Source of the DNA: an uncultured Dehalococcoidia bacterium
GTDB lineage: Bacteria; Chloroflexota; Dehalococcoidia; SZUA-161
Direction of reading: 5' to 3'
NCBI GenBank assembly: GCA_964449845.1
Contig: CAYVES010000004.1
Span: 1-50,068, forward strand
Length of the DNA: 50,068 bases
Shown here: positions 1 through 50,068 of the stretch, piece after piece
Layout of the letters: every line of letters starts with the position of its first letter
How positions within the stretch are numbered: position 1 is the stretch's first letter
Made by a program: the position numbers and the translations under genes
Notes under the pieces: generated by a model
Seen by the model: the letters and a program-made list of their open reading frames with translations, nothing else
Databases searched by the model: none
What the model was told of the DNA's origin: nothing

Positions 1-145
1 CGCTGGCCATGCAATTCGCTCTGTCCAGCAGGGTGTCGTACGTTATCCGCTCTTTTGCGCAGACCATAGCCTCCTGCTTTGGGTATTTAGCTCCCACCCT
101 GTCCACTATGCTTCCTAAGGTATCGCCGGGTTTTGTCTCCATCAT
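1..145 (-). CDS. AMP-dependent synthetase/ligase (acyl-CoA synthetase family), N-terminal 48 codons only; gene runs off the left edge
   Basis: Reverse-strand translation from ATG at 145 gives MMETKPGDTLGSIVDRVGAKYPKQEAMVCAKERITYDTLLDRANCMAS, the usual N-terminal pattern of adenylate-forming enzymes. A GGGGGAGAAG Shine-Dalgarno lies directly upstream. Too short for the ORF track. Confidence 0.5.
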   Translation of the reverse strand, partial: MMETKPGDTLGSIVDRVGAKYPKQEAMVCAKERITYDTLLDRANCMAS

Positions 146-511
146 CTTCTCCCCCTTGACAGATTTCTTCCGGCCAGTTTATGGAAGTCCCTATCTACCT
201 GCTCCTGGTCTCGGATTTCTCAGCCTGCAATGACATTTGCCCGGTAATGCCCGCTTGCAGCTTCCTCGTTTGAACAAGAGTTTTGGCCAAAATAGTATAA
301 GTTGGGGCTGTACCACGTGTCAATGTTTGCGGTGCTTGGTTCCACCCAGGTTGATTTCAAAAAGGAGGGCGTTGGCTCGTCAATCCAAGCCGGCTCGTTG
401 ACAGCGAGCGAGGAGTATCTTAAAATACCTACGCTTCCTGGTGTTCTCCTCAAGATTCAAAAGGGACATGACTAGAAGGCTGTCACTACATCTCCAGGAA
501 AGAGGCAACAT

Positions 512-2302
512 ATGACCAGTCACAACAAGGTTGGGAAGCTAAGCGATATCGGGGAGTTTGTCAAGGATGGAAGCTTTGTAGCTATCGGGGGCGGCTGGAG
601 CTGCAACAAGCCCATGGCCATCATCAGGGAAATCATCCGGCAGAAAATCACCGGCTTGAAGGTGATGTCCATCGTCGGGGGCTGGGAAATGGAGTGGCTT
701 CTGGCTGCGGGCGCGGTGGACCATCTGGTCTTCAGCTTTTTGAGCCTGGAGGCTTTCGGCCTGCCTCCCAACTTCCGCAGAGTCGCGCAGAGAAACCTGA
801 TCGAGCTAACCGAAATCGAGGGCTGCAGCATGGTCAAGGGGCTGCAGGCTGCGGGAAGAGGTGTTCCCTTCGCTGCGTTCGCCGGACCCAAAGGATCGGA
901 TATCGTCAAGGAAGCCCCCGAGCTATATAAAACCGTGACCTGCCCCTTTACCGGCAAAGAACTCACCGCCGTGCAGGCTATCGCGCCCGACGTGGCCATC
1001 ATCCACGCCCAAAGGGCCGACGAGCAGGGGAACGTGCAGATTTTCGGCACCTCCGCATCGGACCTGGATATGGCCATGGCCGCCAGGTACGTAGTCGTAA
1101 CCGTGGAAGAGATCGTCTCCCCGGAACAGATTCGCGCCGATAAAACGGCAACCGTGCTCTTCCGCCCCGAGGTTGACCTGGTGATCTACTCCCCCTTCGG
1201 AGCCTCCCCCTGCAGTTGCGTCCCTTACTATTCCGCTCACCTAATGCAGATGATGAAGGATGTCCAGGGCATCGGCAATCCCGAGACCGCGGGCGAATAC
1301 ATCCAAGGACTCATTGGCCAAAGTGAAGAGGAGTACATGAGGAATGTCGGTGGGGAGACGGCCAGGAGGAAACTCACAAGGTTGGCCAAGAATACCAGGC
1401 GCATCGAGTTTCCTCAGGCTCTGAGCGACGAGGCTGCACCGGAGTTCGATGCCTCTTCTCAGATGGTGGTTAGCCTGGCCCGCACCATTGAGGACGGAGA
1501 TTCCATTATACTGGGCTCGTTCACCCCACTGGCGTACACCGCGTACATGCTGGCCAAGCTGACCCATGCGCCCAACGCCTTCATCGTGGGCTATAGCGGC
1601 GTTGACCCTCTTCCCTTTCAGTTGAGCTTCCACACCTCGGAGGCTGCCTGCACCGAGTTTGCCGCGGGGCTCTGGTCGATGACAGAATGCATTGAAGCTT
1701 TGCACCTGCGGGGAATGGGGGATGTAGAGGCCGTTTCCAGCGCGCAACTGGACGCCAATGGCGATATCAACATCTCCTGGCTGGCGCTGCCGGTCAAGGA
1801 CGCCGAGGGCAATCCCACGGGCGAAATGAATCCCCGCGCGCTGCGGCTGCCCGGAGGCGCCGGCGCACCGGTGGTCTACGGCCTGCATCGCAAGAGCGTC
1901 GCTTACTTCGCAGGCCACTCGAAAAACACCTTTGTTCCCAAGGTCAACTATATCACGGGCACCAGGTACTACTTCACCGACGAGGAGCGCAGGGCCCAGG
2001 GACTCCGCCCCGGCCCCATGACCGTGGTCACCAATCTCTGCGTCATGCAGATGGTCGAGCGCGGCAAATGGAAGGTTCTGTCGCTGCACAACGGCGTCAC
2101 AGCCGAGGACGTCATCAGCAACACCGGGTTCGAAGTGGAAATCCCTTCGGATTGCCCGGTTACCAAAGCACCCACCGTGCAGGAACTCGAACTGATCAAG
2201 CAGATCGACCCGCAGGGCATCAGGTTTCTGGACTTCATGAGCGGTAAAGAACGGGCCGCCAAACTCCCGTCCATCATTGAGGCCGAATGGGAAACTGCCT
2301 GA
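512..2302 (+). CDS. Family I CoA-transferase, fused A+B subunits (glutaconate/3-oxoacid CoA-transferase-like)
   Basis: 596-aa ORF. The N-terminal DGSFVAIGGGWSCNKPMAIIREI and the second half (GDSIILGSFTPLAYTAYMLAK) look like alpha and beta CoA-transferase halves in one chain. An RBS precedes the ATG. Confidence 0.8.
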   Translation: MTSHNKVGKLSDIGEFVKDGSFVAIGGGWSCNKPMAIIREIIRQKITGLKVMSIVGGWEMEWLLAAGAVDHLVFSFLSLEAFGLPPNFRRVAQRNLIELTEIEGCSMVKGLQAAGRGVPFAAFAGPKGSDIVKEAPELYKTVTCPFTGKELTAVQAIAPDVAIIHAQRADEQGNVQIFGTSASDLDMAMAARYVVVTVEEIVSPEQIRADKTATVLFRPEVDLVIYSPFGASPCSCVPYYSAHLMQMMKDVQGIGNPETAGEYIQGLIGQSEEEYMRNVGGETARRKLTRLAKNTRRIEFPQALSDEAAPEFDASSQMVVSLARTIEDGDSIILGSFTPLAYTAYMLAKLTHAPNAFIVGYSGVDPLPFQLSFHTSEAACTEFAAGLWSMTECIEALHLRGMGDVEAVSSAQLDANGDINISWLALPVKDAEGNPTGEMNPRALRLPGGAGAPVVYGLHRKSVAYFAGHSKNTFVPKVNYITGTRYYFTDEERRAQGLRPGPMTVVTNLCVMQMVERGKWKVLSLHNGVTAEDVISNTGFEVEIPSDCPVTKAPTVQELELIKQIDPQGIRFLDFMSGKERAAKLPSIIEAEWETA

Positions 2303-2346
2303 AAAGCGCCAAATCAATATGCGTTCATCCATAAGGAGGAGAGCAG

Positions 2347-4053
2347 ATGTTTGACGAGAAAACTCTGGAACAATGCCGAAAACTGATGGAGCAGTACGAG
2401 GCCGCTATCGCTGAGCGGTATCAGGGGAGGGACTTCTCCTCGACTACGGGCTCATCGGGGATACCGATAAAGCCGTTATACACCCCGTTGGACATACAGG
2501 ACCTCGACTTTGAAAAGGATATTGGTGTGCCCGGCTCTTATCCTTACATGAGAAGCAACTACCCCCTGCACTATCAGTTCCAGCCATGGATAAATCAACC
2601 GGTGCACGGCTATGGACTGCCGGAACATACTCGGGAGCGGATGGACAAGCTGGCCGAAGCCGGGATGGAGGGTTACTTCGGCGGCCGAGCCTACAACATA
2701 GTGGTTGACGTCCCGACCCACTTTGGAGTCGACCCCGACGACCCCGATGCACAAGGGTATATAGGCAAGGACGGAGTGAGCTGCCCCACCGACGAGGATT
2801 TCGGTCGAATGCTCCACGGCATAGACCTCACCAAGACCAACATTGTGCTCATAAACGGCGACACCCTCCCTTATCTGGCCCACTTCATTGCATATGCCGA
2901 GTCTCAGGGCCTAACACCGGATCAGCTTCGGGGCAACACCATGAACTGGCAGTTTGGAGCGTGGTATGCCCCGAACCATCTCTGGGAAACCGAGGGCGGC
3001 CTCAAACTGGCCACTGACGTCATCTGCTTCTGCAGCAAAGAGATGCCCAGGTGGAACCATACCAATATCCAGGGTCACGGCATGTCGGAAACAGGCGCAG
3101 ACGCCGTCCACCAGATGAGCTACGGTATAGCCACGGCCAGGGCGATTGCTGACTCATGCGTCGCCGCAGGCCTGGACCCGGACGCCTTCATGCCGGGAAT
3201 AGGATTTCAGATAGCCCAGTGTAATGACTTCTTCGAGTATGTTTGCATGTTCAGAGCGTGGAGAAAGCTGTGGGCAACCATTGCTCGGGAGAGATACGGC
3301 TGCAAGCGGGCATCATCCATGCAGTTGAGGACGCACACACATACCTCCTGCTTTGAGTTGACCAAGCAGCAGCCGCTGGTGAACCTGATTCGCAGCGCCT
3401 ATCACGCCCTGGGTGCGTGCCTCTCAGGTACAACGGCGATGGAAGTCCCGGCATATGATGAGCCGATTGGCATTCCCACCGAGGAGTCGGCAATTCTAAC
3501 GCTGAGGATACAGCAGGTCATACGCCATGAGACAGGCATAACCAAGGTGAGCGATCCGCTTGCAGGGTCCTATTACGTAGAGTGGCTTACACACAGGATG
3601 GAGCAGGAAGCGAGAAAGGTTTTGAAGGAAATAGACGATGCCGGCGGCTTCGTGAAGGCCCACAAGAGCGGCATGCTGATGGGCACGCTGCGCAAGCACT
3701 CCAGCGAGTGGCGGCGGGCGATTGATAGCGGGGAAAACGTAATCGTAGGCTGGAACAAGTATATCGTGCCTGAAGAGGGGAAAATCAAACCCTTCCGCGC
3801 CGATCCTGACGTGGCCAGGATTGCCATAGAACGAATCAAGGAATACAAAGCCAGGCGTGACCAGGCAAAGACCGACGCAGCTCTCAACGCGCTGGTGGCG
3901 GCAGCGGAGCGATTGGACAAAGGTGAGTACGGTCATGTCATGCCAGCGTGCATCGAGGCGGCCAGGGCCAAGGCAACCGCGGGCGAGATATCAAAAACCC
4001 TGAGGAAGGTCTTCAAATGGGGGCCCCAGTACAGCGTGTCACTGCCGCACTAG
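2347..4053 (+). CDS. B12-dependent acyl-CoA mutase family, large (substrate-binding TIM barrel) subunit; divergent, substrate unknown
   Basis: 568 aa. Contains SGIPIKPLYTP, PGSYPYMRS, AYDEPIGIPTEES and DPLAGSYYVEWLT blocks typical of methylmalonyl/isobutyryl-CoA mutase large subunits. AGGAGGAGAGCAG sits before the ATG. Confidence 0.88.
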   Translation: MFDEKTLEQCRKLMEQYEAAIAERYQGRDFSSTTGSSGIPIKPLYTPLDIQDLDFEKDIGVPGSYPYMRSNYPLHYQFQPWINQPVHGYGLPEHTRERMDKLAEAGMEGYFGGRAYNIVVDVPTHFGVDPDDPDAQGYIGKDGVSCPTDEDFGRMLHGIDLTKTNIVLINGDTLPYLAHFIAYAESQGLTPDQLRGNTMNWQFGAWYAPNHLWETEGGLKLATDVICFCSKEMPRWNHTNIQGHGMSETGADAVHQMSYGIATARAIADSCVAAGLDPDAFMPGIGFQIAQCNDFFEYVCMFRAWRKLWATIARERYGCKRASSMQLRTHTHTSCFELTKQQPLVNLIRSAYHALGACLSGTTAMEVPAYDEPIGIPTEESAILTLRIQQVIRHETGITKVSDPLAGSYYVEWLTHRMEQEARKVLKEIDDAGGFVKAHKSGMLMGTLRKHSSEWRRAIDSGENVIVGWNKYIVPEEGKIKPFRADPDVARIAIERIKEYKARRDQAKTDAALNALVAAAERLDKGEYGHVMPACIEAARAKATAGEISKTLRKVFKWGPQYSVSLPH

Positions 4054-4090
4054 CTGCCGGCAGCCAACTCAAGGTAGGAGGTACTGAGAA

Positions 4091-4489
4091 TTGAAATCCA
4101 ATGGCAAAGCCAAGGTCCTTCTGGTCAAGCACTGGATGGAGTGCCATGACCGGGGGGTAAAAACAGTCGTAGCGAGCCTGAGGGATGCGGGTTTCGAGGT
4201 GGTCTATATTGTGTATATGAGGCCGGAGGAGATAGTAGCCTCAGCCGTTGAGGAGGACGTGGATGTGATAGGGATGAGCTTCTCAACGGGGGCCTATGAT
4301 GCTCACGTACCAGAGGTGATGAAGCTGCTGAGAGAAAAAGGCATGGAAGACGTGATGGTGCTGGTCGGAGGCCTGATACCGGATGAGGACTTCGACTGGC
4401 TGAAGAAAGAGGGCGTCAGGGAGATATTCGGCGCCGGCTCAGACCTAAACCAGTTGATCGAGCTTGTAGGCACAGCACGCAAGGCATAA
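4091..4489 (+). CDS. Acyl-CoA mutase small subunit (cobalamin-binding Rossmann domain)
   Basis: 132 aa with a TTG start after GGTAGGAGG. Carries KVLLVKHWMECHDRG (an ExHxxG variant of the DxHxxG base-off/His-on motif), VIGMSFSTG and LVGGLIP. Confidence 0.82.
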   Translation: MKSNGKAKVLLVKHWMECHDRGVKTVVASLRDAGFEVVYIVYMRPEEIVASAVEEDVDVIGMSFSTGAYDAHVPEVMKLLREKGMEDVMVLVGGLIPDEDFDWLKKEGVREIFGAGSDLNQLIELVGTARKA

Positions 4490-4490
4490 A

Positions 4491-5426
4491 ATGATAACAA
4501 AACCGACTGTTCTTGTGCTCGGAGCAGGCGCAAGTGTGTCATACGGATTTCCGTCTGGAGAAGCGCTCCTCCGCAAAGTTCATGATGGCCTTCATCCAAG
4601 TAGCAGTTGGGGCTGGCATCAGGTTCTCGACCACTGCGGAGTGTCTCAAGCCGAATGGCAGGCTTTCCGACTCGAGCTTTATAACTCCCAGCAATCATCT
4701 GTAGACGCCTTCCTTGAATATCGCCCCGAGTTCCTCAAGGTCGGAAAGCTTGCTATGACTCTTGCCCTGGTCCCTAATGAGGATGAGAGCACGCTTTTAG
4801 GCTTTGCCTATAGGGGGTCTGGCTGTTACCAGTACCTATTTAGCAGCCTAAACGTGTCTTTCGATGACTTGGACAAGAACAGGCTCTCGATCATTACTTT
4901 CAACTATGATAGATCAATCGAGCATTACCTCTTCAAAGCTTTGAAATACACTCACAATAGACCAGATGTCGAATGTGCAGAGACGCTGAGCAAGATTCCC
5001 ATAGTCCATGTGCATGGCAGTCTTGGCGCACTTCCTTGGCAGTCACAGCAAGCTAGGGCCTATGTTCCCACGTATACCGCGGAAGATATACAATCGGCCA
5101 GCGAGAAAATCATAGTGGTTTCCGAAGGCCAAGAAACATCCCCGGAGTTTGAGCGTGCATTCAAGCTAATGGAGAAGGCAGAGAGAATCTACTTCCTTGG
5201 CTTCGGCTACAATCGAGTGAATTTACAGCGTTTGGGAGTGCACAAATTGCCCAAGCGGCCGCAGGTAATACCTAATAGACTACCTTTTAACGCTCGAGGG
5301 TTAGGAACTGCACATGGTATGGAGGATGCTGAAATGGAGGCCGTCAAATCAAGATGGGATATCTTCCTCCCCGACAATACGAGTGATTGCTTGCGTTTCC
5401 TTAGAAAATACGCACAACTCGATTGA
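4491..5426 (+). CDS. SIR2-like (SIR2_2-type) domain protein
   Basis: 311 aa. VLVLGAGASVSYGFPSG, ITFNYDRSIEHYL, VHVHGSLG and YFLGFGYNRVNL follow the order of SIR2-like domain motifs. The ATG lies 1 nt after the stop of the preceding B12-binding subunit. Confidence 0.6.
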   Translation: MITKPTVLVLGAGASVSYGFPSGEALLRKVHDGLHPSSSWGWHQVLDHCGVSQAEWQAFRLELYNSQQSSVDAFLEYRPEFLKVGKLAMTLALVPNEDESTLLGFAYRGSGCYQYLFSSLNVSFDDLDKNRLSIITFNYDRSIEHYLFKALKYTHNRPDVECAETLSKIPIVHVHGSLGALPWQSQQARAYVPTYTAEDIQSASEKIIVVSEGQETSPEFERAFKLMEKAERIYFLGFGYNRVNLQRLGVHKLPKRPQVIPNRLPFNARGLGTAHGMEDAEMEAVKSRWDIFLPDNTSDCLRFLRKYAQLD

Positions 5427-5470
5427 GTTAGGACACTGGTGTCGACTTGGCGCATAGAGCAGATTAGGCT

Positions 5471-5631
5471 CTAATCGAAGGGGTATTCCAGCACCCCCAT
5501 TGGGTTATAGGGGAGGCCCACGCCCATCCTCTTCACGCCGGCGACCTCGCCGGTGGTGCAGTTGGCCTTGCAGCACTCCATCTCGAAACAGAGGATCTCG
5601 GGGTCATCGGCCTCAACGGCCGTGTCTCCTC
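5471..5631 (-). pseudogene. Orphan duplicate of the last ~52 codons plus stop of the acyl-CoA mutase large-subunit gene at 7160-8893
   Basis: 161 nt align without gaps to 7160-7320, with about 8 mismatches by eye. It would encode ...AVEADDPEILCFEMECCKANCTTGEVAGVKRMGVGLPYNPMGVLEYPFD*, and there is no upstream coding continuation. Confidence 0.75.
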
Positions 5632-5684
5632 ATCGAAAGACGCCCGATCCCGTGTCAAACCGCGTCTGAACCCACCCAGCCTGC

Positions 5685-7061
5685 CTATTCCGCCGCCAGG
5701 ACGCACCCCGGATTTAGTATGCCGTTGGGGTCGAAAACTTTCTTTATGCCACGCATGAGGTCGATCCTTTTCTGATCAAGGAACATGTCGAGGTCCGGCG
5801 GCCTGACCTTGCCCAGCCCGTGCTCCGCAGTCATCGTTCCTCCCAATTTCAGGGTCTCCTCGTAGATGGCCCGCTTGGCTTCTCTGAGCTTGCTCCCATC
5901 GCCCTCGACGAGGTCCATCAGCAGTGCCGGGTGAAGATTGCCGTCTCCCGCATGACCGAGCATCGGAATGGCGGTGCCGAAACGTTGCGCCACGGTGTCT
6001 ATGGCGTCCATGAGAGCCGCCATGCTGGCGGGAGGCACGGCTATGTCCAGAGCGTCTGCGATATAGGGCTTGGCGGCGAGGTAAACGTTGCTTCTGATCT
6101 TCAGGATGTCCGCCTGCTTCTTCTTGCTCTCACCTACCACGGGCTCAAGGCCGCCGCATTCCTGGCAGATATCGGAGAACCTTGCACAGGCCGAGAGCAT
6201 CTCCTCTTCGCTGCTGCCTTCGACTATTATCATCAGGAATGCGCTGCCAGCCTTGGAGGGCCAGTCCATGCTCAGGCTGTCAGCGGAGGCTTCGGCTGCG
6301 GCGCGGTCCATGTACTCTATTGCCAGCGGAATGATCCCGCTCTGGAGGATTCGCGGAACCGTGCGGATCGCGTCGTGGCGATCGTGGAAAGGCACGATCA
6401 TTGTAGCCGAAGCAGGGGGACGGGGGAACAACCGCAGGACCGCCTTTGTGATGACGCCCAGCGTTCCCTCGCTGCCTATCAACAAGTGCATGAGACTATA
6501 TCCGGTATTGTCCTTTATCAGCTTCCCACCCATGTTCAGCACCTCACCCGTAGGCATCACGACTTCGAGGCCCCGGACGTAGTTTCTCATGACGCCGTAT
6601 TTCACCGCGCGTGCGCCGCCGGCGTTGCACGCGACGAGCCCGCCTACCTGCGCGCTTTCGTCGCCGGGGTGTGGTGGAAAGAACAGACCCTCTTCCTCGA
6701 CTCTGCTCTGCAGCTCTCCAAGCGTGGCTCCGGCCTCCACGACTGCCATCAGATTATCATTGTCGACATGAACCGCTTTCAGTCTCTCCAGCGACAGTAT
6801 GATGCCATCCTGGGTCGGGATAGCGCCCCCGCACAGTCCCGTCCCGCCGCCTCGGGGGAACACAGGGATTCTCTCCTCGTTGGCGAGCTTGAGGATTCTG
6901 CTGATTTCCTGAGCGTCCGCGGGCTTCACCAGGACCACCTCCGTGGCTGGCTGGGGCTTGATCCCCGGCGCTGTCTCGTCAGTCAGGTAGTCTATGATTT
7001 TCTCTTCTTCGGTAGTGACCCAGCTGGTTCCCACAATCTCCCTAAGTCTATCCACTATCAT
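5685..7061 (-). CDS. FAD-linked oxidase (GlcD / D-2-hydroxyacid dehydrogenase family)
   Basis: 458 aa. PVFPRGGGTGLCGGAIP is the FAD PCMH domain signature, and the C-terminal GGTMTAEHGLGKVR plus FDPNGILNPG are typical of the family. Confidence 0.85.
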   Translation of the reverse strand: MIVDRLREIVGTSWVTTEEEKIIDYLTDETAPGIKPQPATEVVLVKPADAQEISRILKLANEERIPVFPRGGGTGLCGGAIPTQDGIILSLERLKAVHVDNDNLMAVVEAGATLGELQSRVEEEGLFFPPHPGDESAQVGGLVACNAGGARAVKYGVMRNYVRGLEVVMPTGEVLNMGGKLIKDNTGYSLMHLLIGSEGTLGVITKAVLRLFPRPPASATMIVPFHDRHDAIRTVPRILQSGIIPLAIEYMDRAAAEASADSLSMDWPSKAGSAFLMIIVEGSSEEEMLSACARFSDICQECGGLEPVVGESKKKQADILKIRSNVYLAAKPYIADALDIAVPPASMAALMDAIDTVAQRFGTAIPMLGHAGDGNLHPALLMDLVEGDGSKLREAKRAIYEETLKLGGTMTAEHGLGKVRPPDLDMFLDQKRIDLMRGIKKVFDPNGILNPGCVLAAE

Positions 7062-7159
7062 CGTTGGGTCCTCCTCGAGCAGTCTGCCGGTCCCTCGTCG
7101 CTCGTGTTTCTCTGCGGCTGCTGCGCGGGCGTGCCCTGCCCCCGATTGCGGATTCAGTG

Positions 7160-8893
7160 TTAATCGAAGGGGTATTCCAGCACCCCCATTGTGTCATAGG
7201 GGAGGCCCACGCCCATCCTCTTGACGCCGGCAACCTCGCCGGTGGTGCAGTTAGCCTTGCAGCACTCCATCTCGAAACAGATGATCTCGGGGTCATCGGT
7301 CTCAACGGCCCGGCGCAGGTCTTCCAGGGCCTTCCTCGCCTTGGTCTGGGAGCGGGTGCGCTTGAATTCCTTGAGGTCCTCGATGTAGCGATGCACCAGG
7401 TCGAAGTCCACCTGGTGGTGGTAGGCTTCCACGTCAGCGTCTTCCTCCTCGGGGACGGTGAACTCATTGACGCCGACGACAATCCGTTTCTTGTCCTCCA
7501 CCTCCTGCTGGTACTTGAGCCAGGCCTTCTCCATCTCCCTGTCTATGTAGCCGTTGACCACCGCCGCCGACATGCCGCCCATCTCCTCGATGGTATCGAT
7601 GACCTTCTGCATCTCCTCGTCCATCTTTTCGGTGAGGCTCTCCACATAGTAGGAGCCGGCCAGGGGATCGGCCACGGTGGCAACTCCGGTCTCGTAGGCC
7701 AGTATCTGCTGGGTCCTCAAGCCGATGGTGGCTGCCTCCTCAGTTGGGATGGCGATGGCCTCATCGTAGCCAGCAACTTGAAGGGACTGAGTGCCTGCAA
7801 GCACGGCTGCCAGCGCGCCGTAGGCGGCACGCACAATGTTGATCATCGGCTGTTGGCGCTCCATCATGACTCCTGCGGTGTTGACATGGAACTTGAGCTG
7901 CAATGAGCGGGGGGCGGTGGCGCCATATCTCTCCTTAAGGTTACGCGCCCATACCCTTCTCGCTGCTCGGAACTTGACTATCTCCTCAAAGAGGTCGATC
8001 ATGCTGCTGAAAGTGAAGCTCACCTTGGGAGCTACCTGGTCGATGTCCAGCCCACGCCTGGTGAGCATATCGAAAGACTCGAACGCTCTGGCGAACTCCC
8101 ACGCCACCTCCTCGACAGCTCCGACCCCAGTTTCTCTGATAATATAGCCATTGAAGTTAGCCGGATACATTTTGTCACAGTTCCTAGCGATCAGAAACTC
8201 GATCTTGTCTGCGAACTCTTTCATTCTCTTCTGCTGCACCGACGACAGGAGATCGCTGCCGTGCGTGCCGACTGCAGTCCAGGGGATTCCCTGCTGGTCG
8301 GCTGATAGGCGGCCGCCGTACAGGCACACCGGCGCCGAGACCGTCGGCGGGGTGATCACCCCGCTCACCCTGAGCTCTGAGTAAGGGACCCCTTGGTGGT
8401 CGGCCAACAGCAGGTAGGAGGGGAGGGTAAGGGGCGAGTGCGCAGTGAGCATGGTGCTCGTCTCATCCAGGCGTATCCCGTCCAGGATTGTCCACACATC
8501 CTGCATTGTAGTGACGGGGACGCCCGAGCGGCCCACGCTGCCCTCGGCCCAGGGATGGTCGGAGTCGATCTGGATCTGAGTAGGCTGGTCGCAGATGACA
8601 TTGATGGCAGTCTCCCCCTGGCTGATAAGGTATTTCAGCCGCTCGTTGGTCAGCCTGGGAGTGGAGCAGCCAGTGATCTGGCGTCGGCTCCATAGCCGGC
8701 CTCGGTACATGTTTTCATAGATGCCTCTGGTGAAGGGGTAATGGCCAGGATCGCCTATCCTCTGAGCATACTCGATGCCACTGATATCCTTGGGAGTGTA
8801 CACTGGTTTCACTGGGATGCCCGACCAGGTCTCCTGCCTCTCTGACTTCTCGAAGTAGCTGCTTCTTGCCTTCTCAGTCATTTGCCTCACCAC
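7160..8893 (-). CDS. B12-dependent acyl-CoA mutase family, large subunit (second paralog)
   Basis: 577 aa. Contains PGHYPFTRGIYENMYRGRLW, AGYDEAIAIPTEEAATIGLRTQQILAYETGV and DPLAGSYYVESLT. The canonical MRQYAGF block reads RRQITGC. Confidence 0.9.
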   Translation of the reverse strand: MVRQMTEKARSSYFEKSERQETWSGIPVKPVYTPKDISGIEYAQRIGDPGHYPFTRGIYENMYRGRLWSRRQITGCSTPRLTNERLKYLISQGETAINVICDQPTQIQIDSDHPWAEGSVGRSGVPVTTMQDVWTILDGIRLDETSTMLTAHSPLTLPSYLLLADHQGVPYSELRVSGVITPPTVSAPVCLYGGRLSADQQGIPWTAVGTHGSDLLSSVQQKRMKEFADKIEFLIARNCDKMYPANFNGYIIRETGVGAVEEVAWEFARAFESFDMLTRRGLDIDQVAPKVSFTFSSMIDLFEEIVKFRAARRVWARNLKERYGATAPRSLQLKFHVNTAGVMMERQQPMINIVRAAYGALAAVLAGTQSLQVAGYDEAIAIPTEEAATIGLRTQQILAYETGVATVADPLAGSYYVESLTEKMDEEMQKVIDTIEEMGGMSAAVVNGYIDREMEKAWLKYQQEVEDKKRIVVGVNEFTVPEEEDADVEAYHHQVDFDLVHRYIEDLKEFKRTRSQTKARKALEDLRRAVETDDPEIICFEMECCKANCTTGEVAGVKRMGVGLPYDTMGVLEYPFD

Positions 8894-8894
8894 C

Positions 8895-9320
8895 TCATTT
8901 CCTTCTCTTGTGGGCGTTCTCCTTGATGTAAGCCACAGATACGCTCATGGGGCTGCCGCTGGGAAACACCTCGTCAACCCCCATCTGCTTGAGCACGCTG
9001 ATATCGCGGCGGGGAACATTGCCGCCAACGACCAGCAGCCTGTCTTCCAGGCCGTGGGCCTTTATCTGATCGACCATCATCCTGACCAAGGGAATATGGT
9101 CTGCCCCCTGGAAGCTCAGCCCGATGACATCCACATCCTCCTCAATGGCTGCGCGGGCCATGCGCTCTGCTGTCTGGTGAGTGCCTATGTAGACTACCTC
9201 CATACCAGCTTTGGACAGCCATGTGGCGATCATCCTTATCCCTCTGTCGTGGCCGTCGAGGCCGATCTTGCCGAGCAATACACGCGTCTTCTGTTCAGCC
9301 ATAAGCCGTCCTTCGCCCAA
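8895..9320 (-). CDS. Acyl-CoA mutase small subunit (cobalamin-binding domain)
   Basis: Has RVLLGKIGLDGHDRG (canonical DxHxxG), VIGLSFQ and VVGGNVP. Its stop lies 1 nt before the large-subunit start. The real start may be the internal ATG at 9302 (MAEQKTRV). Confidence 0.88.
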   Translation of the reverse strand: MGEGRLMAEQKTRVLLGKIGLDGHDRGIRMIATWLSKAGMEVVYIGTHQTAERMARAAIEEDVDVIGLSFQGADHIPLVRMMVDQIKAHGLEDRLLVVGGNVPRRDISVLKQMGVDEVFPSGSPMSVSVAYIKENAHKRRK

Positions 9321-9380
9321 CCCTTGGCAAGTCGGATTTTACCACAAGAGGGAGGAATCTGCCAACACGTTGTATTCGGC

Positions 9381-9429
9381 CACCCTCACCTTATTCCTCT
9401 CCCTTCAAGGGAGAGGCTAGGTGAGGGTG
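9381..9429. repeat. 49-nt nested perfect palindrome (REP-like hairpin) in a divergent intergenic region
   Basis: CACCCTCACCT-tattc-CTCTCCC-ttca-AGGGAGAG-gct-AGGTGAGGGTG. It has an outer 11-bp stem and an inner 7-bp stem, and lies between the divergent starts at 9320 (-) and 9638 (+). Confidence 0.7.
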
Positions 9430-9637
9430 TTTCTCAGTGTCACAAAGGGATAAGGTGTCACTCGTCTTTCTGAACGAGACCACCACGTCTCTAGATTTGG
9501 CTGCGGGGCTGGTTTGGGCTTGCCAGAGACCTTGACAGCCAGCAAGCGGGGCTCTTAACATAGTCAGAGAAGCAGGTATCGGAAATCTCTGCTTGGAGCA
9601 TCGACCGTTTGAAGCAGAAAGTACGAAGGGAAGTACG

Positions 9638-10972
9638 ATGTATGATGTTGCAGTTGTGAAGTATGAGAAGCCCTTTGAATCATTGAGGAAAGCGGTGGAT
9701 TTGGCGGGAGGTCTTGGAGGCCTCTCCCGCGATTCAAACGTGTTCATTAAGCCCAACTTCTGTTTGTGGCACGAAGGGTCGAGGTTTCCCAAGTATGGCG
9801 TCTTGACAACGGCACGAATGATTGAAGATATGGTGGTCCTCTTGAAAGAGCATGGAGTCAAAGATATTACTATACTGGAGGGTATCGTTGAAGTCGAGAG
9901 GAAATCCGAATCAACGCTTCAACTGGTGGCCAAAGGCATGGGACTTGATGTCCTTGCGGAACGCTATGGCGTAAAGATACTCGATGTAATGAGGGGCTCT
10001 TTTGCCAAGGTCACTGCAGGTGACGTGACGCTGTCAGTTAACAGAGATATCCTTGATGCTGACTACGTTATCAATATGCCGGTGCTGAAAACGCATACTC
10101 AAGCTATAGTGTCTCTCGGGATTAAGAATCTGAAGGGTGTGCTCAATATCGCCTCCAGAAAGAGATGCCACAATGCAGACCACAGTATCGATCTGGATTA
10201 CCATCTCGCCAAATTACCTAGTATGCTTTCGCCGTCCCTTACCATTCTGGATGGTATCTATACCCTGGAAAGAGGGCCCCTCTATACCGGTAGAGCGCAC
10301 CGATCAAACATCATCATTGTTTCAAGAGACCTTATCTCTGCCGATAAGGTAGGGGCCACAATCTTGGGTCTTGCGCCCCCAAGCATCCCTTATATAGCTT
10401 TGGCAGCCGAGAACAATGGTCGACCGACCGACCTGAGTGACGTAGATATCAAAGGGGAAGTTGACATAAAGACTGAGTTGAGACCTCATAAGTGGGAATT
10501 TGAGCAGAATGAATCGGGCGATCTGCCACTATTCTTTGAACGGGCGGGAATAAAAGGCCTGACCTTCCCACAGGCGGATAACACTATGTGCACATACTGC
10601 TCGGCATCTATCTATTATGTAATTTGGGGTATCTTGATGGCGAAGAATAGAGACAAGCCTTTCGACGATATCGAAATACTCCACGGCAAAGTCCATGAAC
10701 CTACGGAAGGACACAAACACACCTTACTCGTTGGTCAATGTCAGGTGAAGAGAAACAGTGAACATCGGTTGATAAATCATTGCGTGAAAATAAACGGGTG
10801 CCCGCCGAGCAGAAAGGACCTTGTTGAAGCGTATAGAGAACTCGGAATTGAATTGCCTGACAATTTCATGGAATGGATGGAAAGAATGCCGGCGACTTTT
10901 ATGACGAAATACATGGATAAACCGGAGTTCGACGAGGCATTCTACAGGATTGTTGGATGTCAAGCTCAATAG
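9638..10972 (+). CDS. DUF362-like protein
   Basis: MYDVAVVKYEKPFESLRKAVDLAGGL...VFIKPNF matches the usual DUF362 N-terminus. A Cys-rich segment (CTYCSAS...GQCQV...INGCPP) follows. The ATG at 9638 is preferred over the TTG at 9593. Confidence 0.65.
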   Translation: MYDVAVVKYEKPFESLRKAVDLAGGLGGLSRDSNVFIKPNFCLWHEGSRFPKYGVLTTARMIEDMVVLLKEHGVKDITILEGIVEVERKSESTLQLVAKGMGLDVLAERYGVKILDVMRGSFAKVTAGDVTLSVNRDILDADYVINMPVLKTHTQAIVSLGIKNLKGVLNIASRKRCHNADHSIDLDYHLAKLPSMLSPSLTILDGIYTLERGPLYTGRAHRSNIIIVSRDLISADKVGATILGLAPPSIPYIALAAENNGRPTDLSDVDIKGEVDIKTELRPHKWEFEQNESGDLPLFFERAGIKGLTFPQADNTMCTYCSASIYYVIWGILMAKNRDKPFDDIEILHGKVHEPTEGHKHTLLVGQCQVKRNSEHRLINHCVKINGCPPSRKDLVEAYRELGIELPDNFMEWMERMPATFMTKYMDKPEFDEAFYRIVGCQAQ

Positions 10973-11116
10973 CCCGGGTGCAGTCGGCGATGGCCTGCTC
11001 GTTCTCCCTCGATTAGATTACTGGAAATCGAACTGAAGACGAGATGGATTGCGCGACACGCACACCAAGCGCTCTACGAACGCTTCCTTCCCGAATGCCG
11101 GCTCAAAACGGGCTGC

Positions 11117-11716
11117 CTATTTGGGAGACCTACTCCTGTAGAGTCCTGAATCCACGGCTCTGATCGCCCGTTCGAAGTCGCAGGTCTGGCCGAGGAAACG
11201 GCCCACCTTCTCTATCTCTCTCCTGGGATTGCCTATAATGTCACGGTAATCGACGGTGACGTATTCCATGTCGTCACGGCGGTCCATCAAGTCAAAGGCA
11301 AATCTGTTGAGCTTCCTAAGTGATGCTCGGTCTTTTCCCCTGTCAATGGGGACGCCCATTTTCTGCGTCGAATCCAGAACTTCGTCGATGTTCCGCAGCA
11401 TGTAGATTATCTTGTAGTTCCCCTTGGACAAGAACTTCAGCCCGTATGCAGTTATCTTGACAATTCGCCCTTTGTTTGACGCCAGGTCGAAGGTGCCGTC
11501 CATCAGACGGCTGATGATCTTCCCGCCTTCCAGTTCGTAGTACCCTCGTGGGTTGTGCTCATCTGCTGCCCTGGAGTCGTCAAAGGCAACCGGCAATCCA
11601 CCCATGTGGAGCATTTGCATCATTACTGAGGTGCCGGACCGCTCCAGCCCGGACACGATGTAGTTGACACCATCATCCAGCATTTGTACACCTGCCTCTC
11701 GCTCAGTCCCCAGCAT
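11117..11716 (-). CDS. Sulfotransferase-family protein
   Basis: 199 aa. IVSGLERSGTSVMMQML resembles the PAPS 5'-phosphosulfate-binding loop, and a later RNIDEV block follows it. The start codon is uncertain. Confidence 0.55.
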   Translation of the reverse strand: MLGTEREAGVQMLDDGVNYIVSGLERSGTSVMMQMLHMGGLPVAFDDSRAADEHNPRGYYELEGGKIISRLMDGTFDLASNKGRIVKITAYGLKFLSKGNYKIIYMLRNIDEVLDSTQKMGVPIDRGKDRASLRKLNRFAFDLMDRRDDMEYVTVDYRDIIGNPRREIEKVGRFLGQTCDFERAIRAVDSGLYRSRSPK

Positions 11717-12024
11717 GTCAACGCTGACAATCTGGGCAGTCAGTCAAGCATCCCTGAAGCCGTTACCCCTTTCTTTGCCTCTTGCCAACGGTATGCAAGA
11801 GATTTGGCCGAATACCCGTCTTTCCAATGTTTGCCAGGTTCAGCCAGTAACCACTTCCAGTCGTTTGCGCTCCTAAGTTGATTTTGATACCAGAAGGGCA
11901 AAGCACCCGGGGGCACAGCAGCAAGAACGCGATAGCTTGTTGATATTCTACTGCGATAAATATACTACCACAGGAAGTCTATGGCAAGACATTGGAAACA
12001 CTAGCCTTGGAAAGGAGTGGAAGA

Positions 12025-12240
12025 ATGCCAGAAGCGTATGTGAGAGGGGGAGCCCTTCGTTTTGACAATGGGCTTTGGGGGCCCACGCCAGGCTTGGTTT
12101 TTCCAAACCCGTGCTTTCAACCGTGCTTTCAAAAAGTATTATAAGGTCGTTACGTTTGATAACAGAGGCGCTGCGTTTGGAAAAAACAGATAAGCCAAGC
12201 AGCCCCTACACCACGAAGACGATAGCGGATGATACAATGT
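12025..12240 (+). pseudogene. Decayed 5' fragment of an alpha/beta-hydrolase gene
   Basis: AAAGGAG RBS plus ATG at 12025. The reading gives MPEAYVRGGALRFDNG..., then YYKVVTFDNRGAAFGK, and after a 1-nt frame shift TDKPSSPYTTKTIADDTM. This is the xVxxxDxRGxGxSDKP...Y..xxxADD pattern. It has premature stops, a 12-nt tandem duplication (cgtgctttcaac/cgtgctttcaaa), and ends abruptly at the recombinase remnant. Confidence 0.45.
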
Positions 12241-12664
12241 AGTCCCTGTAGCCAAGCTTCATGCGGCCCTTGAGACAGGCAAGGTTGCTTTGGATGACCT
12301 GGCTCCACGATTGAAGGAACTCAGAGTCCAGCAGCGGGAACTCCAGGAGAGGCGCGATGAACTGCTGGACAAGATGAATAGTGAGAGCACTCACGTACTG
12401 GACCTCAAGGCGACACTGGAATATGCTTCAGACCTGAAAAACCTACTGAACAGTGCTTCTTTCTTGGAGCAGAAGGCATTTCTAAGGTCGTTCGCCAAGA
12501 TGGTGGAGTTCAACCTGCCTGAGGTTGCCATCGACTACACGATACCTCTACCCCTTGAGGACGGGTTGACCAGTACGAGTGAAGTTCTGCGTATCAACAA
12601 GAATGGCTCACCAAACAGGACAAAAGGTAAAACTTTTGAGAAGACTTTCGCCCTGGCCTACTGA
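12233..12664 (+). pseudogene. 3' remnant (~143 codons) of a large serine recombinase gene; catalytic N-terminal domain absent
   Basis: The open frame encodes ...ALETGKVALDDLAPRLKELRVQQRELQERRDELLDKM...EQKAFLRSFAKMVEFNLPEVAIDYTIPLP. This is the coiled-coil/C-terminal region typical of large serine recombinases. No resolvase domain lies upstream, and the frame opens right after a stop at 12230. Confidence 0.6.
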
Positions 12665-12788
12665 CGAAAGGGAGTCGCCTTAGGTGAGCTTAACTGGAAG
12701 ATATCAAGAGCTTCTAGGCTGCCATTTGCTCTCTTGCCGATTATCCAACAGAATGCACAAACGTTGAGCCAATTGCACCAAATGGACA
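12521..12788 (+). repeat. Left copy of a ~270-300-bp direct repeat (recombinase 3' end plus ~125 bp downstream)
   Basis: Aligns by eye to 44761-45058. Shared strings include ctacacgatacc, gaatggctcacca, ctgacgaaaggga(g/c)tcgccttaggt, gaagatatcaagagctt, ctcttgccgatt and gttgagccaattgcaccaaatggac. Confidence 0.8.
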
Positions 12789-12820
12789 AATGTGCAATCG
12801 TGGGAAGGGCGAATCTATTT

Positions 12821-12861
12821 GGGCTCATGATTCAGGGTAGGAGGTAGATGTTTGAGAGAAT
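12821..12861 (+). repeat. 41-bp direct repeat, copy 1 (RBS plus MFERI start)
   Basis: ggctcatgattcagggtaggaggtagatgtttgagagaatt matches 20196-20236 at 37/41 positions. Confidence 0.75.
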
Positions 12862-12946
12862 TTCGACGAACTGCCCTTCCCCTAACGGGATGGGCGAATT
12901 CCCCCTCCCCTTAATCCGCTCCCCCCAACGGAAGGGAACTACACGG

Positions 12947-13699
12947 TCACTGGTCATCACTCGCTACAGACAACCTGCGTGGCAACTGTGTACTCCCAGG
13001 CTCGCTCGATATTCTCCAGTTGAATCTCTTCTTGAACCTCTCCAGAATATCAATGGTTTTCATACCAAAAAGCCAGAGGAAGACGGCGTTACCAATTGCA
13101 TGAAAGGTATCGAACCATATGCTGGTGACCTGATACGTCAGGAATGTCCTCAACGTGAGGGGATAGATGAAGGAAGCCCAATACCATGTGTTCATTATCC
13201 ATCCATAAACATAACCGCCAACGATGCCGAAGAAAACCAGCCATATCCTCCCCAGGTGGAATCGCCTGAGATAGGCGGCGGCAACCCCCAAAAATCCCCA
13301 GGCCAACATCTGATACAGTGTCCACGGCCCTTGGCCGAGGAAGAAGTTGGAGACAAGGGCTGTTATCGCTCCAACCATAAACCCGGCCACCGGGCCGAAT
13401 ACGTATCCAGAGCACATTATGAGATAGGTACATGGCTGCACGCTAGGTATGGCAGCAAAAGGAATCCTGAGGACAGCGGATAGGGTTCCTAGCATCGCTA
13501 CAAGCGCTACTTCCTTTGAACTTATAGCCGCCGCCTCGAACTCGAAAAAGAAGGCTATGATAGCCAGCATAACAATTATGGTCGCTGCCAGCCCCCAGTT
13601 CAAAAGACCACTTGATGAGCCCGTTGAGAACAGGGGGACGACAAAAGCAGCTATCCCTGCAGCGGAAATAAGCGCTAGAAACAAGCGACTCTTCTTCAT
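12947..13699 (-). CDS. ECF transporter S (substrate-capture) component-like membrane protein
   Basis: 250 aa and polytopic. Carries LRIPFAAIPSVQPCTYLIMCSGYVFGPVAGFMVGAITALVSNFFLGQGPWTLYQMLAWG, the usual S-component core. It overlaps the ATPase gene by 4 nt. Confidence 0.6.
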   Translation of the reverse strand: MKKSRLFLALISAAGIAAFVVPLFSTGSSSGLLNWGLAATIIVMLAIIAFFFEFEAAAISSKEVALVAMLGTLSAVLRIPFAAIPSVQPCTYLIMCSGYVFGPVAGFMVGAITALVSNFFLGQGPWTLYQMLAWGFLGVAAAYLRRFHLGRIWLVFFGIVGGYVYGWIMNTWYWASFIYPLTLRTFLTYQVTSIWFDTFHAIGNAVFLWLFGMKTIDILERFKKRFNWRISSEPGSTQLPRRLSVASDDQ

Positions 13700-15372
13700 T
13701 TCAGTATGTCCAGTGCCTCGTCAACAGTCAGGATGTTATTGGGAACCCCATACTTTTCAAACGCCTGTACGAGACGGTTTATCTGAGGGGAGAAGAACAG
13801 TGCCTGCGAGAGGACGTCCCGTTTGTTACCGTCCACCACAACCCTGCCCTCGCTGAGCAACACTACCCTGTCCGCGTATTCCGCCACCGTCTCCACATCA
13901 TGGGTGACCAGAACTACAGTGTTACCATTCTCCTTGTATCTACGCAGGAAGCGCATCAGATCGCTCTTGAGCCTGTATTCCATCCCCCTGGTTGGCTCAT
14001 CCAGAATGAGCACCTCGGGCCTGGCGACAAGAACAGATGCCAAAGCGACCCTTTGTCTCTCGCCACCGCTCAACGAGCGCGGGTAATGCCTCCTGTACTC
14101 TTTCAGCTCAAACATCTCCAGCATTTCATCAACCCTCGCTGCTATCTCCGCACGATCGAACCCTAGGTTCTTCAGGATGAAGGCGATCTCTTCCTCAACA
14201 GTATCAGCGAAGAGGTGATCATTGGGATTCTGGAAGACGAAGCCAACCTTCATCGCTAGCTGAGCGATGGTAGCCCTCTGAGTGTCGATTCCAGTAACCC
14301 TCACCTTTCCCATCGTCGGCTTCAACAGGCCATTGATATGTTTGACCAGAGTTGTCTTCCCAGATGCGTTCCTGCCCATAATAGCAACGAATTCACCACC
14401 ACGTACACTCAAACCCACATTCTTCAGGGCGGCAAGCCCCTCGGGATAGACATGCCACAGCTTGTCCATCTCAATTACCGGCTTGGCATTATTAGCGCTC
14501 TTAGCCTGAGGCAATGCGCTTGCCTTTGCCCCCTTGAAGATGTCTTTCAGTATCGACCTCCCCTCCTTGACAGTCAGGGGGATGTGATCGATATCGAAAC
14601 CGTTGCTCTTTAGCCGCTGGACCATCCTGACAATCGGGGGGGCTCCGCCAACAACATTGGTTATGTCGCCATTGCACATAACTGCCCTAGGGTTCCCATC
14701 GGCAACTATTCTGCCCTCATCCAGCACTATCATCCTGTCCACGAGATGGGCCACCCTATCCAGCCGGTGTTCAACCAGTATGACCGTTATGCCCAACTCA
14801 TCATTGAGGCGCTGTACAACAGAAAGCACCTCTTCAGCGCCCTTGGGGTCCAGCTCCGAGGTAGGCTCGTCCAACACTAGAACATCCGGATGCAGCGCCA
14901 GGACAGAGGCTATGACAACCCTCTGTTTCTCGCCTCCGGAGAGTTCATGCACCTGCCTGTAGCGAAGGCCCGAGATTCCCAGCGTATCCAGAGACTCCTC
15001 CACCCTTTTGGCTATAACACCTTTGGGAAAGGCCAGGTTTTCCAGGCCGAAGGCGATCTCCCGCTCCACATCCATGGCGACAAGCTGGTTCTCAGGATCC
15101 TGGAAAATCATGCCCACCCTGGTGGCCAGCTCCTTGGTGGTGTGCTTCATCACGTCGAGACCCTGCACCTCCAAACCCCCCGCTATCTTCCCTCCATAAA
15201 AATGGGGGATCAAGCCGTTGAGGCAGCGGCAAAGGCTGGATTTGCCACAGCCAGAGGGGCCCGTCACCAGGACGAACTCGCCATCTTCAATCTCAAGATT
15301 CACATCCTGAAGAGCCGGCTTGCCGGCATCCCCGTAGTGGAAGGTTAAATCCCTTATCCTAATCAAGATCAA
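13696..15372 (-). CDS. ecfA: ECF transporter ATPase, fused EcfA-EcfA' (two ABC domains)
   Basis: 558 aa. Two Walker A motifs (GPSGCGKSS, GRNASGKTT), two LSGGxxQR signatures (LSGGEKQRV, LSGGERQRV) and two Walker B motifs (LVLDEPTS, LILDEPTR). Confidence 0.9.
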   Translation of the reverse strand: MILIRIRDLTFHYGDAGKPALQDVNLEIEDGEFVLVTGPSGCGKSSLCRCLNGLIPHFYGGKIAGGLEVQGLDVMKHTTKELATRVGMIFQDPENQLVAMDVEREIAFGLENLAFPKGVIAKRVEESLDTLGISGLRYRQVHELSGGEKQRVVIASVLALHPDVLVLDEPTSELDPKGAEEVLSVVQRLNDELGITVILVEHRLDRVAHLVDRMIVLDEGRIVADGNPRAVMCNGDITNVVGGAPPIVRMVQRLKSNGFDIDHIPLTVKEGRSILKDIFKGAKASALPQAKSANNAKPVIEMDKLWHVYPEGLAALKNVGLSVRGGEFVAIMGRNASGKTTLVKHINGLLKPTMGKVRVTGIDTQRATIAQLAMKVGFVFQNPNDHLFADTVEEEIAFILKNLGFDRAEIAARVDEMLEMFELKEYRRHYPRSLSGGERQRVALASVLVARPEVLILDEPTRGMEYRLKSDLMRFLRRYKENGNTVVLVTHDVETVAEYADRVVLLSEGRVVVDGNKRDVLSQALFFSPQINRLVQAFEKYGVPNNILTVDEALDILK

Positions 15373-16285
15373 TCCTCCTCTTCAAGAAGGCCAGGAAAAC
15401 CACCGACGATACCGTAAGCACCAGAATTGGCAGCATTGACCATTCTGGACCGCTGAGATTCATCCCTCCCAGGGTCGGGTAGTATTGATAACCGCCGTAT
15501 CCTAAGATCAACATGAGGATGCCGAGAGCACAGGGGGCAAACCCAAATATCAATGTGATGATATCGATGCGGCTCGTTCTTATGTCCTTGTACAGCGTCC
15601 TCTTCCTCCCGCTGCCAAAGGCCCTCGATTCCATCGCCTCCGCAATTTGAACCGTTCTATCCAGGGAGTTGGAGAGCAAAGGAATTATGATTGACATACG
15701 TCCTTTGATCCTTCGCGGTAGCCTCCCTTTGTCGAGTTCCAAACCCCTTGACCGCTGAACATCGGCAATCCGTCCCACATCGTCGATAAGAGTGGGAACA
15801 AACCTGGTGGCAAGCGCGGTTACCAGCACCGACTTGTAGGGCAGCTTCATCCTGATCATCGAGAGCATCATGTCGTCTGGATTTATAGTGAGAGTGAGTA
15901 TGGCAAAGGCTGAGATTATCGCCAGCAATCGTATGGACATCGCGATGCCGTAGAGAATGGCCTCCAGTGTTACTATGGGAGTGCCCATCACAGGGATGCG
16001 AAAGGGGGCTTCCGCCAGGACGTGTGAGCCATTGTAGCTAACCAGAGCGTTTACCACTATTATCGCCAGACAGAGGTAGATGGCGAACTTCATGAAAGAG
16101 GTCCACTCTTTCCACACCTGCGCTGTTATCACCAGCGGCAACGTTGACAGGAATAACAGGAATAGAAAAAGGGGATTGTCGAGGACGAGGGCAAGCACAG
16201 ACACGCTGACGACCCATGCCAGCTTGCAGAAGGGATTGAGCCTGTGGACTACTGTTCCCTTTTCTTTGTATCTGAAGCTTATCAC
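15359..16285 (-). CDS. ecfT: ECF transporter transmembrane component (EcfT/CbiQ family)
   Basis: 308 aa and polytopic. ATRFVPTLIDDVGRIADVQRSRG is the conserved coupling-helix region. It overlaps both neighbouring genes. Confidence 0.82.
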   Translation of the reverse strand: MISFRYKEKGTVVHRLNPFCKLAWVVSVSVLALVLDNPLFLFLLFLSTLPLVITAQVWKEWTSFMKFAIYLCLAIIVVNALVSYNGSHVLAEAPFRIPVMGTPIVTLEAILYGIAMSIRLLAIISAFAILTLTINPDDMMLSMIRMKLPYKSVLVTALATRFVPTLIDDVGRIADVQRSRGLELDKGRLPRRIKGRMSIIIPLLSNSLDRTVQIAEAMESRAFGSGRKRTLYKDIRTSRIDIITLIFGFAPCALGILMLILGYGGYQYYPTLGGMNLSGPEWSMLPILVLTVSSVVFLAFLKRRIDLD

Positions 16286-17229
16286 TGTGGCACCTTGATT
16301 ATTCCGCCATCTGCTACCACCACAGCACAGGCGTATTGGAACTCATCATGCCTGTTGATCAGGGTATCTACGGCGCCCTTCACCCCAGCCATGTCTGTGC
16401 CCGACACCATCCAGACCACGTTTTCGCAAACTCCAACACCATCGGGATTCCACGGGCTTTGGGTTGCCTGAATTACCCCGCTGCCAGCCCCGTACTCAGC
16501 AACTGCCTCACCCTTAGAGCTATAGACAACCATCGCGCCGTCCTCAAAGTGGACGAAGAATCCCATCCTATCCCAGACCTGGTTCAACTCCGACACCAGG
16601 CTGCAATCCAGGGTGCCGACGAGGATCAAGTTGGAGTGTTGCCTCTCGCTTTCCGTAAGATCGCTCATTCTCTTGGCTGAGGCATCGACTACACCAAGCC
16701 CCTGCAGACTGCTCTCCAGGTCTCGTGCAATCTCCTCCAGTCCGTCCTCATAAACGATCACCGTGGGATAGACTTTCCCCCCATATCCATGCAAAAAGGG
16801 CTCGGGAAAATCGCCGACGACTGCGGGGATGAACACGCGGAAGCTCCAGTCATGAAAGTCCCAGCGCTGTATGTCGCCATCACGCAGGGTGTAATCAAGC
16901 GCTCCTACATTGGCCACGATGCCGTTAACAAAGATGAACCAGTCCCTTCTATCATGCTCGGAGCGAACGTCATTTATGGCACTGACAAACCCTCCCCCGT
17001 AGGCTATCTCCACCTCCGCCACCTGCTTTAGGGCCGCCATAGCCGGGGTCCCCGGCGCCACTCCCAGCGTATCATCGAACATCAACTTCTGGCCGAAGTC
17101 CTGGGTCGCTACCACCCTGACAGTGATATTCGCACCCGTCTCACTCAGCGTCCCTGTTGAGCAGCCGCTGAGAGCAAGAGCACATAGCAGCAGTAGTATC
17201 GCTGGAGTCGGCAGTCCGCCGCGCTTCAT
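16282..17229 (-). CDS. Lipoprotein with DUF4430-like domain
   Basis: Has a lipobox (LALSGCSTG). FIFVNGIVANVGALDYTLRDGDIQRWDFHDW matches the DUF4430 signature (VNG...Y.L.DGD.I.W). Confidence 0.68.
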   Translation of the reverse strand: MKRGGLPTPAILLLLCALALSGCSTGTLSETGANITVRVVATQDFGQKLMFDDTLGVAPGTPAMAALKQVAEVEIAYGGGFVSAINDVRSEHDRRDWFIFVNGIVANVGALDYTLRDGDIQRWDFHDWSFRVFIPAVVGDFPEPFLHGYGGKVYPTVIVYEDGLEEIARDLESSLQGLGVVDASAKRMSDLTESERQHSNLILVGTLDCSLVSELNQVWDRMGFFVHFEDGAMVVYSSKGEAVAEYGAGSGVIQATQSPWNPDGVGVCENVVWMVSGTDMAGVKGAVDTLINRHDEFQYACAVVVADGGIIKVPQ

Positions 17230-17249
17230 ATCGTGCTCATCCCGTCGCC

Positions 17250-19820
17250 CTACCTCCTTCTGAGCACCACAAAGCCCCCTAGGCCTACGACTAACACCGC
17301 ACCGATTACTCCTCCAATTACGCCCCAGGGCACTGCTGGACCATCCTCTGTCGCTGCCAGTGTGGGTGTAGGTGTGGGCACCGGTGTGGGTGTCGGTGCT
17401 GCCGTTGGCTCAGGCGTAGGTGTGGGTGCAGCAGTTGGCTCGGGAGTAGGTGTAGGCGACGGCGTAGGCGTAGGCAGAGGTGTCGGTGCCAGCGTAGGTG
17501 TGGGTGTCAGGGTCAGCGTGGGAGTCGGCTCTGGCGTAGGCTCTGGCGTAGGCACAGGGGGCACTACGGGTGGCGGCAGTGGCACTGCCTTGACCACGAT
17601 ATCGGCCTTATCGCTTCGAACGAAGCCATCGCTCCCGGCATAGAGCTGAAGACTACCGCTTTGGGCTATAGAGATCCCTACCGTGCCATCCGGCCCAGTC
17701 AGATAATCCTGGTCAGCATGCACCGTCGCCCCTTCGAGGGGAAGCCACACACCTGTGGCGTCGTCATAGTAGGTTACAGTAGCTGTGAACTCCTGGTTTG
17801 CGAAAACGCTCTGTCTATCCAAGGATAGCTTGAGTGGGGGCTCGCTCCAAGTGTTGCTTGTGTAGAATAGAACCTCCTGGTGGGGGGGATCTGGAGGAGT
17901 GGTTTCATTCAATATGAAGTCCGCCATTCCCACTTGAGCGAACTCATAGTCCACCCTGTACACTGGCCACGGCCCCGTGTCCCAATCGCCCTCTCCACTT
18001 ACTGAGGTAACGGCCAGGCCCCACCCGAAATCCCTCACCACATACGTGAAACCACCGGCCCGTGAAGCCTCATCAAGTGCGCCGAGGGCACTCGCATATG
18101 GCAGATAATGTGAACCGCCCTGGTCGTCCGCGATGTTTGAGAAGGAAACAGTAACATCTCCGCTCCAGATAGTCGCGTCCTGCCCCTCCACTCTCACATA
18201 GACCGATGCACTATCTACGCCAGTCACGTTCACGGTAACCTTGTCGCTTCGAATGAAGCCATCACTCTCGGCATACACCTCGAGGGTAGCTTCATGATCA
18301 ACAGCAATTTCCACCGTACCATCCGGTCCTGTCAGATATCCCTGGTCGGCATGCACCGTCGCCCCTTCGAGAGGAAGCCACGCCTCCACAGCATCGTCAT
18401 AGTAAGTCACAGTGGCAGTGAACACCTCACCAACCGTAACATCCGCCTTGTCCACAGCTATATCGAGCGGTTGCTCAGCCCAGGTAGTGCTCATATAGAA
18501 CAGAAGCTCCTGATGGGGTGGATTCGGAGGAGCCGTTTCATTCAATACGAAGTCGGCCATTCCCACTTGAGCGAATTCATAGTCCACCCTGTACACTGGC
18601 CACGGCCCCGTGTCCCAATCGCCCTCTCCACTTACTGAGGTAACGGCCAGGCCCCACCCAAAATCCCTCACCACATACGGAAAACCGCCAGCCTGTGAAG
18701 CCTCATCGAGCGCACCGAGTGCAGTTGGGTCGGGTAGATAGTGTAGACCACCCTGGTCATCTACTATGGTCGAGTCGATAACAGTCACGTCACCGCTCCA
18801 GATAGTCGCGTCCTGCCCCTCCACTCTCACATAGATTGAAACCGCTTCCTCCTGTTGCAGACCATCTACAGGATAATGCTGACCCAAAAGCGCTGGTATG
18901 GCATAGGAGGTCATCCATGCCACATTCAAGGGCGTGGCCGCCTGCCAGTTGAATGAGCCGTCAGGGTTGTGAAATGTCAGCAGGTCATCCACAGGGTCGG
19001 TACCATTTCCACTCCGCCAGTTAGTACCAGTCGGGTCCTGACCGGCTGCTACAATAGCAGCGATGCCCCAAGAATCTGTTCCGGCATTGGTTGCGCCCCA
19101 GGACTCGAAACCGCCGTTACCCATTTGCATCGACTTCATGTAGGCAAGACCATTCTGGACGACTGTTGAAGCCTGAGGCTCACCAGCCGCGACAAGAGCC
19201 ATTATCGCTGCCGCAGCATCATCCACATCGCTATCAGCCCCTACACCCCAGCTCCAACCGCCGTCGCTGTTCTGGTTAGCCTTGATAAAGGCCACTGTGT
19301 TTGTGACAATCTCTGAGGCCGGGTTTTTACCAGCAGCGATAAGCGCCATCAGCCCCCAGAAATCGTCGTTTAGTAGACCTGTATCACCGAGCTGCGTACC
19401 ATCGTAGGCCCCCTCGATCAAACCCACGAAATCTACACCACCGAAATTGGCCGGGTCCTCTCCCGCAGCGACTATCGCAAGTACCATCCTGGTATAATCG
19501 GTCACGCCGGCAGCAGTTCCAGCGTTCGCTGCGAGGTAATCAACCATAGAAGCCCCGCCACCAGAAGCCCACGTATGCGGGTCTTCTCCCGCAGCAGCTA
19601 TAGCCATGGTCGCCCAGCCCGATACTGCGAAATCGCTTATGCTACCGTCCGCACCCTGTTGTCCACGCAGATAGTCCAGCGCATTGGCTACCTCGGCATC
19701 TGCCGGCTGCAAAGGATATGGAGAATAAGCCAACGCTCTCGGAGCCACCAACATCGGTACCATGAGCACATATACCAGCAACACGCTGATGACAGTAGTG
19801 AACCTTACTTTCCTTGACAC
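17250..19820 (-). CDS. Large cell-surface protein: signal peptide, alpha/alpha-toroid (prenyltransferase/squalene-oxidase-like) repeats, 2x DUF4430-like/Ig-like module, PT-rich linker, C-terminal TM anchor
   Basis: 856 aa with a GTG start. Repeats such as [22 protein letters not shown] and DGGWSWG...[14 protein letters not shown] are present. Two 211-aa tandem modules follow, then an 80-aa PT linker and [25 protein letters not shown]. Confidence 0.78.
17343..17582 (-). repeat. Low-complexity Pro/Thr-rich linker coding region
   Basis: Encodes [22 protein letters not shown]...[27 protein letters not shown]. The Gly/Val-rich + strand ORF at 17233-17643 is its antisense shadow. Confidence 0.9.
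17578..18843 (-). repeat. Intragenic tandem duplication, 2 x 633 nt (2 x 211 aa)
   Basis: A run of about 85 nt, identical apart from one position near its start, recurs at an offset of exactly 633 nt (for example catagtccaccctgtacactggccacggccccgtgtcccaatcgcc at 17945 and 18578). The protein modules begin S(I/V)[18 protein letters not shown]. Confidence 0.9.
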
Positions 19821-19924
19821 TTCTAGCCTCCCAGTTTCATCTCGATTTCTGTATTCATAGCTTGTCTACCAAGTTGCGACTTGCACCTCGCTCTTAGTTG
19901 CCACCAAGCAATCCACAATTTCAG

Positions 19925-19953
19925 ATTATAATCCATTTTTCTGGAGATGTCAA
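19925..19953 (-). promoter_or_regulatory. Consensus sigma70-type promoter for the surface-protein/ECF operon
   Basis: On the minus strand: TTGACA (19953-19948), a 17-nt spacer, then TATAAT (19930-19925). It lies about 100 nt upstream of the GTG at 19820. Confidence 0.6.
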
Positions 19954-20195
19954 CGACACTCATAGCCTATCGAAGAGGTGCACGATTCTGACCTACGGTA
20001 GGTAGTATATGATTGTACCCAATTGTACGAACCTGTGGTTGAGAGCCGATTACAGATATAAACGGAAAGCTGCGAAGAGCTTACAAGTTGATTACAGTTC
20101 AAGGTAGACAACGTCACTGCGTAGTAACAGCATGAACGTGACGACAACCCAACGAAAAGGAAGTGAGCCGGACGCGGGTCGCCACTCCCCCGCTC

Positions 20196-20236
20196 GGCTC
20201 ACGATCCAGGGTAGGAGGTTAATGTTTGAGAGAATT
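20196..20236 (+). repeat. 41-bp direct repeat, copy 2
   Basis: ggctcacgatccagggtaggaggttaatgtttgagagaatt. It is preceded by the hairpin GTGAGCCG-n24-CGGCTCAC and followed only by a 12-codon ORF (MFERIAYQLILQ*). Confidence 0.75.
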
Positions 20237-20319
20237 GCGTATCAACTCATCTTGCAATAATCTAATAGGCATAGCCTCTAATGCCGTCTTATTTATAGAC
20301 CTATGGCACTATGGCTAAA

Positions 20320-20610
20320 TCAATCGCGAGGAGGGACTATAGGCCTGAATTCGTACTCTTTCCCTTCGCCCAAACTGAAAACAAGCTTATCCTCCGAGGC
20401 TTCCTTTATCCAGCCAGCATAAGCTCTAACATGCTCGAAATCATAGAAAGAAACGACGTGGGTAGCTTTGTGGCTGTCCTCTTCAATAACAGACTTCGGT
20501 GCAGATGCCTCCTCGAGATTTAGCTCCTGAAGCCTGAGGCGGAAACAGCGTCCCACTCTTCGATAGCACCCGGTCCGCATAATCAACCGATAGTACTGAT
20601 TAGGTATCAT
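20320..20610 (-). CDS. Hypothetical protein
   Basis: 96-aa ORF, 18 nt downstream of the preceding minus-strand gene. A purine-rich GAGGGGGAAGGGGG lies before the ATG. No recognisable domain. Confidence 0.35.
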   Translation of the reverse strand: MIPNQYYRLIMRTGCYRRVGRCFRLRLQELNLEEASAPKSVIEEDSHKATHVVSFYDFEHVRAYAGWIKEASEDKLVFSLGEGKEYEFRPIVPPRD

Positions 20611-20628
20611 CCCCCTTCCCCCTCAGAC

Positions 20629-21270
20629 TTACCCTATGCTCCTTGATCGCTCGCCAACCTGGCTTTTGGCCCGCGCCGCATCAAGCAGCAACCACGACCA
20701 CAACGGCCCGCCACGGCTCACCTTAACATACTTCACATCCCCGAAATCTCCGTTGAAGTCGTACCGCGCATAACATAAGGGCCACCAAGGGCTAGAACTG
20801 CAGCTAACGCTCCCAACCTCTGTCCAGTTGGCGCCGTCTGCGGACACATACACACTAAAGCGCGGAGATCCGCACCCCACCTTTGCCGCCCAGATGCTAA
20901 CCTCATTACAACCTATGACCATATCCACAGTACAATTGCCCGTGACCATGTCCCCGGCACGACTTCCTGTGCTCGCGATTTCGGTGCAATTCCCTATGGC
21001 TGTTTCCTCAAGCTCGATGCCGATCCAGCCCCCGTGCCATATCACCGCGCCATCGTCATCCTGTTCACCTAATGCGGCTTCAGCGAAAAGACAGCGATAT
21101 GATGCGAATACGCTCGCTCCGTAACTTTCACCCAAAGGCGATTTGACGCCAACGCAAGCAGTGATAGAAGTCTCCGCATCAGACCCATAAACATGCGTGG
21201 CATATGGCACTGCGCCTAAAACAACGCAGAGCAACAGGACGCCAAAGATAAGAAGTGATTTCCTGCTCAA
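20629..21270 (-). CDS. Secreted Cys-rich protein, C-terminal part resembling a galactose-binding/discoidin-like fold
   Basis: Signal peptide MSRKSLLIFGVLLLCVVLGAVPYA. The C-terminal FSVYVSADGANWTEVGSV...VKYVKV pattern supports the fold guess. Confidence 0.5.
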   Translation of the reverse strand: MSRKSLLIFGVLLLCVVLGAVPYATHVYGSDAETSITACVGVKSPLGESYGASVFASYRCLFAEAALGEQDDDGAVIWHGGWIGIELEETAIGNCTEIASTGSRAGDMVTGNCTVDMVIGCNEVSIWAAKVGCGSPRFSVYVSADGANWTEVGSVSCSSSPWWPLCYARYDFNGDFGDVKYVKVSRGGPLWSWLLLDAARAKSQVGERSRSIG

Positions 21271-21309
21271 GCTTCTTGCAACCCTCTCTTCAGCAGCTGC
21301 TTTACTTAA

Positions 21310-22038
21310 TCACACTGACTTTATTGCCCGGTAATAGAAAGCGCTGGTGCAGTCTCCGGCCGCTTGACCATTGGGGATGGAAATCCAGTAATAAGCCTGC
21401 GTAACACGGTCTTCAGATAGCGGCACTGCCACCAAATACCAAGTGACATAGCTTGTGGTCAGGATAGCAGCGCCGCTAGTGCTGTCAGTGTCGTTATACT
21501 TGACGTTCCCAATGCTTATGGTGCCGGGGCCGCTGAAGTCTGTGCCCTTGACCTGGACATCGACATCCACATTAGTCTCACTACCGATGGTCAGGGTGAC
21601 AGCGCCCTGCGCTCCACCCCAGTTGGCCTGGTGGTCTTCCTCTCCCGGATTAACAGTACCAAATACTATACCGTCGTTGTTGTAATCAGTCACAGTGAAG
21701 GAGATAACCTCCGTAGGAGTAGGCGTCGGGGTAGGCGTTGGAGTAGGGGTAGGCGTTGGAGTAGGGGCGGCAGCCTCTATATAGGTGACACCTATCTTGC
21801 TCAGGACCGGAGTCCTCCCCGGCTCAGTGGTGCCGAGGAAGGCCTTGTACTTGATATAGCGGTCGCCATCATGCCCTGACCAGATATCAGTGCCGCTGAT
21901 CGTATAGTAGGTGCTGGCCGTCCCGTCTGGCCCCAGAAAACTCCACGTAGAGTTATCATCGTTGGTCGCGATCTGGAATTTCACCTCTGTGCCCAACACA
22001 ATGGCAGCACACCAGAGCAGTTTGCCAAGAAAGGCCAC
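21310..22038 (-). CDS. Secreted/surface protein with a (TP)9 linker
   Basis: 242 aa with a GTG start and a short hydrophobic N-terminus. The motif [14 protein letters not shown]...RYIKYKAFL is followed by [22 protein letters not shown] and a beta-rich C-terminal domain. Confidence 0.5.
   Translation of the reverse strand: [242 protein letters not shown]
21713..21772 (-). repeat. (ACN-CCN)n microsatellite-like stretch encoding (TP)9
   Basis: The plus strand reads gtaggagtaggcgtcggggtaggcgttggagtaggggtaggcgttggagtagggg. Confidence 0.85.
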
Positions 22039-22220
22039 TCGTAGCGTCCTAGGGTGGACCAGGAAAACGGGTTTGTTGGGTGACTATGTCGGTTGGGGGC
22101 GCCAACGAAACTCCGTGTTTACCCAAGAAGGCGAAAACGTCGTTGGTGTCTATCGGTTTTTCATCGTAGCTAGAAGCTCCCGATCAGTATTTGGGGAGAA
22201 GATCGATTGGGGCGGGGATT

Positions 22221-22952
22221 GTGAGGGTTCTGATCATTGAAGATGACCTGGAGACTGTTGAGTCTGTTTCCATGGCCCTGCAGATACCCTGGCCGGAGGC
22301 TGAAATACTGTCCGCTCGCCTCGGAAAGAAAGGGATAGAGGTGGCGAAGAGTGAAGCCCCCGATATCATCATCCTTGATCTGGGTCTTCCCGATATAAGC
22401 GGCTTCGAGGTGCTGGAGCGAGTACGCCTCTCCGAGCCTGTGCCCATTATTGTCCTCACTGTTAGCGGGGAGGAAGCGAGCATAGTTAGGGGACTAGGTG
22501 AGGGGGCAGACGATTACATAGTCAAGCCCTGCGGACATCTCGAACTCCTGGCACGGGTGAAGGCCAGGATACGCGATAAGGACCGTTCGGGGGGAAAGTC
22601 ACCCCTCTTCTTCGGCCCGCTGAGCTTCAATCCCTCCAGACGCAGGCTTCTGAACGGAGGAAAGGAGCTAAACCTCACTGGAATCCAGGCTCGTATCATT
22701 CATTGCTTGATGAGAAAGAGGGGTAGTGTGGCGACCTGCTCCGGCCTTGCCCGTGCCGTATGGGGTGATGATTATCCCGGGTCTACATATAGCCTCAGGG
22801 TTCATATCAGACACCTCCGCCAGAAAGTGGAAGCAGACCCCAGTCACCCGCAGCTTATTCTCACCAAACGGGGCATAGGATACTTCGTGGCAAAACCAGG
22901 TGAACCTGATCGGAGTGGACCCATGAAACACCACGCCATGGAGGAAGTATAA
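22221..22952 (+). CDS. OmpR/PhoB-family response regulator (REC + winged helix); no cognate kinase adjacent
   Basis: VRVLIIEDD, IIILDLGLPD, VLTVSG and DYIVKP are the receiver motifs. The C-terminal LTGIQARIIHCL...VHIRHLRQKVE...ILTKRGIGYFV is the wHTH. The GTG at 22221 is preferred over the TTG at 22191. Confidence 0.85.
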   Translation: MRVLIIEDDLETVESVSMALQIPWPEAEILSARLGKKGIEVAKSEAPDIIILDLGLPDISGFEVLERVRLSEPVPIIVLTVSGEEASIVRGLGEGADDYIVKPCGHLELLARVKARIRDKDRSGGKSPLFFGPLSFNPSRRRLLNGGKELNLTGIQARIIHCLMRKRGSVATCSGLARAVWGDDYPGSTYSLRVHIRHLRQKVEADPSHPQLILTKRGIGYFVAKPGEPDRSGPMKHHAMEEV

Positions 22953-23007
22953 CCGCCTCGCAATATTGAAGCGCCCTCCCAGGCCCTCACCGGTTTACTC
23001 CCTCCAA

Positions 23008-23086
23008 ATCTTTATCCGCTTGTAAGCCCTCTGTAATCCCGTCTTCATATCCTTAATGGGTTTTGTAATTCCAATGTTTGTATACT
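23008..23086 (+). promoter_or_regulatory. Cluster of short related repeats plus a possible -10, upstream of gvpA (candidate response-regulator binding region)
   Basis: ATCTTTAT (23008) and ATCCTTAA (23049). TGTAAGCC (23021), TGTAATCC (23032) and TGTAATTCC (23064) reverse-complement to GGMTTACA. TATACT is at 23081-23086. Compare the ATCYTTAY array at 48641-48691. Confidence 0.35.
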
Positions 23087-23234
23087 TCGTTAAGAGATGG
23101 AACAGTACGCCAACCCTTGAGTTCAACGCCAGCGTGTACTATTTCCATTTCAGAAATGCCCAAACGGGTGATTGTCCATGCGACGCAAATGCACTAGTGT
23201 CGACATGCAATCAAAAGGAAAGGAGGTGATTTAG

Positions 23235-23441
23235 ATGGCGGTAGAGAAGACAATGGCTTCCGATACCCTGGTTGAGGTCATCGACCGAATCCTAGACAAA
23301 GGCATAGTCGTTGATGCCTGGGTGAGGTTGTCACTGGTGGGCATCGAGCTGCTCACCATCGAGACCAGGGCGGTGGTCTCTTCCGTTGAGACCTTCCTCA
23401 AATACTCTGAGGCGGTTGGTCTTACTGCGCAAGCAGCCTAG
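23235..23441 (+). CDS. gvpA: Gas vesicle major structural protein GvpA
   Basis: 68 aa. [52 protein letters not shown] is the near-invariant GvpA core. A strong RBS (AAAGGAAAGGAGG) is present. Confidence 0.97.
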
Positions 23442-23675
23442 GTCGTGACCACGCGGTAACGGAAGAGGTCAGGAAGGCATCCTTTAGGTATAGAGGCGCA
23501 ACCCCTCCCAAAGTCAACTGCCCCTCTATATCGCAGAACGGGAATTACATAGTAGCCTAAAGCATGCCAGGTTACTCCGAGTTACCACAAGAGGGCAATT
23601 CTTAAGGCATTATGATTTTCCTGATCTTAAGGCCGAGGCAGATTGCCCTCAAACTTCGTTAAAGGGGACTGAATA

Positions 23676-24293
23676 ATGGGAAGCCCTATTGAAAATGTCA
23701 TCGATTCATATGAGGCGCGCGTAACGACGGTTGGCGCCCTGATGAGGCAAATGGTGGAGGTCTTGAAACGGTTTGACCTCGAGCAGGAAGAGAAGGTTAT
23801 GGAGCTGCGTGACCTCTTGGCTCGTGCCGAATCTTTGAGAAGAAAGGACTTCGACACATTGATGGCGGAAATCCGGGCTCGGCGAAGGGAAAAGGAGAAG
23901 AAGGTTGCCCATGCTCTTGACAGTTTCCTGAAGGAGCAAGAGGAGCTGGTGGCCTGGCTGAGGAAGGTCATCACCGATGGCGATATCGGGTTGGAGGAAT
24001 TCAAGGCCCTGAGCCACAGCATCCTCACCCGGCAGAAGGGGGCGCAAGGAGACCTCGGCAGAATGTTGAGAGAGCTGCACCTGGAGCACGAGGAGATGAA
24101 CATTGGTCTGCGGAAGCTTCTCCAGAAGGGGGAGCGGGTCCGCGTAGAGGACTTCAAAGCCATGATAAAGGCTATCCAGCTCAGGCAGGGAGGGAGACAG
24201 GATGAGGTAGGCAGAATGCTGGACGAGCTGTGGGGGGTTGATGAGGAGGTGGCCTCCCAGTGGCACAAGGTGATGAGTTCTATTAGAACCTAA
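23676..24293 (+). CDS. Coiled-coil protein with three ~45-aa internal repeats (candidate GvpC-like accessory protein)
   Basis: 205 aa. Three repeats: SLRRKDFDTLMAEIRARRREKE..., IGLEEFKALSHSILTRQKGAQGDLGRMLRELH and VRVEDFKAMIKAIQLRQGGRQDEVGRMLDELW. It is the first protein gene after gvpA. Confidence 0.7.
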   Translation: MGSPIENVIDSYEARVTTVGALMRQMVEVLKRFDLEQEEKVMELRDLLARAESLRRKDFDTLMAEIRARRREKEKKVAHALDSFLKEQEELVAWLRKVITDGDIGLEEFKALSHSILTRQKGAQGDLGRMLRELHLEHEEMNIGLRKLLQKGERVRVEDFKAMIKAIQLRQGGRQDEVGRMLDELWGVDEEVASQWHKVMSSIRT

Positions 24294-24650
24294 TCAAATA
24301 TCAAAGGAGGGAAGGAAGTGTCAAGGGCAAGTGATGTGAGAAGTCCAGCCCGGGACATTCCTCAAACGCACGGGGAGAGGGCCAAGCAAGTGGCGGAGAT
24401 AAAGGAAGACGTCAAGGCGCTGGTAAAGGTCATCCAGCTCGGGCAGGAGGGGAGACAGGATGAAGTAGGCAAGATGCTGGACGAGTTGTGGGGTGTTGAT
24501 CGGGAGGTGGCTATCCAGTGGCACAAGGTGATGAGTTCTATTAGAACCTAATCGAATATCAAAGGAGGGAAGGAAATGTCAAGGGCAAGTGATGTGAGAA
24601 GTCTGACCCAGGATATTGCTCAAGCGCACGACGATAGGGCTCAAGAGCAG
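24148..24650 (+). repeat. Tandem duplication with a 258-bp period (about 1.9 copies)
   Basis: tggcacaaggtgatgagttctattagaacctaatc(a/g)aatatcaaaggagggaaggaa(g/a)tgtcaagggcaagtgatgtgagaagtc occurs at 24261 and 24519. The unit spans the 3' end of the 205-aa gene, the intergenic RBS and the 5' end of the next gene. Confidence 0.88.
24318..24551 (+). CDS. Chimeric 77-aa ORF created by the 258-bp duplication
   Basis: The N-terminal MSRASDVRSPARDIPQTHGERAKQVAEIKE matches the N-terminus of 24576-25244. The C-terminal QLGQEGRQDEVGKMLDELWGVDREVAIQWHKVMSSIRT matches the C-terminus of 23676-24293. GTG start, same RBS. Confidence 0.5.
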   Translation: MSRASDVRSPARDIPQTHGERAKQVAEIKEDVKALVKVIQLGQEGRQDEVGKMLDELWGVDREVAIQWHKVMSSIRT

Positions 24651-25244
24651 GTGGAGAGGACCAGGCGGATAGCCGAGATAGGAAAGGAGACGGCTGCCCT
24701 GCTCCAACACTTCGACGAGGCTCACGTCCAGATGAGCACCCGGCTCAAGGCACAACTGGCGAAAGAGAAGCAGGGGATTACTAGGGCCGAGATGGAGAGG
24801 AAGAAGGCATGTCAGGCCGACGCAAAGGCGAGAGCGGAAGAGGCAGAGGAGAGGGCAGATGAGGTCATTAGCATCCGCTCTGAGGCTAGAGACCTTGTAG
24901 AAAGCTTCAGCAAAGATTCGGCTGAGGCCGCGGCTGCCTGGCGGGACCTGGTGGCCGCCATGCAGGCCAGAAGGGGCATGGCAGCAGGGCCCCGTCCGGC
25001 TAGGCCGCCCGTCGCTGAAGCAATAGAGGAAGAGATGCCAATGGAGGAGGTCGTCCCGGAGGAAAAGCAGAAGCTGCAGAACAGGATACTCGACTTAATC
25101 ATGGAGCACGCGGAGGGAATAAAGCTCGCCCAGATGACAGAAGCTACGGGAGAGGCAAGGGTGAAGCTGGGCAATATCACCCGGATGCTGCTCGACGAGG
25201 GCAAGATCAGGAAAGAGGGCCTGCTCTATTTCCTGGCTGAATAG
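24576..25244 (+). CDS. Coiled-coil protein with a C-terminal winged-helix-like domain
   Basis: 222 aa. It has a long charged helical region, a Pro/Ala linker, then LQNRILDLIMEHAEGIKLAQMTEATGEARVKLGNITRMLLDEGKIRKEGLLYFL, a wHTH-like pattern. Confidence 0.68.
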   Translation: MSRASDVRSLTQDIAQAHDDRAQEQVERTRRIAEIGKETAALLQHFDEAHVQMSTRLKAQLAKEKQGITRAEMERKKACQADAKARAEEAEERADEVISIRSEARDLVESFSKDSAEAAAAWRDLVAAMQARRGMAAGPRPARPPVAEAIEEEMPMEEVVPEEKQKLQNRILDLIMEHAEGIKLAQMTEATGEARVKLGNITRMLLDEGKIRKEGLLYFLAE

Positions 25245-25273
25245 GCCATTGAGAGACTTTGCTCTTCAATGGC
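25245..25273 (+). terminator. Hairpin immediately after the stop codon (weak terminator or processing-site candidate)
   Basis: GCCATTGAGAG-actttg-CTCT(T)CAATGGC. There is no adjacent U-tract; GGTTTTTCC lies 13 nt downstream. Confidence 0.3.
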
Positions 25274-25330
25274 AAACCTATAGCGGTTTTTCCCTTCGCA
25301 ACGAACAGCGATGAGGAAGGAAGACGCAAT

Positions 25331-25729
25331 ATGGCCGAAGCAGAGGTAATGGAAAAGAGTGGCGACCGGGTTGGCATCAAGTGTGGCTTCTGTCACGGAA
25401 CAGGGAAGGACCCTTTCGGGCTCCTGTCTACACTTGCTGCCTGTCAGGTATGCGGAGGCAGGGGCAGGGTCACCGTCATCGAACCGGTAGTCAAGTGGGC
25501 CTTTTGTCACGGGAGTGGGGTGTAACCCTCCCGTAGATTGACGTGCACTGTGTATAGTGGCAAGGGGGTTGTCCCCACCCCCGCTGAGGGTGAAAGGGAG
25601 GTCTGCCCCGAGTGTGGGGGCAGGGGCAAGACCCGTGGCTACTTGAATGGCCCCTGCCTCAAGTGCAAGGGCAGGGGCTTCATAGTTGCCAAGAAACTGA
25701 AAGGAGGCGATCAAATATGGCGATGGTAG
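25331..25729 (+). pseudogene. DnaJ-type zinc-finger (CxxCxGxG) protein interrupted by an in-frame TAA; possibly decaying paralog of 28161-28526
   Basis: CGFCHGTGK and CQVCGGRGR are intact. WAFCHGSG has W where C is expected. TAA at 25526 is in frame. CTVYSGKG has Y where C is expected. CPECGGRGK and CLKCKGRG are intact. Both halves are in the same frame, and the 3' end overlaps the gvpN start. Confidence 0.55.
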
Positions 25730-26637
25730 AGGAGATGACCACCGTCCTGGAGCCGAGGCCGCTCCAGAATTTCGTCGAGACCAAGGCGGTAACGGATATA
25801 ACCGACCGCGCCCTGACCTATGCCGCCGCCGGATTCCCCGTCCACTTCAGGGGGACAACGGGAACGGGAAAGACAACCCTGGCCATGCATGTGGCCTCCA
25901 AGATCGGGCGGCCGGTGGTGATGATCCACGGTGATGAGGAGTTCAGCACCTCGGACCTGGTAGGTGGAGAACATGGCTACCACCGCAGGAAGGTTATCGA
26001 CAACTTCATCCACTCGGTGCTCAAAACCGAGGAGGATATGAGCAAGAAATGGATCGATGACCGCCTCACCGTAGCCTGCCGCTATGGATTTACCCTCATC
26101 TACGATGAGTTCACCAGGTCCCGCCCCGAGGCAAACAACGTGCTCCTCTCCGTGCTTCAGGAGAAGATGATGGACCTGCCCTCGTCGAGGGGAGTGGAGG
26201 AGAGCTACCTCAAGGTTCACCCCGATTTCACCGCCCTGTTCACCTCCAATCCCGAGGAGTATGCTGGCGTTTATCGAAGTCAGGATGCCCTCCGTGACCG
26301 CATGGTAACCATTGACCTCGATTTCTTTGATAAGGAAACGGAGATCGCCATCACCGAAGCCAAGTCCGGTATATCCCGGCGTGAGGCGGAGAAGATCGTA
26401 AGCATCGTTCGGGATCTGAGGGAATCGGGGAAATGCGAGTTTGCCCCCACCGTCCGCGGCTGCATCATGATCGCCAGGTCGCTGAAGCTTAAGGGTGTCC
26501 CTGCCAGTGCCAAGAACGGGCTCTTCGCCCAGATGTGCCAGGATATCCTGGCCTCGGAGACGAGCCGGGTGGGCAGCAAGAGCAGTCAAGAGAAAGTCAA
26601 GGAGGCCGTCAGGGAGCTGGTACCCAAGTATTGTTAA
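25717..26637 (+). CDS. gvpN: Gas vesicle AAA+ ATPase GvpN
   Basis: 306 aa from the ATG after GAAAGGAGG. Contains FVETKAVTDITDRALTYAAAGFPVHFRGTTGTGKTTLAMHVA (Walker A) and LIYDEFTRSRPEANNVLLSVLQE (Walker B and sensor region), typical of GvpN. Confidence 0.93.
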   Translation: MAMVEEMTTVLEPRPLQNFVETKAVTDITDRALTYAAAGFPVHFRGTTGTGKTTLAMHVASKIGRPVVMIHGDEEFSTSDLVGGEHGYHRRKVIDNFIHSVLKTEEDMSKKWIDDRLTVACRYGFTLIYDEFTRSRPEANNVLLSVLQEKMMDLPSSRGVEESYLKVHPDFTALFTSNPEEYAGVYRSQDALRDRMVTIDLDFFDKETEIAITEAKSGISRREAEKIVSIVRDLRESGKCEFAPTVRGCIMIARSLKLKGVPASAKNGLFAQMCQDILASETSRVGSKSSQEKVKEAVRELVPKYC

Positions 26638-26650
26638 TGGAGGTGTCGAC

Positions 26651-26821
26651 ATGACCTTAGTCCGCGCCTTCTCCAAGGTTGATGACCAGGGAAAGATTGC
26701 CATCCCGGCCAATATTCGCAACCAGGCCAAGCTCAAACCAGGCCAGCTTGTGGAGATCAAGCTCACCGGAGCCGGCAAGGCCAAGAACCTGATAATCTCC
26801 CAGCGGGAAGACTTTAGATAA
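26651..26821 (+). CDS. AbrB/SpoVT-type (looped-hinge helix) small DNA-binding-like protein
   Basis: 56 aa: MTLVRAFSKVDDQGKIAIPANIRNQAKLKPGQLVEIKLTG. The xxxGRIxIPxxIRxxLxLxxGDxV pattern is recognisable. GGAGGTG RBS. Confidence 0.65.
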   Translation: MTLVRAFSKVDDQGKIAIPANIRNQAKLKPGQLVEIKLTGAGKAKNLIISQREDFR

Positions 26822-26844
26822 GTTCTGGCAGGAGGAAATCTGTC

Positions 26845-27162
26845 ATGAGTTCCAGCGGGTCACCTCGCGGCATAGAAGGTATCAGGATCTCGAAACCTCG
26901 GAGCTTCCAGGCTGCGCATCGAAGGCACAATGATAGCTACTTGGACCAGTACATGCTGCACAAAGAAAAGGAGCGGCTGGAAAAGGAACTGGTTCAACTG
27001 GGGAAGAGACAGGAAGGAATCAGCAAGCGCCTGCAGACCATAGACGCGAAAATGGAGGAACTGCGGGAATCATCAGGCCAAGAGGACCAGAAGGTCAAAG
27101 AAAACGGGAGAGAGGCACCTACCAATGGGAAGGGGTGGAAGCGAATGAGCGTAGACTACTGA
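26845..27162 (+). CDS. Hypothetical coiled-coil protein
   Basis: 105 aa after AGGAGGAAATCTGTC. The central part is KEKERLEKELVQLGKRQEGISKRLQTIDAKMEEL. No family recognised. Confidence 0.55.
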   Translation: MSSSGSPRGIEGIRISKPRSFQAAHRRHNDSYLDQYMLHKEKERLEKELVQLGKRQEGISKRLQTIDAKMEELRESSGQEDQKVKENGREAPTNGKGWKRMSVDY

Positions 27163-27180
27163 AAGGTTCCTGGAAATGGA

Positions 27181-27927
27181 GTGGGAACCTTAGAGCTGTC
27201 GGGGGCAAGGGAGGTGGATCACAAACAATATGAGCAACAAGCTAGCCAGGATGTGGGGATGGAAATGGACGAAGAGTGCACGAAGAGGCAGGAGCAAAGG
27301 GAGAGGGGTGCCCCTTCTATAGAAGTTACGCCATTGAGGGACGTGAAAACGGGGGCAAGAATAGAGGAGCAGACTCAGGATTTGGGGATAGCTGGCTGGT
27401 TGCAGCAGGGGCTGGCCCAGTGGGCGCAGAAGAATCGGCCGCAGAACAGGAAGGAAGGGAGAAGACCAAATTCAGCCACCCTGGCTGTTATGTTGAGAAA
27501 AGCAGTAGCCAGAGAGAAGGCGCTGGCTTTCGGAAGGCCGCTGCCTGATCCCCGCGCTGTCGCCCTGAAGCACGAAGCGGCCCGCTGGAAGGAGAAGGAG
27601 GAAGAGAAGAAAAGGCTTATCCACCGAGAGATTGGAATGCTGCAGAAGCTCGTCCAGCTTATGGCCAGGGACGAGTTCTTTGATGAATCAAAGAGAGATG
27701 AATTCTGGACTATCGGCCGGGTTAGCTGCCTGGCGGATAAGGTGCTCCAGGATGGCTGGAATCTAATCGTCGTTGCTTTGGAGAAGAGCCCGTTTATGCT
27801 CCGCTGGGGCTGGGGTGAGCTGCTCGGCCTGTACCATGCCGAGCTGGATGACCAGCTCAATCTGAAGGACTATTTTCGGGTAACCACGGAGGAGCTGGAG
27901 GAGTATTCCTGGATCAAGAAGTCATGA
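27181..27927 (+). CDS. Hypothetical charged protein
   Basis: 248 aa with a GTG start, in the same operon context. No recognisable domain. Confidence 0.55.
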   Translation: MGTLELSGAREVDHKQYEQQASQDVGMEMDEECTKRQEQRERGAPSIEVTPLRDVKTGARIEEQTQDLGIAGWLQQGLAQWAQKNRPQNRKEGRRPNSATLAVMLRKAVAREKALAFGRPLPDPRAVALKHEAARWKEKEEEKKRLIHREIGMLQKLVQLMARDEFFDESKRDEFWTIGRVSCLADKVLQDGWNLIVVALEKSPFMLRWGWGELLGLYHAELDDQLNLKDYFRVTTEELEEYSWIKKS

Positions 27928-27942
27928 CACAGGAGGGAGAAA

Positions 27943-28155
27943 ATGCCAAGCGGGACTGAAGCAGATGCCCTGAAAAGGATCAGTGAGGCTGGAGGGAGGA
28001 TCGATGTGAGAGCACTGGCTCGCAAAATGGGTCGCAACACCTCCTACATGAACACCATCTGCCGTTCTCTGGGGAAAGCCGATTACATCGATTACCTCGC
28101 CTCCGGGATGTGCGTTATCACCGCTATGGGCGAAGAAGCGGTGAAGGGCAGTTAG
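27943..28155 (+). CDS. Small winged-helix-like protein
   Basis: 70 aa: LKRISEAGGRIDVRALARKMGRNTSYMNTICRSLGKADYIDYLASGMCVITAMGEEAV. This resembles a MarR/ArsR-like wHTH core. RBS GGAGGGAG. Confidence 0.5.
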   Translation: MPSGTEADALKRISEAGGRIDVRALARKMGRNTSYMNTICRSLGKADYIDYLASGMCVITAMGEEAVKGS

Positions 28156-28160
28156 GGAAA

Positions 28161-28526
28161 ATGGCAAAGCGAGTGGTTGAATGCGTCTATTGCAAGGGGA
28201 AAGGGAAACGCAGCTATCTTGAAAAAGGGGTCGGGGTTGCTCTTCGCGGAGAACCGACTTATGAGTTCGTGTGCCCGGTGTGTTCTGGCAGGCGAAAGGT
28301 AGAGGTGGAGGAGCCAGCGAGAACTTGCGGCTTCTGCGGGGGGACGGGGCTATCAAAGCAGGGCAGTCTGGCTACCTGCCCTGTGTGCAAGGGTAAGGGT
28401 ATGGTCACGGTAATAGAGCCGGTCAGTCAGTGTCCTGCTTGCCGCGGACGGGGAAGGAAGCCCGGGAGCCCCCTTTACTGTATTAGATGTAAAGGCACCG
28501 GTTTCATAACCACAGTCAGGGTATGA
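28161..28526 (+). CDS. DnaJ-type zinc-finger protein (about five CxxCxGxG-type units, one degenerate), no J domain
   Basis: 121 aa from the internal ATG. Units: CVYCKGKGK, CPVCSGRRK, CGFCGGTGL, CPVCKGKGM, CPACRGRGR and CIRCKGTGF. Confidence 0.8.
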   Translation: MAKRVVECVYCKGKGKRSYLEKGVGVALRGEPTYEFVCPVCSGRRKVEVEEPARTCGFCGGTGLSKQGSLATCPVCKGKGMVTVIEPVSQCPACRGRGRKPGSPLYCIRCKGTGFITTVRV

Positions 28527-28551
28527 GAATGGACACCGGGGGAGGACAGGG

Positions 28552-29565
28552 GTGAGCAACTATATCTACGGCGTGATTCAAACCAAGAAGGGGAAGAACT
28601 TCGGCCCCATCGGGATCGGCGGTGGGGATGAAGTTTATACCATCCTCTACCTGGACCTGGCAGCGGTGGTAAGCGATTCATTACCCGCTGCGCTCACTAC
28701 TCTCCCCAAGGAGGAGGTAGTGCGCTACCTCTTTGCTCACCAAGCCGTCATTGAGAAGGTGATGAAAGAGCATACTATTATTCCCCTCAAGTTCGGGACC
28801 ACTGTCGGCAGCGCTGAAGAGGTGAAAGAGATTTTAGAGAAGGCCTATCCTAAGTTCAAAGATGCCCTCGAAGCTATGGCGGGCAAGGTGGAGTTCGATG
28901 TGGTTGTTACCTGGAATAAGGACTCTGTGTTCAAGGACATCTCGCAGGAGGAGGAAATCATAAGGTTCAAGCAAAGCCTCGGCCCCCAGCCCTCGGCAGA
29001 AGATAAGGTGAAGCTGGGGCGAATGGTCGAAGACTTTCTAGGCAAGAGGAAAGAGACGCTTGCCCCAGAGATAACCGCTGCCTTAGCCGAAGTCGCTGAG
29101 GATTTCTGCCCCCACGATACCCTGGACGCCACCATGATTATTAACACCGCATTTTTGATCCGAAAAGACAAGCAGGAGGCCTTTGACCAGAAGCTTGACG
29201 AGATAGACTGCAAATATGATGGCGGCTTGAATTTCAGGCGGGTGGGGCCCCTACCACCCTATAGCTTCAGCACCGTTGAGGTCAAGAAGGCTGAGTTTGG
29301 AGAGATTGGAAGGGCAAGAAAGATACTGGGCTTGAGCCAGGAGGCTACGCAGTCCCAGATTAAGGAGGCTTACTGGAATCTGTCCTCGGAGTATCATCCC
29401 GACAAGCACCCGGGTGATGTGGCAATCCGAAAGAGGTTTGAGGATGTTTCCTGGGCCTATGAGCTTCTCACTGAATACTGCGGAGGAGAGAGGTTCTCTT
29501 TTCGAGAAAAGGATGCCAGGGCCTTTGTTAAGGTAGACCTGGTCGGAATCGGAAGAAGAGGGTAG
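28552..29565 (+). CDS. GvpF/GvpL-family protein fused to a C-terminal J domain (HPD motif present)
   Basis: N-terminal NYIYGVIQTKKGKNFGPIGIGGGDEVYTILYLDLAAVVSD...IPLKFGT is GvpF/L. C-terminal ARKILGLSQEATQSQIKEAYWNLSSEYHPDKHPGDVAIRKRFEDVSWAYELL is a J domain. GTG start. Confidence 0.88.
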   Translation: MSNYIYGVIQTKKGKNFGPIGIGGGDEVYTILYLDLAAVVSDSLPAALTTLPKEEVVRYLFAHQAVIEKVMKEHTIIPLKFGTTVGSAEEVKEILEKAYPKFKDALEAMAGKVEFDVVVTWNKDSVFKDISQEEEIIRFKQSLGPQPSAEDKVKLGRMVEDFLGKRKETLAPEITAALAEVAEDFCPHDTLDATMIINTAFLIRKDKQEAFDQKLDEIDCKYDGGLNFRRVGPLPPYSFSTVEVKKAEFGEIGRARKILGLSQEATQSQIKEAYWNLSSEYHPDKHPGDVAIRKRFEDVSWAYELLTEYCGGERFSFREKDARAFVKVDLVGIGRRG

Positions 29566-29570
29566 CTGAA

Positions 29571-30323
29571 GTGGCTGAGGAAGGTAAATACCTCTACTGC
29601 ATTATCGCAAACAACGAAGGAAGAAACTTCGGTCCACTTGGCATCGGCGGGAGAGGTGATCCGGTTACCACCATCTCCTACAATGACCTCAGTGGGGTCA
29701 TCAGCGACGCCCCGATAAAGGAGTATGCCACCACCAGGGCGAATACCATCGCTCATGAGAAAGCTATCGAGAAAGTGATGAGCGAGGGGAATGCCGTCCT
29801 CCCGGTGAGATTCGGCACTGTGGCCGATAGCGCTCAGGAAGTGCGGGACATTCTGCGCAAGAGAGACCGGGAATTCAAAGACCTGCTCCGCGATATGGAC
29901 AACAAGGTCGAACTGGGGGTGAAGGCGCTCTGGCTTGATATGGACGCTATCTTTAACGAGATCATAGAGGAAAGTGGCGACATCAGAGTGTTGAGAAACA
30001 GGGCTGCCCGCAAGCCAACTCGAGATAGCATGATTCGGGTGGGGGAGCTGGTCAAGGAGGCCTTGGAGGAGAAGAAGGAAAGGGAGGCAGCCTCAATACT
30101 TCAGCCCCTGAACAAGATCGCCCCCGATTCCAAGGTCAATAAGCCCTTCGGCGATAGAATGTTCCTCAATGCCGCCTTCCTGGTTGACAAAGGCTGGGGA
30201 AAACAATTCGACAATGAAATCGAAACCCTGACGATGAAGTATGCCCAGAGGGCGAAGATCACCTATGTTGGGCCTGCCCCGCCCTTCAACTTCGTCAACA
30301 TAGTAATCCACTGGGAAAGATAA
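29571..30323 (+). CDS. gvpF: Gas vesicle protein GvpF/GvpL family
   Basis: 250 aa: KYLYCIIANNEGRNFGPLGIGGRGDPVTTISYNDLSGVISD...VLPVRFGTV...FNFVNI. GTG start, 5 nt after the previous stop. Confidence 0.88.
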   Translation: MAEEGKYLYCIIANNEGRNFGPLGIGGRGDPVTTISYNDLSGVISDAPIKEYATTRANTIAHEKAIEKVMSEGNAVLPVRFGTVADSAQEVRDILRKRDREFKDLLRDMDNKVELGVKALWLDMDAIFNEIIEESGDIRVLRNRAARKPTRDSMIRVGELVKEALEEKKEREAASILQPLNKIAPDSKVNKPFGDRMFLNAAFLVDKGWGKQFDNEIETLTMKYAQRAKITYVGPAPPFNFVNIVIHWER

Positions 30324-30324
30324 G

Positions 30325-30561
30325 ATGCCCATTCTAACAACCTACCTAATCTTCAAGGGTCTTCGAGGCATTGCCGGGAAGATTCGCGATATGGCTGAGG
30401 AGGAATACTACGGGGAGGACAGGATAAAGCAGCAGCTTCTGGAACTCCAGATGAGGTTGGAGATGGATGAGCTAACCGAGGAGGAGTATCTGAAAGCGGA
30501 AGCTGCCCTGATGGGAAGGTTGGAGGAAGGTCGCCAACGCGGCGTTCAAGGAGCAGTATGA
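30325..30561 (+). CDS. gvpG: Gas vesicle protein GvpG
   Basis: 78 aa: GIAGKIRDMAEEEYYGEDRIKQQLLELQMRLEMDELTEEEYLKAEAALMGRLEE, the characteristic GvpG helix pattern. Confidence 0.88.
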   Translation: MPILTTYLIFKGLRGIAGKIRDMAEEEYYGEDRIKQQLLELQMRLEMDELTEEEYLKAEAALMGRLEEGRQRGVQGAV

Positions 30562-32525
30562 TGGCCGCCTTTCTGGCCAACCCATACCTCAAGCTCATAA
30601 TCTTCGGCGGCAAGGGAGGGAGCGGCAAGACAACCTCGGCTGCGGCTGCTGCCCTCCATTTCCGTAAGCTCGACCCCGAAAAGAGGATACTGGTTATGTC
30701 CACCGACCCCGCCCACTCCCTCGGCGACAGCTTCGACATCGCTATCGGCAACAGGGTTACCCCCATAAAGGAGACCGTCTGGGGGCTGGAAGTAGACTCT
30801 AATGAGCTGTTTGAGGAATACAAAGCCAAGCACGGAGACGCGATGAAGAAGATAGCCGACCGGGGGACCTATTTTGACCAGGATGATATCGAGGACTTCT
30901 TCACCAAGACCCTCCCTGGTTTGGATGAGGTTATGGCTGTCATTCGCATCGCCGACCTGCTTAAAGCCGGGGAATATGACCTGATTATTCTGGATACCGC
31001 CCCCACCGGGCACACCCTGGTCCTCCTTTCCCTGCCTGAGGAGATGGAGAAATGGATTCATCTCATGGATATGCTCATGCAGAAACATCGCTATATGATG
31101 AGAAGGCTGGTCGGCAGATACAAAAGGGACGAGTGTGACGAGTTCATCGACAGCCAGCAAAAGGATATCAGCAGGGTGAGACAGCTCCTCAGCGATGCCA
31201 CAGCAAGCGAGTTTGTTCCGGTTACCATCCCAGAGCCGATGAGCATCGCCGAAACAGAAAGAGCCGTCAAGGCTTTGAAGGAGCACAACATTGCGGTCAA
31301 CAGCATCATCGTCAACCGGGTTATCGAGGAGCAGCGGGAGTGTTCCTTCTGCTCGGTGAGGTGGGCGGAGAAGGAAAAGTATGTGCGGGAGATTGAGCAG
31401 AAGTTCGCTCATTACAATCTGGTCAAGATGCCCCTCTTCCCCTACCAGATCCGGGGCGAGAGCTTGACCGAGTATGCCCAGGTACTCTTCGGGGAGAGAG
31501 AATATGCCCCTCCCCCCAGGGCGGAGGTCTTGCCCCAAGCCCCTCCCCTGCCCAAAGGGGGGTTCTCCGATATTCTGGAGAAGGAGCTTAGCTTCCTCAT
31601 CTTCGGGGGCAAGGGAGGGGTGGGCAAGACCTCAATTGCCGCCGCCAGCGCCCTCCATTTAGCCCGACATAAGCCGGATAGGAAGGTCCTCGCCTTCTCC
31701 ACCGACTCCGCCCATGCCCTCTCCGACAGCTTCGAGCAGCGTATTGGCAACCAAATCACCCCGATTTCGGGTATCGATAATCTCTACGCCCTGGAGATTG
31801 ATGGCACCCAGATGCTGGAGGACTTCAAGCAGGAGTATCGAGATGACATAGATGAAGCCTTTCAGAGGTTTCTCGGCACCCACATGGACATGAAGTTTGA
31901 CCGGGAGGTTCTTAAAGAGTTCTTGGCTGTCTCTCCCCCGGGCCTTGATGAGCTCATGTCTTTGCAAGAGATTACGGGTCTCATGAAGGAAGGAGACTAC
32001 AGCCTCTTTGTCCTCGACTCAGCAGCCTCGGGGCACCTGATTCGTTTTCTGGAACTCCCCCATCTGATGAGGGAGTGGCTGAAGAGCGTCTTCAGGCTGC
32101 TCATCAAGTATAGGGGGATGGTGAAGCTGAACAGGGCTACGGAGCGCCTTCTGAGCCTATCCCGGGATTTGAGAAAGATATTGGAGGTTCTCTCCGATCC
32201 CCGAGGAACGGAGTTTGTGATGATCACCATCCCTGAGGAGATGGGGGTGGCGGAGATGGAGGACCTGTCAGAATCTTTAGCCAACCTTAGAATCCCCTGC
32301 TCTCATGTAGTCATTAACATGATAATCCCTCCCACCGACTGTGGTTTCTGTGCTGCCAAGAGAAAAGAGCAGCAGGGCTATATCCAGGAAATCGAGGCAA
32401 AACTGCCTCATCACACCATCGTTCCCATACCTTTACTCCCCCATGATATCAGGGGGGTAGAGCACTTGAGCGAACTTGCCGAGATTATGTACGGGAAGGC
32501 GATGGTGAGCGCTAAGAGATCTTAG
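30558..32525 (+). CDS. Tandem (pseudo-dimeric) ArsA/Get3/TRC40-family ATPase
   Basis: 655 aa. Two P-loops (GGKGGSGKTT, GGKGGVGKTS), two STD(P/S)AH(S/A)L motifs and two switch motifs (LDTAPTGHTL, LDSAASGHLI). Each half carries a CxxC followed by a Get3-like helix (CSFCSVRWAEKEKYVREIE, CGFCAAKRKEQQGYIQEIE). The first half has a Met-rich segment, MEKWIHLMDMLMQKHRYMMRRL. ATGA overlap with the gvpG stop. Confidence 0.88.
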   Translation: MMAAFLANPYLKLIIFGGKGGSGKTTSAAAAALHFRKLDPEKRILVMSTDPAHSLGDSFDIAIGNRVTPIKETVWGLEVDSNELFEEYKAKHGDAMKKIADRGTYFDQDDIEDFFTKTLPGLDEVMAVIRIADLLKAGEYDLIILDTAPTGHTLVLLSLPEEMEKWIHLMDMLMQKHRYMMRRLVGRYKRDECDEFIDSQQKDISRVRQLLSDATASEFVPVTIPEPMSIAETERAVKALKEHNIAVNSIIVNRVIEEQRECSFCSVRWAEKEKYVREIEQKFAHYNLVKMPLFPYQIRGESLTEYAQVLFGEREYAPPPRAEVLPQAPPLPKGGFSDILEKELSFLIFGGKGGVGKTSIAAASALHLARHKPDRKVLAFSTDSAHALSDSFEQRIGNQITPISGIDNLYALEIDGTQMLEDFKQEYRDDIDEAFQRFLGTHMDMKFDREVLKEFLAVSPPGLDELMSLQEITGLMKEGDYSLFVLDSAASGHLIRFLELPHLMREWLKSVFRLLIKYRGMVKLNRATERLLSLSRDLRKILEVLSDPRGTEFVMITIPEEMGVAEMEDLSESLANLRIPCSHVVINMIIPPTDCGFCAAKRKEQQGYIQEIEAKLPHHTIVPIPLLPHDIRGVEHLSELAEIMYGKAMVSAKRS

Positions 32526-32551
32526 GCACCTCGGGGCAAAGGGGGTGGGAA

Positions 32552-32926
32552 ATGGCGCTAACGGCGGAAAAGGACTCAGGCGGAACCCTGGCTGATGTCA
32601 TCGACCGGGTTCTGGACAAAGGGCTGGTAATTAACGCCGACATCACCGTGTCTCTGGCTGGGGTGGAGCTATTGGGCATTAAGATAAGGGCAGCCCTGGC
32701 TTCTTTTGAGACGGCAGCCAAGTATGGCCTGGAGTTTCCCTCGGGGACAAATTATGAGACCGCTGCCTGGCAGGAGGCTACAGTTGCCAAAGAGGAATGT
32801 CCCCAGTGTGAGAAGAGGGTGCACCTGGATGAACTCCTCAACGAGGGGTGCCCGTGGTGCGGCTGGGTCAGCGCCAAGGCCAAGGCAATCCGCGCCAAGG
32901 CAACTCCAGAGATGGAAGCCCGCTAA
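32552..32926 (+). CDS. gvpJ: GvpA/GvpJ-family protein with C-terminal zinc ribbon
   Basis: TLADVIDRVLDKGLVINADITVSLAGVELLGIKIRAALASFETAAKYG is the GvpA/J core. CPQCEKRVHLDELLNEGCPWCGW follows. Confidence 0.85.
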   Translation: MALTAEKDSGGTLADVIDRVLDKGLVINADITVSLAGVELLGIKIRAALASFETAAKYGLEFPSGTNYETAAWQEATVAKEECPQCEKRVHLDELLNEGCPWCGWVSAKAKAIRAKATPEMEAR

Positions 32927-32938
32927 GTTAGGAGCAGG

Positions 32939-33280
32939 ATGCTTTTTGAACCGACAATCCTGAAGGAAATCCATAAAGAGGCCAAGCGAGAACAAAAGAG
33001 GTCGATGGAGAAAGAAAAGACCTCTGCCTACTGGGTGAGGTGCCCCGCCTGTGGAAGGAAGGTGGCAAAAAGGCAGATTCTGACCCAAGGCTGCTGGGTT
33101 TGCGGTTGGAAGGGAACTCAGAAGGAACTCGAGCTTGCCAGATCAAAGAGAGCCAACGGGCAGAAGACCAAGACTGCCGCTGAGACGAGTTATAAGACCA
33201 GGTGTCCGGGGTGTGGTAGGCCGGTGATTACACAAGAGTTGAGAGAGAAAGGGTGCTATATCTGCGGCTGGAAGGGTTAA
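32939..33280 (+). CDS. Double zinc-ribbon protein (two copies of the CPxCG...GCxxCGW module)
   Basis: 113 aa. CPACGRKVAKRQILTQGCWVCGWKG and CPGCGRPVITQELREKGCYICGWKG. Confidence 0.7.
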   Translation: MLFEPTILKEIHKEAKREQKRSMEKEKTSAYWVRCPACGRKVAKRQILTQGCWVCGWKGTQKELELARSKRANGQKTKTAAETSYKTRCPGCGRPVITQELREKGCYICGWKG

Positions 33281-33284
33281 TAGG

Positions 33285-34061
33285 ATGATCAGAAGCTCAT
33301 GGCCCAAGGGCCACAACTCTCATGCCGAAGAAGCAGTTCGGAAGCTGACCCCTTTCATGCCGCAAAACCTCAGACTCGATATACTCGCCTCCTTGTGGGA
33401 AGAATACGGGGACGAGGGGCAACTGGCCAGGGAAGTCGGCTGTAAGCCCGCCCTGATGGACAAATGGCTGAGGGCAGGGGAACCACCGAGCGACAAATAC
33501 ACGCCGCAAATCCTTTTCCTCGCCCTGCAACGCTCTTCCAGGGTAAGGGAAATACTGCGGGCGGAGGTACTGGAGCAAATCGAGGACATCTTCGCTGAGA
33601 TCGATGTTTTTCATGAAGAGAAAACCGACGCGGACCTGGGTAGGGTTCTGGATATTGTGGATGAGAAGAGCCGGCAGATACTGTGGTATCTATGGTGGGG
33701 CAGGCATGCCGAGATTGGCGAACTGGTTGAGCTAACGAAGGCAGACTCGGATATGGACATCCTGTCTCGAATAAGGGACGTCATAAACCCCGCTGCTCGA
33801 CTTGCTCTGGGTAGGGAGATAGTGAAGTTCGAAAGCTCCAGGATCGACCCGGTAACCGGGGAGAGGGTCCTCTCTAGCTGGTGGCTGGAGGAGGGCTCAC
33901 TATTTGGGAGAAGGAGAGCGCCCCTGGTGGATGTCTTTGAGGAGGATGGGCATGTAGCCATAATTGCCCAGCTACCTGCCTCACTGGAGTTAGCCAGTGA
34001 GGCGCAGGTAGTGAGCAAGGATGGTGTCTTGAGGATCAGGGTGGAGAAGATCAAGGGTTAA
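33285..34061 (+). CDS. Protein with C-terminal alpha-crystallin (Hsp20)-like segment; possible HTH near the N-terminus
   Basis: 258 aa. C-terminal PLVDVFEEDGHVAIIAQLPASLELASEAQVVSKDGVLRIRVEKI parallels the ACD start of 34139 and 40805. N-terminal GQLAREVGCKPALMDKWLRAGEPP is HTH-like. Confidence 0.6.
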   Translation: MIRSSWPKGHNSHAEEAVRKLTPFMPQNLRLDILASLWEEYGDEGQLAREVGCKPALMDKWLRAGEPPSDKYTPQILFLALQRSSRVREILRAEVLEQIEDIFAEIDVFHEEKTDADLGRVLDIVDEKSRQILWYLWWGRHAEIGELVELTKADSDMDILSRIRDVINPAARLALGREIVKFESSRIDPVTGERVLSSWWLEEGSLFGRRRAPLVDVFEEDGHVAIIAQLPASLELASEAQVVSKDGVLRIRVEKIKG

Positions 34062-34138
34062 GAGGTAGAGGATGTAGGGGCAGGTTCCCCAAACCTGCCC
34101 GGGAATATGGAGGGCACAAATGGAGGAAGGCAAGCATC

Positions 34139-34813
34139 ATGGCTGAGAAGAAGGAACGGGAAGACAAGATAAGGGAGCTTGAGAAAAAGATCGAGAGGCT
34201 GGAGGAACAACTGGAAAGGCGCAGGCGAGGTGGGGCGGCCGGCAGCGTGCTCCGTGGACTGGGCGATGTTATACCCGGGCTGGGCAGGATGCTCGAGGGG
34301 CTGGAGGATTCGGAGGCTTTCCAGGAAAGGCTGGACGCCATCAACAAGGAGGTTGATAAGAGGCTCAGGGAAACACCGCTTGAGAGGGTGGAAGGAGGAG
34401 GTAGTGATATCGGGATTGCCAAAGGAAGAATACCTAGAAGGGGCTCTATCCCTAATGTGGCGAAAGGTTTCTCAATAAGGAGCTTGGCCCCGGAGAAACC
34501 CGCCTTTGAAGTGAAGGGAGAGAAGCCCCGGCCCAAAAGGCAGAGAGCGGCAGAACCCCGGCCTAGCATAGAGAGAGAGGTCCTGGTGGACGTCTTCGAA
34601 GAGGATAATCACCTGAAGATAATCGCCGAGATCCCGGGAGTGCAAGAAGGGGACATATTGGTCGAGTCTAAGGGAAATGCCGTGCTTATATCCGTTGATA
34701 CCCCTCAGCGCAAGTATCACAAAGAGGTGGCATTGCCCTGCCCGGTTAAGGGGGGACCCAAGACATCTTACAAAAACGGCATCCTGGAAATCGAACTGGA
34801 GAAAGAGGGCTGA
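34139..34813 (+). CDS. Small heat-shock (alpha-crystallin domain) protein with N-terminal coiled coil
   Basis: 224 aa. VLVDVFEEDNHLKIIAEIPGVQEGDILVESKGNAVLISVDTPQRKYHKEVALPCPVKGGPKTSYKNGILEIELEKE is a typical Hsp20 ACD. Confidence 0.8.
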   Translation: MAEKKEREDKIRELEKKIERLEEQLERRRRGGAAGSVLRGLGDVIPGLGRMLEGLEDSEAFQERLDAINKEVDKRLRETPLERVEGGGSDIGIAKGRIPRRGSIPNVAKGFSIRSLAPEKPAFEVKGEKPRPKRQRAAEPRPSIEREVLVDVFEEDNHLKIIAEIPGVQEGDILVESKGNAVLISVDTPQRKYHKEVALPCPVKGGPKTSYKNGILEIELEKEG

Positions 34814-34815
34814 GC

Positions 34816-35142
34816 ATGCCACTTGATATCGATGAGGGCAATCTGAAGCATGGTGTGTTGGGACTGGTCATTGCGCTGGTGGAGATAATCAGGGATACCC
34901 TCAGGATCGAAGCCTTCCGGAGAATGGACGGCGGAAGCCTAGCAGATGAGGAATGTGAGCGGCTGGGAGAAGCACTGCTCGACCTGGATATGGCTATCGA
35001 GGAGATAAAAGAGGAGCAGGGCATCACCGAGGCAGTTCAGCAGGTGAGGGATGGCCTGGATGACATCGCGAGGGAAGTGGTTGACAGAATGGCAAACCCG
35101 GTGAGATGGGAGGAGGAAGCCGAAAGGCAAGGGGTGTGCTAG
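34816..35142 (+). CDS. gvpK: Gas vesicle protein GvpK
   Basis: 108 aa: GVLGLVIALVEIIRDTLRIEAFRRMDGGSLADEECERLGEALLDLDMAIEEI, the characteristic GvpK block. Confidence 0.9.
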   Translation: MPLDIDEGNLKHGVLGLVIALVEIIRDTLRIEAFRRMDGGSLADEECERLGEALLDLDMAIEEIKEEQGITEAVQQVRDGLDDIAREVVDRMANPVRWEEEAERQGVC

Positions 35143-36219
35143 ATGGAAAAGGATCTGAGAGCAAGAAAAGCAATAGAGCAGCTGGTGAGGCAAGAGGTAC
35201 AGAGAATAGCCTCTGAAACCAAGGACCTGTTGAGGGAGATGGTGAGAGCCACCCTACTGCCCGAGCTCAGGGCAGCTATTCAAGATTCTATCTCCGAGGT
35301 GGTGCAGGAGGCGTTGAGTGAGGAGATACTACCAGTCCGTGAAGCCGATATATTTGAGGAAGTTTCAGGGGTTGAAGCTGCTTTCCCGGAAGAGGAAGTA
35401 GGGGAGATGCCGGATGCCGAGGGAGAGCCGGCCTTGGAGGAGGCCAGGGGCACCAAAAATGGGAGCGGCAGGTATGCATATTGCGTCGCCGATTCCGGGG
35501 AAATGGTCAACCTGGGACAGATAGGAATTGAAAACAGTGAAGTCTACACTATTCCCTACAACGGCTTGTGCGCTGTCGTCCATAACTGCTCCACAGAGCC
35601 CTATAAGTCAGAGGATGAGGAAGTGGTCAAGGGCTGGGTGCAGATCCACCAGAAGGTCCTCGATGTGGCTATGGAAAGGTTTGCCACCGTGCTTCCCCTC
35701 GGCTTCGACACGATAATAAAAAGCGAAGATGAAGTCGAGCCCGATCAGGTGGTGAAGGACTGGCTTAAGGATGATTTCGAGAATCTCAGGGAGAAGATGG
35801 ACCGCGTCAGGGGAAATCAGGAGTTCGGCATCCAGGTATTCTATGATCCCAAGGTGATGGGGGAAGTGATTGCCCGGGAGAGCGAGGAGATTCAGAAACT
35901 GCAAGTGGAGATGGCGTCTCAGAAGCCGGGGATGGCCTATATGTATAAGCAGAAGGTGGAGAAGGCGGTGAAAGAGGAAATGGAGAGGAGGGCAGAACAG
36001 AGCTTTAAGGATCTTTACCAGGCAATCAGAAATCAGGTTGATGACATCAAGGTGGAGAAGGTCAAAAGAGACAGGGATAAGACGATGCTTATGAATCTAT
36101 CCTGCCTGGTATTAAAGGAGAAGGTGGAGGACCTGGGCAATGTACTGGAGGGGATTGACAACATGGATGGCTTCTCAGTCCGCTTCACCGGGCCCTGGGC
36201 TTCTCATAGCTTTGTCTAG
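35143..36219 (+). CDS. gvpL: Gas vesicle protein GvpL/GvpF family with an acidic N-terminal extension
   Basis: 358 aa. GRYAYCVADSGEMVNLGQIGIENSEVYTIPYNGLCAVVHN...VLPLGFDTII...FTGPWA. The ATG directly abuts the gvpK stop. Confidence 0.85.
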   Translation: MEKDLRARKAIEQLVRQEVQRIASETKDLLREMVRATLLPELRAAIQDSISEVVQEALSEEILPVREADIFEEVSGVEAAFPEEEVGEMPDAEGEPALEEARGTKNGSGRYAYCVADSGEMVNLGQIGIENSEVYTIPYNGLCAVVHNCSTEPYKSEDEEVVKGWVQIHQKVLDVAMERFATVLPLGFDTIIKSEDEVEPDQVVKDWLKDDFENLREKMDRVRGNQEFGIQVFYDPKVMGEVIARESEEIQKLQVEMASQKPGMAYMYKQKVEKAVKEEMERRAEQSFKDLYQAIRNQVDDIKVEKVKRDRDKTMLMNLSCLVLKEKVEDLGNVLEGIDNMDGFSVRFTGPWASHSFV

Positions 36220-36220
36220 G

Positions 36221-36392
36221 GTGACAAGGGTTCAGGGCCTCGGAATGGCACATTCCAGGTGTCATTGCGAGGAGTGATAGCGACGCGGCACTCTAGGGCG
36301 TGGTAGGGAGGGATAGAACGATGAGATTGCTTCGCTTCGCTCGCAATGACCAGGGGGTGTGGGGCTCAGAATGACAAAGGAGAAGGGGCAAG
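36221..36392. repeat. REP/MITE-like GC-rich palindromic element, copy A
   Basis: ...ggcacattccaggtgtCATTGCGAGgagtgatagcgacgcggca...gggagggatagaacgatgagattgcttcgcttcgCTCGCAATGaccag... Inverted CATTGCGAG/CTCGCAATG arms are present. About 170 nt align to 36813-36995. Confidence 0.8.
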
Positions 36393-36393
36393 G

Positions 36394-36741
36394 ATGAGAG
36401 AGTTCCTGCGAGAGGGAGAACAGACTATCATGTCCACTCCGGGAGCCATTGATATCGGCACCCTTGACGCCCTGTGGAGAATGGGGAATCTCCACCTCAC
36501 CGATAAACGGGTGTTTTTTGAGCGCCAGGGGAAAATCCAGTTTGCCTCCTTCCTCGAGGATGTGGTGGATGTCAGGCTGGAGATGAGGAAATGGATACTG
36601 CAGCATATCAGGCAGCTTTGCATATCCTACCGAACCACACCCGATGGCCGTGTCCGGGTGGCATATGTCGCCGTCAGGTCGCCTGTGGGCTGGCAGAAGG
36701 CAATCAAGGATAGGATGACTTTCGCCTTGATAGGGACCTAG
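36394..36741 (+). CDS. Stand-alone PH/GRAM-like domain protein
   Basis: 115 aa from the ATG at 36394; upstream codons of the track ORF lie in the REP element. MGNLHLTDKRVFFERQGKIQFASFLEDVVDV resembles the two PH/GRAM-like modules of 37020-38132. Confidence 0.6.
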   Translation: MREFLREGEQTIMSTPGAIDIGTLDALWRMGNLHLTDKRVFFERQGKIQFASFLEDVVDVRLEMRKWILQHIRQLCISYRTTPDGRVRVAYVAVRSPVGWQKAIKDRMTFALIGT

Positions 36742-36812
36742 CACCCTTATCACCCTGAGCGAAGCGAAGGGTCCAGGGCTTTTGGAGATTCTTCGGTCGC
36801 TTCGCTCCCTCA

Positions 36813-36995
36813 GAATGACAAGGGTTGAGGGCCTTGGAATGACAGAGGCATTCCAGGTGCCATTGCGAGGAGCGATAGCGACGTGGCAATCCCGGGGGTG
36901 GCAGGGAGGGATAGAACGAAGAGATTGCTTCGCTCGCAATGACGAGAGGTTGAGGGTCTCAGGATGACAGAAGGCGAAGGGCTCAGAGTGACAGC
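36813..36995. repeat. REP/MITE-like GC-rich palindromic element, copy B
   Basis: ...ggcattccaggtgcCATTGCGAGgagcgatagcgacgtggcaatcc...gggagggatagaacgaagagattgcttcgCTCGCAATGacgag... Extra related arms (gagcgaagcgaaggg / cttcggtcgcttcgctccctcagaatgac) lie at 36755-36815. Confidence 0.8.
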
Positions 36996-37019
36996 AAGGT
37001 GAACCATTGGGGATGAAAA

Positions 37020-38132
37020 GTGGGAATGCAACCTACGGCGGCAACGGAATGTGGTGTAACCGATCTCTTAGAGAGGATTCTAGACAAGGGGCTGGTAATC
37101 CATGCCGACCTCATAGTCTCCCTGGCAGGGGTTCCTCTTGTCGGGGTTACTCTAAAGGCAGCCATAGCCGGGATGGAGACAATGCTGAAGTATGGCATGT
37201 TGACCGATTGGGATGAAAAGACCCGCGACTGGGCTCGAACGGAGCGGGAGGAATCTCGAAAAGCGAGCGGGGTCTTGAAAGACGGTGAAGAGGTTCTGAT
37301 CAGGATGTTCGGCTCCCACTGGTACAGCCGGGGCATCTACCGCAACTGGAGGCCGGGGCATCTCTACGTCACCGATAGGAGGCTTCTACTGTGGAGACCC
37401 TATCCCGGCGAGGTATTAACGGAGGTTCACTACGAGCTAATAAAAGGAATGGCTGTGGAGAGAAGGATAAATGTCGCCAAGAAGGAAACGGATTACCTTT
37501 ATATATTGCTCAAGGATGGCGAGGTGGTTCAACTCCATCCCACCGATGCTTCGGTGGTAAGAGAGGCTATTGAAAACAGGATGCAAACGCTGGGACTGCA
37601 ACTGGAGAGTTACCCAGCTATCCCGCCCGTTGATGAGGGGGCAGCCAGGTTCTTGACCCCTGGCGAGCAAGTTACCCACTGCGGCAGGATGTGGCACCTC
37701 GTGACCCAGCCCTCCCCGGGCGGAATCACCAGCGAGAAGTGGAAGCCGGGACACCTGTATCTAACCAACGAGAGGCTGTACTGGTATCACGACTTCGACG
37801 GCAAGGTGGACTGGGAAGCCCCCCGTGACAGCCTGGTTCATGCCACTGCTCAGTTAAAGAATCTCGGGGGTATGCTGAAGGAGAAGCAGGTCCTCAGTGT
37901 GCTGCACAAGACCGGGTCAGGTAACAGGGTAGCATGCTTCTCTGGCGTGCCGGTGGAGATGAAGGACTGGGAGGATGCCCTAGTAGATGTCATCAGGCAG
38001 CGCAGCGAACCCATGCCTGAGGACTGGGAACAGTGCCCCCAGTGCGGGGAGAAAGCGCCCCGAGAGAGGCTGGTAAAAGATGGCTGCCCGGTGTGCGGCT
38101 GGGTAAGCCCCAGGCTGACGCGAAGAGTCTAG
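37020..38132 (+). CDS. GvpA/GvpJ-family domain fused to two PH/GRAM-like domains and a C-terminal zinc ribbon
   Basis: 370 aa. VTDLLERILDKGLVIHADLIVSLAGVPLVGVTLKAAIAGMETMLKYGM is the GvpA-family core. WRPGHLYVTDRRLLLW and WKPGHLYLTNERLYWY mark two PH/GRAM-like modules. CPQCGEKAPRERLVKDGCPVCGW closes it. The start may be the ATG at 37026. Confidence 0.83.
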   Translation: MGMQPTAATECGVTDLLERILDKGLVIHADLIVSLAGVPLVGVTLKAAIAGMETMLKYGMLTDWDEKTRDWARTEREESRKASGVLKDGEEVLIRMFGSHWYSRGIYRNWRPGHLYVTDRRLLLWRPYPGEVLTEVHYELIKGMAVERRINVAKKETDYLYILLKDGEVVQLHPTDASVVREAIENRMQTLGLQLESYPAIPPVDEGAARFLTPGEQVTHCGRMWHLVTQPSPGGITSEKWKPGHLYLTNERLYWYHDFDGKVDWEAPRDSLVHATAQLKNLGGMLKEKQVLSVLHKTGSGNRVACFSGVPVEMKDWEDALVDVIRQRSEPMPEDWEQCPQCGEKAPRERLVKDGCPVCGWVSPRLTRRV

Positions 38133-38142
38133 AGGAAAGGAG

Positions 38143-38421
38143 GTGAGCAAAATGTCTCTGACGACGGTTCAGGTAGTAGACCGGGCTAAGAAGCAGCTAA
38201 GCGAGCTCATAGAGAGGAAGCCATCAGGTGTGACTGCGGTTCACAAGGATGATGGGGGGTGGCATGTCTCGCTGGAGATGCTGGAGAAGAAGTCTATCCC
38301 CGATGGCATGGATTTGCTTGCCGAGTATGAGGTCGTGCTTGATGATGACGGGAATATACTGAAGTTTGACCGGGGTGACCTGCGCACCCGCAGCGAGGCG
38401 ACAAAACATGAAGAGGAATAG
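38143..38421 (+). CDS. gvpO: Gas vesicle protein GvpO
   Basis: 92 aa: VVDRAKKQLSELIERKPSGVTAVHKDDGGWHVSLEMLEKKSIPDGMDLLAEYEVVLDDDGNILKFDRGDLRTR matches the GvpO pattern (W.V.vE..E...iP...D.la.YEv.lD..G.l..f.R). RBS AAAGGAGG. Confidence 0.8.
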   Translation: MSKMSLTTVQVVDRAKKQLSELIERKPSGVTAVHKDDGGWHVSLEMLEKKSIPDGMDLLAEYEVVLDDDGNILKFDRGDLRTRSEATKHEEE

Positions 38422-38487
38422 GATTCAGCTTCAGCAAGTCATCGGTGCTTGATGCCGAATTCCTGATACATAACTCTGGGAAAGGAG

Positions 38488-38727
38488 TTGACAGAGATGG
38501 CAGAAGAGAAGACGACAGCAGTGACGGGTCCGTTTCACTGCCCTATGTGTCTAGCCACCACCTCGGGGAGGCATGCCTTTTGCCCTGAGTGTGGCGAGCC
38601 CCTGGATATGCAGTGTCCCAACTGCGGACTTACCTGGCGATTCTATATCAAGCATACCTTTTGCCCTTCCTGCGGACAAAGGGTTCCGGCAAAAGCTGGA
38701 CTGACCACAGCTAAAGGCTGGGGCTAG
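38488..38727 (+). CDS. Small double zinc-ribbon protein
   Basis: 79 aa. CPMC...CPEC...CPNC...CPSC gives four CxxC pairs. The start is TTG at 38488 or ATG at 38497. Confidence 0.58.
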   Translation: MTEMAEEKTTAVTGPFHCPMCLATTSGRHAFCPECGEPLDMQCPNCGLTWRFYIKHTFCPSCGQRVPAKAGLTTAKGWG

Positions 38728-38757
38728 AGTCTTTGCCTGGTACAGAGAGGAAGGTGC

Positions 38758-40503
38758 ATGGCTAGAGTCATAGGGATTGATTTGGGTACTACCAACTCGG
38801 TAGCTGCCTTTATAGAGAATCGCAAGCCAAAGGTCATCCCCAATGCCGAGGGTGGTCGGCTGACCCCTTCTGTAGTGGCGTTGACCGCAGATGGGAGGCG
38901 GCTGGTGGGGCAACTGGCAAAGAGGCAGGCCGTAGCCAACCCCGAGAAAACCGTTGTCTCCATGAAGAGGCGAATGGGCTCTGACTTCAGGGTGAGGCTT
39001 GGCCGAAAGGAGTACACGCCTCAAGAGGTCTCAAGCCTTATCTTGGGTAAGATCAAAGCCGATGTCGAAAGCTACCTGGTGGAGAGGGTGGAAAAGGCGG
39101 TGATCACCGTTCCTGCCTATTTCAATGACTCTCAGCGTCAAGCCACCAAAGATGCTGGGACCATCGCTGGGTTGGATGTACTCAGGATTATTAACGAACC
39201 CACGGCCGCTGCCTTGGCCTATGGGTTGGATAAGCAGGACGCCCATAATATCCTGGTCTGGGACCTTGGCGGCGGCACGTTCGATGTCTCCATCCTGGAG
39301 CTGGGCAGGGGAATGTTTGAGGTCAAGGCGGTAAGTGGCAACACCTGGCTGGGGGGGGATGACTGGGACCAGCGTATCGTGGATTATCTGGCTGGCGAGT
39401 TCCAGAGACAGCACGGCATCGACTTGCGAGAAGACAGGATAGCCCTGCAGCGGCTGAGGGAGGCCGTGGAGAAAGCCAAGATCGAGCTTTCAAACAGCCA
39501 GGTTGCCTCCATCAAACTGACGTTTATCCTCAGTAACAACCATGATGCCGAACATCTGGATATGACACTGACCAGGGAAAGGTTCGAGGAGCTAACAGAG
39601 GATTTGCTTCAGAAGATGATTGGGCCCACCAAGCAAGCTTTGGCCGATGCCAAACTCGAGCCTGAAGATATCGATAGGGTAGTTCTGGTAGGCGGAGCTA
39701 CCAGGATGACGGCGGTGCAGCAGCTATGCCGAGCGCTCTTGCGTAAGGAGCCTTACAAGGACATCGATCCCGATGAGGTGGTGGCTATGGGCGCCGCCAT
39801 TCAAGCCGGGATGCTAAGCGGTGAACTGGAAAAGGTAACATTGCTCGATGTTACCCCCCTCTCTCTGGGCATTGAGACCAGGGGCGGGATTTTTGCCAGG
39901 ATTATTGAAAGGAATGCCAAAATTCCTACCTCCACAAGCCAGGTATTTTCCACGGCTTTCGACAACCAGCCTGAGGTGGATATTCATGTGCTGCAGGGAG
40001 AGAGGGAGATGGCTTGTTACAACATGAGCCTGGGCAGATTTCAGCTCACCGATATCCCCCTTGCTCCCCGAGGAGTGCCCCGCGTCGAGGTCGTCTTTAG
40101 TATCGACGTTAACGGCATTCTCCAGGTGTCTGCCACAGACCTATATACCGAAAATGAAGCCAGATTAAGGATTCAGTCCTCCAGGCTATCACCTGAGGAC
40201 ATCGGACGGATGATCGAAGAAGCTAAGGTCTATGCTGAGGAGGACAAGAGGCGGCGCGAAGAGGTAGAGATAGGTATTAGAGCCGACAACCTCATCTATG
40301 CTGCTGAAAAGATGGTGGAGCAGACAGGGGATAGATTGGATGACACCCAGCTTGCGGAAACAGAGGCAAAGGTATTAGCGGTGAAGTCCGCTCTAGCCAG
40401 TGGAGATACTGAGGAGATCAGGTTAAGAACTGAAGACCTACAAGAAGTGGTCCGGGAGTTATACACGGAGAAGGAGGAGCTTACCAGTGCAAGGGCGACT
40501 TGA
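38758..40503 (+). CDS. Hsp70 (DnaK-family) chaperone, compact 581-aa form
   Basis: [72 protein letters not shown] and a full beta-sandwich SBD ([13 protein letters not shown]...[19 protein letters not shown]). The helical lid is short. Confidence 0.95.
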
Positions 40504-40758
40504 GGAGCTGAAGAAGCCGTATGTTTAGACTCAAACAATGCCGGAACAATGTAGCGGAGCACCAGCGTCTCCTGATGTAGTGCAGAGGATCCCTGTGGCT
40601 GAACAGAGGGTACCAGACCCAAGAGCTTCTAACGATCGTCAAAGGCCATCGATGCCAACGGCGCCGTTCTCAAGTGTACCCCGAGAGAAGAAGCGTTTAA
40701 AGATATAGCCAGTCTCACCCAGTCCTTTGGGGGAATTGGATCAGAAACGCCAAGAGTA

Positions 40759-40787
40759 TTGACATGTGTTTAATCATCTGTTATAAT
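40759..40787 (+). promoter_or_regulatory. Consensus sigma70-type promoter upstream of the HTH-Hsp20 gene
   Basis: TTGACA (40759-40764), a 17-nt spacer, then TATAAT (40782-40787). It lies 18 nt upstream of the ATG at 40805, so the leader is very short or absent. Confidence 0.62.
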
Positions 40788-40804
40788 GTCTGTGCAGGTG
40801 AGGG

Positions 40805-41500
40805 ATGGAGAATAGACGTATCAGGGGATTGCGATTAGAGCTTGGTCTGTCTCAGGAGAGGTTTGCTCGGCTCGTTGGCGTCTCACTGCAAACGGTGCGA
40901 CGGTGGGAGGAAGGCTTAACCAGACCTCTGCCTGTCTTGAGTCTCAAGCTGGAGGAGCTACAAAGAAATTCCGGAGGTGTTGGAATGGGTGAGGAGGAAA
41001 AGAAGAAAGTGGAAGGAACTGTGGATATTGGTTTCGGTGGCCTGTTCAAGGGACTCGGCAGCCTGTTTGACCTCGTCTCCAGGATGGCTGAGGAGGGGAA
41101 AGATGAATATACCCGCACCGGGGAGATTACGGGCCTGGGCGACAAGGCTAAGGGAGTATATGGCTTTAGCGTAAAGATGGGGCTGGGAGGAAAGCCGACT
41201 ATAGAACAGTTCGGCAATATCAAGGCAACCGAGAGGGGGCCGGTGGTGGCGGAGGTCAGGGAGCCTATAGTTGATGTCTTCGATGAGGGGGAGAGATTGG
41301 TAGTGATCGCTGAACTTCCTGGTGTGGACGAGGACGACATCCACCTTGAGGTGAAAGATGACATTATCGATCTGGCTGCGGAAGCAAAGGACAGGAAGTA
41401 CAGTAAGGAGATTCTACTTCCCTCGGCAGTGGATGCCGATTCTATGCAATCTACCTACAAGAACGGGATTCTGGAGATAACGTTCAAGAAGAAGCAATAA
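40805..41500 (+). CDS. XRE-type HTH domain fused to an alpha-crystallin (Hsp20) domain
   Basis: N-terminal IRGLRLELGLSQERFARLVGVSLQTVRRWEEG is an HTH_3 pattern. C-terminal PIVDVFDEGERLVVIAELPGVDEDDIHLEVKDDIIDLAAEAKDRKYSKEILLPSAVDADSMQSTYKNGILEITFKK is an ACD. Confidence 0.83.
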   Translation: MENRRIRGLRLELGLSQERFARLVGVSLQTVRRWEEGLTRPLPVLSLKLEELQRNSGGVGMGEEEKKKVEGTVDIGFGGLFKGLGSLFDLVSRMAEEGKDEYTRTGEITGLGDKAKGVYGFSVKMGLGGKPTIEQFGNIKATERGPVVAEVREPIVDVFDEGERLVVIAELPGVDEDDIHLEVKDDIIDLAAEAKDRKYSKEILLPSAVDADSMQSTYKNGILEITFKKKQ

Positions 41501-41517
41501 ACCCTTCACTGGGGGGA

Positions 41518-41640
41518 AGCGTTCAGCCGCTAGCTATCAATTCGTAGGGTGGGTGCAGCAGGGCGGAACCCACCAACCAGCGTTCAGCCGTCAGCTCTGG
41601 AAGGTGGGTTGCGTTTCGCTCCACCCACTTTACTATGCTG
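41518..41640 (+). repeat. Two tandem 61-nt units, each ending in a GGTGGGT...ACCCAC(C) hairpin (REP-like)
   Basis: agcgttcagccgctagct...GGTGGGTgcagcagggcggaACCCACC and agcgttcagccgtcagct...GGTGGGTtgcgtttcgctccACCCAC. An inverted gctgaac follows at 41651. Confidence 0.75.
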
Positions 41641-41682
41641 AGTGCTGATCGCTGAACACCTGCGAATCAGGAGGCAACAAAG

Positions 41683-43827
41683 ATGGCGAAGGTGGAAACT
41701 AACGCCGTAACCCTTAGGGTTTCGGAGGCGCTGGCTAAGGACGTGGGTCGAGGAATAGCCAGGATCGACCCTAAAGATATGGTGGAGACAGGCGCTGAGG
41801 TTGGAGATATCGTTCAGATTGTGGGTAAGAGACCCACTGTTGCCAGACTTATGCCCACCTACATGGAGGACCGGGGCAAGGACAGCATTCAAATCGATGG
41901 CATTACGCGAGAGAACGCCCAGATTGGACTGGGTGAGAAGGTACAAATTCAAAAGGTTGAACACAAGACCGCCAATGCCATAGTCCTCGCCCCAATAGCC
42001 CCATCATCTGCCTTCGCTCGCGAAAAGGATACCGGCTACATCGGGAGGCTGCTTGAGGGAATGGCTGCCACCTCTGGAGACAAGGTAAGGGTCACCCTTT
42101 TTGGCACTCGCTATCAGGAATTCTCTGTGGTGGATACCAACCCCAAGGGAGTCGTTGTTGTCCATCCCACCACCCGGGTAAAGATGAAAGGTGAAAGGGT
42201 TACCGAGAGAGAAGGGGTTGGAGTTACCTACGAGGACATCGGTGGATTGCACAAGGAGATTCAGAAGATAAGAGAGATGATCGAGCTTCCCCTGAAATAC
42301 CCTGAGGTGTTTGACAGGCTGGGGATTGAAGCCCCCAAGGGGGTATTGCTCCATGGCCCTCCGGGATGCGGCAAGACTCTGATCGCCCGAGCGGTAGCCA
42401 ATGAGACCGACGCTGGCTTTTTCCATGTAAGTGGTCCCGAGGTCATCCATAAGTTTTATGGAGAGAGTGAAGCACACCTGCGGGCTTTGTTTGAGAAGGC
42501 AGGTGAACAGGCGCCGGCCATAATCTTTTTGGATGAGATTGACGCTATAGCCTCCAAAAGGGAGGAAATCAGGGGCGACCAGCAGGTGGAAAGAAGGGTT
42601 GTTGCCCAGCTTCTGGCGTTGATGGATGGCCTGAGATCAAGGGGGCAGGTGATCGTCATCGGGGCAACCAATATACCCAATGTGCTTGACCCGGCACTGC
42701 GGAGACCGGGCAGGTTTGATCGGGAGATTTCAATAAGCATCCCCGACAAGAAGGGAAGGCTGGAGATACTCCACATCCATACTAGAGGAATGCCTTTGGC
42801 TTCGGATGTCGACCTGGAAAAGCTGGCTGAAATCACCCATGGCTTTGTTGGTGCCGACCTGGAGGCGCTCTCTAGAGAGGCGGCGATGATAACCCTGAGG
42901 AAGATCATGCCCAAGATCGAGTTTGAGACCGACTATATTCCCTATGAACTGCTCCTGGAACTGGAAGTTACCATGGATGACTTCATGGAGGCATTAAAGG
43001 AGGTGGAGCCTTCAGCCATCAGGGAGGTTTTCACTGAGATTCCCGATGTAAAGTGGAGCGATGTCGGTGGTCTTGAGGAGGCGAAACGAGTGCTCAGGGA
43101 GACCATCGAGTGGCCCCTCAGCTATCCCGAGGTATTCGGCAAAGCCAATACCAGTCCTCCCAAGGGGATACTGCTTACCGGAGCCCCAGGGACGGGTAAG
43201 ACGCTGCTGGCTAAGGCTGTGGCTAACGAGAGTGGAGTGAACTTCATCTCGGTAAAGGGCCCGGCCTTGCTCACAAAATGGGTGGGGGAGTCGGAGAAAG
43301 GGATCAGGGAGGTGTTCAAGAAAGCCAAACAGGCCAGCCCCTGCATCATGTTCTTCGATGAGATAGACGCCATCGCCCCCACCAGAGGGGTTAGTGCTGA
43401 TTCCCACGTCACTGAGCGAGTGATCAGCCAGTTCCTCACTGAACTCGATGGAATAGAGGAGCTTAAGGGGGTGATGGTTCTGGCTGCTACCAACAGGCCG
43501 GATATTATCGACCCAGCTCTGCTTAGAGCTGGCAGATTCGACTTCCAGTTGGAGCTGCCAATGCCTGATGAGGAGACAAGGCTGGAGATATTCAAGGTTC
43601 ATACCAGGGGCAAACCCCTGGCTGACGATGTTGACCTCAAGTCCCTCGCCAAGGCAACTCAAGGCGTGGCAGGCTCTGATATAGAGGCTATCTCAAGGAG
43701 AGCTTCGATGCTGGCGATAAGGGAATTCATAAACCGGGAGGAAATGGACCTCGACAAACTCAAGATCGAGGCCCGGCATTTCAGGGAGGCACTTGAGACA
43801 ACAAGGATGGCCAAAGACCAGCGATGA
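41683..43827 (+). CDS. Cdc48/VCP-like double-ring AAA+ ATPase (N domain + D1 + D2)
   Basis: 714 aa. N-terminal [23 protein letters not shown]...GDIVQIVG is a Cdc48-N pattern. Two Walker A motifs ([22 protein letters not shown]), two Walker B motifs ([20 protein letters not shown]) and two second-region-of-homology blocks ([26 protein letters not shown]). Confidence 0.93.
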
Positions 43828-44504
43828 GAAAACTCCTTTATGTCCCTATTATCCACACGGAGTCTGAACTGGGAAGCGTAGCTTCCGCTATCGAGAGCAG
43901 AAGCGCCGCTCTGGTTGGAGAGGAGAAATGGGCCAGACACAAGGAAGTAGTGGCAAAGTTCTGGGAGAACCTGGCTCACCACTTCGATTCTCTTGATGCT
44001 GCCAATCTCAAGATATATCAAGATGGTCTCCTCGCAGATGGCGAACTGGGCAGGAGGGTCGTCGAGGAGGCAGCAAAACGCGGCAGCAGGAATCACCAAA
44101 TCATCCTCAACCTTGTGGAGAAGGGCGCTGAGCTTATGAAGACCGAGGATACAGATCTCATCAAGGAGGAGTATAAACATATTATCCAGCTTGCTCAGTC
44201 CAAATCGGTTGTTGGGAAAAGCGTTGCCTTCACCAAGTATAAACTGCGCAAAGGTTCGCTGCTGAAGGAAAGGGATAAATTTGTAGCTGAAACGATCGAT
44301 CAAACGCTGAAGGAAGAGGAGACTGGCGTTCTCTTTATGGGGAGTCATCATGATGTTCTCCCTTATCTCCCGGAAGACATTGTAGTAGAGCAGGTCAAGG
44401 ACAGGGAAAGGATTAACCTTTACTTCAAGTATCTTATTTCAAGGATAAGTAGGAGAAGATTTGAGCAGTTGGCAGAATACGTTGCCTCCCTAACACAAAC
44501 CTAA
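43824..44504 (+). CDS. Hypothetical protein, start overlapping the stop of the Cdc48-like ATPase
   Basis: 226 aa with an ATGA overlap to the upstream stop. No recognisable domain. Confidence 0.6.
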
Positions 44505-44624
44505 GAACGGTGCCAGTTTCCAACTGAACAGTAGTCCATACTGTTAGATCTCTAACAGAGAGGCTGGGTACCTTCGGCAAACACAGCTCTTTGATAAACC
44601 CGAAAGCTATGATTGATACTTGCT

Positions 44625-44774
44625 CTACCCCTTCCCTATTCGGAAAACATTGGTGCCACAATTCGGGCACTCACCTTGGGTTGCTGGCTTCTTGTTCTTC
44701 ATGGTGATCTGTTTCGGGTTCTTGATCTCCACCTTTTTCCTGCACTTCATACAGAGTGTCGAGGTAGATGGCAT
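44625..44774 (-). CDS. Small zinc-ribbon protein (DUF5679-like)
   Basis: Reverse-strand 49-aa ORF: MPSTSTLCMKCRKKVEIKNPKQITMKNKKPATQGECPNCGTNVFRIGKG. I recall the C.KC+K...K.....TMKN..PA..G.CP.CGT..FRIGK pattern for this family of ~50-aa proteins. It is below the ORF-track cut-off, and the RBS spacing is poor. Confidence 0.55.
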   Translation of the reverse strand: MPSTSTLCMKCRKKVEIKNPKQITMKNKKPATQGECPNCGTNVFRIGKG

Positions 44775-44934
44775 TCACCTAGCGATCAACTACACGATAC
44801 CACTGGTGGCGGGCCCATACGAGGGAGAATTAACCGAGGCAGCGGCAGTTCTGCCTATCATACAGAATGGCTCACCATTGTGGACGAAAGGTAAAACCAA
44901 GACGTTCGAGAAGACGTTTGCCCTGGTTTACTGA
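44761..44934 (+). pseudogene. Second, shorter 3' remnant (~57 codons) of a large serine recombinase gene
   Basis: Encodes VEVDGIHLAINYTIPLVAGPYEGELTEAAAVLPIIQNGSPLWTKGKTKTFEKTFALVY*, paralleling LPEVAIDYTIPLPLEDGLTSTSEVLRINKNGSPNRTKGKTFEKTFALAY* at 12521-12664. Confidence 0.6.
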
Positions 44935-45058
44935 CGAAAGGGACTCGCCTTAGGTTAGCTTAACACGAAGATATCAAGAGCTTTTAGGCTAGTGTTTGCC
45001 CTCTTGCCGATTGTCCAACAACATACTATATCGTTGAGCCAATTGCACCAAATGGACT
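44761..45058 (+). repeat. Right copy of the recombinase-end direct repeat
   Basis: See 12521-12788. Homology ends at ...ccaaatggac in both copies. Confidence 0.8.
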
Positions 45059-45063
45059 ACTGT

Positions 45064-45245
45064 TCAGTCATGGGCAGAGATGACCCCTTCCCGCTCGAAA
45101 AGGGGGATACGCACAGCCAGACAATACTTGAATAGCAAGGGGCTCCAGAAGGACTTTTGTAGTGTGGGGAGGATATGATGGGCAGCACGTGCCACTGACT
45201 TAGCTCAGCGATCGTTTTTTCTCGTGCCTTCTCTGGTGTCATTTA
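45064..45245 (+). pseudogene. Possible decayed 3' fragment of an alpha/beta-hydrolase gene
   Basis: The frame reads ...SVMGRDDPFPLEKGDTHSQTILE*QGAPEGLL*CGEDMMG..., resembling the xVIxGxxDxxxPxxxxxxLAxxIPGAxLxVxxxxGH region. It carries in-frame stops. Weak evidence. Confidence 0.3.
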
Positions 45246-45443
45246 GCAACTGATGAGTGCACAGAAGCAAAGCCGCTTTGGAAGGGGCCGGAGATAACCG
45301 CCAGCCCCAGAGGCCGCCCAAGCCGGGGCGGCATGGGGTTGAAAAGCGCCTCCCTAAGGCTCTCCTCTCTTCTTCTCGCCTAGCCCAGCATAAATGCTCC
45401 CTTCAATTAGGCATATTGGCCTTGCTTTCTACTGTTCAGCGCA

Positions 45444-45518
45444 GGCACAAATGCTCCCATCATGGATCATTGAACAGGTGTTTTTGGCGACCAAGAACAG
45501 GCATTACGGCGGAAGTCA
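45444..45518 (+). promoter_or_regulatory. Conserved ~75-nt upstream element, copy 1
   Basis: GGCACAAATGCT, about 40 nt, then AACAGGCATTACGGCGGAAGTCA. The same two blocks with the same spacing recur at 46259-46332. Confidence 0.4.
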
Positions 45519-45592
45519 ATATTGCCAGCAGCGTGCTAAGCTGATAGTGGACGGGGGGAAACCCCGAGATCAACCGAAAGGAGGCACAAAAG

Positions 45593-45778
45593 ATGGAGTG
45601 GCAAGTAGTTCTAGCGCTGGTGTTGGGAATACCCGCAGTACTCCTCCCGGTGGCGTTCGTGTGGTACCTGAACATCAGCGGCCTGTATCAGGTCGTTCGT
45701 GATGCACGCCAACGGCAAAAAAGGCGAATCGCTCATGAGAGCAGAGCAGCAGCCGAGAAGCAGACCGCTCTGACATAG
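45593..45778 (+). CDS. Small single-TM protein (paralog 1)
   Basis: 61 aa: MEWQVVLALVLGIPAVLLPVAFVWYLNISGLYQVVRDARQRQKRR... RBS GAAAGGAGG. Confidence 0.6.
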   Translation: MEWQVVLALVLGIPAVLLPVAFVWYLNISGLYQVVRDARQRQKRRIAHESRAAAEKQTALT

Positions 45779-45824
45779 AGTGACCCAGCGAAAAAGAACA
45801 AGATAAGAAGAAAGGAGGTGCGAG

Positions 45825-45989
45825 ATGGAGTGGCAAGTAGTTCTGGTCCTGGTGTTGGGACTACCAGTCATCCTCTTCCCGGCGGCATATGTATGGTATC
45901 TGAACGTCGGAGGCATTTATGCAGCCGTTAGAGAAAAGAGGAAGGCTGCCCGTGGGGTGGCGGTGGAGAAGCACGCTATTGCAAGGTAG
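45825..45989 (+). CDS. Small single-TM protein (paralog 2)
   Basis: 54 aa: MEWQVVLVLVLGLPVILFPAAYVWYLNVGGIYAAVREKRKAARGVAVEKHAIAR. RBS GAAAGGAGG. Below the ORF-track cut-off. Confidence 0.55.
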   Translation: MEWQVVLVLVLGLPVILFPAAYVWYLNVGGIYAAVREKRKAARGVAVEKHAIAR

Positions 45990-46058
45990 GCGATGTAGAG
46001 ACGGGCAGCTAAGGGAAGGAGGAAGTGAAATAGGAGTAGCAGGTACGATTGACGGATA

Positions 46059-46112
46059 GGAAAGCCTTGTTCCGCTGTCATCAAGGTTGAAGCAGGTCAA
46101 GGCTTTCCTTTT
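46059..46112 (+). terminator. Intrinsic-terminator-like hairpin plus T-tract
   Basis: GGAAAGCCTTG-n28-CAAGGCTTTCC-TTTT. The loop contains a second CAAGG, which could pair alternatively with the 5' CCTTG. Confidence 0.6.
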
Positions 46113-46258
46113 GAGTTACATCGCCGCATAGCACCCGAGCTACTGATGCCCACCCAATGATATCGCTCCCTGAGTCCCTAGGACAAGGCACCCAGCCTGG
46201 CCCGCTGTTTCTCGGCGTCACTATCTTACAGCACCCCATTTCTCAACCCCTTCCGCAT

Positions 46259-46332
46259 TGGCACAAATGCTTAGCGATGGCTAACCCTATACGAGTTTTC
46301 GGCAAGTAGAAACAGGCATTACGGCGGAAGTC
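46259..46332 (+). promoter_or_regulatory. Conserved ~75-nt upstream element, copy 2
   Basis: GGCACAAATGCT, about 39 nt, then AACAGGCATTACGGCGGAAGTCA. It lies about 100 nt upstream of the histidine kinase start. Confidence 0.4.
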
Positions 46333-46432
46333 AGTTTTACGAGTAGTATGGTAATGTCAAAGTGGAACCAAGGAGCTGGCAAGCACATAGACTGGCTTTA
46401 TCAAGGGAGGGTATGCCGAGAGGGGTTTAGCT

Positions 46433-47863
46433 ATGTTTGGGACCCGCTCGTTTTACATATTGCTGGCACTTTTCGGGCTCTGCAGCCTGCTCTACTATTT
46501 CGGGGAGCTGATAGACTTCGCTGGCTGGACAGCTTTACGCCATGACTTCTTTTACGGCGTGCACGATGTACATCGCCTCTTTTTCCTGGCTCCAATAATC
46601 TACGCCGGCCACGCCTACAGGGTCAAAGGAGCCGTGGTCGTCACACTTGCTGCCCTCATTGTCTTTTTGCCCCGCGCTTTCGTGGTATCTCCCTTCCCTG
46701 ACCCGATGCTCAGGATAGTGCTTTTTACCGTAGCTGCAGGGCTCATGGGTTCCTTCACGGGGGTGATACGCAATCAGTCCGAACTGCGCAGCTATCTCGA
46801 AGCATTGCTAAGAAGCGAGAGAGACAGGTTCTTGGGCATGCTGGACAAAATGGAAGACGGAGTCATGATCGCTGGCCCTGATTACAGGATACACTTTCTG
46901 AATCCAGGTATGGTAAGGGAGTTTGGCGAGGGCGTCGGCTCCCATTGCTATGAGTATCTGCACAACTTCGATGACCCGTGCAACCAGATCTGCAAGCTGC
47001 CAAGCGTCATAAGTGGTGCGATTGAGAGATGGGAATATAACTTCCCAGATGGCAGGACCTATGAGGTGGTTGGCTCACCCTTTGTCGATTCCAACGGAGT
47101 GGTTTGTCAGCTTGCTACATTTAGAAACATCACGCAGCGCAAGCAGGTCGAGTTGGAACTTATCGAACTCGACAAATTGAAGTCCGAGCTTCTATCAAAC
47201 ATCTCTCACGAGCTTCGATCGCCGCTGACCTCCATAAAGGGGATCACCAGCAGTCTGCTGCAAAAGGATATAGAACTGGATGATGAAACCCAGGAGATGC
47301 TTCTCAGCGGCGTAGGCGAGGAGACGGATAGATTAGCAAGCCTGGTTACCAAACTGCTTGATATGAGCAAGCTTGAGGCAGGTGTTTGGAAACCAGAAAA
47401 AGAGCGCTGCCATATCTCGGACATCATCAATGAGGCATTGGAGCATCAGAAATGGATTCACAAGAAACATATCTTCGAGACCGATATGGAGACCGATTTG
47501 CCAGAAATCTATGCTGACTGTAGTCAGATAAGACAGGTGTTGGTTAACCTACTTGAGAATGCGACGGCTTACTCCGAAGATGGAACCAGGATAACTATAA
47601 GGGCTACGAGTGTGGATAGCGAGGTAGAAGTGAGTGTCTCTGATGAGGGTGTGGGAATACCACAGGAGGACCTGGGGAAGATATTCGACAAGTTCTACCG
47701 TGGTATCCAGAAGCGGCAGAAGCCCGGGGGTACTGGTCTAGGTCTAGCTATTTGCCGGGCCATTATTCTCAATCACGGGGGGCGGATTTGGGCCGAAAGC
47801 GAAAACGGGCATGGCTCCACTTTTCACTTCACTTTGCCCGTCGCACCGCCAAGCAGGAAGTGA
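46433..47863 (+). CDS. Sensor histidine kinase (N-terminal polytopic domain, PAS-like domain with Cys cluster, HisKA, HATPase_c)
   Basis: 476 aa. SHELRSPLTSI is the H-box. LLENATAYS (N box), DEGVGIP (G1) and GGTGLGLAICR (G2) follow. The PAS-like segment contains HCYEYLHNFDDPCNQIC. Confidence 0.85.
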   Translation: MFGTRSFYILLALFGLCSLLYYFGELIDFAGWTALRHDFFYGVHDVHRLFFLAPIIYAGHAYRVKGAVVVTLAALIVFLPRAFVVSPFPDPMLRIVLFTVAAGLMGSFTGVIRNQSELRSYLEALLRSERDRFLGMLDKMEDGVMIAGPDYRIHFLNPGMVREFGEGVGSHCYEYLHNFDDPCNQICKLPSVISGAIERWEYNFPDGRTYEVVGSPFVDSNGVVCQLATFRNITQRKQVELELIELDKLKSELLSNISHELRSPLTSIKGITSSLLQKDIELDDETQEMLLSGVGEETDRLASLVTKLLDMSKLEAGVWKPEKERCHISDIINEALEHQKWIHKKHIFETDMETDLPEIYADCSQIRQVLVNLLENATAYSEDGTRITIRATSVDSEVEVSVSDEGVGIPQEDLGKIFDKFYRGIQKRQKPGGTGLGLAICRAIILNHGGRIWAESENGHGSTFHFTLPVAPPSRK

Positions 47864-47866
47864 GGT

Positions 47867-48568
47867 GTGGAAGCGATGGCTAAGAAGATAAAAATCCTCG
47901 TCGTTGATGATGAGCCAAAGATACGCATGTTTATTCGCGCCAACCTGGAAGCTCGGGGCTACGAGATATATCTTGCCCAGGATGGGATCGAGGCCATAGA
48001 GGTGGCAGAACGTGTCCTTCCGGATGTAATCGTGCTCGACGTGAATATGCCCCGCATGGATGGTATCGACGCTTGCCGCCGAATAAGGGAGTGGGCAGAT
48101 ATGCCCATCATAATTCTGAGCGTAAGGGGAGACGAGAGAGACAAGGTCAGAGCCCTGGATGAGGGTGCCGACGATTACGTTACCAAGCCCTTCGGCATAG
48201 AAGAGTTACTGGCCAGAATCAGAGTGGCACTGAGGCGTTCCGCGGGCACAACCGTTGCTGCCCCCCTATTCACAGCGGGAGACCTGGAAGTTGACCTGTC
48301 CAAGAGGGTGGTTAAACGGCAAGGACAGATCTTGAAACTCACCAGGACAGAGTATGAGCTTCTGGCATATCTGGTTTCCAATTCGGGCAAAGTGCTAACA
48401 CACAGAGAGTTGCTGCACAATGTTTGGGGTCCAGAATATGGTGACGAAAGGGAGTATGTCCGCGTTTTCATTGGGCAACTCAGGAGAAAGATAGAAGACG
48501 ACCCATCAGATCCACGCTTCATTGCGACGGAACCTCGGATAGGCTATCGGTTTGTCAAGCCCGATTGA
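47867..48568 (+). CDS. OmpR/KdpE-like response regulator
   Basis: KILVVDDE, VIVLDVNMPRMDG, ILSVRG and DYVTKPF are the receiver motifs. The wHTH is LTRTEYELLAYL...FIGQLRRKIE...EPRIGYRF. The start is GTG at 47867 or ATG at 47876. Confidence 0.9.
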   Translation: MEAMAKKIKILVVDDEPKIRMFIRANLEARGYEIYLAQDGIEAIEVAERVLPDVIVLDVNMPRMDGIDACRRIREWADMPIIILSVRGDERDKVRALDEGADDYVTKPFGIEELLARIRVALRRSAGTTVAAPLFTAGDLEVDLSKRVVKRQGQILKLTRTEYELLAYLVSNSGKVLTHRELLHNVWGPEYGDEREYVRVFIGQLRRKIEDDPSDPRFIATEPRIGYRFVKPD

Positions 48569-48640
48569 TTTGCCCAAGCAAACCCCCCGGTCTTCAAGGG
48601 AACTCGCATAATACCTCGCCCAATTCTCTTCAGCCTCCAA

Positions 48641-48708
48641 ATCCTTACAGAATCCTTATGTGTTGCCCCCATATCTTTATGCCTTCCTTACGCTTTCTGG
48701 CACATAAT
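48641..48708 (+). promoter_or_regulatory. Four phased ATCYTTAY direct repeats plus a candidate -10
   Basis: ATCCTTAC (48641), ATCCTTAT (48652), ATCTTTAT (48673) and TTCCTTAC (48684) are spaced 11/21/11 nt. CATAAT is at 48703-48708. The array sits between the response regulator gene and the small membrane-protein gene. Confidence 0.45.
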
Positions 48709-48742
48709 AATGGTGGAACGAACGAAGTAAGGAGGCGACATC

Positions 48743-48970
48743 ATGGCGGAACTCGAAATGATTTTGAAGATTGTCCTCCTTGGCCTGATTCATTGGGCGC
48801 TGGTGCCGATAGCACTGAAGGGTTTGCTTGAGAGGAAGCGAGTGCCGGGGGGTCGGAAGGGTCTGTGGGCGATTCCAATTGTGTTCATTACTTGCTTGGG
48901 GCCGCTATCCTTCTTGATAGTTGACGAACTCTATCCCCAGCCTCAAGCTCAGCTCGACTACGATAGGTAA
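48743..48970 (+). CDS. Small two-TM membrane protein
   Basis: 75 aa after AAGGAGG. Two hydrophobic helices are separated by ERKRVPGGRKG. Confidence 0.5.
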   Translation: MAELEMILKIVLLGLIHWALVPIALKGLLERKRVPGGRKGLWAIPIVFITCLGPLSFLIVDELYPQPQAQLDYDR

Positions 48971-48994
48971 CGCTTATCTCAAGGAAGACCCGCT

Positions 48995-49381
48995 ATGGGA
49001 ACAAAAAAGGTAGTCATTGTTGATGACGACACGCTACTTTCCAAGACCATAGACATCTGCCTGAGCAAGAAGGGTTATGATGTTAGGGTCTTCTATAGTG
49101 GCGTTGATGCCGTCAAGTATCTATTCGAGGAGAAGCCGGACTCAGTAGTGTTGGATATTAGATTGCCTGATTGTGATGGTTGGTTCATCGCAAGACTTCT
49201 GGAGAAACTTGAATGGATGGAAAAGGTTCCCGTTATCGTGATATCAGTCTTGGAACCTAACAGAACACAAGTCACCGAGGTGAAGCCCTATGCTTATATT
49301 CAGAAGCCTTTTGACATGGGGCTTCTTGTGCAAACAGTAGAGAGAAGTCTAAATGCAGAGAAACCCCTTGCTGGCGCATGA
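48995..49381 (+). CDS. Single-domain (CheY-like) response regulator
   Basis: 128 aa. KVVIVDDD, VVLDIRLPDCDG, VISV and IQKPF. Confidence 0.8.
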   Translation: MGTKKVVIVDDDTLLSKTIDICLSKKGYDVRVFYSGVDAVKYLFEEKPDSVVLDIRLPDCDGWFIARLLEKLEWMEKVPVIVISVLEPNRTQVTEVKPYAYIQKPFDMGLLVQTVERSLNAEKPLAGA

Positions 49382-49551
49382 CACGCTGAGACCATGGACA
49401 GTGGGTGCAGAGGGATGAGGATTATTGACAAGATTCTAAAGGAGTTGATGGAGGCCTTAGGCAAACCAGGGCTACAACCCATTGCTTGAAAGTAGGCGGA
49501 ACTAAGTTTCTGCGCTTGCTAGCTCACCCTCTGCACCATTACCACGTCAGG

Positions 49552-50068
49552 TCATATTGGGGCCTCAATCGTTACTGTGGTGCCCTTGCCGGGCTCAGAC
49601 TCCACCTTCAAGCTACCGCCCAGCAACTCGGCTCGCTCTTGCATCCCGGCCAGGCCAAGTCTGCCAGTGCGGGAGAGCTCTCCCACTGTTTTCGGCATTT
49701 CAAAGCCCGCGCCGTCGTCTTTGACGGTGAGCCTGATTTCACCTTCCTCAAACCAGATAGCGACCTCGACCTTTGACGCCTTAGCATGCCGCCTGACATT
49801 GTTGAGGGTCTCCTGAGCGATGCGGAATAGCAATAGCTCGGCCTCGGGGCTGAGGCGCCGCTGGCTACCGACCACCCGCAAATCGGCCTCTATCCCGTGC
49901 TGTTCCCGTAGATCGCTGGCCAGCCACTCCAGCGCTGGAAGTAACCCCAGATCATCCAGTATCGATGGACGTAGATCACGGCTGAAGTCCCTCACCCCTT
50001 GCAATGCATTCTTTACCTCTTTACGCAGGTTTGCCACTAACTTGATGTCGTCTGCTGACAATCGCTTA
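49552..50068 (-). CDS. Histidine kinase, C-terminal part (HisKA_3-type dimerisation region + HATPase_c); gene continues past the right edge
   Basis: RDFSRDLRPSILDDLGLLPALEWL, AQETLNNVRRHA, DDGAGF and GLAGMQERAELLGGSLKVESEPGKGTTV are NarL-partner kinase motifs. Confidence 0.8.
   Translation of the reverse strand, partial: KRLSADDIKLVANLRKEVKNALQGVRDFSRDLRPSILDDLGLLPALEWLASDLREQHGIEADLRVVGSQRRLSPEAELLLFRIAQETLNNVRRHAKASKVEVAIWFEEGEIRLTVKDDGAGFEMPKTVGELSRTGRLGLAGMQERAELLGGSLKVESEPGKGTTVTIEAPI

Follow-up and report, generated by a model that had tools for sequence, protein, structure and literature searches.

The large serine integrases of phages and ICEs have attP beside the integrase gene, not inside it. 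In SSV1-type archaeal tyrosine integrases and in mycobacteriophage integration-dependent immunity, integration cuts the element's own coding sequence, so that the protein encoded differs between the integrated and the free form. The same applies to the family of large serine recombinases (LSRs) described below, although those systems use tyrosine recombinases, and the gene that is cut is int, in the middle, or the repressor gene, at its 3' end. In the DsiB system of Dehalococcoides, the att site lies within the recombinase ORF, and the islands at ssrA are arranged in tandem (McMurdie et al., 2011; PMC3146451). A preliminary description of the DNA analyzed here (the "window," a stretch of 50,068 nt from an uncultured Dehalococcoidia bacterium) had drawn a comparison with the tandem serine-recombinase islands of Dehalococcoidia, which proved to be apt. 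With moderate confidence, we suggest that two direct repeats in the window mark relic junctions between DsiB-type serine-recombinase genomic islands that once formed a tandem array. The features of the locus are as follows:

12014-12239, plus strand: 5' fragment of a decayed Est1-like alpha/beta-hydrolase gene, with residues ~8-76 of ~268
12248-12603, plus strand: dLSR1, relic of recombinase 1 (C-terminal residues 402 to ~520 of a 540-aa LSR; coiled-coil and C-terminal region)
12604-12613, plus strand: att core 1, TGGCTCACCA, where homology among family members changes partner
12614-12664, plus strand: tail 2, NRTKGKTFEKTFALAY and stop, the final 17 recombinase codons, lying beyond the core (P' side)
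12665-12807, plus strand: X module, left copy (~145 nt, non-coding, always 3' of the type of tail represented by tail 2)
12808-44679: cargo of putative island E2, from Pfam scans; absent from the closest relative (L007) between the same flanks
12947-19820, minus strand: ECF transporter cassette (S, A-A and T components, DUF4430, 856-aa toroid-repeat surface protein)
20320-22038, minus strand: three secreted or unknown genes
22191-22952: OmpR-type regulator
23235-44504: gas-vesicle cluster (gvpA, gvpC-like repeats, gvpN, three gvpF/L, gvpJ-like, gvpK and gvpO, with ArsA, DnaJ-like, Hsp70, HTH-Hsp20, CDC48 and u226)
44680-44867, plus strand: dLSR2, relic of recombinase 2 (residues ~457-520), more diverged than dLSR1 and in frame with the tail
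44868-44877, plus strand: att core 2, TGGCTCACCA, 32,264 bp from core 1
44878-44934, plus strand: tail 3, LWTKGKTKTFEKTFALVY and stop, with a 6-nt in-frame insertion
44935-45077, plus strand: X module, right copy, 83% identical to the left copy
45078-45290, plus strand: ~210 nt with no family assigned, running to the point where homology to L007 resumes

The direct repeats of recombinase 3' ends claimed in the preliminary description are real, being recovered by a repeat finder, blastn and MAFFT, and by tblastn with the LSR of locus L033. They span 12521-12807 and 44761-45077 and are about 81-83% identical. The repeat finder returned two pairs of segments, i.e., 12629-12807 with 44899-45077 (179 nt, 83%) and 12583-12633 with 44847-44897 (51 nt, 82%), which were merged by blastn (231 nt, 80.5%, E = 5.6e-58); blastn revealed no third copy within the window. 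In the MAFFT alignment, alignability of both repeats began near 12521/44761, and the copies were distinguished by 9-nt and 6-nt in-frame indels upstream of the stop codon, with zero indels downstream. Because the two repeats differ by in-frame indels only before the stop, and both are unsplit, they must have diverged as ORFs.

The family to which these repeats belong includes an intact 540-aa LSR at L033, with Resolvase (Pfam E = 1e-34), Recombinase (1.6e-25) and Zn_ribbon_recom (7.6e-16) domains. At L038 there is an intact LSR ORF of 610 codons that carries a YVRQS motif and Recombinase and zinc-ribbon domains, and ends in a conserved tail. This tail (the last ~17 codons, ending in TKGKTFEKTFALVY and stop) is conserved in ~48 metagenome loci. 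Its stop codon varies between TGA, TAG and TAA at a fixed position and, since there is also synonymous variation outside the peptide used for searching, we argue that the tail is coding. The tail was also found detached, directly after the CCA end of tRNA-Ile in 8 loci, after tRNA-Val in one, and after tRNA 3' fragments in further loci; the att core likewise occurs 3' of tRNA-Ile ends in metagenome loci. At seven loci, the LSR gene runs at its 3' end into the 3' end of an antisense tRNA-Asn gene, and the homology with the window stops at the core. Within the family, homology breaks at TGGCYCACCA, 17 codons upstream of the stop, and that of the left copy to L001, L002, L003, L004 and L032-34 ends at core 1.

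Because the tail occurs detached beside tRNA genes, the attachment site must lie inside the recombinase ORF; these sequence comparisons place it within the 3' end of that ORF, and indicate that the targets of the family are the 3' ends of tRNA genes. From the homology breaks only, we infer that the crossover position is at the core. The att sites are short, with an imperfect outer inverted repeat (AAAGTTCT … AGAAGACCTT). The core, tail and X module, ~200 nt in all, also behave as a self-contained left-end unit in other pairs of elements (L040/L056/L075, L043), and 5'-truncated LSR relics often stand alone with the tail intact (L041, L064, L003, L040). Both ends of a single intact element were never recovered at one locus.

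When the intact LSR of L033 was used as the tblastn query, 12248-12616 matched residues 402-524 with 78% identity (E = 3e-56), while 44680-44889 matched residues 457-527 with 36% identity over 74 aa (E = 8e-7). The left remnant, previously put at about 143 codons, was found to have about 139-143, whereas the right one has about 85 rather than the 57 or so suggested. Pfam detected no Resolvase catalytic domain in any ORF of the window, residues 1-400 of the query had no tblastn match there, and Recombinase and zinc-ribbon domains were absent from it by both methods; the lack of a catalytic domain, noted earlier for the left remnant, thus extends to the entire window. Judged by their sequences, the LSR copies in the window are 5'-truncated relics, not genes. 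Homologues of dLSR1 carry PF13408 and are located behind Resolvase/Recombinase ORFs; dLSR1 is 92% identical at the nucleotide level to the relic at L003, and the left P arm (the stretch preceding the core) matches L003 at 90-92% identity, against only 75% for the right copy. The left X module is 93% identical to L043, where it is 3' of a tRNA 3' fragment; codon periodicity and covariation were both absent from the X module. The window contains only two exact copies of the 10-bp core, in direct orientation and 32,264 bp apart, and at both the tail is retained, i.e., the configuration is unsplit and attP-like, not that of attL or attR.

The LSR family has the order P arm (the ~11 codons immediately ahead of …GSP), core TGGCYCACCA and P' arm, with the 10-bp core mimicking a tRNA 3' end and the P' arm encoding the conserved 17-19-residue tail. 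In the tandem-array explanation that we favor, integration into a tRNA 3' end would split the tail from the recombinase gene, and a second island alongside would resupply a tail from its own left end. Because the neighboring island supplies the tail, an island-island junction would look unsplit; both window copies being unsplit, they fit island-island junctions of an eroded array, and not attL and attR in a hydrolase gene. The order in the window would then be dLSR1, tail 2 and X2, the 32.26-kb island E2 (ECF cassette, regulator and gas-vesicle cluster), dLSR2, and tail 3 and X3, with very little left of islands E1 and E3 or of the tRNA target. Since both recombinase genes lack their catalytic halves, the cargo would now be fixed. 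The array fragment would sit in a strain-variable slot whose left edge is an old hydrolase pseudogene, not a recombinase target. We infer that E2 entered as one unit via recombination at the cores, and that trimming or relocation of the array followed; because it is not at a recognizable target, such extra deletion or relocation steps are needed, which counts against this explanation.

Within the cargo, Pfam identified an ECF S component (PF12822), two ABC ATPases (PF00005) and a T component (PF02361, CbiQ/EcfT) at 12947-16285 on the minus strand. The cassette is flanked by 44-bp repeats (12822-12865 and 20196-20239); its putative link to B12 has DUF4430 as sole basis, and a search of the window for a cobalamin riboswitch was negative. 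In the gas-vesicle cluster, PF00741 was matched at 23235-23441, 32552-32926 and 37020-38132, together with a GvpN-like AAA_5 domain, PF06386 (three times), PF05121 and PF05800. The gvp part is syntenic with L085-L089 (65-88% amino acid identity), the homology stopping at the stop codon of u226. In other genomes, the gvp module is not beside the LSR family of the window, its neighbors being IS elements and tyrosine integrases.

In the closest relative, L007, both flanks match the window at 95-97% identity, but between them lies a different, 8.6-kb glycosyltransferase/radical-SAM cluster in place of the ~33 kb in the window. By this comparison, the ~32-33 kb between the flanks is strain specific. 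The boundaries relative to L007, at about 12080 and about 45290, are outside the cores. Neither the window nor L007 contains a tRNA or tmRNA gene, and there was no Rfam match in the window. At L003, in an unrelated gene context, a P arm like that of the left copy is joined to a P' side like that of the right copy (z = 8.2 versus z = 2.4), which would be the junction expected without E2. The region following the core at L003 is also homologous, albeit modestly, to 45042-45155 (E = 2e-6, 64% over 118 nt), and 45078-45290 probably extends the left end of a third island, the rest of which has been deleted.

It had been proposed that one or more LSR elements integrated site-specifically into an alpha/beta-hydrolase gene, whose halves would now lie outside the repeats. 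The island part of this proposal is supported, the repeats being recombinase 3' ends and the block between the flanks strain specific, while the hydrolase as target fails, the family being one that targets tRNA 3' ends. The claimed frameshifted hydrolase 5' piece adjoining the left relic is genuine: 12014-12239 matched the hydrolase family by tblastn (E = 1.8e-15), HMM (E = 4.7e-17) and PDB search (6eb3, E = 1e-10), and a frameshift-tolerant profile alignment scored 146 (z = 50). It contains the N-terminal beta-strand/HGxGG/DxRGxGxSDKP region, is frameshifted and has lost 31 nt compared with L007, and lacks the nucleophile elbow and everything downstream; an orthologue at L090 runs on into GFSMGG at the very position, 12238, where its homology to the window ends. 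These results establish the state of the hydrolase, just as those above establish the identity of the relics. However, L007 has the same decayed 5' end, shared up to about 12080, without any trace of a recombinase, and the hydrolase meets the recombinase (12238/12248) at codon ~402, far from the att core, which makes this junction a deletion or an illegitimate join.

The hydrolase C-terminal region reported to the right of the right repeat was undetectable: 45067-45245 yielded no match by Pfam, PDB, tblastn or tblastx. The reading of this segment as a hydrolase C terminus (…APTLVIxGxxD…GGSH…SGRFNxEVLxFL) has no support: a frameshift-tolerant profile alignment of 44935-45290 scored 19.0, below the mean of 20.9 for shuffled sequences (P = 0.76). 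The top non-N-terminal hydrolase HMM segment in the window does happen to fall here, at 44959-45132, but it was not significant (E = 8, 2.9 bits), and 45042-45155 accompanies the LSR relic at L003, where the hydrolase is absent. As far as can be tested, therefore, the two fragments are not of the same gene family, and comparison with relatives revealed no site with an intact hydrolase, only the alternatively occupied one in L007. With both junctions unsplit as well, integration into the hydrolase is already largely refuted, and we regard it as very unlikely. Although plausible, the idea appears wrong, and would misdirect searches for an empty site.

A more serious alternative, which we consider possible though somewhat doubtful, is that the relics are unrelated leftovers in a mosaic "flexible" island, the 32 kb having been built piecemeal by homologous replacement via the conserved flanks, IS activity and deletions, and never having moved as a unit delimited by the repeats. 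The replacement boundaries outside the repeats, the occurrence of the gvp module elsewhere without this LSR family, and a composition that does not distinguish the inside of the block from the outside (a check suggested at the outset) all fit such a history and count against a tandem array; the separate 44-bp repeats of the ECF cassette and the commonness of solitary relics with an intact tail also favor it. Yet both ends share the same orientation and module structure, at L003 the left-type P arm meets the right-type P' side, as though exactly the 32 kb had been left out, and tandem DsiB islands produce exactly such a picture. A segmental duplication in situ of a single recombinase 3' end, whose copies then diverged with no second element involved, would explain why one contig has two copies in direct orientation. 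We find this highly improbable, given about 18% divergence with in-frame indels, and a left copy that is far nearer to other genomes (L003, and L043 in the X module) than to the right copy.

If the two repeats are indeed att relics of a tandem array, they offer a concrete way to date and delimit a horizontally acquired block in an uncultured Dehalococcoidia genome, one whose complete gas-vesicle cluster and transporter cassette have scarcely been documented in this class. The analysis also identified the tail as the missing 3' gene fragment, along with an att consensus of ~65 bp that is usable for locating island boundaries in metagenome-assembled genomes. A more speculative idea, which we consider unlikely, is that the tail, strongly conserved and detachable, is a functional switch across a large multi-target LSR-island family (tRNA-Asn, -Ile and -Val), such that integration and tandem accretion reprogram the recombinase. 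If so, the recombinase would need either the free circle or a tail from a neighboring island to be complete, the two intact att-like sites in the window could remain substrates for a related recombinase acting in trans, and the 32-kb gas-vesicle/ECF island would be a cis-mobilizable element, not dead cargo.

The locus resembles replacement-type flexible genomic islands in having flanks 95-97% identical around different cargo (33 kb in the window versus 8.6 kb, of glycosylation type, in L007), but its cargo is accompanied by site-specific recombinase relics and att sites, which are not required there. With phage and ICE large serine integrases (phiC31, Bxb1, A118 and SPbeta; CcrAB of SCCmec), the family shares the order Resolvase, Recombinase, zinc ribbon and coiled coil, and short att sites with an imperfect outer inverted repeat; unlike in those systems, integration alters the C terminus of the enzyme. 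Compared with the DsiB islands, the targets are the 3' ends of tRNA genes (antisense for Asn, sense for Ile and Val) rather than ssrA, the window retains no target gene, Pfam found no integration-module genes of DsiA/RecF/ParB/Mom type in the window, and the cargo is an ECF cassette and a gas-vesicle cluster instead of rdhA. What the locus appears to share with them, on the basis of gene and att architecture, is a recombinase of ~540 aa at the island edge whose 3' end overlaps the att site, a stop codon provided by the neighboring island or the target, tandem accretion with decay in place, strain-specific cargo and a host of the class Dehalococcoidia. The window has two exact cores in direct orientation, and L003 a junction of the kind expected without E2, but the neighboring islands are reduced to a few hundred bases. 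The picture of a recombinase that overlaps its att site and of tandem accretion would be extended from ssrA to tRNA targets.

A repeat finder detected one pair of long-range direct repeats in the window, as two segment pairs offset by 6 nt relative to each other:

12629-12807 and 44899-45077: 179 nt, 83% identical (repeat finder)
12583-12633 and 44847-44897: 51 nt, 82% identical (repeat finder)

Blastn merged both segments into a single alignment (231 nt, 80.5% identity, E=5.6e-58) and found no third copy in the window. In a MAFFT alignment, the left and right copies (winL and winR) became alignable near 12521/44761 and differed by one 9-nt and one 6-nt indel, each in frame and ahead of the shared stop codon, with none in the ~145 nt after it. 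Their conceptual translations end …NGSPNRTKGKTFEKTFALAY (left) and …NGSPLWTKGKTKTFEKTFALVY (right). The preliminary description had reported direct repeats of a recombinase 3' end at these coordinates, and the repeat finder, blastn, MAFFT and the translations all agreed with it.

The 143-codon left remnant was not recognized by Pfam. Its homologues are annotated as site-specific recombinases with a zinc-ribbon domain (PF13408); in locus L002 the matching region is the 3' part of a gene with Resolvase and Recombinase domains, and in L001 the 3' part of a gene split by an IS110 element. We used as a query the intact 540-aa large serine recombinase (LSR) of L033, which carries Resolvase (E=1e-34), Recombinase (1.6e-25) and Zn_ribbon_recom (7.6e-16) domains. 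Residues 402-524 aligned with 12248-12616 (78%, E=3e-56) and residues 457-527 with 44680-44889 (36%, E=8e-7), and residues 1-400, i.e., the LSR N-terminus, matched nothing anywhere in the window. Since these alignments are confined to C-terminal residues, both window copies are 5'-truncated LSR relics. The proposed LSR origin and left length of 143 codons therefore stand; the right remnant, put at 57 codons, extends over ~85 in the L033 alignment. Solitary LSR relics in unrelated contexts begin at near-equal protein positions inside the coiled-coil region, and their tails are all intact:

Start points of LSR relics
Window 12248: residue 402
L003 ~1517: residue 396
L064 9953: residue 386
L035 714: residue 386

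Shorter relics, of 10-30 codons, occur in L040 and L041.

The last LSR codons overlap an opposite-strand tRNA-Asn(GTT) gene in L001, L002, L004, L032-L034 and L037, and homology of these fused LSRs with the window ends exactly after TGGCTC(A/C)CCA, encoding …GSP. Scanning JGI metagenomes with the left remnant yielded 53 loci, ~48 of which match the last 20-30 residues only. When the metagenome loci were aligned on the core, a module GGC(C/T)CACCA-N8-AAAAGGTAAAACTTTTGAGAAGACCTTCGC…stop was found in three contexts:

Contexts of the module
Context 1: directly after the CCA end of a + strand tRNA-Ile(GAT) (8 loci), tRNA-Val or tRNA 3' fragments
Context 2: after LSR C-terminal coding sequence of variable length
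Context 3: after other sequence

These loci were picked via the peptide TKGKTFEK, so that conservation there is by construction; the unselected flanking codons of the tail (the end of the ORF, after the core) vary synonymously at codons for T, F and L, and the tail stop varies in type (TGA/TAG/TAA) at a fixed position. An intact LSR ORF of 610 codons in L038 (Recombinase, zinc ribbon, YVRQS catalytic motif) terminates …GSPNRTKGKTFEKTFALVY*. The P arm, on the ORF side before the core (AAAGTTCTG…), and the end of the P' arm after it (…AGAAGACCTT) form an imperfect inverted repeat, ~65 bp apart, with the core at its centre; the 65-bp att consensus of the family is AAAGTTCTGCGTATTGTACACGGTGGCCCACCA|TCGTGGACAAAAGGTAAAACTTTTGAGAAGACCTT. 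From these alignments we infer that the attachment site of this LSR family lies within the 3' end of the recombinase ORF. Integration into a tRNA 3' end would then fuse the LSR gene to its target on one side and leave the last ~17 LSR codons beside the tRNA on the other. A second tail motif within 10 kb was found at 0 of 48 loci, and the motif was absent from IMG/VR viral contigs. In one metagenome locus, L083, a c-di-GMP-II riboswitch at 875-958 (-) exceeds the gathering score (58 bits); it lies ~330 nt from a tail motif and is probably unrelated.

Only two exact copies of the att core occur in the window, at 12604-12613 and 44868-44877. Both window copies are unsplit, with the order relic ORF, core, tail, stop and a ~145-nt non-coding module that we term X, and so resemble an island|island junction, not attL or attR. 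The in-frame indels indicate that winL and winR diverged as ORFs. The left P arm shares 90-92% identity with the relic in L003, an unrelated contig, and only 75% with the right copy; in L003 this left-type P arm is joined to a P' side like that of winR (z=8.2) and less like that of winL (z=2.4), and the P'-side likeness includes 118 nt crossing the end of the right repeat, 45042-45155 (E=2e-6). Together, the in-frame indels, the P-arm identity and the joined arms of L003 argue that winL and winR stem from two related but distinct elements and that the cores enclose a unit of 32,264 bp; L003 looks like a junction from which the 32 kb are absent. Because its likeness runs past the repeat end, 12807/45077 marks the break of the left copy rather than a right-hand host junction.

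The core-tail-X unit also occurs in other loci, as a discrete left-end module of ~170-200 nt. L043 has a tRNA fragment followed by X (93% identity) between two metabolic genes, and L040, L056 and L075 have only a core-tail-X-type module in common. Several identities for X were rejected. Rfam gave nothing relevant (gathering threshold, whole window; E<=10, 12400-13000) and ARAGORN no tRNA; alignment to the tRNA-Asn of L001, L002 and L004 equalled shuffles beyond the 10-nt core (P=0.08-0.63); RNAalifold with three copies gave no supporting covariation on either strand (compensatory pairs: 0 on +, 1/41 on -); and winL/winR differences lacked codon periodicity (5/13/13, not significant). At the end of X (12776-12796 and 45046-45066), a 26-nt block is identical in both copies (CGTTGAGCCAATTGCACCAAATGGAC) and terminates CACCAAATGGAC, which by eye resembles the att core plus spacer (CACCAAACAGGAC); homology of winL, winR and L043 across contexts breaks just past it. 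The block is possibly a further att-like site in degenerate form.

In a phmmer search, 12044-12190 led to a family of ~268-aa Est1-like alpha/beta hydrolases, of which residues 8-76 lie at 12014-12239 (tblastn, E=1.8e-15; family HMM, E=4.7e-17); rebuilt with 14 residues from the closest relative, L007, the fragment matched PDB 6eb3 (E=1e-10). An orthologue in L090 is homologous to the window until 12238 and then reads on …IGLMDHLG…GFSMGG, so that the window hydrolase is truly broken at codon ~77; at the break it runs into recombinase codon ~402, a long way from the att core. The tblastn, HMM, PDB and L090 results all confirm the hydrolase 5' piece that had been noted on the left, and it is a genuine, older 5' pseudogene with no detectable 3' partner. 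The C-terminal region proposed on the right failed every test: it had no Pfam or PDB match, no tblastn hit at E<1, an HMM score of 2.9 bits (E=8), and no DNA or tblastx similarity to L090, including the C-terminus of a tandem paralogue. A frameshift-tolerant profile alignment gave it a score of 19.0, dinucleotide shuffles 20.9±2.7 (P=0.76) and the left fragment 146 (z=50). The by-eye likeness of X and the right flank to a hydrolase middle or C-terminus (LDRLHxIKAPTLV…SGRFNxEVLxFL) was ruled out by this profile alignment with shuffles and by the L090 comparisons. At L090 1-264 and 276-640, the C-terminus of the tandem paralogue precedes the orthologous hydrolase, which has a frameshift near its GxGxSDKP motif at a position unlike that in the window; decay of the gene may predate the split of the lineages, or the A-run may be prone to error.

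L007 matches the window at 95-97% identity across 5568-12043 and once more beyond about 45290. Its hydrolase start is decayed in the same way until about codon 30 and is followed by an 8.6-kb cluster of unrelated genes (family-2 glycosyltransferases, a GFO/IDH/MocA oxidoreductase and two radical-SAM proteins); L007 shows no recombinase trace and no tRNA. The region from about 12080 to 45290 is thus strain-specific. Just upstream of the hydrolase start, L007 also carries a 170-nt insertion absent from the window (8310-8477), flanked by CATTGG and with a long perfect hairpin (GGGTAGGTTGCCCGACGTCGGGCAACCTACCC). The left flank (a CoA transferase, two methylmalonyl-CoA-mutase-like pairs and DUF362) is syntenic in several Dehalococcoidia, and synteny stops past DUF362 except in L007; exact-protein look-ups of flank genes returned nothing useful. 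Tetranucleotide composition, suggested as a means of telling inside from outside, did not separate them (correlations: island versus core, 0.82; core versus right flank, 0.73; a relative's other DNA versus core, 0.65).

Both flanks contain repeats of their own. A 163-nt direct repeat (92%; 5459-5621 and 7148-7310) surrounds a FAD-linked oxidase gene (5685-7061, -) and reproduces the 3' end of mutase gene 7160-8893. At the matching place in the relative L008, no more than ~90 nt separate the B12-binding gene from the mutase gene. Given this repeat and the short gap, it looks as if the SIR2-like and oxidase genes were inserted and the 3' end of the mutase gene was duplicated in the process. On the right, a 72-nt repeat (75%; 45480-45551 and 46295-46366), which may be a common leader or promoter element, lies upstream of two tandem paralogous genes and again upstream of a histidine-kinase operon:

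45591-45702 and 45823-45934: tandem paralogous genes for ~60-aa single-pass membrane proteins (MEWQVVL…)

The cargo between the cores comprises an ECF transporter cassette that includes DUF4430 and a toroid-repeat surface protein of 856 aa, between 44-bp repeats; secreted proteins and an OmpR-type regulator; and a gas-vesicle cluster of ~21 kb that has a complete set of chaperones:

Gas-vesicle cluster
23235-44504: complete cluster, with gvpA, three gvpC-like repeat proteins, gvpN, three gvpF/L, gvpJ-like, gvpK and gvpO
23235-44504, other genes: ArsA, DnaJ zinc-finger protein, Hsp70, HTH-Hsp20, CDC48 and a conserved 226-aa protein

The 44-bp direct repeat (89%; 12822-12865 and 20196-20239) brackets the whole 7.3-kb ECF cassette and contains an RBS and ATG-TTT-GAG-AGA-ATT, the second copy opening a 12-codon ORF only; the cassette may have inserted into the start of a + strand gene. 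The surface protein (17606-18750) is internally duplicated in tandem over 633 nt (77-83%) and has a Pro/Thr-rich linker ahead of its C-terminal membrane anchor. In the gas-vesicle cluster, one gvpF/L is fused to a DnaJ domain, the gvpC-like proteins have a 258-nt tandem repeat at 24147-24657, and the 226-aa protein has >360 homologues. Two ~135-nt repeats (79-90%; 36251-36389 and 36849-36982) with internal palindromes (CATTGCGAGGAG…CTCGCAATGAC) surround a small ORF, 36346-36741, and look like a MITE-like element. The gvp module is conserved at 65-88% amino acid identity in other contigs (L085-L089), with homology ending at the stop of the last gene (44504); its neighbours there are IS elements and tyrosine integrases, and no LSR of the window type was found among these relatives. 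No cargo is common to the window and any LSR or tail locus. A literature search for gvp genes in Chloroflexota MAGs returned passing mentions only.

Our explanation builds on what the comparisons demonstrate, i.e., that the repeats come from LSR genes, that both copies are unsplit, and that the family has its att site within the ORF and targets tRNAs. We propose that the 32 kb between the cores (E2) entered as a single island by core recombination, either by accretion as in ssrA-GIs or by insertion into a relic site, and that later deletions took the neighbouring islands (E1 and E3), the target tRNA and both catalytic halves. Against this, no tRNA is in place, the boundaries relative to L007 lie outside the cores, and no complete element with both ends was found. 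The main rival, a mosaic replacement island in which the relics were left behind independently of each other, is less likely but retains a substantial share of the probability. The original proposal that islands integrated into the hydrolase gene draws on the genuine left fragment, but the family's targets are tRNA 3' ends, the fragment is joined at codon ~402 and not at the core, and it has no 3' partner; we regard it as very improbable. The least ordinary reading, in which the tail works as a functional switch and the 32-kb island can still be mobilised in trans through the two intact att-like sites, is quite unlikely.

It is nothing unusual for a strain-specific island to be surrounded by decayed integrase ends. 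Multiple tandem islands lie downstream of ssrA in Dehalococcoides (McMurdie et al. 2011, PMC3146451), and the completion of a recombinase by its neighbour in tandem islands of Dehalococcoidia was described in 2011 (PMC3146451). The host of the window, like that of the ssrA islands, belongs to the Dehalococcoidia, and the likeness to DsiB, the serine recombinase of those islands, is one of architecture. What is new here is that tRNAs are the targets, that the tail and the att consensus are made explicit, that solitary relics are widespread, and that the cargo is of the gas-vesicle/ECF type.

Follow-up and report, generated by a model that had tools for sequence, protein, structure and literature searches.

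In E. coli, the gas-vesicle shell protein GvpA elicits proteotoxic stress when it is expressed without assembly factors (PMC12848028). The presence of Hsp20 and of two-domain ArsA homologues within gas-vesicle (gvp) operons was described by Castillo and Saier (2010; PMC2963123). For this reason the ArsA and Hsp20 genes of the locus presented here are not new to such operons. In a full-text search of the literature we found no description of a J-domain-GvpF fusion, an Hsp70, a Cdc48 or the 226-aa Cdc48 partner in gvp clusters. The initial annotation had considered the whole arrangement as an undescribed variant of gas-vesicle biogenesis; this view stands, within the reach of that search, for Hsp70, the J-GvpF fusion and Cdc48, and has to be abandoned for two-domain ArsA and Hsp20.

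The window, i.e., the whole stretch of 50,068 nt which was analysed, originates from an uncultured Dehalococcoidia bacterium. It contains a 21-kb block which is a real gvp gene cluster and a member of a widespread type (Table 1). Profile searches identify a canonical set of GvpA, GvpN, three GvpF/L, GvpG, a GvpJ-like protein, GvpK and GvpO. The same searches identify a chaperone set consisting of a DnaK-type Hsp70, a GvpF-J fusion, DnaJ-type zinc fingers, small heat-shock proteins (sHsps), a tandem Get3/ArsA ATPase and a VAT/Cdc48. All cluster genes are on the plus strand, with intergenic gaps of mostly 0-30 nt or 4-nt overlaps, and the one-strand, tightly packed block noted at the outset is thus a correct description. 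The only wider gaps are those after gvpA (234 nt) and before 37020 (278 nt), 40805 (301 nt) and 41683 (182 nt).

Pfam and NCBIfam profiles reproduced the initial domain calls, including Hsp70, both domains of the fusion, the tandem ATPase and Cdc48, apart from the following corrections. Every gvp gene listed initially is present, but a further GvpA-domain protein (37020-38132) had been overlooked. The cluster does encode four ATPases; as GvpN and Cdc48 are both AAA+ proteins, these belong to three superfamilies and not to four classes. Of two supposed DnaJ-type zinc-finger proteins one is solid; the other is a single gene split by a TAA at 25523-25525. Its orthologues are intact in three related loci (L006, L003, L051), and it is probably a decaying copy. 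Three alpha-crystallin proteins had been counted. The HTH fusion exceeds the Pfam cut-off and the sHsp-like protein, although sub-threshold, is its clear paralogue (37% identity over 138 aa, E 5e-20), whereas in the 258-aa protein the similarity to the domain is limited to about 22-31 residues.

Table 1. Features of the gvp cluster and its flanks
Position	Strand	Feature	Evidence
22191-22952	+	OmpR-type response regulator directly upstream of gvpA	Response_reg 77.5, Trans_reg_C 72.4 bits
23235-23441	+	GvpA shell protein, 68 aa	PF00741, 58 bits
23676-24293, 24576-25244	+	Two coiled-coil proteins	No Pfam or NCBIfam profile match
24318-24551	+	77-aa chimeric ORF between coiled-coil genes	258-bp tandem duplication
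25259-25729	+	DnaJ-type CxxCxGxG zinc-finger gene with in-frame TAA	Weak DnaJ_CXXCXGXG matches
25612-26637 (ORF)	+	GvpN AAA+ ATPase	TIGR02640, 356 bits (cut-off 267); AAA_5
26651-26821	+	56-aa AbrB/MazE-like protein after gvpN	Weak MazE_antitoxin, CDC48_N matches
26845-28155	+	Three small/unknown ORFs: 105 aa coiled coil, 248 aa, 70 aa	Profile search
28110-28526	+	Stand-alone DnaJ-type zinc-finger protein	DnaJ_CXXCXGXG 45.5 bits, above Pfam cut-off
28552-29565	+	GvpF/L protein with C-terminal J domain	GvpL_GvpF 200 bits, DnaJ 55 bits
29571-30323	+	GvpF	Profile search
30325-30561	+	GvpG	Profile search
30558-32525	+	Two-domain Get3/ArsA-family ATPase	PF02374 (ArsA_ATPase) 479 bits, two stretches; TIGR00345 480 bits
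32552-32926	+	GvpJ-like protein with C-terminal zinc ribbon	PF00741, 63 bits
32939-33280	+	113-aa protein, two copies of the GvpJ-like zinc ribbon	Motif CPxCG-x11-GCxxCGW
33285-34061	+	258-aa protein, partial alpha-crystallin-like C-terminus	About 22-31 residues of domain shared
34139-34813	+	sHsp-like protein	HSP20 19.5 bits (Pfam cut-off 20.8)
34816-35142	+	GvpK	Profile search
35143-36219	+	Long GvpF/L	Profile search
36346-36741	+	GRAM/PH-like 131-aa protein	Weak PH/Vps36 matches
37020-38132	+	GvpA-domain protein, two GRAM/PH-like repeats and zinc ribbon	PF00741, 53 bits; weak PH/Vps36
38143-38421	+	GvpO	Profile search
38488-38727	+	Double zinc-ribbon protein	Profile search
38758-40503	+	DnaK-type Hsp70, 581 aa, short C-terminus	NF001413, 818 bits
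40759-40787	+	Promoter-like site TTGACA, 17 nt, TG-TATAAT	12/12, consensus match only
40805-41500	+	XRE-type HTH + alpha-crystallin fusion (sHsp/GvpH-like)	HTH_3 40.8, HSP20 36.5 bits; weak GvpH
41544-41633	+	Long stable hairpin, sHsp-Cdc48 spacer	RNA folding
41683-43827	+	VAT/Cdc48-type double AAA+ ATPase with N domain	TIGR01243, 980 bits
43824-44504	+	226-aa conserved Cdc48 partner, uncharacterised family	4-nt overlap with Cdc48 gene
46433-47863	+	PAS histidine kinase, downstream	HisKA, HATPase_c

The composition of the cluster was compared in two directions. Thirty loci of at least 18 kb were found through relatives of the GvpF-J fusion. GvpA, GvpN and an sHsp are present in 29 each, Cdc48 in 28 and the 226-aa partner in 23, followed by ArsA and zinc finger (20 each) and Hsp70 (10). 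As Hsp70 occurs in only a third of these long loci and ArsA is missing from a third, both are dispensable or replaceable. Conversely, 44 metagenome loci centred on Cdc48, each with 6 kb or more of flanking sequence, have gvp genes in 39 cases, the partner in 35 and Hsp70 in 28. An sHsp gene is found in all 44 and in nearly all it is directly upstream of Cdc48. All four ATPases lie no more than 10 kb from the fusion gene in Anaerolineales, Desulfobacteraceae, Planctomycetales and a deltaproteobacterial MAG, and in Ca. Hakubella (Actinomycetota) one cluster unites Cdc48, GvpF-J, ArsA and Hsp70. The initial annotation had named gvp loci devoid of these neighbours as a sign of chance adjacency; the relatives retrieved by GvpF-J or Cdc48, to which the sample is limited, retain them.

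The GvpF-J fusion itself is widely distributed. At least 558 species genomes, with some 15 different phylum labels among them, encode a relative. The locus nearest to the present one, which itself belongs to an uncultured Dehalococcoidia-like lineage, is L004. Both Pfam domains, GvpL_GvpF and DnaJ, are present in 119 of the 120 best homologue clusters, and the HPD motif (H282, P283, D284) is invariant in 14 out of 14 diverse GvpF-J proteins. The functional tie between chaperone/ATPase genes and gvp genes that was proposed initially is bolstered by the fusion, its invariant HPD, the co-occurrence in many phyla and the reverse search from Cdc48.

Neither grpE nor dnaJ adjoins the Hsp70 gene, and no GrpE is encoded within the cluster. 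Of 24 Hsp70 copies embedded in gvp clusters, 23 have a polar residue in the substrate arch at a position where 14 Firmicutes DnaKs have Leu. In a neighbour-joining tree the gvp-linked Hsp70s do not form one clade; repeated recruitment may lie behind this. The best solved relatives of the tandem ATPase are Chlamydomonas ArsA1 (5zme) and archaeal Get3. It has two P-loops, two CxxC motifs, one per half, and a Met-rich segment, and scores 227 bits against Get3-type proteins versus 128 bits against E. coli ArsA.

The promoter-like site is positioned upstream of the HTH-sHsp gene. The 190-nt spacer between this gene and Cdc48 folds at -84.6 kcal/mol (z = -4.6); its hairpin is unique within the window and among the compared loci. 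Cdc48 finds its best solved relative in Thermoplasma VAT (5g4f, E 3.7e-222). Like this unfoldase it possesses the N domain, arginine fingers and both Walker A/B sets, and D1 and D2 each carry an aromatic pore loop (KFYGESE and KWVGESE, respectively). The 226-aa partner has 363 homologue clusters, none of them named. Its AF2 model has a pLDDT of 89, and a search of the PDB yielded no fold or sequence match.

Several smaller genes accompany this set. The likely start of GvpN is at about 25717, that of the stand-alone zinc-finger protein, which carries five CxxCxGxG motifs, at 28161. The first coiled-coil protein is kept after gvpA in 20 of the 30 long loci and the 105-aa coiled-coil protein is conserved in 14. 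A 258-bp tandem duplication gave rise to the 77-aa chimeric ORF. Genes for 56-aa proteins are at the equivalent position in L002 and L003, and the 70-aa ORF has a weak MarR-like match. The zinc ribbon of the GvpJ-like protein is shared with its 113-aa neighbour. The GRAM/PH-like repeats of the 36346-36741 and 37020-38132 region are supported by internal similarity, and a 371-aa gene in locus L164 resembles the GvpA-domain protein. The OmpR-type response regulator is probably the regulator of the cluster, although its membership is tentative; receiver-domain genes also precede gvpA in the relatives L001-L003. The downstream PAS histidine kinase, equally tentative as a member, is a possible partner.

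Taken at face value, the gene content indicates that this widespread cluster type probably encodes its own client-specific proteostasis network beside the structural and accessory Gvps. The GvpF/L domain of the fusion would bind hydrophobic subunits of the GvpA family. Its J domain, via the invariant HPD, would trigger ATP hydrolysis by Hsp70 which then clamps the Gvp clients; here the cluster would supply this Hsp70 itself, while loci without one would presumably rely on the housekeeping DnaK. The sHsps would hold unassembled or misassembled subunits. The tandem Get3-like ATPase as an ATP-gated shield, and the zinc-finger proteins as a passive one, would cover hydrophobic segments until delivery to the growing vesicle. 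A VAT/Cdc48 hexamer with the 226-aa partner would thread and unfold or extract subunits. Such a route from holdase through targeting to unfoldase would keep shell protein assembly-competent and clear failed assemblies. The combination of sHsp, Hsp70/J and Cdc48 would resemble the disaggregation triad of sHsp, DnaK/DnaJ and ClpB, but directed at Gvps. Points against this reading are the lack of Hsp70 or ArsA in many of the long loci, the failure of the gvp-linked Hsp70s to form one clade and the missing GrpE gene.

Would the set rather serve mainly to dismantle vesicles? Cdc48 and its partner might pull shell protein out of vesicles that are collapsed or unwanted while GvpF-J recruits Hsp70 to the vesicle surface, as auxilin recruits Hsc70 to clathrin coats; subunits would be recycled or degraded and buoyancy lost. 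We consider this rather unlikely. Cdc48/VAT enzymes are extractors and unfoldases, and conservation within the set is highest for Cdc48 (60-76% identity across phyla in the long loci, versus 34-50% for GvpF-J outside its three closest relatives). Further, the genes for sHsp, Cdc48 and partner are set apart as a module that has a promoter-like site to itself. However, no protease was confidently identified in the cluster, and the Cdc48 sequence has no HbYX tail for proteasome docking. The partner family does show matches to TraB_PrgY_gumN, a family related to TIKI metalloproteases, in 7 of 30 members, yet these are weak and none reaches a threshold (best E 0.019); a fold match was not found. 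The zinc-finger and Get3-like holdases are better suited to biogenesis, and dismantling does not exclude a building role.

A stress-related assembly of Gvp-like proteins and chaperones instead of a buoyancy organelle, as suspected for Streptomyces gvp clusters, appears clearly improbable. Its appeal derives from the mostly sediment, groundwater and soil lineages concerned: anaerobic subsurface MAGs are numerous among the carriers, gas vesicles are not known to have been reported in Ktedonobacter, the cultured carrier, and heat-shock-type genes abound in the cluster. Yet GvpA is 71-91% identical to probable orthologues across phyla (matches covering at least 90% of the protein), and the full conserved core of GvpA, N, F/L, G, J, K and O is present. 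The set is also found in two loci labelled Chloroflexia (L050, L082), and mesophilic Chloroflexales, to which these two MAGs may belong, have been observed to form vesicles (PMC7332563).

Accidental adjacency, or a general heat-shock island with a housekeeping DnaK beside gvp, is hardly credible: the Hsp70 does score as a DnaK, with 61-64% identity to Firmicutes DnaKs, and is about as far from most gvp-linked copies of other lineages (46-62%), yet chance is contradicted, as far as sequence can tell, by the J domain fused to a Gvp protein, by synteny kept in both search directions in many phyla and by the Hsp70 relatives of at least 62% identity with checked context, all of which are inside gvp clusters, and an Hsp70 without neighbouring grpE or dnaJ does not fit it either. 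The wide spread of this cluster type points to dedicated chaperones in many bacteria for handling the very sticky shell protein of the vesicles.

About 30 consecutive open reading frames on the + strand span positions 23235-44504 of the window, and the base-composition skew is strongly positive over exactly this interval. Intergenic distances are mostly 0-30 nt, and 4-nt overlaps are seen as well, e.g., between gvpG and the ArsA homologue and between cdc48 and the next gene. Gaps of more than 150 nt occur only after gvpA and ahead of positions 37020, 40805 and 41683. The domain assignments of the initial annotation for this block were borne out by Pfam and NCBIfam scans. GvpN, GvpF/L, GvpG, GvpJ/M-type, GvpK and GvpO proteins each score above the curated cut-offs; GvpC, GvpD and GvpE were not found in the cluster.

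Some counts have to be adjusted. Four ATPases are present as claimed, yet they represent only three superfamilies and not four classes because GvpN and Cdc48 are both AAA+ proteins. Of three proposed α-crystallin proteins the HTH-sHsp fusion passes the Pfam threshold; a second scores just below it, yet is a clear paralogue of the fusion (E 5e-20), and the third is partial, possessing only the first strands of the α-crystallin domain. Of two reported DnaJ-type zinc-finger proteins one is a single gene, located directly upstream of gvpN and broken by an in-frame TAA at 25523-25525. The same repeat has also lost two cysteines (C to W and C to Y). Its orthologues are intact in three related loci (L006, L051 and the Aerophobetes locus L003), which points to decay of this copy or a fault in the assembly as the probable cause of the split. 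Selenocysteine insertion or read-through at this position was rejected: the codon is TAA, and two nearby cysteines are gone as well.

Features of the gas-vesicle block and its borders, with positions in the window and supporting matches
Feature	Position	Strand	Evidence
OmpR-type response regulator	22191-22952	+	
GvpA	23235-23441	+	PF00741, 58 bits
77-aa chimeric ORF	24318-24551	+	
DnaJ-type zinc-finger gene, split	25259-25729	+	
GvpN	within 25612-26637	+	TIGR02640, 356 bits
56-aa AbrB/MazE-like ORF	26651-26821	+	
GvpF/L with C-terminal J domain (GvpF-J)	28552-29565	+	Pfam/NCBIfam scans; DnaJ domain 55 bits
GvpF	29571-30323	+	Pfam/NCBIfam scans
GvpG	30325-30561	+	Pfam/NCBIfam scans
Tandem ArsA/Get3 ATPase	30558-32525	+	TIGR00345, 480 bits; two ArsA_ATPase stretches
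GvpJ-like protein	32552-32926	+	Pfam/NCBIfam scans
Partial α-crystallin protein	33285-34061	+	
sHsp paralogue	34139-34813	+	HSP20 19.5 bits vs cut-off 20.8
GvpK	34816-35142	+	Pfam/NCBIfam scans
Long GvpF/L	35143-36219	+	Pfam/NCBIfam scans
Further GvpA-domain protein	37020-38132	+	Pfam/NCBIfam scans
GvpO	38143-38421	+	Pfam/NCBIfam scans
DnaK-type Hsp70	38758-40503	+	HSP70 721 bits; DnaK NF001413 818 bits
HTH-sHsp fusion	40805-41500	+	HSP20 36.5 bits vs cut-off 20.8
CDC48-family ATPase	41683-43827	+	TIGR01243 980 bits
226-aa protein	43824-44504	+	
PAS histidine kinase	46433-47863	+	

The strongest single fact in favor of a linkage between gvp genes and chaperones is the GvpF-J fusion. Both Pfam domains, GvpL_GvpF and DnaJ, were found in 119 of the 120 best homologue clusters. 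The HPD tripeptide, i.e., the part of the J domain that triggers ATP hydrolysis by Hsp70, is invariant in an alignment of 14 diverse members. Public annotations list the fusion either as 'GvpL/GvpF family gas vesicle protein' or as 'Chaperone protein DnaJ'. In a scan of one genome per species at least 558 genomes encode a GvpF-J relative. The labels of the best 80 of these, as given by the submitters, comprise Dehalococcoidia, Anaerolineae, Ktedonobacteria (including the cultured Ktedonobacter), Chloroflexia, Zixibacteria, Ignavibacteria, Desulfobacterota, Nitrospirota, Planctomycetota, Omnitrophota, NC10, Chlamydiota, Latescibacteria, Kiritimatiellota, Actinomycetota and others. Acidobacteriota and Aerophobetes were added by protein matches. 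Among the matches listed, the closest relative is locus L004 from a Dehalococcoidia MAG, with 66-91% identity over full-length protein matches.

Gene neighborhoods were compared in both directions. In the forward test, window proteins were aligned by tblastn against GvpF-J loci. Among the 30 loci with a length of 18 kb or more, GvpA, GvpN and sHsp are each encoded in 29, Cdc48 in 28, the 226-aa ORF after Cdc48 in 23, ArsA (tandem or single-domain) and the zinc-finger protein in 20 each, and Hsp70 in 10. The reverse test started from Cdc48 and covered 44 loci from metagenome contigs with at least 6 kb of flank (66-89% identity). Here, gvp genes are present in 39 of the 44 loci and an sHsp gene in every one, directly upstream of Cdc48 in nearly all; the 226-aa gene lies downstream of Cdc48 in 35, and Hsp70 is found in 28. 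All four ATPases are encoded no farther than 10 kb from the fusion gene in one member each of Anaerolineales, Desulfobacteraceae and Planctomycetales and in a deltaproteobacterial MAG, and in Ca. Hakubella thermalkaliphila (Actinomycetota) Cdc48, GvpF-J, the tandem ArsA and Hsp70 reside within one gvp cluster. Chance adjacency of chaperone and gvp genes is therefore ruled out by forward and reverse synteny together with the four-ATPase loci. The claim that gvp genes travel with their own chaperone set was upheld: chaperone genes recur beside gvp genes in relatives found via GvpF-J as well as via Cdc48. By this comparison of loci, the window cluster belongs to a widespread type, and a functional linkage of its chaperone and gvp genes is well supported.

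The Hsp70 possesses both a nucleotide-binding and a substrate-binding domain and contains motifs comprising 15 residues, not spelled out here, and RIINEPT. With 581 aa it is short, as are its closest relatives (64-100% identity). No match to GrpE was found among 30 cluster ORFs, and no dnaJ is located beside Hsp70. Every Hsp70 relative at ≥62% identity for which the context was checked, i.e., on contigs shared with the GvpF-J list or by direct look-up, sits in a gvp cluster; Firmicutes housekeeping DnaKs come next with 61-64% identity. In a neighbor-joining analysis of 41 sequences, which is not decisive, the gvp-linked Hsp70s fall into three to four groups and the copies of other lineages do not form one clade. 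In 23 of 24 gvp-embedded Hsp70s the substrate-arch position (residue 375, GIET-x-GG), which we equate with Met404 of E. coli DnaK, is occupied by Q, R, E, K or S; a small comparison set of 14 Firmicutes housekeeping DnaKs has Leu there. The shared polar residue hints at a changed client-binding site and at a common specialisation. In the related loci L164 (9823-10773) and L166 (11758-12669) the stop codon of the gvp-embedded Hsp70 is overlapped by an unannotated gene (303-316 aa), which could be an Hsp70 co-factor. This gene has no counterpart in the window, where a 301-nt gap is found at that place.

The tandem ATPase aligns best with the tandem ArsA1 from Chlamydomonas (227 bits), followed by archaeal Get3 (186-193 bits) and E. 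coli ArsA (128 bits); Chlamydomonas ArsA1 (PDB 5zme) and archaeal Get3 (3zq6, 3ug6) are its best solved relatives. Each half carries a deviant Walker A motif (GKGGSGKT, GKGGVGKT) and a CxxC zinc motif of the kind found at the Get3 dimer interface (CSFC at 262, CGFC at 595); the subsequent R/K...Y context is, in our assumption, akin to the yeast Get3 motif. The first half is Met-rich between residues 159 and 185 (six Met), the second half is not. A function in arsenic resistance was rejected: the ATPase stays far short of the cut-offs of the ArsA equivalog models (225 vs 650, and 266 vs 800), and no ars-type domains (arsB/acr3, arsD, arsR) were detected among the cluster ORFs. ArsA homologues outside of ars operons have been reported to be devoid of the metalloid-binding cysteine triad (Castillo and Saier, 2010, PMC2963123). 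At variance with the Get3/TRC40 pathway, neither a Get1/2-like receptor nor a tail-anchored client is evident in the cluster, and the presumed clients would be Gvp proteins destined for a protein shell, not for a lipid membrane.

The Cdc48 protein matches CDC48_N (90 bits), CDC48_2 (34 bits) and two AAA stretches. Among solved structures, the Thermoplasma unfoldase VAT (5g4f, E 3.7e-222) is the best match. Motifs include GPPGCGKT with a further 14 residues, not spelled out here, and with IMFFDE, as well as KFYGESE, KWVGESE, RPGRFD and RAGRFD. An N domain of double-psi barrel plus beta-clam, Walker A/B motifs and arginine fingers in both rings and two aromatic pore loops are present. The C-terminus, ...TTRMAKDQR, has no HbYX motif; therefore, proteasome docking is unlikely. 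By its motifs, the protein looks like an active threading machine that operates without such docking. It shares the N + D1 + D2 organization with archaeal VAT/Cdc48 and actinobacterial Cpa, and the aromatic pore loops with VAT. It differs from them in being a bacterial protein without HbYX whose gene is part of an organelle cluster and which is paired with an sHsp and a 226-aa protein. This 226-aa partner is translationally coupled to Cdc48; at least 363 sequence clusters, all unnamed, make up its family. It has no match in Pfam, NCBIfam or among PDB sequences. Its structure is predicted with confidence by AlphaFold (pLDDT 89); the best Foldseek match of the model in the PDB has an E of 0.15 and a TM below 0.3. 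Sub-threshold matches to the TIKI-like TraB/PrgY/GumN hydrolases in 7 of 30 family members (best E 0.019) and invariant His, Asp, Glu and Arg residues suggest that the protein may be a hydrolase.

Several structural peculiarities of the block deserve mention. The further GvpA-domain protein contains two GRAM/PH-like repeats, which are kin to a stand-alone 131-aa protein just upstream (both within 36346-38132). Similar 371-aa genes are found in relatives (L164); we know of no description of this architecture from model clusters. Four copies of a zinc ribbon, CPxCG-x11-GCxxCGW, are spread over three proteins (32552-33280 and 37020-38132): the GvpJ-like protein and the long GvpA-domain protein carry one each at the C-terminus, and a 113-aa protein contains two. 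The ribbon may serve these proteins as a handle for one and the same partner. Between two coiled-coil genes a 258-bp tandem duplication (24147-24657, 84% identity) has generated the chimeric ORF, with an N-terminus like the downstream gene and a C-terminus like the upstream gene. The AbrB/MazE-like ORF follows directly after gvpN; an acidobacterial locus (L002) and the Aerophobetes locus L003 each have a gene for exactly 56 aa at this place.

A perfect sigma-70 consensus (TTGACA, 17 nt, TG-TATAAT; 40759-40787) precedes the HTH-sHsp gene at a distance of 18 nt; the call is a consensus match only, with no regional excess of promoter-like sites. No convincing internal terminators emerged (10 sites vs 19 expected), and an Rfam scan of 22000-47000 for thermometers and leaders returned matches at chance level only. 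The 182-nt spacer between sHsp and Cdc48 (z-score -4.6) harbors a long, very stable hairpin (41544-41633). It corresponds to no Rfam family and is unique in the window; its 20-nt core has no exact match in the related loci which were fetched. The cluster is flanked by two genes of its own orientation, the response regulator just upstream of gvpA and the PAS histidine kinase on the downstream side. In the distant relatives L001-L003, too, gvpA is preceded by receiver-domain genes.

The model gvp clusters, i.e., Halobacterium p-vac (gvpACNO/DEFGHIJKLM), Anabaena, Bacillus megaterium and Serratia 39006, share the core of GvpA, GvpN, GvpF/L, GvpG, GvpJ/M-type, GvpK and GvpO with the window, which stems from an uncultured organism. 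Their Hsp20-like GvpH is a weak match to the HTH-sHsp fusion. To our knowledge, neither a J domain on GvpF nor Hsp70, Cdc48/VAT or a DnaJ-type zinc-finger protein has been described for these clusters, reviews included. A stand-alone DnaJ-like zinc-finger assembly chaperone exists in plants, BSD2, for Rubisco. The cluster zinc-finger proteins are likewise small, consist of CxxCxGxG repeats only and would be devoted to a single assembly; the comparison covers the repeat.

Gvp operons from Polaribacter, Pelodictyon, Geobacter uraniireducens, Anabaena/Nostoc and an acidobacterium were reported to contain two-domain ArsA homologues and Hsp20 (Castillo and Saier, 2010, PMC2963123); the authors proposed that the ArsA-type ATPase energises a step in vesicle biogenesis. 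As in the window, the ArsA homologue has two domains (~640 aa), and ars genes are missing. The ATPase was treated as an ArsA relative, whereas that of the window scores much nearer to the Get3 type. A word search of this paper yielded no mention of Hsp70/DnaK, and no J-domain fusion, Cdc48 or zinc-finger protein is named in its gvp passages. In the available portion of a paper on a Hakuba actinobacterium hsp20 adjoins the gvp genes, and no other chaperone gene is named there. In the full-text literature, with subscription journals outside the coverage, we found no account of Hsp70, a J-domain-GvpF fusion, Cdc48 or zinc-finger proteins in gvp clusters. Consequently, the novelty initially claimed for the whole set must be narrowed: ArsA and Hsp20 have precedents, J-GvpF, Hsp70 and Cdc48 have none that we found. 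The J-domain fusion, Hsp70, and Cdc48 with its partner thus appear to be undescribed in gvp clusters.

How might these components cooperate? All steps of the following mechanism are inferred from known protein families. A J domain on a client-binding module is the standard way of aiming Hsp70 at a single client. Like auxilin/Hsc70 on clathrin and HscB/HscA on IscU, GvpF-J has its J domain on a module for one assembly; it differs in that the client-binding module is a GvpF/L domain. GvpF/L proteins bind GvpA itself. In the available part of one report they are described as part of an accessory Gvp complex (PMC7688916). GvpF-J would then hand hydrophobic GvpA-family subunits to Hsp70, i.e., to the cluster copy where present and to the host DnaK elsewhere. 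The contiguous Hsp70, sHsp and Cdc48 would mirror disaggregation by sHsp, DnaK/DnaJ and ClpB, with a Cdc48/VAT ring replacing ClpB. As in that system a holdase, an Hsp70 with a J targeting factor and a double-ring AAA+ protein are encoded side by side (38758-43827). In contrast, the AAA+ protein is of the Cdc48/VAT type, the J domain is on a client-specific Gvp protein and GrpE is missing; the likeness is functional only. The sHsp would hold subunits for Cdc48 and its 226-aa partner to unfold or extract. Hydrophobic segments could be shielded ahead of delivery by the Get3-like ATPase together with the DnaJ-type zinc-finger proteins.

More likely than not, as far as the gene content indicates, the chaperone set serves assembly and quality control. 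E. coli that makes GvpA but no assembly factors suffers proteotoxic stress (PMC12848028), which fits a need for chaperone help. That the set mainly serves recycling, i.e., the dismantling of collapsed vesicles, seems rather improbable. How the extremely hydrophobic GvpA stays soluble, reaches the growing vesicle and enters its shell is a standing question, and the accessory Gvps are termed chaperones only in a loose sense. A conserved J domain on GvpF with linked Hsp70, sHsp, Cdc48 and Get3-like ATPase points to concrete, well-understood machines and renders the question testable.

Gas vesicles are in use as acoustic reporter genes. Many gvp clusters remain unassembled or are toxic in foreign hosts (PMC12848028); the cluster-encoded chaperones are obvious candidates for co-expression in foreign-host vesicle production. 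For bacterial Cdc48/VAT homologues the cluster probably provides a physiological client. Only tentatively do we consider a broader proposition, that a large share of gas-vesicle-encoding bacteria may possess an overlooked, dedicated assembly/turnover machinery for a protein-only organelle, consisting of GvpF-J with Hsp70, sHsp with Cdc48/VAT and a new-fold protein, and a Get3-like ATPase. If true, bacterial Cdc48 would here form a client-specific system, and a Get3-type ATPase would feed hydrophobic subunits to a gas-facing protein shell and not to a lipid membrane.

Follow-up and report, generated by a model that had tools for sequence, protein, structure and literature searches.

GvpF-J, a GvpF protein with a C-terminal J domain, as a candidate Hsp70 co-chaperone for gas-vesicle biogenesis in uncultured bacteria

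Here we describe a gas-vesicle (gvp) gene cluster from an uncultured Dehalococcoidia bacterium, in which a single gene encodes GvpF-J, a GvpF domain fused to a C-terminal J domain. The 50,068-nucleotide stretch of DNA that was analysed, referred to as the window, also encodes an Hsp70. From its domains and genomic context, GvpF-J is probably a class-C J-domain co-chaperone for gas-vesicle biogenesis, in which the GvpF domain would bind the shell protein GvpA and the J domain would load a dedicated Hsp70. The conserved and sole J domain, the gas-vesicle-dedicated Hsp70 and the direct adjacency of the two genes in Anaerolineales together make recruitment of the cluster Hsp70 to GvpA the best-supported reading of this locus. 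The features on which our analysis is based are listed in Table 1.

Table 1. Features of the gas-vesicle cluster, in window coordinates
Feature	Position	Strand	Basis
GvpA, major shell protein, 68 aa, presumed client	23235..23441	+	ORF; Pfam Gas_vesicle, E 1e-15
Second zinc-finger gene, split by in-frame TAA at 25523-25525	25259..25729	+	Translation, sequence, Pfam
GvpN-type AAA+ ATPase	25612..26637	+	Pfam AAA_5; in 52/80 loci
Stand-alone DnaJ-type zinc-finger protein, 138 aa, six CXXCXGXG-like motifs	28110..28526	+	Pfam
GvpF-J, fusion of GvpF domain and C-terminal J domain, 337 aa	28552..29565 (stop codon included)	+	ORF, Pfam, AlphaFold2, Foldseek, homologues
GvpL/GvpF domain, residues 4-240, presumed GvpA-binding module	28561..29271	+	Pfam; 6l5d/4qsg by sequence and fold
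J domain, residues 248-310, helices I-III	29293..29481	+	Pfam, AlphaFold2 helices, Foldseek
HPD tripeptide, H282 P283 D284 (cat ccc gac)	29395..29403	+	Sequence
Conserved C-terminal tail replacing J helix IV	29482..29562	+	Alignment A1; AlphaFold2
GvpF2, J-less GvpF paralogue, 250 aa	29571..30323	+	Pfam, BLASTP, PDB sequence match
GvpG	30325..30561	+	Pfam PF05120, E 2e-16
Two-domain ArsA/Get3-type ATPase	30558..32525	+	Pfam ArsA_ATPase, E 8.5e-144; in 33/80 loci
GvpJ/GvpA-family protein, 124 aa	32552..32926	+	Pfam Gas_vesicle, E 2.7e-17
Hsp20-like-domain protein	34139..34813	+	Weak Pfam HSP20 and ArsA_HSP20 matches; in 44/80 loci
GvpK (34816-35142) and GvpL (35143-36219)	34816..36219	+	Pfam
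GvpJ/M-like protein with long C-terminal extension, 370 aa	37020..38132	+	Pfam
Cluster Hsp70, DnaK-type paralogue, 581 aa, presumed J-domain partner	38758..40503	+	Pfam, NCBIfam, tree, context
HTH-Hsp20, GvpH-like (40805-41500) and Cdc48-type double AAA+ ATPase (41683-43827)	40805..43827	+	Pfam

Results

GvpF and J domains are encoded in one reading frame

The GvpF-J gene is a single uninterrupted frame that starts with GTG, is preceded by a GGAGG-type ribosome-binding site and lies between the stop codon of a zinc-finger gene at 28526 and the start codon of another gvpF at 29571. Its N-terminus, MSNYIYGVI, lines up with the N-termini of homologous proteins. The original prediction had placed a GvpF/L domain and a J domain with an intact HPD motif in the ORF at 28552-29565, and the profiles of both families, PF06386 and PF00226, score above their curated cut-offs in this frame. 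We also considered an assembly or frameshift artefact as the origin of the fusion, which is ruled out by the continuous ORF and by the same architecture in more than 250 independent sequences.

The N-terminal part matches GvpL_GvpF (PF06386) over profile positions 3-244 of 245, with 200.4 bits against a cut-off of 23.6 (E 6.2e-59). An AlphaFold2 model of the whole protein (mean pLDDT 89.7, pTM 0.76) recovered known GvpF structures in Foldseek searches, namely 6l5d_B (E 5.7e-15, TM 0.77) and 4qsg (E 1.2e-13). The full-domain profile score, the GvpF fold and the gvp-cluster context place the protein in the GvpL/GvpF family, whose studied members bind GvpA or are required for vesicle formation (PMC11445434). 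The GvpF domain is 35% identical to that of the J-less paralogue GvpF2 (BLASTP), and H188 is conserved in the fused family and absent from GvpF2. The two matched chains of GvpF crystal structures, which comprise 250-253 residues, align by sequence to residues 58-242 of GvpF-J only and therefore lack a J domain.

The J domain is intact and carries an unusual helix II

The C-terminal region of GvpF-J matches DnaJ (PF00226) at residues 257-307 with 55.3 bits, about twice the Pfam cut-off of 27.8 (E 7.2e-15). AlphaFold2 places three helices at residues 249-258, 267-280 and 290-309, and the HPD motif predicted for this region is present at residues 282-284, in the loop between helices II and III. 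In Foldseek, the domain superimposes on E. coli DnaJ in 5nro_B with an rmsd of 1.1 A over 53 residues at about 40% identity. Profile score, HPD motif and the fold of helices I-III, with an antiparallel II/III hairpin, all identify it as a J domain; the fold match is limited to helices I-III because a strand-helix-strand tail takes the place of helix IV. This tail (strand 314-316, helix 319-324 and strand 326-331, modelled with a pLDDT of about 77-79) follows the family consensus YCxxxxCSF+xxDV..F..I..L, in which the second Cys is Phe in GvpF-J and the first, C310, is conserved in at least 90% of the sequences of alignment A1.

The HPD motif and the core J residues L259, Y303 and L306 are invariant among the 36 diverse homologues in alignment A1, with F296 and A302 kept in 90% of them or more. 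HPD is likewise found in 119 of the 120 best matches (90% clustering) and in 137 of 146 distant cluster representatives (50% clustering). It is missing in a few distant relatives (P0216, P0241, P0247, P0265, P0266, and P0159, which reads QPD), suggesting that J function is dispensable in some lineages; another relative, P0021, has an apparent frameshift after residue 255.

Helix II of GvpF-J, IKEAYWNLSSEY, has the non-basic W274 and N275 where E. coli DnaJ has K26 and R27, which we take to be important for DnaK binding, and the affinity of GvpF-J for a standard DnaK may therefore be reduced. Residue numbering that rests on the E. coli DnaK, DnaJ and GrpE references is approximate; as queries, these references gave coherent matches in the expected operon order.

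The fusion is widespread among uncultured bacteria

A database search for the same architecture returned more than 250 independent proteins with both domains, at identities down to about 31%, in metagenome-assembled genomes assigned to many bacterial lineages (of mixed ranks). All but one of the best 120 matches (90% clustering) carry both Pfam domains, and the J domain is covered by the alignment in nearly all of the best 150 representatives (50% clustering). In a collection of species-representative genomes, GvpF-J is present in each of the 80 best loci, again from many bacterial lineages. All carriers are uncultured, and gas vesicles in these lineages are predicted from their genes.

The genes gvpA, N, F, G, J, K and L all lie within 23.2-38.1 kb of the window, and a gvp context is also found in related loci. 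Across genomes, the most constant neighbour of GvpF-J is the Cdc48-type AAA+ ATPase, not Hsp70, and in 44 of 52 related loci no more than about 400 nt separate the end of the Cdc48 gene from GvpF-J, which lies downstream of it. The gene for the 370-aa GvpJ/M-like protein lies just upstream of Hsp70, in an order (GvpK-GvpL-GvpJ370-Hsp70) that is conserved in this cluster type. The true start of the GvpN-type ATPase is probably downstream of 25612. An Rfam scan of the window gave no matches, and its promoter and terminator scan was overall not above shuffled expectation.

A gas-vesicle-linked Hsp70 accompanies GvpF-J

The Hsp70 predicted at 38758-40503 is real (Pfam HSP70, E 1.5e-216) and 62% identical to G. 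kaustophilus DnaK. Among NCBIfam models it scores 818 bits with PRK00290 (cut-off 648) and 794 bits with TIGR02350, below the cut-off of 822.55; it scores higher as DnaK than as HscA (818 against 561 bits), and the HscA models stay below their cut-offs. Its catalytic ATPase residues and interdomain linker are conserved, as are R167, N170 and T173, presumably the residues that contact J domains. Across the window, Pfam, NCBIfam, tblastn and a family-specific J HMM found this one Hsp70 and the J domain of GvpF-J, and no GrpE or other exchange factor and no second J protein.

The cluster Hsp70 does not lie in a grpE-dnaK-dnaJ operon, where most of its relatives at 60% identity or less are found. 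All 17 relatives with a gvp-type flanking match lie in gvp context with no adjoining grpE or dnaJ; 15 of them are at least 61% identical to the cluster Hsp70, and the other two 60% and 56%. These Hsp70-centred loci covered 6-kb flanks, and GvpF-J lies about 9 kb from Hsp70. In a neighbour-joining tree without bootstrap, the gvp-linked Hsp70s form two clades, one apart from the operon DnaKs and one nested among them, and the cluster Hsp70 falls in a separate clade. The gvp-linked Hsp70s of Desulfobacterota and Nitrospirota lack an insert of roughly 24 aa in the nucleotide-binding domain (NBD). Judging from its sequence relatives and gene neighbourhood, the cluster Hsp70 is a gas-vesicle-dedicated paralogue and not the housekeeping DnaK.

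Of 80 loci, 27 have an Hsp70 gene within 10 kb of GvpF-J; among the 20 with complete flanks, 12 do. In the other 8 of these 20 loci with full 10-kb flanks no Hsp70 was found, which implies that the cluster Hsp70 is not an obligate partner or lies further away. In nine Anaerolineales loci, a gene of a second Hsp70 lineage ends 30-96 nt upstream of GvpF-J; on this comparison, linkage of Hsp70 to GvpF-J appears to have arisen on two independent occasions, in one of which the two genes are immediate neighbours. An aromatic or neutral, non-canonical helix II is found in 19 of 28 GvpF-J proteins from Hsp70-containing clusters compared with 0 of 8 from clusters without Hsp70 (Fisher p = 0.0008), counts that are not phylogenetically independent. 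For this reason we regard the association as suggestive of a matched J/Hsp70 pair, at the level of groups only. A comparison of J helix II with the NBD loop of Hsp70 (ELGxG) revealed no clear residue-to-residue pattern of covariation.

One of two zinc-finger genes is intact

Directly upstream of GvpF-J, the 138-aa protein at 28110-28526 matches DnaJ_CXXCXGXG with 45.5 bits (cut-off 32.7) and has a homologue in 45 of 80 related loci. The original prediction of separate zinc-finger proteins at 25331 and 28161 holds for this gene; the one near 25331 is split by an in-frame stop codon and remains below the Pfam cut-off (18 and 20 bits). With motifs degenerated by Cys-to-Trp and Cys-to-Tyr changes, that gene is probably a decaying paralogue.

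It had further been proposed that a canonical DnaJ was taken apart in this cluster. This idea has partial support only: the separate zinc-finger protein at 28110 agrees with it, but neither a DnaJ G/F region nor the C-terminal client-binding domains had a match anywhere in the window, and nothing points to a fission event. With TIGR02349 (canonical DnaJ), GvpF-J reaches 45.3 bits against a cut-off of 377.2; the J domain alone aligns, and the protein is not a member of that family. J proteins of the modular class C are a known kind of protein, as are DnaJ-type zinc-finger proteins that stand alone.

Discussion

A model for GvpF-J in gas-vesicle assembly

We propose that the N-terminal GvpF domain would bind hydrophobic GvpA, or its relatives GvpJ/M, as extrapolated from GvpA-binding GvpF homologues. 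The J domain would dock on ATP-bound Hsp70 through the HPD loop and helices II/III and trigger ATP hydrolysis, upon which Hsp70 would clamp the client held by GvpF, as is established for J domains generally. The Hsp70 involved would primarily be the one encoded in the same cluster, which comparative genomics assigns to a gas-vesicle-linked lineage without DnaJ or GrpE neighbours. Since the cluster has no exchange factor of its own, we infer that nucleotide exchange would depend on the housekeeping GrpE of the cell. Hsp20s, DnaJ-type zinc-finger proteins, the Cdc48-type unfoldase, the ArsA/Get3-type ATPase and GvpN would form a wider proteostasis set that keeps GvpA soluble and brings it to the growing shell.

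It is possible, and we put this forward only tentatively, that a widespread, horizontally mobile type of gvp cluster provides uncultured anaerobes with a complete proteostasis system dedicated to one organelle. GvpF-J would select clients for a private Hsp70 to which its helix II has co-adapted, and Hsp20s, zinc-finger holdases, the Cdc48 unfoldase and the Get3/ArsA-type ATPase would in sequence maintain GvpA in soluble form, insert it into the shell and perhaps also remove it again.

Alternative partners and roles

An unlikely alternative partnership is that GvpF-J works with housekeeping DnaK and GrpE and that the cluster Hsp70 acts separately, for example with housekeeping DnaJ or the zinc-finger proteins. 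J domains are often promiscuous towards Hsp70s, which favours such a scheme, as do the 8 of 20 complete-flank loci that have GvpF-J and no nearby Hsp70, and in the Hsp70-less loci helix II is basic like that of canonical DnaJ, with R/K at the K26-equivalent position in 6 of 8. However, where cluster Hsp70s are present they belong to gvp-dedicated lineages without an adjoining J protein, Hsp70 has apparently been linked to GvpF-J twice independently and once as its direct neighbour, and the non-canonical helix II (19/28 with Hsp70 against 0/8 without, in phylogenetically non-independent counts) points in the same direction.

The same pair might act mainly in disassembly or recycling, with GvpF-J recruiting Hsp70, together with Hsp20s and Cdc48, to pull GvpA out of aggregates or out of vesicles that have collapsed or are unwanted, much as auxilin and Hsc70 uncoat clathrin or as Hsp70, J protein and ClpB resolve aggregates. 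Disaggregase networks are made up of an Hsp70, a J protein, Hsp20-domain proteins and an AAA+ unfoldase, all of which this cluster encodes; Cdc48 is the tightest neighbour of GvpF-J, and the J domain lies C-terminal to a lattice-binding module, as in auxilin. We nevertheless consider disassembly as the main role improbable: GvpF homologues are reported to be early assembly factors that bind free GvpA (PMC11445434), and binding of GvpF to assembled shells is an assumption here. Roles in assembly and extraction can also coexist. That the J domain is a degenerate, non-functional remnant, or the fusion an artefact, is very improbable in general and effectively refuted for the window protein by a Pfam score of twice the cut-off, a confidently predicted fold and an HPD motif and J core that show little or no variation across phyla; its ORF is also unbroken. 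A few distant relatives without HPD, the QPD of P0159 and the apparently frameshifted P0021 would agree with such a reading, but more than 250 independent assemblies contain the same single ORF.

Implications for gas-vesicle biology

These results touch on the question of how the extremely hydrophobic GvpA stays soluble and enters the growing gas vesicle. Crystal structures of GvpF are available and its mechanism is still undemonstrated; GvpF-J and its Hsp70 represent a directly testable system. Binding of GvpF to GvpA has been reported, and interaction screens recently led to the proposal that GvpF is a chaperone (PMC11445434). A natural, ancient and widely conserved fusion with a dedicated Hsp70 in the same cluster lends this proposal independent genomic support, and suggests that flotation organelles are assembled with the help of private chaperones in many uncultured bacteria. 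Literature searches on gas vesicles in combination with GvpF, DnaJ or J domain, Hsp70 or DnaK, and CDC48 returned no description of the GvpF-J fusion or of an Hsp70 in a gvp cluster; DnaK and DnaJ are mentioned in PMC12848028 solely in a cited reference on chaperone co-expression plasmids.

Should the proposed private proteostasis system be confirmed, it would be, to our knowledge, the first dedicated Hsp70 system that builds a protein-shelled bacterial organelle, and the fusion would be natural evidence that GvpF is a chaperone adaptor for GvpA in all gas-vesicle systems. When expressed in E. coli or mammalian cells, most gas-vesicle clusters give no assembled vesicles and impose proteotoxic stress (PMC10344784; PMC12848028). 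The self-supplied machinery of Hsp70, J protein, small Hsps and AAA+ ATPases suggests parts that could improve acoustic reporter genes. Moreover, lineages of sediment and groundwater that are known only from metagenomes may commonly possess gas vesicles.

Comparison with known systems

GvpF-J shares fold and family with the characterised GvpF proteins of cyanobacteria, Bacillus (Priestia) megaterium and Halobacterium (4QSG, 6L5D), and like theirs its gene belongs to a gvpA cluster, where gvpG and another gvpF/L paralogue are its neighbours. It differs by about 95 additional C-terminal residues, which form the J domain and a Cys-containing tail, and we know of no characterised GvpF with a J domain. 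Compared with class-A DnaJ, which combines J, G/F, zinc-finger and C-terminal domains, the GvpF-J cluster has a J domain about 40% identical to that of E. coli and encodes a zinc-finger protein just upstream, but it is without G/F region or CTDs and its zinc finger is a separate polypeptide. Plant BSD2, LQY1 and PSA2 are small DnaJ-like zinc-finger proteins, each of which helps to assemble a specific complex. Their CXXCXGXG-only make-up is shared by the 138-aa protein at 28110, a likeness drawn at the level of Pfam motifs only.

In the class-C proteins auxilin/GAK, DjlA and Mycoplasma TopJ, a J domain on a site-binding module recruits Hsp70 locally, as we propose for GvpF-J. The NCBIfam models of DjlA and of TopJ, a terminal-organelle protein, match the J domain of GvpF-J weakly, and beyond the J domain none of these proteins is related to it in sequence. 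The same logic is seen in HscB/HscA, where a specialised J protein with a client-targeting domain works with its own Hsp70, encoded in a pathway-specific operon without GrpE, in Fe-S assembly. Pfam and NCBIfam searches of the window found no HscB match and no isc genes. The GvpF-J cluster likewise combines a client-targeting J protein with its own Hsp70 paralogue and is without GrpE; it differs from HscB/HscA in placing the J domain at the C-terminus, in using GvpF as the client module and in having a self-assembling, amphipathic shell protein as the presumed client.

A GvpF domain is fused to an intact J domain

The gene for GvpF-J (a GvpF domain followed by a C-terminal J domain) carries a GGAGG-like ribosome-binding site, as read from the sequence, and lies 25 nt past the stop of the preceding zinc-finger gene and 5 nt ahead of the second gvpF start. 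We found it with the same coordinates, frame and length as in the original prediction, which had called a GvpF/L-family protein ending in a J domain with an intact HPD motif and had proposed a profile search for both families. This search detected PF06386 (GvpL_GvpF) at residues 4-240 (E 6.2e-59, 200 bits) and PF00226 (DnaJ) at residues 257-307 (E 7.2e-15, 55.3 bits), both above the curated Pfam cut-offs of 23.6 and 27.8 bits, respectively. An AlphaFold2 model made from a 36-sequence alignment was confident (mean pLDDT 89.7, pTM 0.76) and, in Foldseek comparisons with the PDB, matched the GvpF crystal structures 6l5d (E 5.7e-15, TM 0.77) and 4qsg as well as many J domains, including the DnaK-bound J domain of E. 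coli DnaJ (5nro_B; rmsd 1.1 A over 53 residues, 40% identity). PDB sequence searches concurred, and every testable feature of the J-domain and GvpL/GvpF families was present in GvpF-J. The fusion in the window is thus confirmed, far beyond chance.

In the model, J helices I, II and III span residues 249-258, 267-280 and 290-309, and a family-specific tail, modelled as strand-helix-strand (314-331, pLDDT ~77-79), stands in for helix IV. Its consensus in the fused family is YCxxxxCSF+xxDV..F..I..L; C310 is at least 90% conserved among 36 aligned members, and the window protein has Phe at the second tail Cys (EYCGGERFSF). H188 of the GvpF domain is likewise at least 90% conserved in the fused family, and the J-less paralogue GvpF2 has no His at the aligned position. 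Tail and H188 could form a metal or disulfide tether joining the tail to the GvpF domain.

The fusion is old and widespread

Queried with GvpF-J, a set of 5.8 billion protein clusters gave 770 matches at E < 1e-5. The best 120 of these were 44-90% identical, and 119 of them combined PF00226 with PF06386; HPD was also kept in 119, the exception being a homologue (P0021) that is apparently frameshifted beyond residue 255. Among the best 150 representatives of a 50%-identity library, identity fell to ~31%, nearly all aligned to residue 305 or further, and HPD was found in 137 of the 146 new ones. Across 36 diverse aligned members, H282, P283 and D284 were invariant, as were the J-core residues L259, Y303 and L306, while A255, R256, L261, L277, F296 and A302 were at least 90% conserved.

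Species-representative genomes held 544 loci encoding a GvpF-J relative. The best 80 (L001-L080) all came from MAGs or single-cell genomes, and their taxon labels, of mixed rank, covered Chloroflexota (Dehalococcoidia, Anaerolineales), Desulfobacterota (Syntrophales, Desulfobacteraceae, Desulfatiglandales), Aerophobetes, Zixibacteria, Nitrospirota, Nitrospinota, Planctomycetota, Omnitrophota, Latescibacter, Acidobacteria, Verrucomicrobiota, NC10 and Bipolaricaulia; the nearest, L001 (85% identity), belongs to an uncultured Dehalococcoidia bacterium. The proposed search for the same architecture recovered it in many bacterial lineages, so this is a genuine fusion, both old and widely distributed. 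One short contig (L062; CAYSLW010000220.1, 3.6 kb), with GvpF-J and an adjacent Cdc48 gene, was placed in a bin of the archaeon Candidatus Methanoperedens, and represents either mis-binning or transfer into archaea.

Five distant fused members (P0216, P0241, P0247, P0265, P0266) retain a J-like region that is missing the HPD, and P0159 has QPD instead, the classic inactivating change of J domains. Judging by sequence, these six proteins may be natural J-like derivatives.

A chaperone-rich gas-vesicle cluster

GvpF-J lies in a gas-vesicle cluster of ~21 kb with every gene on the + strand and two-component regulators at its flanks.

Features of the gas-vesicle cluster and of GvpF-J in the window
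Feature	Position (nt)	Strand	Description
gvpA	23235 (start)	+	first gene of cluster
two coiled-coil-like genes		+	205 aa and 222 aa, after gvpA
direct repeat	24147-24399; 24405-24657		253-nt tandem copies, 84% identity
chimeric ORF	24318-24551		77 aa, within repeat
zinc-finger gene, split	25259-25729	+	in-frame TAA at 25523-25525
gvpN	25612 (start)	+	
small ORFs, MarR-like ORF		+	between gvpN and Zn138
Zn138	28110 (start)	+	DnaJ-type zinc finger, 138 aa
GvpF-J	28552-29565	+	GTG start, 337 aa
H188 codon	29113-29115	+	GvpF domain
helix II, K26-equivalent region	29359-29394	+	residues 270-281; possible specificity switch
HPD tripeptide	29395-29403	+	H282-P283-D284
C310 codon	29479-29481	+	
tail	29482-29562	+	
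GvpF2	29571 (start)	+	directly after GvpF-J
gvpG	30325 (start)	+	directly after GvpF2
ArsA/Get3-type ATPase	30558-32525	+	two-domain
gvpJ	32552 (start)	+	followed by zinc-ribbon protein
Hsp20-like protein	34139-34813	+	ArsA-associated Hsp20-like domain
gvpK, gvpL		+	between Hsp20-like gene and GvpJ370
GvpJ370	37020-38132	+	long GvpJ/M-like protein
Hsp70	38758 (start)	+	
promoter match	40759-40787	+	sigma-70 type, 12/12
HTH-Hsp20	40805 (start)	+	GvpH-like
Cdc48	41683-43827	+	double AAA+ ATPase, followed by conserved uncharacterised gene

The direct repeat covers the end of the 205-aa gene, the chimeric ORF and the start of the 222-aa gene, and looks like a recent internal duplication directly after gvpA. 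GvpJ370 joins a GvpA/J-family domain to a ~300-aa C-terminal extension in which PH-like and zinc-ribbon profiles match faintly; its gene was invariably found directly 5' of the downstream-type Hsp70. The ArsA/Get3-type ATPase and the Hsp20-like protein are conserved members of this cluster type and hint at Get3-like handling of the hydrophobic shell protein. Just 5' of HTH-Hsp20, a perfect promoter match (TTGACA-17 nt-TATAAT with TG) suggests that the Hsp20/Cdc48 block may be its own transcription unit.

The gene set, in much the same order, was found again among the 80 related loci, with homologues of Cdc48 in 53, GvpN in 52, GvpA in 50, HTH-Hsp20 in 46, Zn138 in 45, ArsA in 33 and Hsp70 in 27. 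Of the 20 loci whose 10-kb flanks were complete, at least 12 contained Hsp70; the count is a lower bound because the window Hsp70 begins 9.2 kb downstream of GvpF-J. The most constant neighbour of GvpF-J is Cdc48, not Hsp70: a same-strand Cdc48 gene ends within ~400 nt 5' of GvpF-J in 44 of 52 loci, and the block is displaced to behind Hsp70 in the window and L001.

The original prediction also suggested that a canonical DnaJ had been taken apart, with its zinc-finger region encoded as two separate proteins. With E. coli DnaJ as the query, residues 9-59 matched GvpF-J, 144-204 matched Zn138 and 138-210 matched region 25424-25696. Zn138 lies above the Pfam DnaJ_CXXCXGXG cut-off, but the split gene scored 18 and 20 bits for its halves, both under the cut-off, and has Cys-to-Trp and Cys-to-Tyr changes within its CXXCXGXG motifs; this paralogue of the intact Zn138 gene is probably in decay. 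Although J and zinc-finger parts match separate genes, the cluster contained no G/F region, no C-terminal DnaJ domain and no sign of ancestral DnaJ fission. J proteins of modular build are well known, as are zinc-finger chaperones of the DnaJ type that exist on their own. Overall, the original interpretation has partial support.

The cluster Hsp70 belongs to one of two linked lineages

Along its whole length, the cluster Hsp70 aligned with the DnaK of Geobacillus kaustophilus (E 4e-197, 62% identity), and it is a complete protein of the DnaK type. It retains D8, K70, R71, E171, T199 and D201, which we take to be the catalytic residues, together with R167, N170, T173 and the linker V-T-L-L-D (E. 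coli numbering). Two NCBI DnaK models gave 818 bits (cut-off 648) and 794 bits (cut-off 822.55), and the NCBI models did not identify it as HscA. When metagenomes were scanned with this Hsp70 as the seed, 17 relatives had a gvp-type match in their flanks; identities were 61-92% for 15 of them and 60% and 56% for the other two, the last with one Hsp20-type match as its gvp context. Most had GvpJ370 upstream or HTH-Hsp20/Cdc48 downstream, and neither grpE nor dnaJ was found beside any of the 17; about 50 of the 58 relatives at or below 60% identity lay in grpE-dnaK-dnaJ arrangements.

Window-type gvp-linked Hsp70s form one clade apart from operon DnaKs (NJ tree, no bootstrap). The housekeeping DnaK of Desulfobacterota and Nitrospirota normally has a ~24-aa NBD insertion; this is absent from the window-type proteins, members from these phyla included. 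The Anaerolineales cluster Hsp70 differs in having the insertion and falls in a second clade nested among operon DnaKs (NJ, no bootstrap); its gene ends 30-96 nt 5' of the GvpF-J start in nine loci and lies 1.8 kb upstream in two more. The insertion-bearing, directly upstream form occurs in Anaerolineales loci L027-L063, and the insertion-less form, 5-10 kb downstream, in the window, L001, L012, L020, L023, L029, L054, L077 and L078. Gene context and tree position mark the cluster Hsp70 as a dedicated paralogue, and Hsp70 appears to have become linked to GvpF-J twice, in two unrelated lineages.

A possible role for GvpF-J

J domains whose HPD is intact have a single known activity: they bind ATP-bound Hsp70 and set off ATP hydrolysis, whereby the client is trapped. 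The best-supported reading is that GvpF-J would act as a class-C J-domain protein feeding GvpA or GvpA-like proteins to the cluster Hsp70: its GvpF module would bind and pick out these clients, and its J domain would stimulate the ATPase of the cluster's own Hsp70 and load them onto it. GvpF has been proposed as a chaperone of GvpA2 ahead of hand-over to GvpG (PMC11445434). The window contains one J domain and one Hsp70; we found no GrpE or canonical DnaJ in it (tblastn, E. coli queries) and no second J domain (family-specific J HMM), and we infer that a housekeeping exchange factor serves the cluster Hsp70.

For the protein in the window, a degenerate J domain or an assembly artefact can in effect be dismissed. 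Housekeeping DnaK may be the partner, at least where the cluster has no Hsp70, as in 8 of the 20 full-flank loci, most of which have a basic helix II. Such a helix is retained in many other clades (e.g. KSAHRKLVFKY-HPD); in the window clade it reads IKEAYWNLSSEY-HPD, with Trp and Asn in place of K26 and R27 of E. coli DnaJ. When we combined the helix II alignment with Hsp70 presence per locus, the K26-equivalent residue was aromatic in 19 of 28 Hsp70-containing clusters (27 loci plus the window; Y 12, W 7), and in the eight full-flank clusters without Hsp70 it was R/K in six and aromatic in none (Fisher's exact p = 0.0008, with phylogenetically non-independent counts). Because a few clades dominate the counts, this association is suggestive; it fits a matched J domain/Hsp70 pair, with the K26-equivalent position as a possible specificity switch. 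The loci compared showed no evident residue-to-residue covariation between J helix II and the ELGxG loop of Hsp70. The system may also extract or recycle GvpA in an auxilin- or disaggregase-like manner, in line with the Hsp20s encoded in the same cluster and with a Cdc48-type unfoldase gene being so tightly linked to GvpF-J, although such a role is compatible with one in assembly.

GvpF-J makes the proposed chaperone role of GvpF a directly testable hypothesis and brings to light a class of chaperone-rich gas-vesicle clusters, relevant to the engineering of acoustic reporter genes. All carriers are uncultured. Neither the fusion nor an Hsp70 within gvp clusters was described in the literature searched (full text), and the architecture is so far known from databases by automatic annotation only, as "GvpL/GvpF family gas vesicle protein", "Chaperone protein DnaJ" or "DnaJ-domain-containing protein". 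GvpF-J is not a canonical DnaJ (45 versus 377 bits, NCBI model). By analogy, it would work as a dedicated pair with its Hsp70 like HscB/HscA, or in the way of auxilin-type adaptors, with only the J domain in common in both cases.

Follow-up and report, generated by a model that had tools for sequence, protein, structure and literature searches.

A tandem Get3-like ATPase encoded beside gvpG in a Dehalococcoidia gas vesicle gene cluster: a candidate chaperone for GvpA-family proteins

The window is the whole stretch of DNA that was analyzed, 50,068 nucleotides from an uncultured Dehalococcoidia bacterium. It contains a gas vesicle (gvp) gene cluster. The ATPase gene lies within this cluster, between gvpG and a gvpJ-like gene. 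The main genes and features around it are as follows.

28552..30323, + strand, a gvpF-J-domain fusion and gvpF, upstream, in the conserved F-G-ATPase-J-K module (PF06386 and PF00226, gene order)
30325..30561, + strand, gvpG, directly upstream, its stop codon overlapping the ATPase start (PF05120, E 2.2e-16)
30548..30563, + strand, Shine-Dalgarno-like AAGGAG (30548-30553), followed by the candidate starts ATG 30558 and ATG 30561 (sequence reading)
30558..32525, + strand, tandem (pseudodimeric) Get3/ArsA-fold ATPase, 655 aa (ORF, domain and family models, AF2 model)
32552..32926, + strand, GvpJ-like GvpA-family protein with a C-terminal zinc ribbon, a candidate client (PF00741, E 2.7e-17; halo_gas_GvpJ, E 1e-28)
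34816..35142, + strand, gvpK, in the conserved module (PF05121, E 9.8e-17, gene order)

The initial annotation described a 655-aa protein with two complete ArsA/Get3 halves. This ORF is present, and the ArsA_ATPase domain (PF02374) matches it in two stretches with an E value of 8.5e-144. The gvpG stop codon TGA occupies 30559-30561, and the ATPase ATG at 30558 gives an ATGA overlap. The overlap reported initially is thus present, but the start may be a different one. The ATG at 30558 is 4 nt from AAGGAG, and the ATG at 30561 is 7 nt from it. The database gene call for the ATPase is 654 aa (P0001), which implies the second ATG. Because of this spacing and this call, the true start may be ATG 30561, with a 1-nt TGATG overlap with gvpG. 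The two genes are tightly coupled whichever ATG is used.

The protein contains the following parts.

30558..31499, + strand, N-terminal Get3-like half, aa 1-314 (MtGet3 alignment, Foldseek)
30606..30635, + strand, P-loop 1, GGKGGSGKTT, aa 17-26 (core residues invariant in 28/28 sequences)
30699..30719, + strand, switch I of half 1, STDPAHS, aa 48-54, with catalytic Asp50 (alignment)
30993..31016, + strand, switch II of half 1, DTAPTGHT, aa 146-153 (invariant in 28/28 sequences)
31044..31109, + strand, Met-rich amphipathic helix of the helical (client-binding) subdomain, aa 163-184 (Met content)
31122..31145, + strand, acidic motif KRDECDEF, aa 189-196, in a helical-subdomain loop (conservation)
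31341..31397, + strand, CxxC 1 (CSFC 262-265; C262, C265) and the charged helix after it (invariant in 28/28)
31500..31562, + strand, Pro-rich linker between the halves, aa 315-335 (AF2 coil, reduced pLDDT)
31563..32525, + strand, C-terminal Get3-like half, aa 336-655 (domain match, PDB match, alignment)
31605..31634, + strand, P-loop 2, GGKGGVGKTS, aa 350-359 (alignment)
31698..31718, + strand, switch I of half 2, STDSAHA, aa 381-387, with Asp383 (alignment)
32016..32039, + strand, divergent switch II of half 2, DSAASGHL, aa 487-494 (D487, G492, and H493 invariant)
32340..32396, + strand, CxxC 2 (CGFC 595-598; C595, C598) and the charged helix after it (invariant in 28/28)

The P-loops, switches, CxxC motifs with charged helices, and Met-rich helix quoted in the initial annotation were all located at these residues. 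Both halves keep the deviant Walker A P-loop, the switch I Asp, switch II, and an A-loop-like PL..IRG, which are features of the Get3/ArsA fold. The divergent switch II of the DSAASGHL type in the C half is a family-typical variant. Within KRDECDEF, D194 is invariant and D191 nearly so across the 28 sequences.

The ATPase scored 480 bits against TIGR00345 (GET3_arsA_TRC40), for which the cutoff is 135, far beyond chance. A phmmer search of the PDB retrieved CrArsA1 (227 bits), MtGet3 (193 bits), MjGet3 (186 bits), ScGet3 (157 bits), and E. coli ArsA (128 bits). The N half aligns to MtGet3 residues 16-322 with 194.7 bits. The AF2 model had a pLDDT of 84.1 and a pTM of 0.82. Each half was matched by Foldseek to MtGet3 (3zq6) with a TMt of 0.83-0.85 and an identity of 35-36%. 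The two fused halves are proposed to form an intramolecular pseudodimer. In a rough NJ tree, which carries no support values, the gvp-linked halves and single-domain forms make up their own clade, separate from the Get3 references, CrArsA1, and ArsA. Placement inside the canonical Get3 (Get3a/archaeal) clade was not obtained in this tree, a result that is provisional for the same reason.

The fold is of the SIMIBI class with a deviant Walker A, as in ParA and MinD, and there were weak Pfam/NCBIfam matches to CbiA, ParA, and MinD. It is very unlikely that the ATPase is a ParA/MinD-like positioning protein that keeps gas vesicles spaced or anchored within the cell. ParA_partition scored 41.6 bits against 180 and MinD about 31 bits against 202-213, far under their cutoffs. 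Fusion of the halves would also remove the ATP-dependent dimerization switch of the ParA type, and the ATPase has the Get3-specific helical subdomain and CxxC. Membership in ParA/MinD was rejected on the family-model scores.

Automatic annotation names the relatives "arsenite-transporting ATPase." Two homologous halves in one chain are common to ArsA and this protein, and closed ArsA was the top whole-chain Foldseek match (TMq 0.70). This match was judged to reflect the common single-chain pseudodimer architecture and not closer kinship, because the per-half identity and TM-score favor archaeal Get3. The ATPase fell short of the ArsA equivalog models TIGR04291 and NF041417, with 225 bits against 650 and 266 bits against 800. 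Identity to ArsA was just 21-27%. No counterparts of C113/C172/C422 were found in the ATPase or in any gvp-linked relative; the ATPase reads LPGLD, a non-Cys residue, and PPGLD. The cluster in the window contains no ars genes, as noted initially. No ars homologues were found in the 37 related loci either, in a search that covered arsD, arsB, and arsR as neighbors. Nine tandem relatives have no CxxC. Seven of them retain the arsenic cysteines and adjoin arsD, mostly also arsR. The sites retained in tandem relatives beside arsD (mostly with arsR) are PC(T/V)x, TCIG/TCLG, and SPC(T/A)E. The score below the HMM cutoff, the missing cysteine triad, the genomic context, and the low sequence identity ruled out a genuine ArsA. 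The chance that the protein is an arsenite-pump ArsA that merely neighbors gvp genes is negligible. With a CxxC pair homologous to that of Get3, no metalloid cysteines, and a failed ArsA equivalog HMM, the ATPase is, as far as its sequence tells, Get3-like and not a true ArsA.

Relatives were gathered by a metagenome scan with alignment; a single-protein scan of genome contigs gave only three loci. The survey covered 86 related loci, and linkage was counted on tandem relatives with at least 3 kb of flank. All 37 tandem CxxC relatives counted in this way lie in gvp clusters, each with at least two Gvp families and none with ars genes, and these locus counts are phylogenetically non-independent. 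The usual order is gvpF-gvpG-ATPase-gvpJ/M-gvpK-gvpA-like. GvpG is encoded directly upstream of the tandem ATPase in 31 loci, with gaps mostly of -4 to +22 nt. The downstream neighbor is a GvpA/J/M gene in 19 loci, and an overlap or a very short gap also occurs elsewhere on the gvpJ side. Of the 37 loci, 24 encode Hsp20 and 22 encode Cdc48. The linkage was seen again by independent gene calls and Pfam in Desantisbacteria and Actinomycetota. It is also present in relatives whose close homologues carry the labels Verrucomicrobiota or Pseudomonadota. Single-domain relatives of the ATPase occur in other gvp clusters. In one locus (L034), the ATPase is fused in frame to a GvpJ-like domain (E 1.5e-28), a single case and possibly an assembly artifact. 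No fusions of GvpG with the ATPase (Rosetta-stone type) were found among the loci searched, and the ATPase-GvpJ fusion was found in L034 only. The initial annotation had named metalloid cysteines and a lost linkage as evidence against its reading; examination of both favors that reading.

Many of the hosts appear to be anaerobic, for example, Dehalococcoidia-like MAGs.

The zinc-site CxxC of Get3, which is CKRC in ScGet3, CEFC in MtGet3, and CDFC in MjGet3, aligns with the CxxC motif of each half. The ScGet3 CKRC is C285/C288 in the standard yeast Get3 numbering. The homology extends to the charged helix that follows each CxxC. The CxxC cysteines are the sole invariant cysteines among the relatives (28/28). 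In a second sub-clade, CxxC is present in both halves of 106 of the 113 tandem proteins. One or both CxxC are missing in few relatives, namely, L034 and the other 7 of these 113.

CxxC pairs could bind metal, and zinc-ribbon ORFs are unusually numerous in the cluster. A zinc delivery factor for these many zinc-ribbon proteins is nevertheless most improbable. In Get3, the segment homologous to the CxxC and its flanking helix is a structural zinc site, the metallochaperones known from the SIMIBI class fall into other families (G3E GTPases, Mrp/NBP35), and the constant neighbors of the ATPase are gvpG/J/K, not zinc-ribbon ORFs.

The protein could instead be a redox- or stress-switched holdase. 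Oxidation of the CxxC/zinc site would then yield an ATP-independent general chaperone that guards vesicle proteins, as reported for yeast Get3. The invariance of the CxxC pairs and the co-occurrence of Hsp20, DnaK, and Cdc48 are consistent with this, and a chaperone function of Get3 that oxidation regulates has been linked to its CXXC (PMC10248533). We consider it quite unlikely. Oxidative switching is less obvious in the many hosts that are apparently anaerobes, both catalytic sites are strictly conserved, which does not fit an ATP-independent main role, and the gvpG/J/K synteny is too specific for a general chaperone.

The helical subdomain after switch II is 65 aa long in the N half and 58 aa in the C half, compared with 70 aa in Get3 and 53 and 47 aa in ArsA. 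The fraction of ILMFVW is 0.35 (N) and 0.42 (C), compared with 0.33 in Get3 and 0.22 in ArsA A1. Met makes up 5.7% of the N-half subdomain and 6.3% of that of Get3. In its length, hydrophobicity, and Met content, the N half thus has the sequence composition of a hydrophobic, Met-rich subdomain of the Get3 type. The C-half subdomain is shorter and Met-poor, yet more hydrophobic (0.42) than that of the N half. The Met-rich helix of the first half, also noted initially, has 6 Met in the 22 residues at aa 163-184; the family mean is 4.3 per 22, and the whole-protein background is 3.1%.

Likely clients are GvpM, GvpA, and GvpJ, whose cores are the most hydrophobic segments that the cluster encodes. 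No tail-anchored protein or C-terminal TM helix was found among the cluster proteins, so a client of the ATPase would differ in topology from all established Get3 clients. The cluster is rich in chaperones. It encodes the J-domain fused to GvpF, DnaK, Hsp20/GvpH-like proteins matching ArsA_HSP20, and Cdc48. The AAA+ motors GvpN and Cdc48 are encoded in the same cluster. On the basis of interaction work, GvpF and GvpG have been proposed as chaperones of GvpA with additional contacts to GvpJ/S (PMC11445434).

Rather than holding clients in solution, the ATPase might work with GvpG at the vesicle as an assembly motor or energizer and use ATP to insert GvpA-family subunits, or to rearrange them, where the seam is growing or the bicone nucleates. 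Get3-fold ATPases are switches with slow hydrolysis and not force generators, and GvpN and Cdc48 already provide AAA+ motor functions in the cluster. The hydrophobic, Met-rich helical subdomain is retained, which argues for client capture. A motor would fit the two intact nucleotide sites and the tight coupling to gvpG and to gvpJ/K, which are thought to act at initiation. Energization distinct from GvpN has been proposed by Castillo and Saier (PMC2963123), and the motor explanation is close to that 2010 proposal. On balance, we regard a motor role as unlikely.

The ATPase belongs to the Get3/ArsA family, its motifs are conserved and hold the Get3 positions, arsenic features are absent, and its synteny is conserved. 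We lean toward a gvp-dedicated ATPase that uses ATP to chaperone hydrophobic GvpA-family proteins together with GvpG. Homology with Get3 suggests that one zinc would be bound jointly by the two invariant CxxC and serve as a hinge between the halves. Binding of ATP to the two intact nucleotide sites would then close the halves, and closure would form a hydrophobic, Met-rich groove from both helical subdomains. The ATPase may hold the very hydrophobic cores of GvpJ/M, and possibly GvpA, in the cytoplasm and may hand them over at the nascent vesicle. GvpG, presumably cotranslated with the ATPase, could be its adaptor, receptor, or coclient.

A fuller scheme, which we regard as tentative and rather improbable as a whole, is a GET-like targeting pathway to the lipid-free gas vesicle shell, made up of the tandem ATPase and GvpG and including a GvpG receptor and an Hsp20/Cdc48 arm. 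The hydrophobic core of GvpJ/M/A would be caught in the groove of the ATPase. GvpG, with an N-terminal amphipathic helix on the shell and an acidic coiled coil, would open the ATPase as the Get1/2 receptor does, and the subunit would then be set free at the growth site. In related clusters, the single-domain ATPase between Hsp20 and Cdc48 may be a dedicated quality-control arm.

The well-studied B. megaterium and haloarchaeal gvp clusters are not known to encode such an ATPase. The gvpABCNJKFGVW set of Anabaena PCC 7120 alone yields vesicles in E. coli, though irregular ones (PMC7204071). Because gas vesicles form without it, the ATPase would be an accessory and not a core factor.

Gas vesicle assembly has to keep extremely hydrophobic shell proteins soluble and insert them into a growing, gas-facing protein wall. 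Gas vesicles are being engineered as acoustic reporter genes, a use hampered in practice by toxicity and misassembly in foreign hosts. If confirmed, a dedicated chaperone of the Get3 type would give vesicle assembly a concrete factor that can be tested and a candidate aid to expression in heterologous hosts. The Get3 fold would then serve clients other than tail-anchored membrane proteins as well. The gvp-linked ATPase is widespread in environmental gvp clusters and is usually mislabeled "arsenite-transporting ATPase." For tandem proteins, CxxC in both halves without C113/C172/C422 indicates gvp linkage, and the reverse indicates ars linkage. This rule could correct many annotations.

The ATPase joins an already known, uncharacterized group. 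That two-domain ArsA homologues are linked to gvp operons is already published, so the ATPase is not a new kind. Castillo and Saier described such homologues in gvp operons of several phyla in 2010, with the arsenic cysteines missing, and proposed that the ATPase "energises a biogenic step" (PMC2963123). A 2017 study of cyanobacterial coevolution grouped one ArsA with eight Gvp proteins (PMC5464585). By description, the ATPase resembles Clusters 4 and 6 of Castillo and Saier, which have about 640 aa, two domains, and no ars genes. Their homologues also lie in a gvp operon with gvpF/G/J/K/L/M/N and hsp20, and C113/C172/C422 are not conserved. In the cyanobacterial Cluster 4, W/F takes the place of C113, and this cluster therefore may be another sub-lineage than the Chloroflexota-type ATPase. 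Unlike the reading given here, that paper nowhere mentions CxxC, a zinc site, or Get3 character (PMC2963123). In the literature searched, no application of the Get3/CxxC/groove reading to gas vesicles and no experimental work on the gvp-linked ATPase were found.

Archaeal Get3 from M. thermautotrophicus (3zq6) and M. jannaschii (3ug6) gave the best single-domain matches (186-193 bits, TM 0.83-0.85, 32-36% identity). The P-loop, switches, A-loop, CxFC position, and charged helix are common to both, and the helical subdomain is similar in length and hydrophobicity. Archaeal Get3 is a single-domain homodimer, whereas the ATPase is a fused pseudodimer whose halves have diverged (DSAASGH, shorter C-half subdomain). 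The genomic context also differs, and the gvp-linked forms are their own clade in the rough NJ tree.

Yeast and human Get3/TRC40 share the fold, the CxxC alignment (CKRC in yeast), the Met-rich client-binding subdomain, and the catalytic Asp with the ATPase. They differ in that the ATPase cluster encodes no tail-anchored client, and no equivalents of Get1/2 (WRB/CAML) or Get4/5 were identified at the locus within the window. Get3/TRC40 delivers to a membrane, whereas the ATPase would deliver to a protein shell free of lipid.

Chlamydomonas ArsA1 (5zme), a tandem Get3, was the top PDB sequence match (227 bits). It is a fused Get3-like pseudodimer, as is the ATPase, but it has longer inserts and no CxxC in either half. 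Its duplication is probably independent of the gvp-linked one, because its halves cluster apart from the gvp-linked clade in the rough NJ tree. The E. coli/Enterobacter ArsA (1f48; L007 in an arsRDABC operon) has the same tandem fold, with a whole-chain TMq of 0.62-0.70. Unlike the ATPase, it has the C113/C172/C422 site and lacks CxxC, its helical subdomain is short and not as hydrophobic, and its gene has arsD/arsB as neighbors.

Get3d of plants and cyanobacteria, a Get3 homologue of the bacterial type, has a hydrophobic chamber for clients (PMC10248533), and in both respects the ATPase would be like it. It carries a fused alpha-crystallin domain (PF17886), whereas the ATPase cluster encodes separate Hsp20 proteins that match PF17886. 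In related clusters, an Hsp20 gene of this kind directly adjoins the single-domain form of the ATPase. Get3d has no CXXC helix or zinc, and its catalytic residues are often degenerate (PMC10248533), whereas the ATPase keeps both the CxxC and the catalytic residues.

The ATPase ORF, 30558..32525 (+), was confirmed; its product has 655 aa. gvpG occupies 30325..30561 and matched PF05120 (E 2e-16) in the Pfam profile search. Its stop codon, TGA at 30559-30561, and the ATPase ATG at 30558 form an ATGA overlap. This bears out the overlap described in the initial annotation, and all motifs quoted there were found in the ATPase where it placed them. A second candidate ATG at 30561 is 7 nt past AAGGAG (30548-30553), versus only 4 nt for the first, and the database gene call (P0001) is 654 aa. 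The second ATG may therefore be the true start, with a 1-nt overlap with gvpG. The two genes are coupled whichever ATG starts translation.

The ATPase is inside a long co-directional gvp cluster, in which no ars genes were found. The gene order is gvpA, three paralogous coiled-coil ORFs, and gvpN. Next come genes for a DnaJ-type zinc-finger protein and a GvpF-J-domain fusion, gvpF, and gvpG, then the ATPase gene, and after it a gvpJ-like gene that also encodes a zinc ribbon. More zinc-ribbon ORFs and Hsp20/GvpH-like proteins precede gvpK, gvpL, a gvpM-like gene whose product has PH-like domains, and gvpO. Last in this order are DnaK, an HTH-Hsp20 scoring above the PF17886 (ArsA_HSP20) cutoff, and Cdc48. 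The most hydrophobic 19-mers of the cluster are in GvpM (2.05), GvpA (1.74), GvpJ (1.69), and GvpK (1.58). No tail-anchored protein was found among the cluster's proteins. Other features of the window are as follows.

21310-22038 (-): protein with a (TP)n repeat, opposite strand (by eye)
22191-22952 (+): OmpR-type response regulator directly upstream of gvpA (by eye)
23676-24293, 24318-24551, 24576-25244 (+): three consecutive ORFs directly 3' of gvpA, with swapped modules
25259-25525, 25538-25729, 32552-32926, 32939-33280, 38488-38727 (+): zinc-ribbon modules
28110-28526: DnaJ-type CXXCXGXG zinc-finger protein
28552-29565 (+): GvpF fused to a C-terminal DnaJ J-domain (PF06386 + PF00226)
36222-36389 and 36816-36982: direct repeat of ~170 nt, two copies
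36346-36741: 131-aa ORF flanked by the repeat copies
37020-38132 (+): GvpM-like N-terminus (PF00741; halo_gas_GvpM E 5e-24) extended by ~290 aa
38758-40503: DnaK

The first and second post-gvpA ORFs have a common C-terminal ...GRQDEVG.MLDELWGVD.EVA.QWHKVMSSIRT, and the second and third a common N-terminal MSRASDVRS.... None of the three has a Pfam match; they could be GvpC-like surface proteins. The GvpF-J-domain fusion is also encoded at L004:7201-8232 and L006:5537-6562 (loci from other genomes or metagenomes) and recurs across distant phyla. The window encodes DnaK and the zinc-finger protein alongside it, which suggests recruitment of Hsp70 to GvpF-bound clients. Zinc-ribbon modules are unusually many. 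The GvpJ-like protein has one at its C-terminus; several others are small stand-alone double zinc-ribbon (DZR) ORFs, with comparable ORFs in L004 and L006. The GvpM-like extension contains weak PH/GRAM-like matches and a C-terminal zinc ribbon, an odd architecture for the GvpA family. The direct-repeat copies are 79-90% identical and ~595 nt apart; the DNA separating gvpL from the gvpM-like gene, where they lie, is otherwise non-coding.

The ATPase contains two ArsA_ATPase domains (PF02374, E 8.5e-144). It scored 480 bits with TIGR00345 (GET3_arsA_TRC40), passing the cutoff of 135, and 225 bits with the ArsA equivalog model, below the cutoff of 650. The genuine ArsA reference was retrieved from the arsRDABC operon of L007 and has cysteines at 26, 113, 172, and 422. 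In a half-by-half alignment, the ATPase has no Cys at the metalloid-binding positions C113, C172, and C422. Its six cysteines are C193, C262, C265, C581, C595, and C598, and only the four of the CxxC motifs are invariant among 28 relatives. Identity to plasmid ArsA proteins was 23-27%. A genuine arsenite pump was rejected on the equivalog score, the metalloid positions, the lack of ars genes, and this identity; the protein is almost certainly not a true ArsA. A redox-switched holdase, another possible role for the ATPase, appears quite improbable.

The PDB sequence search returned Chlamydomonas ArsA1 (CrArsA1), a tandem Get3, as the top match (227 bits). M. thermautotrophicus Get3 (MtGet3; 193 bits), M. 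jannaschii Get3 (186), and yeast Get3 (157) also scored above E. coli ArsA (128). Both CxxC motifs, each with the charged helix after it, can be aligned residue by residue with the CxxC of yeast Get3 (CKRCQARW...) and with the archaeal Get3 motifs CEFC and CDFC. In Get3 this motif is described as zinc-binding and as part of the dimer interface (PMC10248533). That the ATPase is a zinc delivery factor seems exceedingly doubtful. Groups were compared for the helical subdomain that follows switch II.

Table. Helical subdomain after switch II (length; ILMFVW fraction; Met)
gvp-linked N half: 65 aa; 0.35; 5.7%
gvp-linked C half: 58 aa; 0.42; 2.4%
Get3 references: 70 aa; 0.33; 6.3%
ArsA A1 / A2: 53 / 47 aa; 0.22 / 0.31; 2.7% / 5.3%

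The Met-rich helix (residues 163-184) contains 6 Met; the family mean is 4.3/22 versus a whole-protein background of 3.1%. The AF2 model is confident (pLDDT 84.1, pTM 0.82). The best Foldseek match of each half was MtGet3 (TM 0.83-0.85, 35-36% identity). For the whole chain it was closed ArsA (TMq 0.70, 22% identity), because ArsA, like the ATPase, is a single-chain pseudodimer. A ParA-like positioning factor is a very unlikely reading of the protein.

We sampled 86 loci with ATPase relatives of 26-91% identity. Flanks were scored with HMMs derived from the Gvp proteins of the window itself.

Table. Linkage of tandem ATPases at loci with at least 3 kb of flank (number of loci; counts are not phylogenetically independent)
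Tandem with CxxC (n = 37): at least 2 Gvp families 37; ars genes 0; gvpG directly upstream 21; Hsp20 24; Cdc48 22
Tandem without CxxC (n = 9): at least 2 Gvp families 1; ars genes 7 (arsD, mostly with arsR); gvpG directly upstream 1; Hsp20 0; Cdc48 0

The split of tandem proteins into gvp-linked CxxC and ars-linked non-CxxC forms is clean, though the counts are phylogenetically non-independent. All three metalloid cysteines are kept in the ars-linked tandem proteins. In 24/37 tandem CxxC loci, gvpG is on one of the two sides of the ATPase. In the set as a whole, gvpG is the closest annotated gene within 400 nt upstream at 31 loci, and a GvpA/J/M gene is closest downstream at 19. Genes recur in the order gvpF-gvpG-ATPase-gvpJ/M-gvpK-gvpA-like, with a gap from gvpG stop to ATPase start of mostly -4 to +22 nt. 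Independent gene calls and precomputed Pfam matches gave the same arrangement in Desantisbacteria, Actinomycetota, L089, and L090. The last two, where overlaps also occur on the gvpJ side, are from a second sub-clade with Verrucomicrobiota and Pseudomonadota among its named members. CxxC is present in both halves of 106 of its 113 tandem proteins, and the arsenic triad in none of the 113. The HMM scores, cysteines, CxxC alignment, and gvp linkage thus support the earlier view of the ATPase as Get3-like, not ArsA, and tied to gas vesicles. Automatic annotation labels most named relatives as "arsenite-transporting ATPase" or "ArsA family ATPase"; their cysteines and gene context suggest that these labels are a systematic misannotation.

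A single-domain form (~312 aa), usually with one CxxC, is encoded in other gvp clusters within a fixed Hsp20-ATPase-Cdc48 module (L054, L056, L058-L065, L069, L071, L073, L077, L082). In tandem-form clusters Hsp20 and Cdc48 stay adjacent with no ATPase in between. In a rough NJ tree, the single-domain form and both tandem halves grouped as a single clade, separate from ArsA, CrArsA1, and the Get3 references; the single-domain form lay nearest to the N half. L034:3177-5459 (+) is a 760-aa tandem ORF that has lost both CxxC and whose reading frame extends into a GvpJ-like domain (aa 680-751, E 1.5e-28). It is possibly a natural ATPase-client fusion, a single Rosetta-stone case, or else a lost stop codon or assembly error. 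Two tandem paralogues are in one cluster in L006 (10001-11938, 14121-16427) and L012 (9983-11974, 16782-18776). Directly after the second L006 paralogue (768 aa), and overlapping it, is a gvpG-like gene of its own. L090:245-2923 (+) encodes an 892-aa Cdc48 with a GvpL_GvpF match (PF06386), apparently a Cdc48-GvpF fusion.

Our best reading, held with modest confidence, is a vesicle-dedicated Get3-type ATPase. The two CxxC motifs would together bind one zinc ion as a hinge between the fused halves. ATP would close the halves to give a hydrophobic groove in which GvpA-family proteins may be held by their hydrophobic core. With GvpG as the partner, they would be released at the nascent vesicle. 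In published interaction data, GvpF and GvpG have been cast as chaperone-like partners of GvpA that contact GvpJ/S and GvpK (PMC11445434). The putative new client class for Get3-type ATPases proposed in the initial annotation is a reasonable suggestion. PCC 7120 gvpABCNJKFGVW alone yields vesicles in E. coli, though irregular ones (PMC7204071), which argues against an essential role for the ATPase. It is unlikely that the ATPase instead acts as an assembly motor.

The gvp linkage of the tandem ATPase is not new and has been in print since 2010. Castillo and Saier (PMC2963123) found that gvp operons of several phyla encode, along with hsp20, two-domain ArsA homologues of ~637 aa that do not conserve C113/C172/C422. 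In their proposal, the ATPase "energises a biogenic step." Their gvp-linked homologues were two-domain only, and CxxC, zinc, and Get3 are nowhere mentioned. A 2017 study of cyanobacteria grouped one ArsA with eight Gvp proteins by co-evolution (PMC5464585). The 2023 Get3 phylogeny has the clades ArsA, Get3a, Get3b/c, and Get3d and does not name a gvp-linked clade (PMC10248533). Our literature search found no paper with both "gas vesicle" and "Get3" and no experimental work on the gvp-linked ATPase. New here are the CxxC-versus-cysteine-triad rule for tandem proteins, the conserved F-G-ATPase-J-K module, and the single-domain Hsp20-ATPase-Cdc48 module. The window protein belongs to the gvp-linked tandem ATPases, a known but uncharacterised kind. 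Unlike it, ArsA and CrArsA1 have no Cys at the aligned CxxC position.
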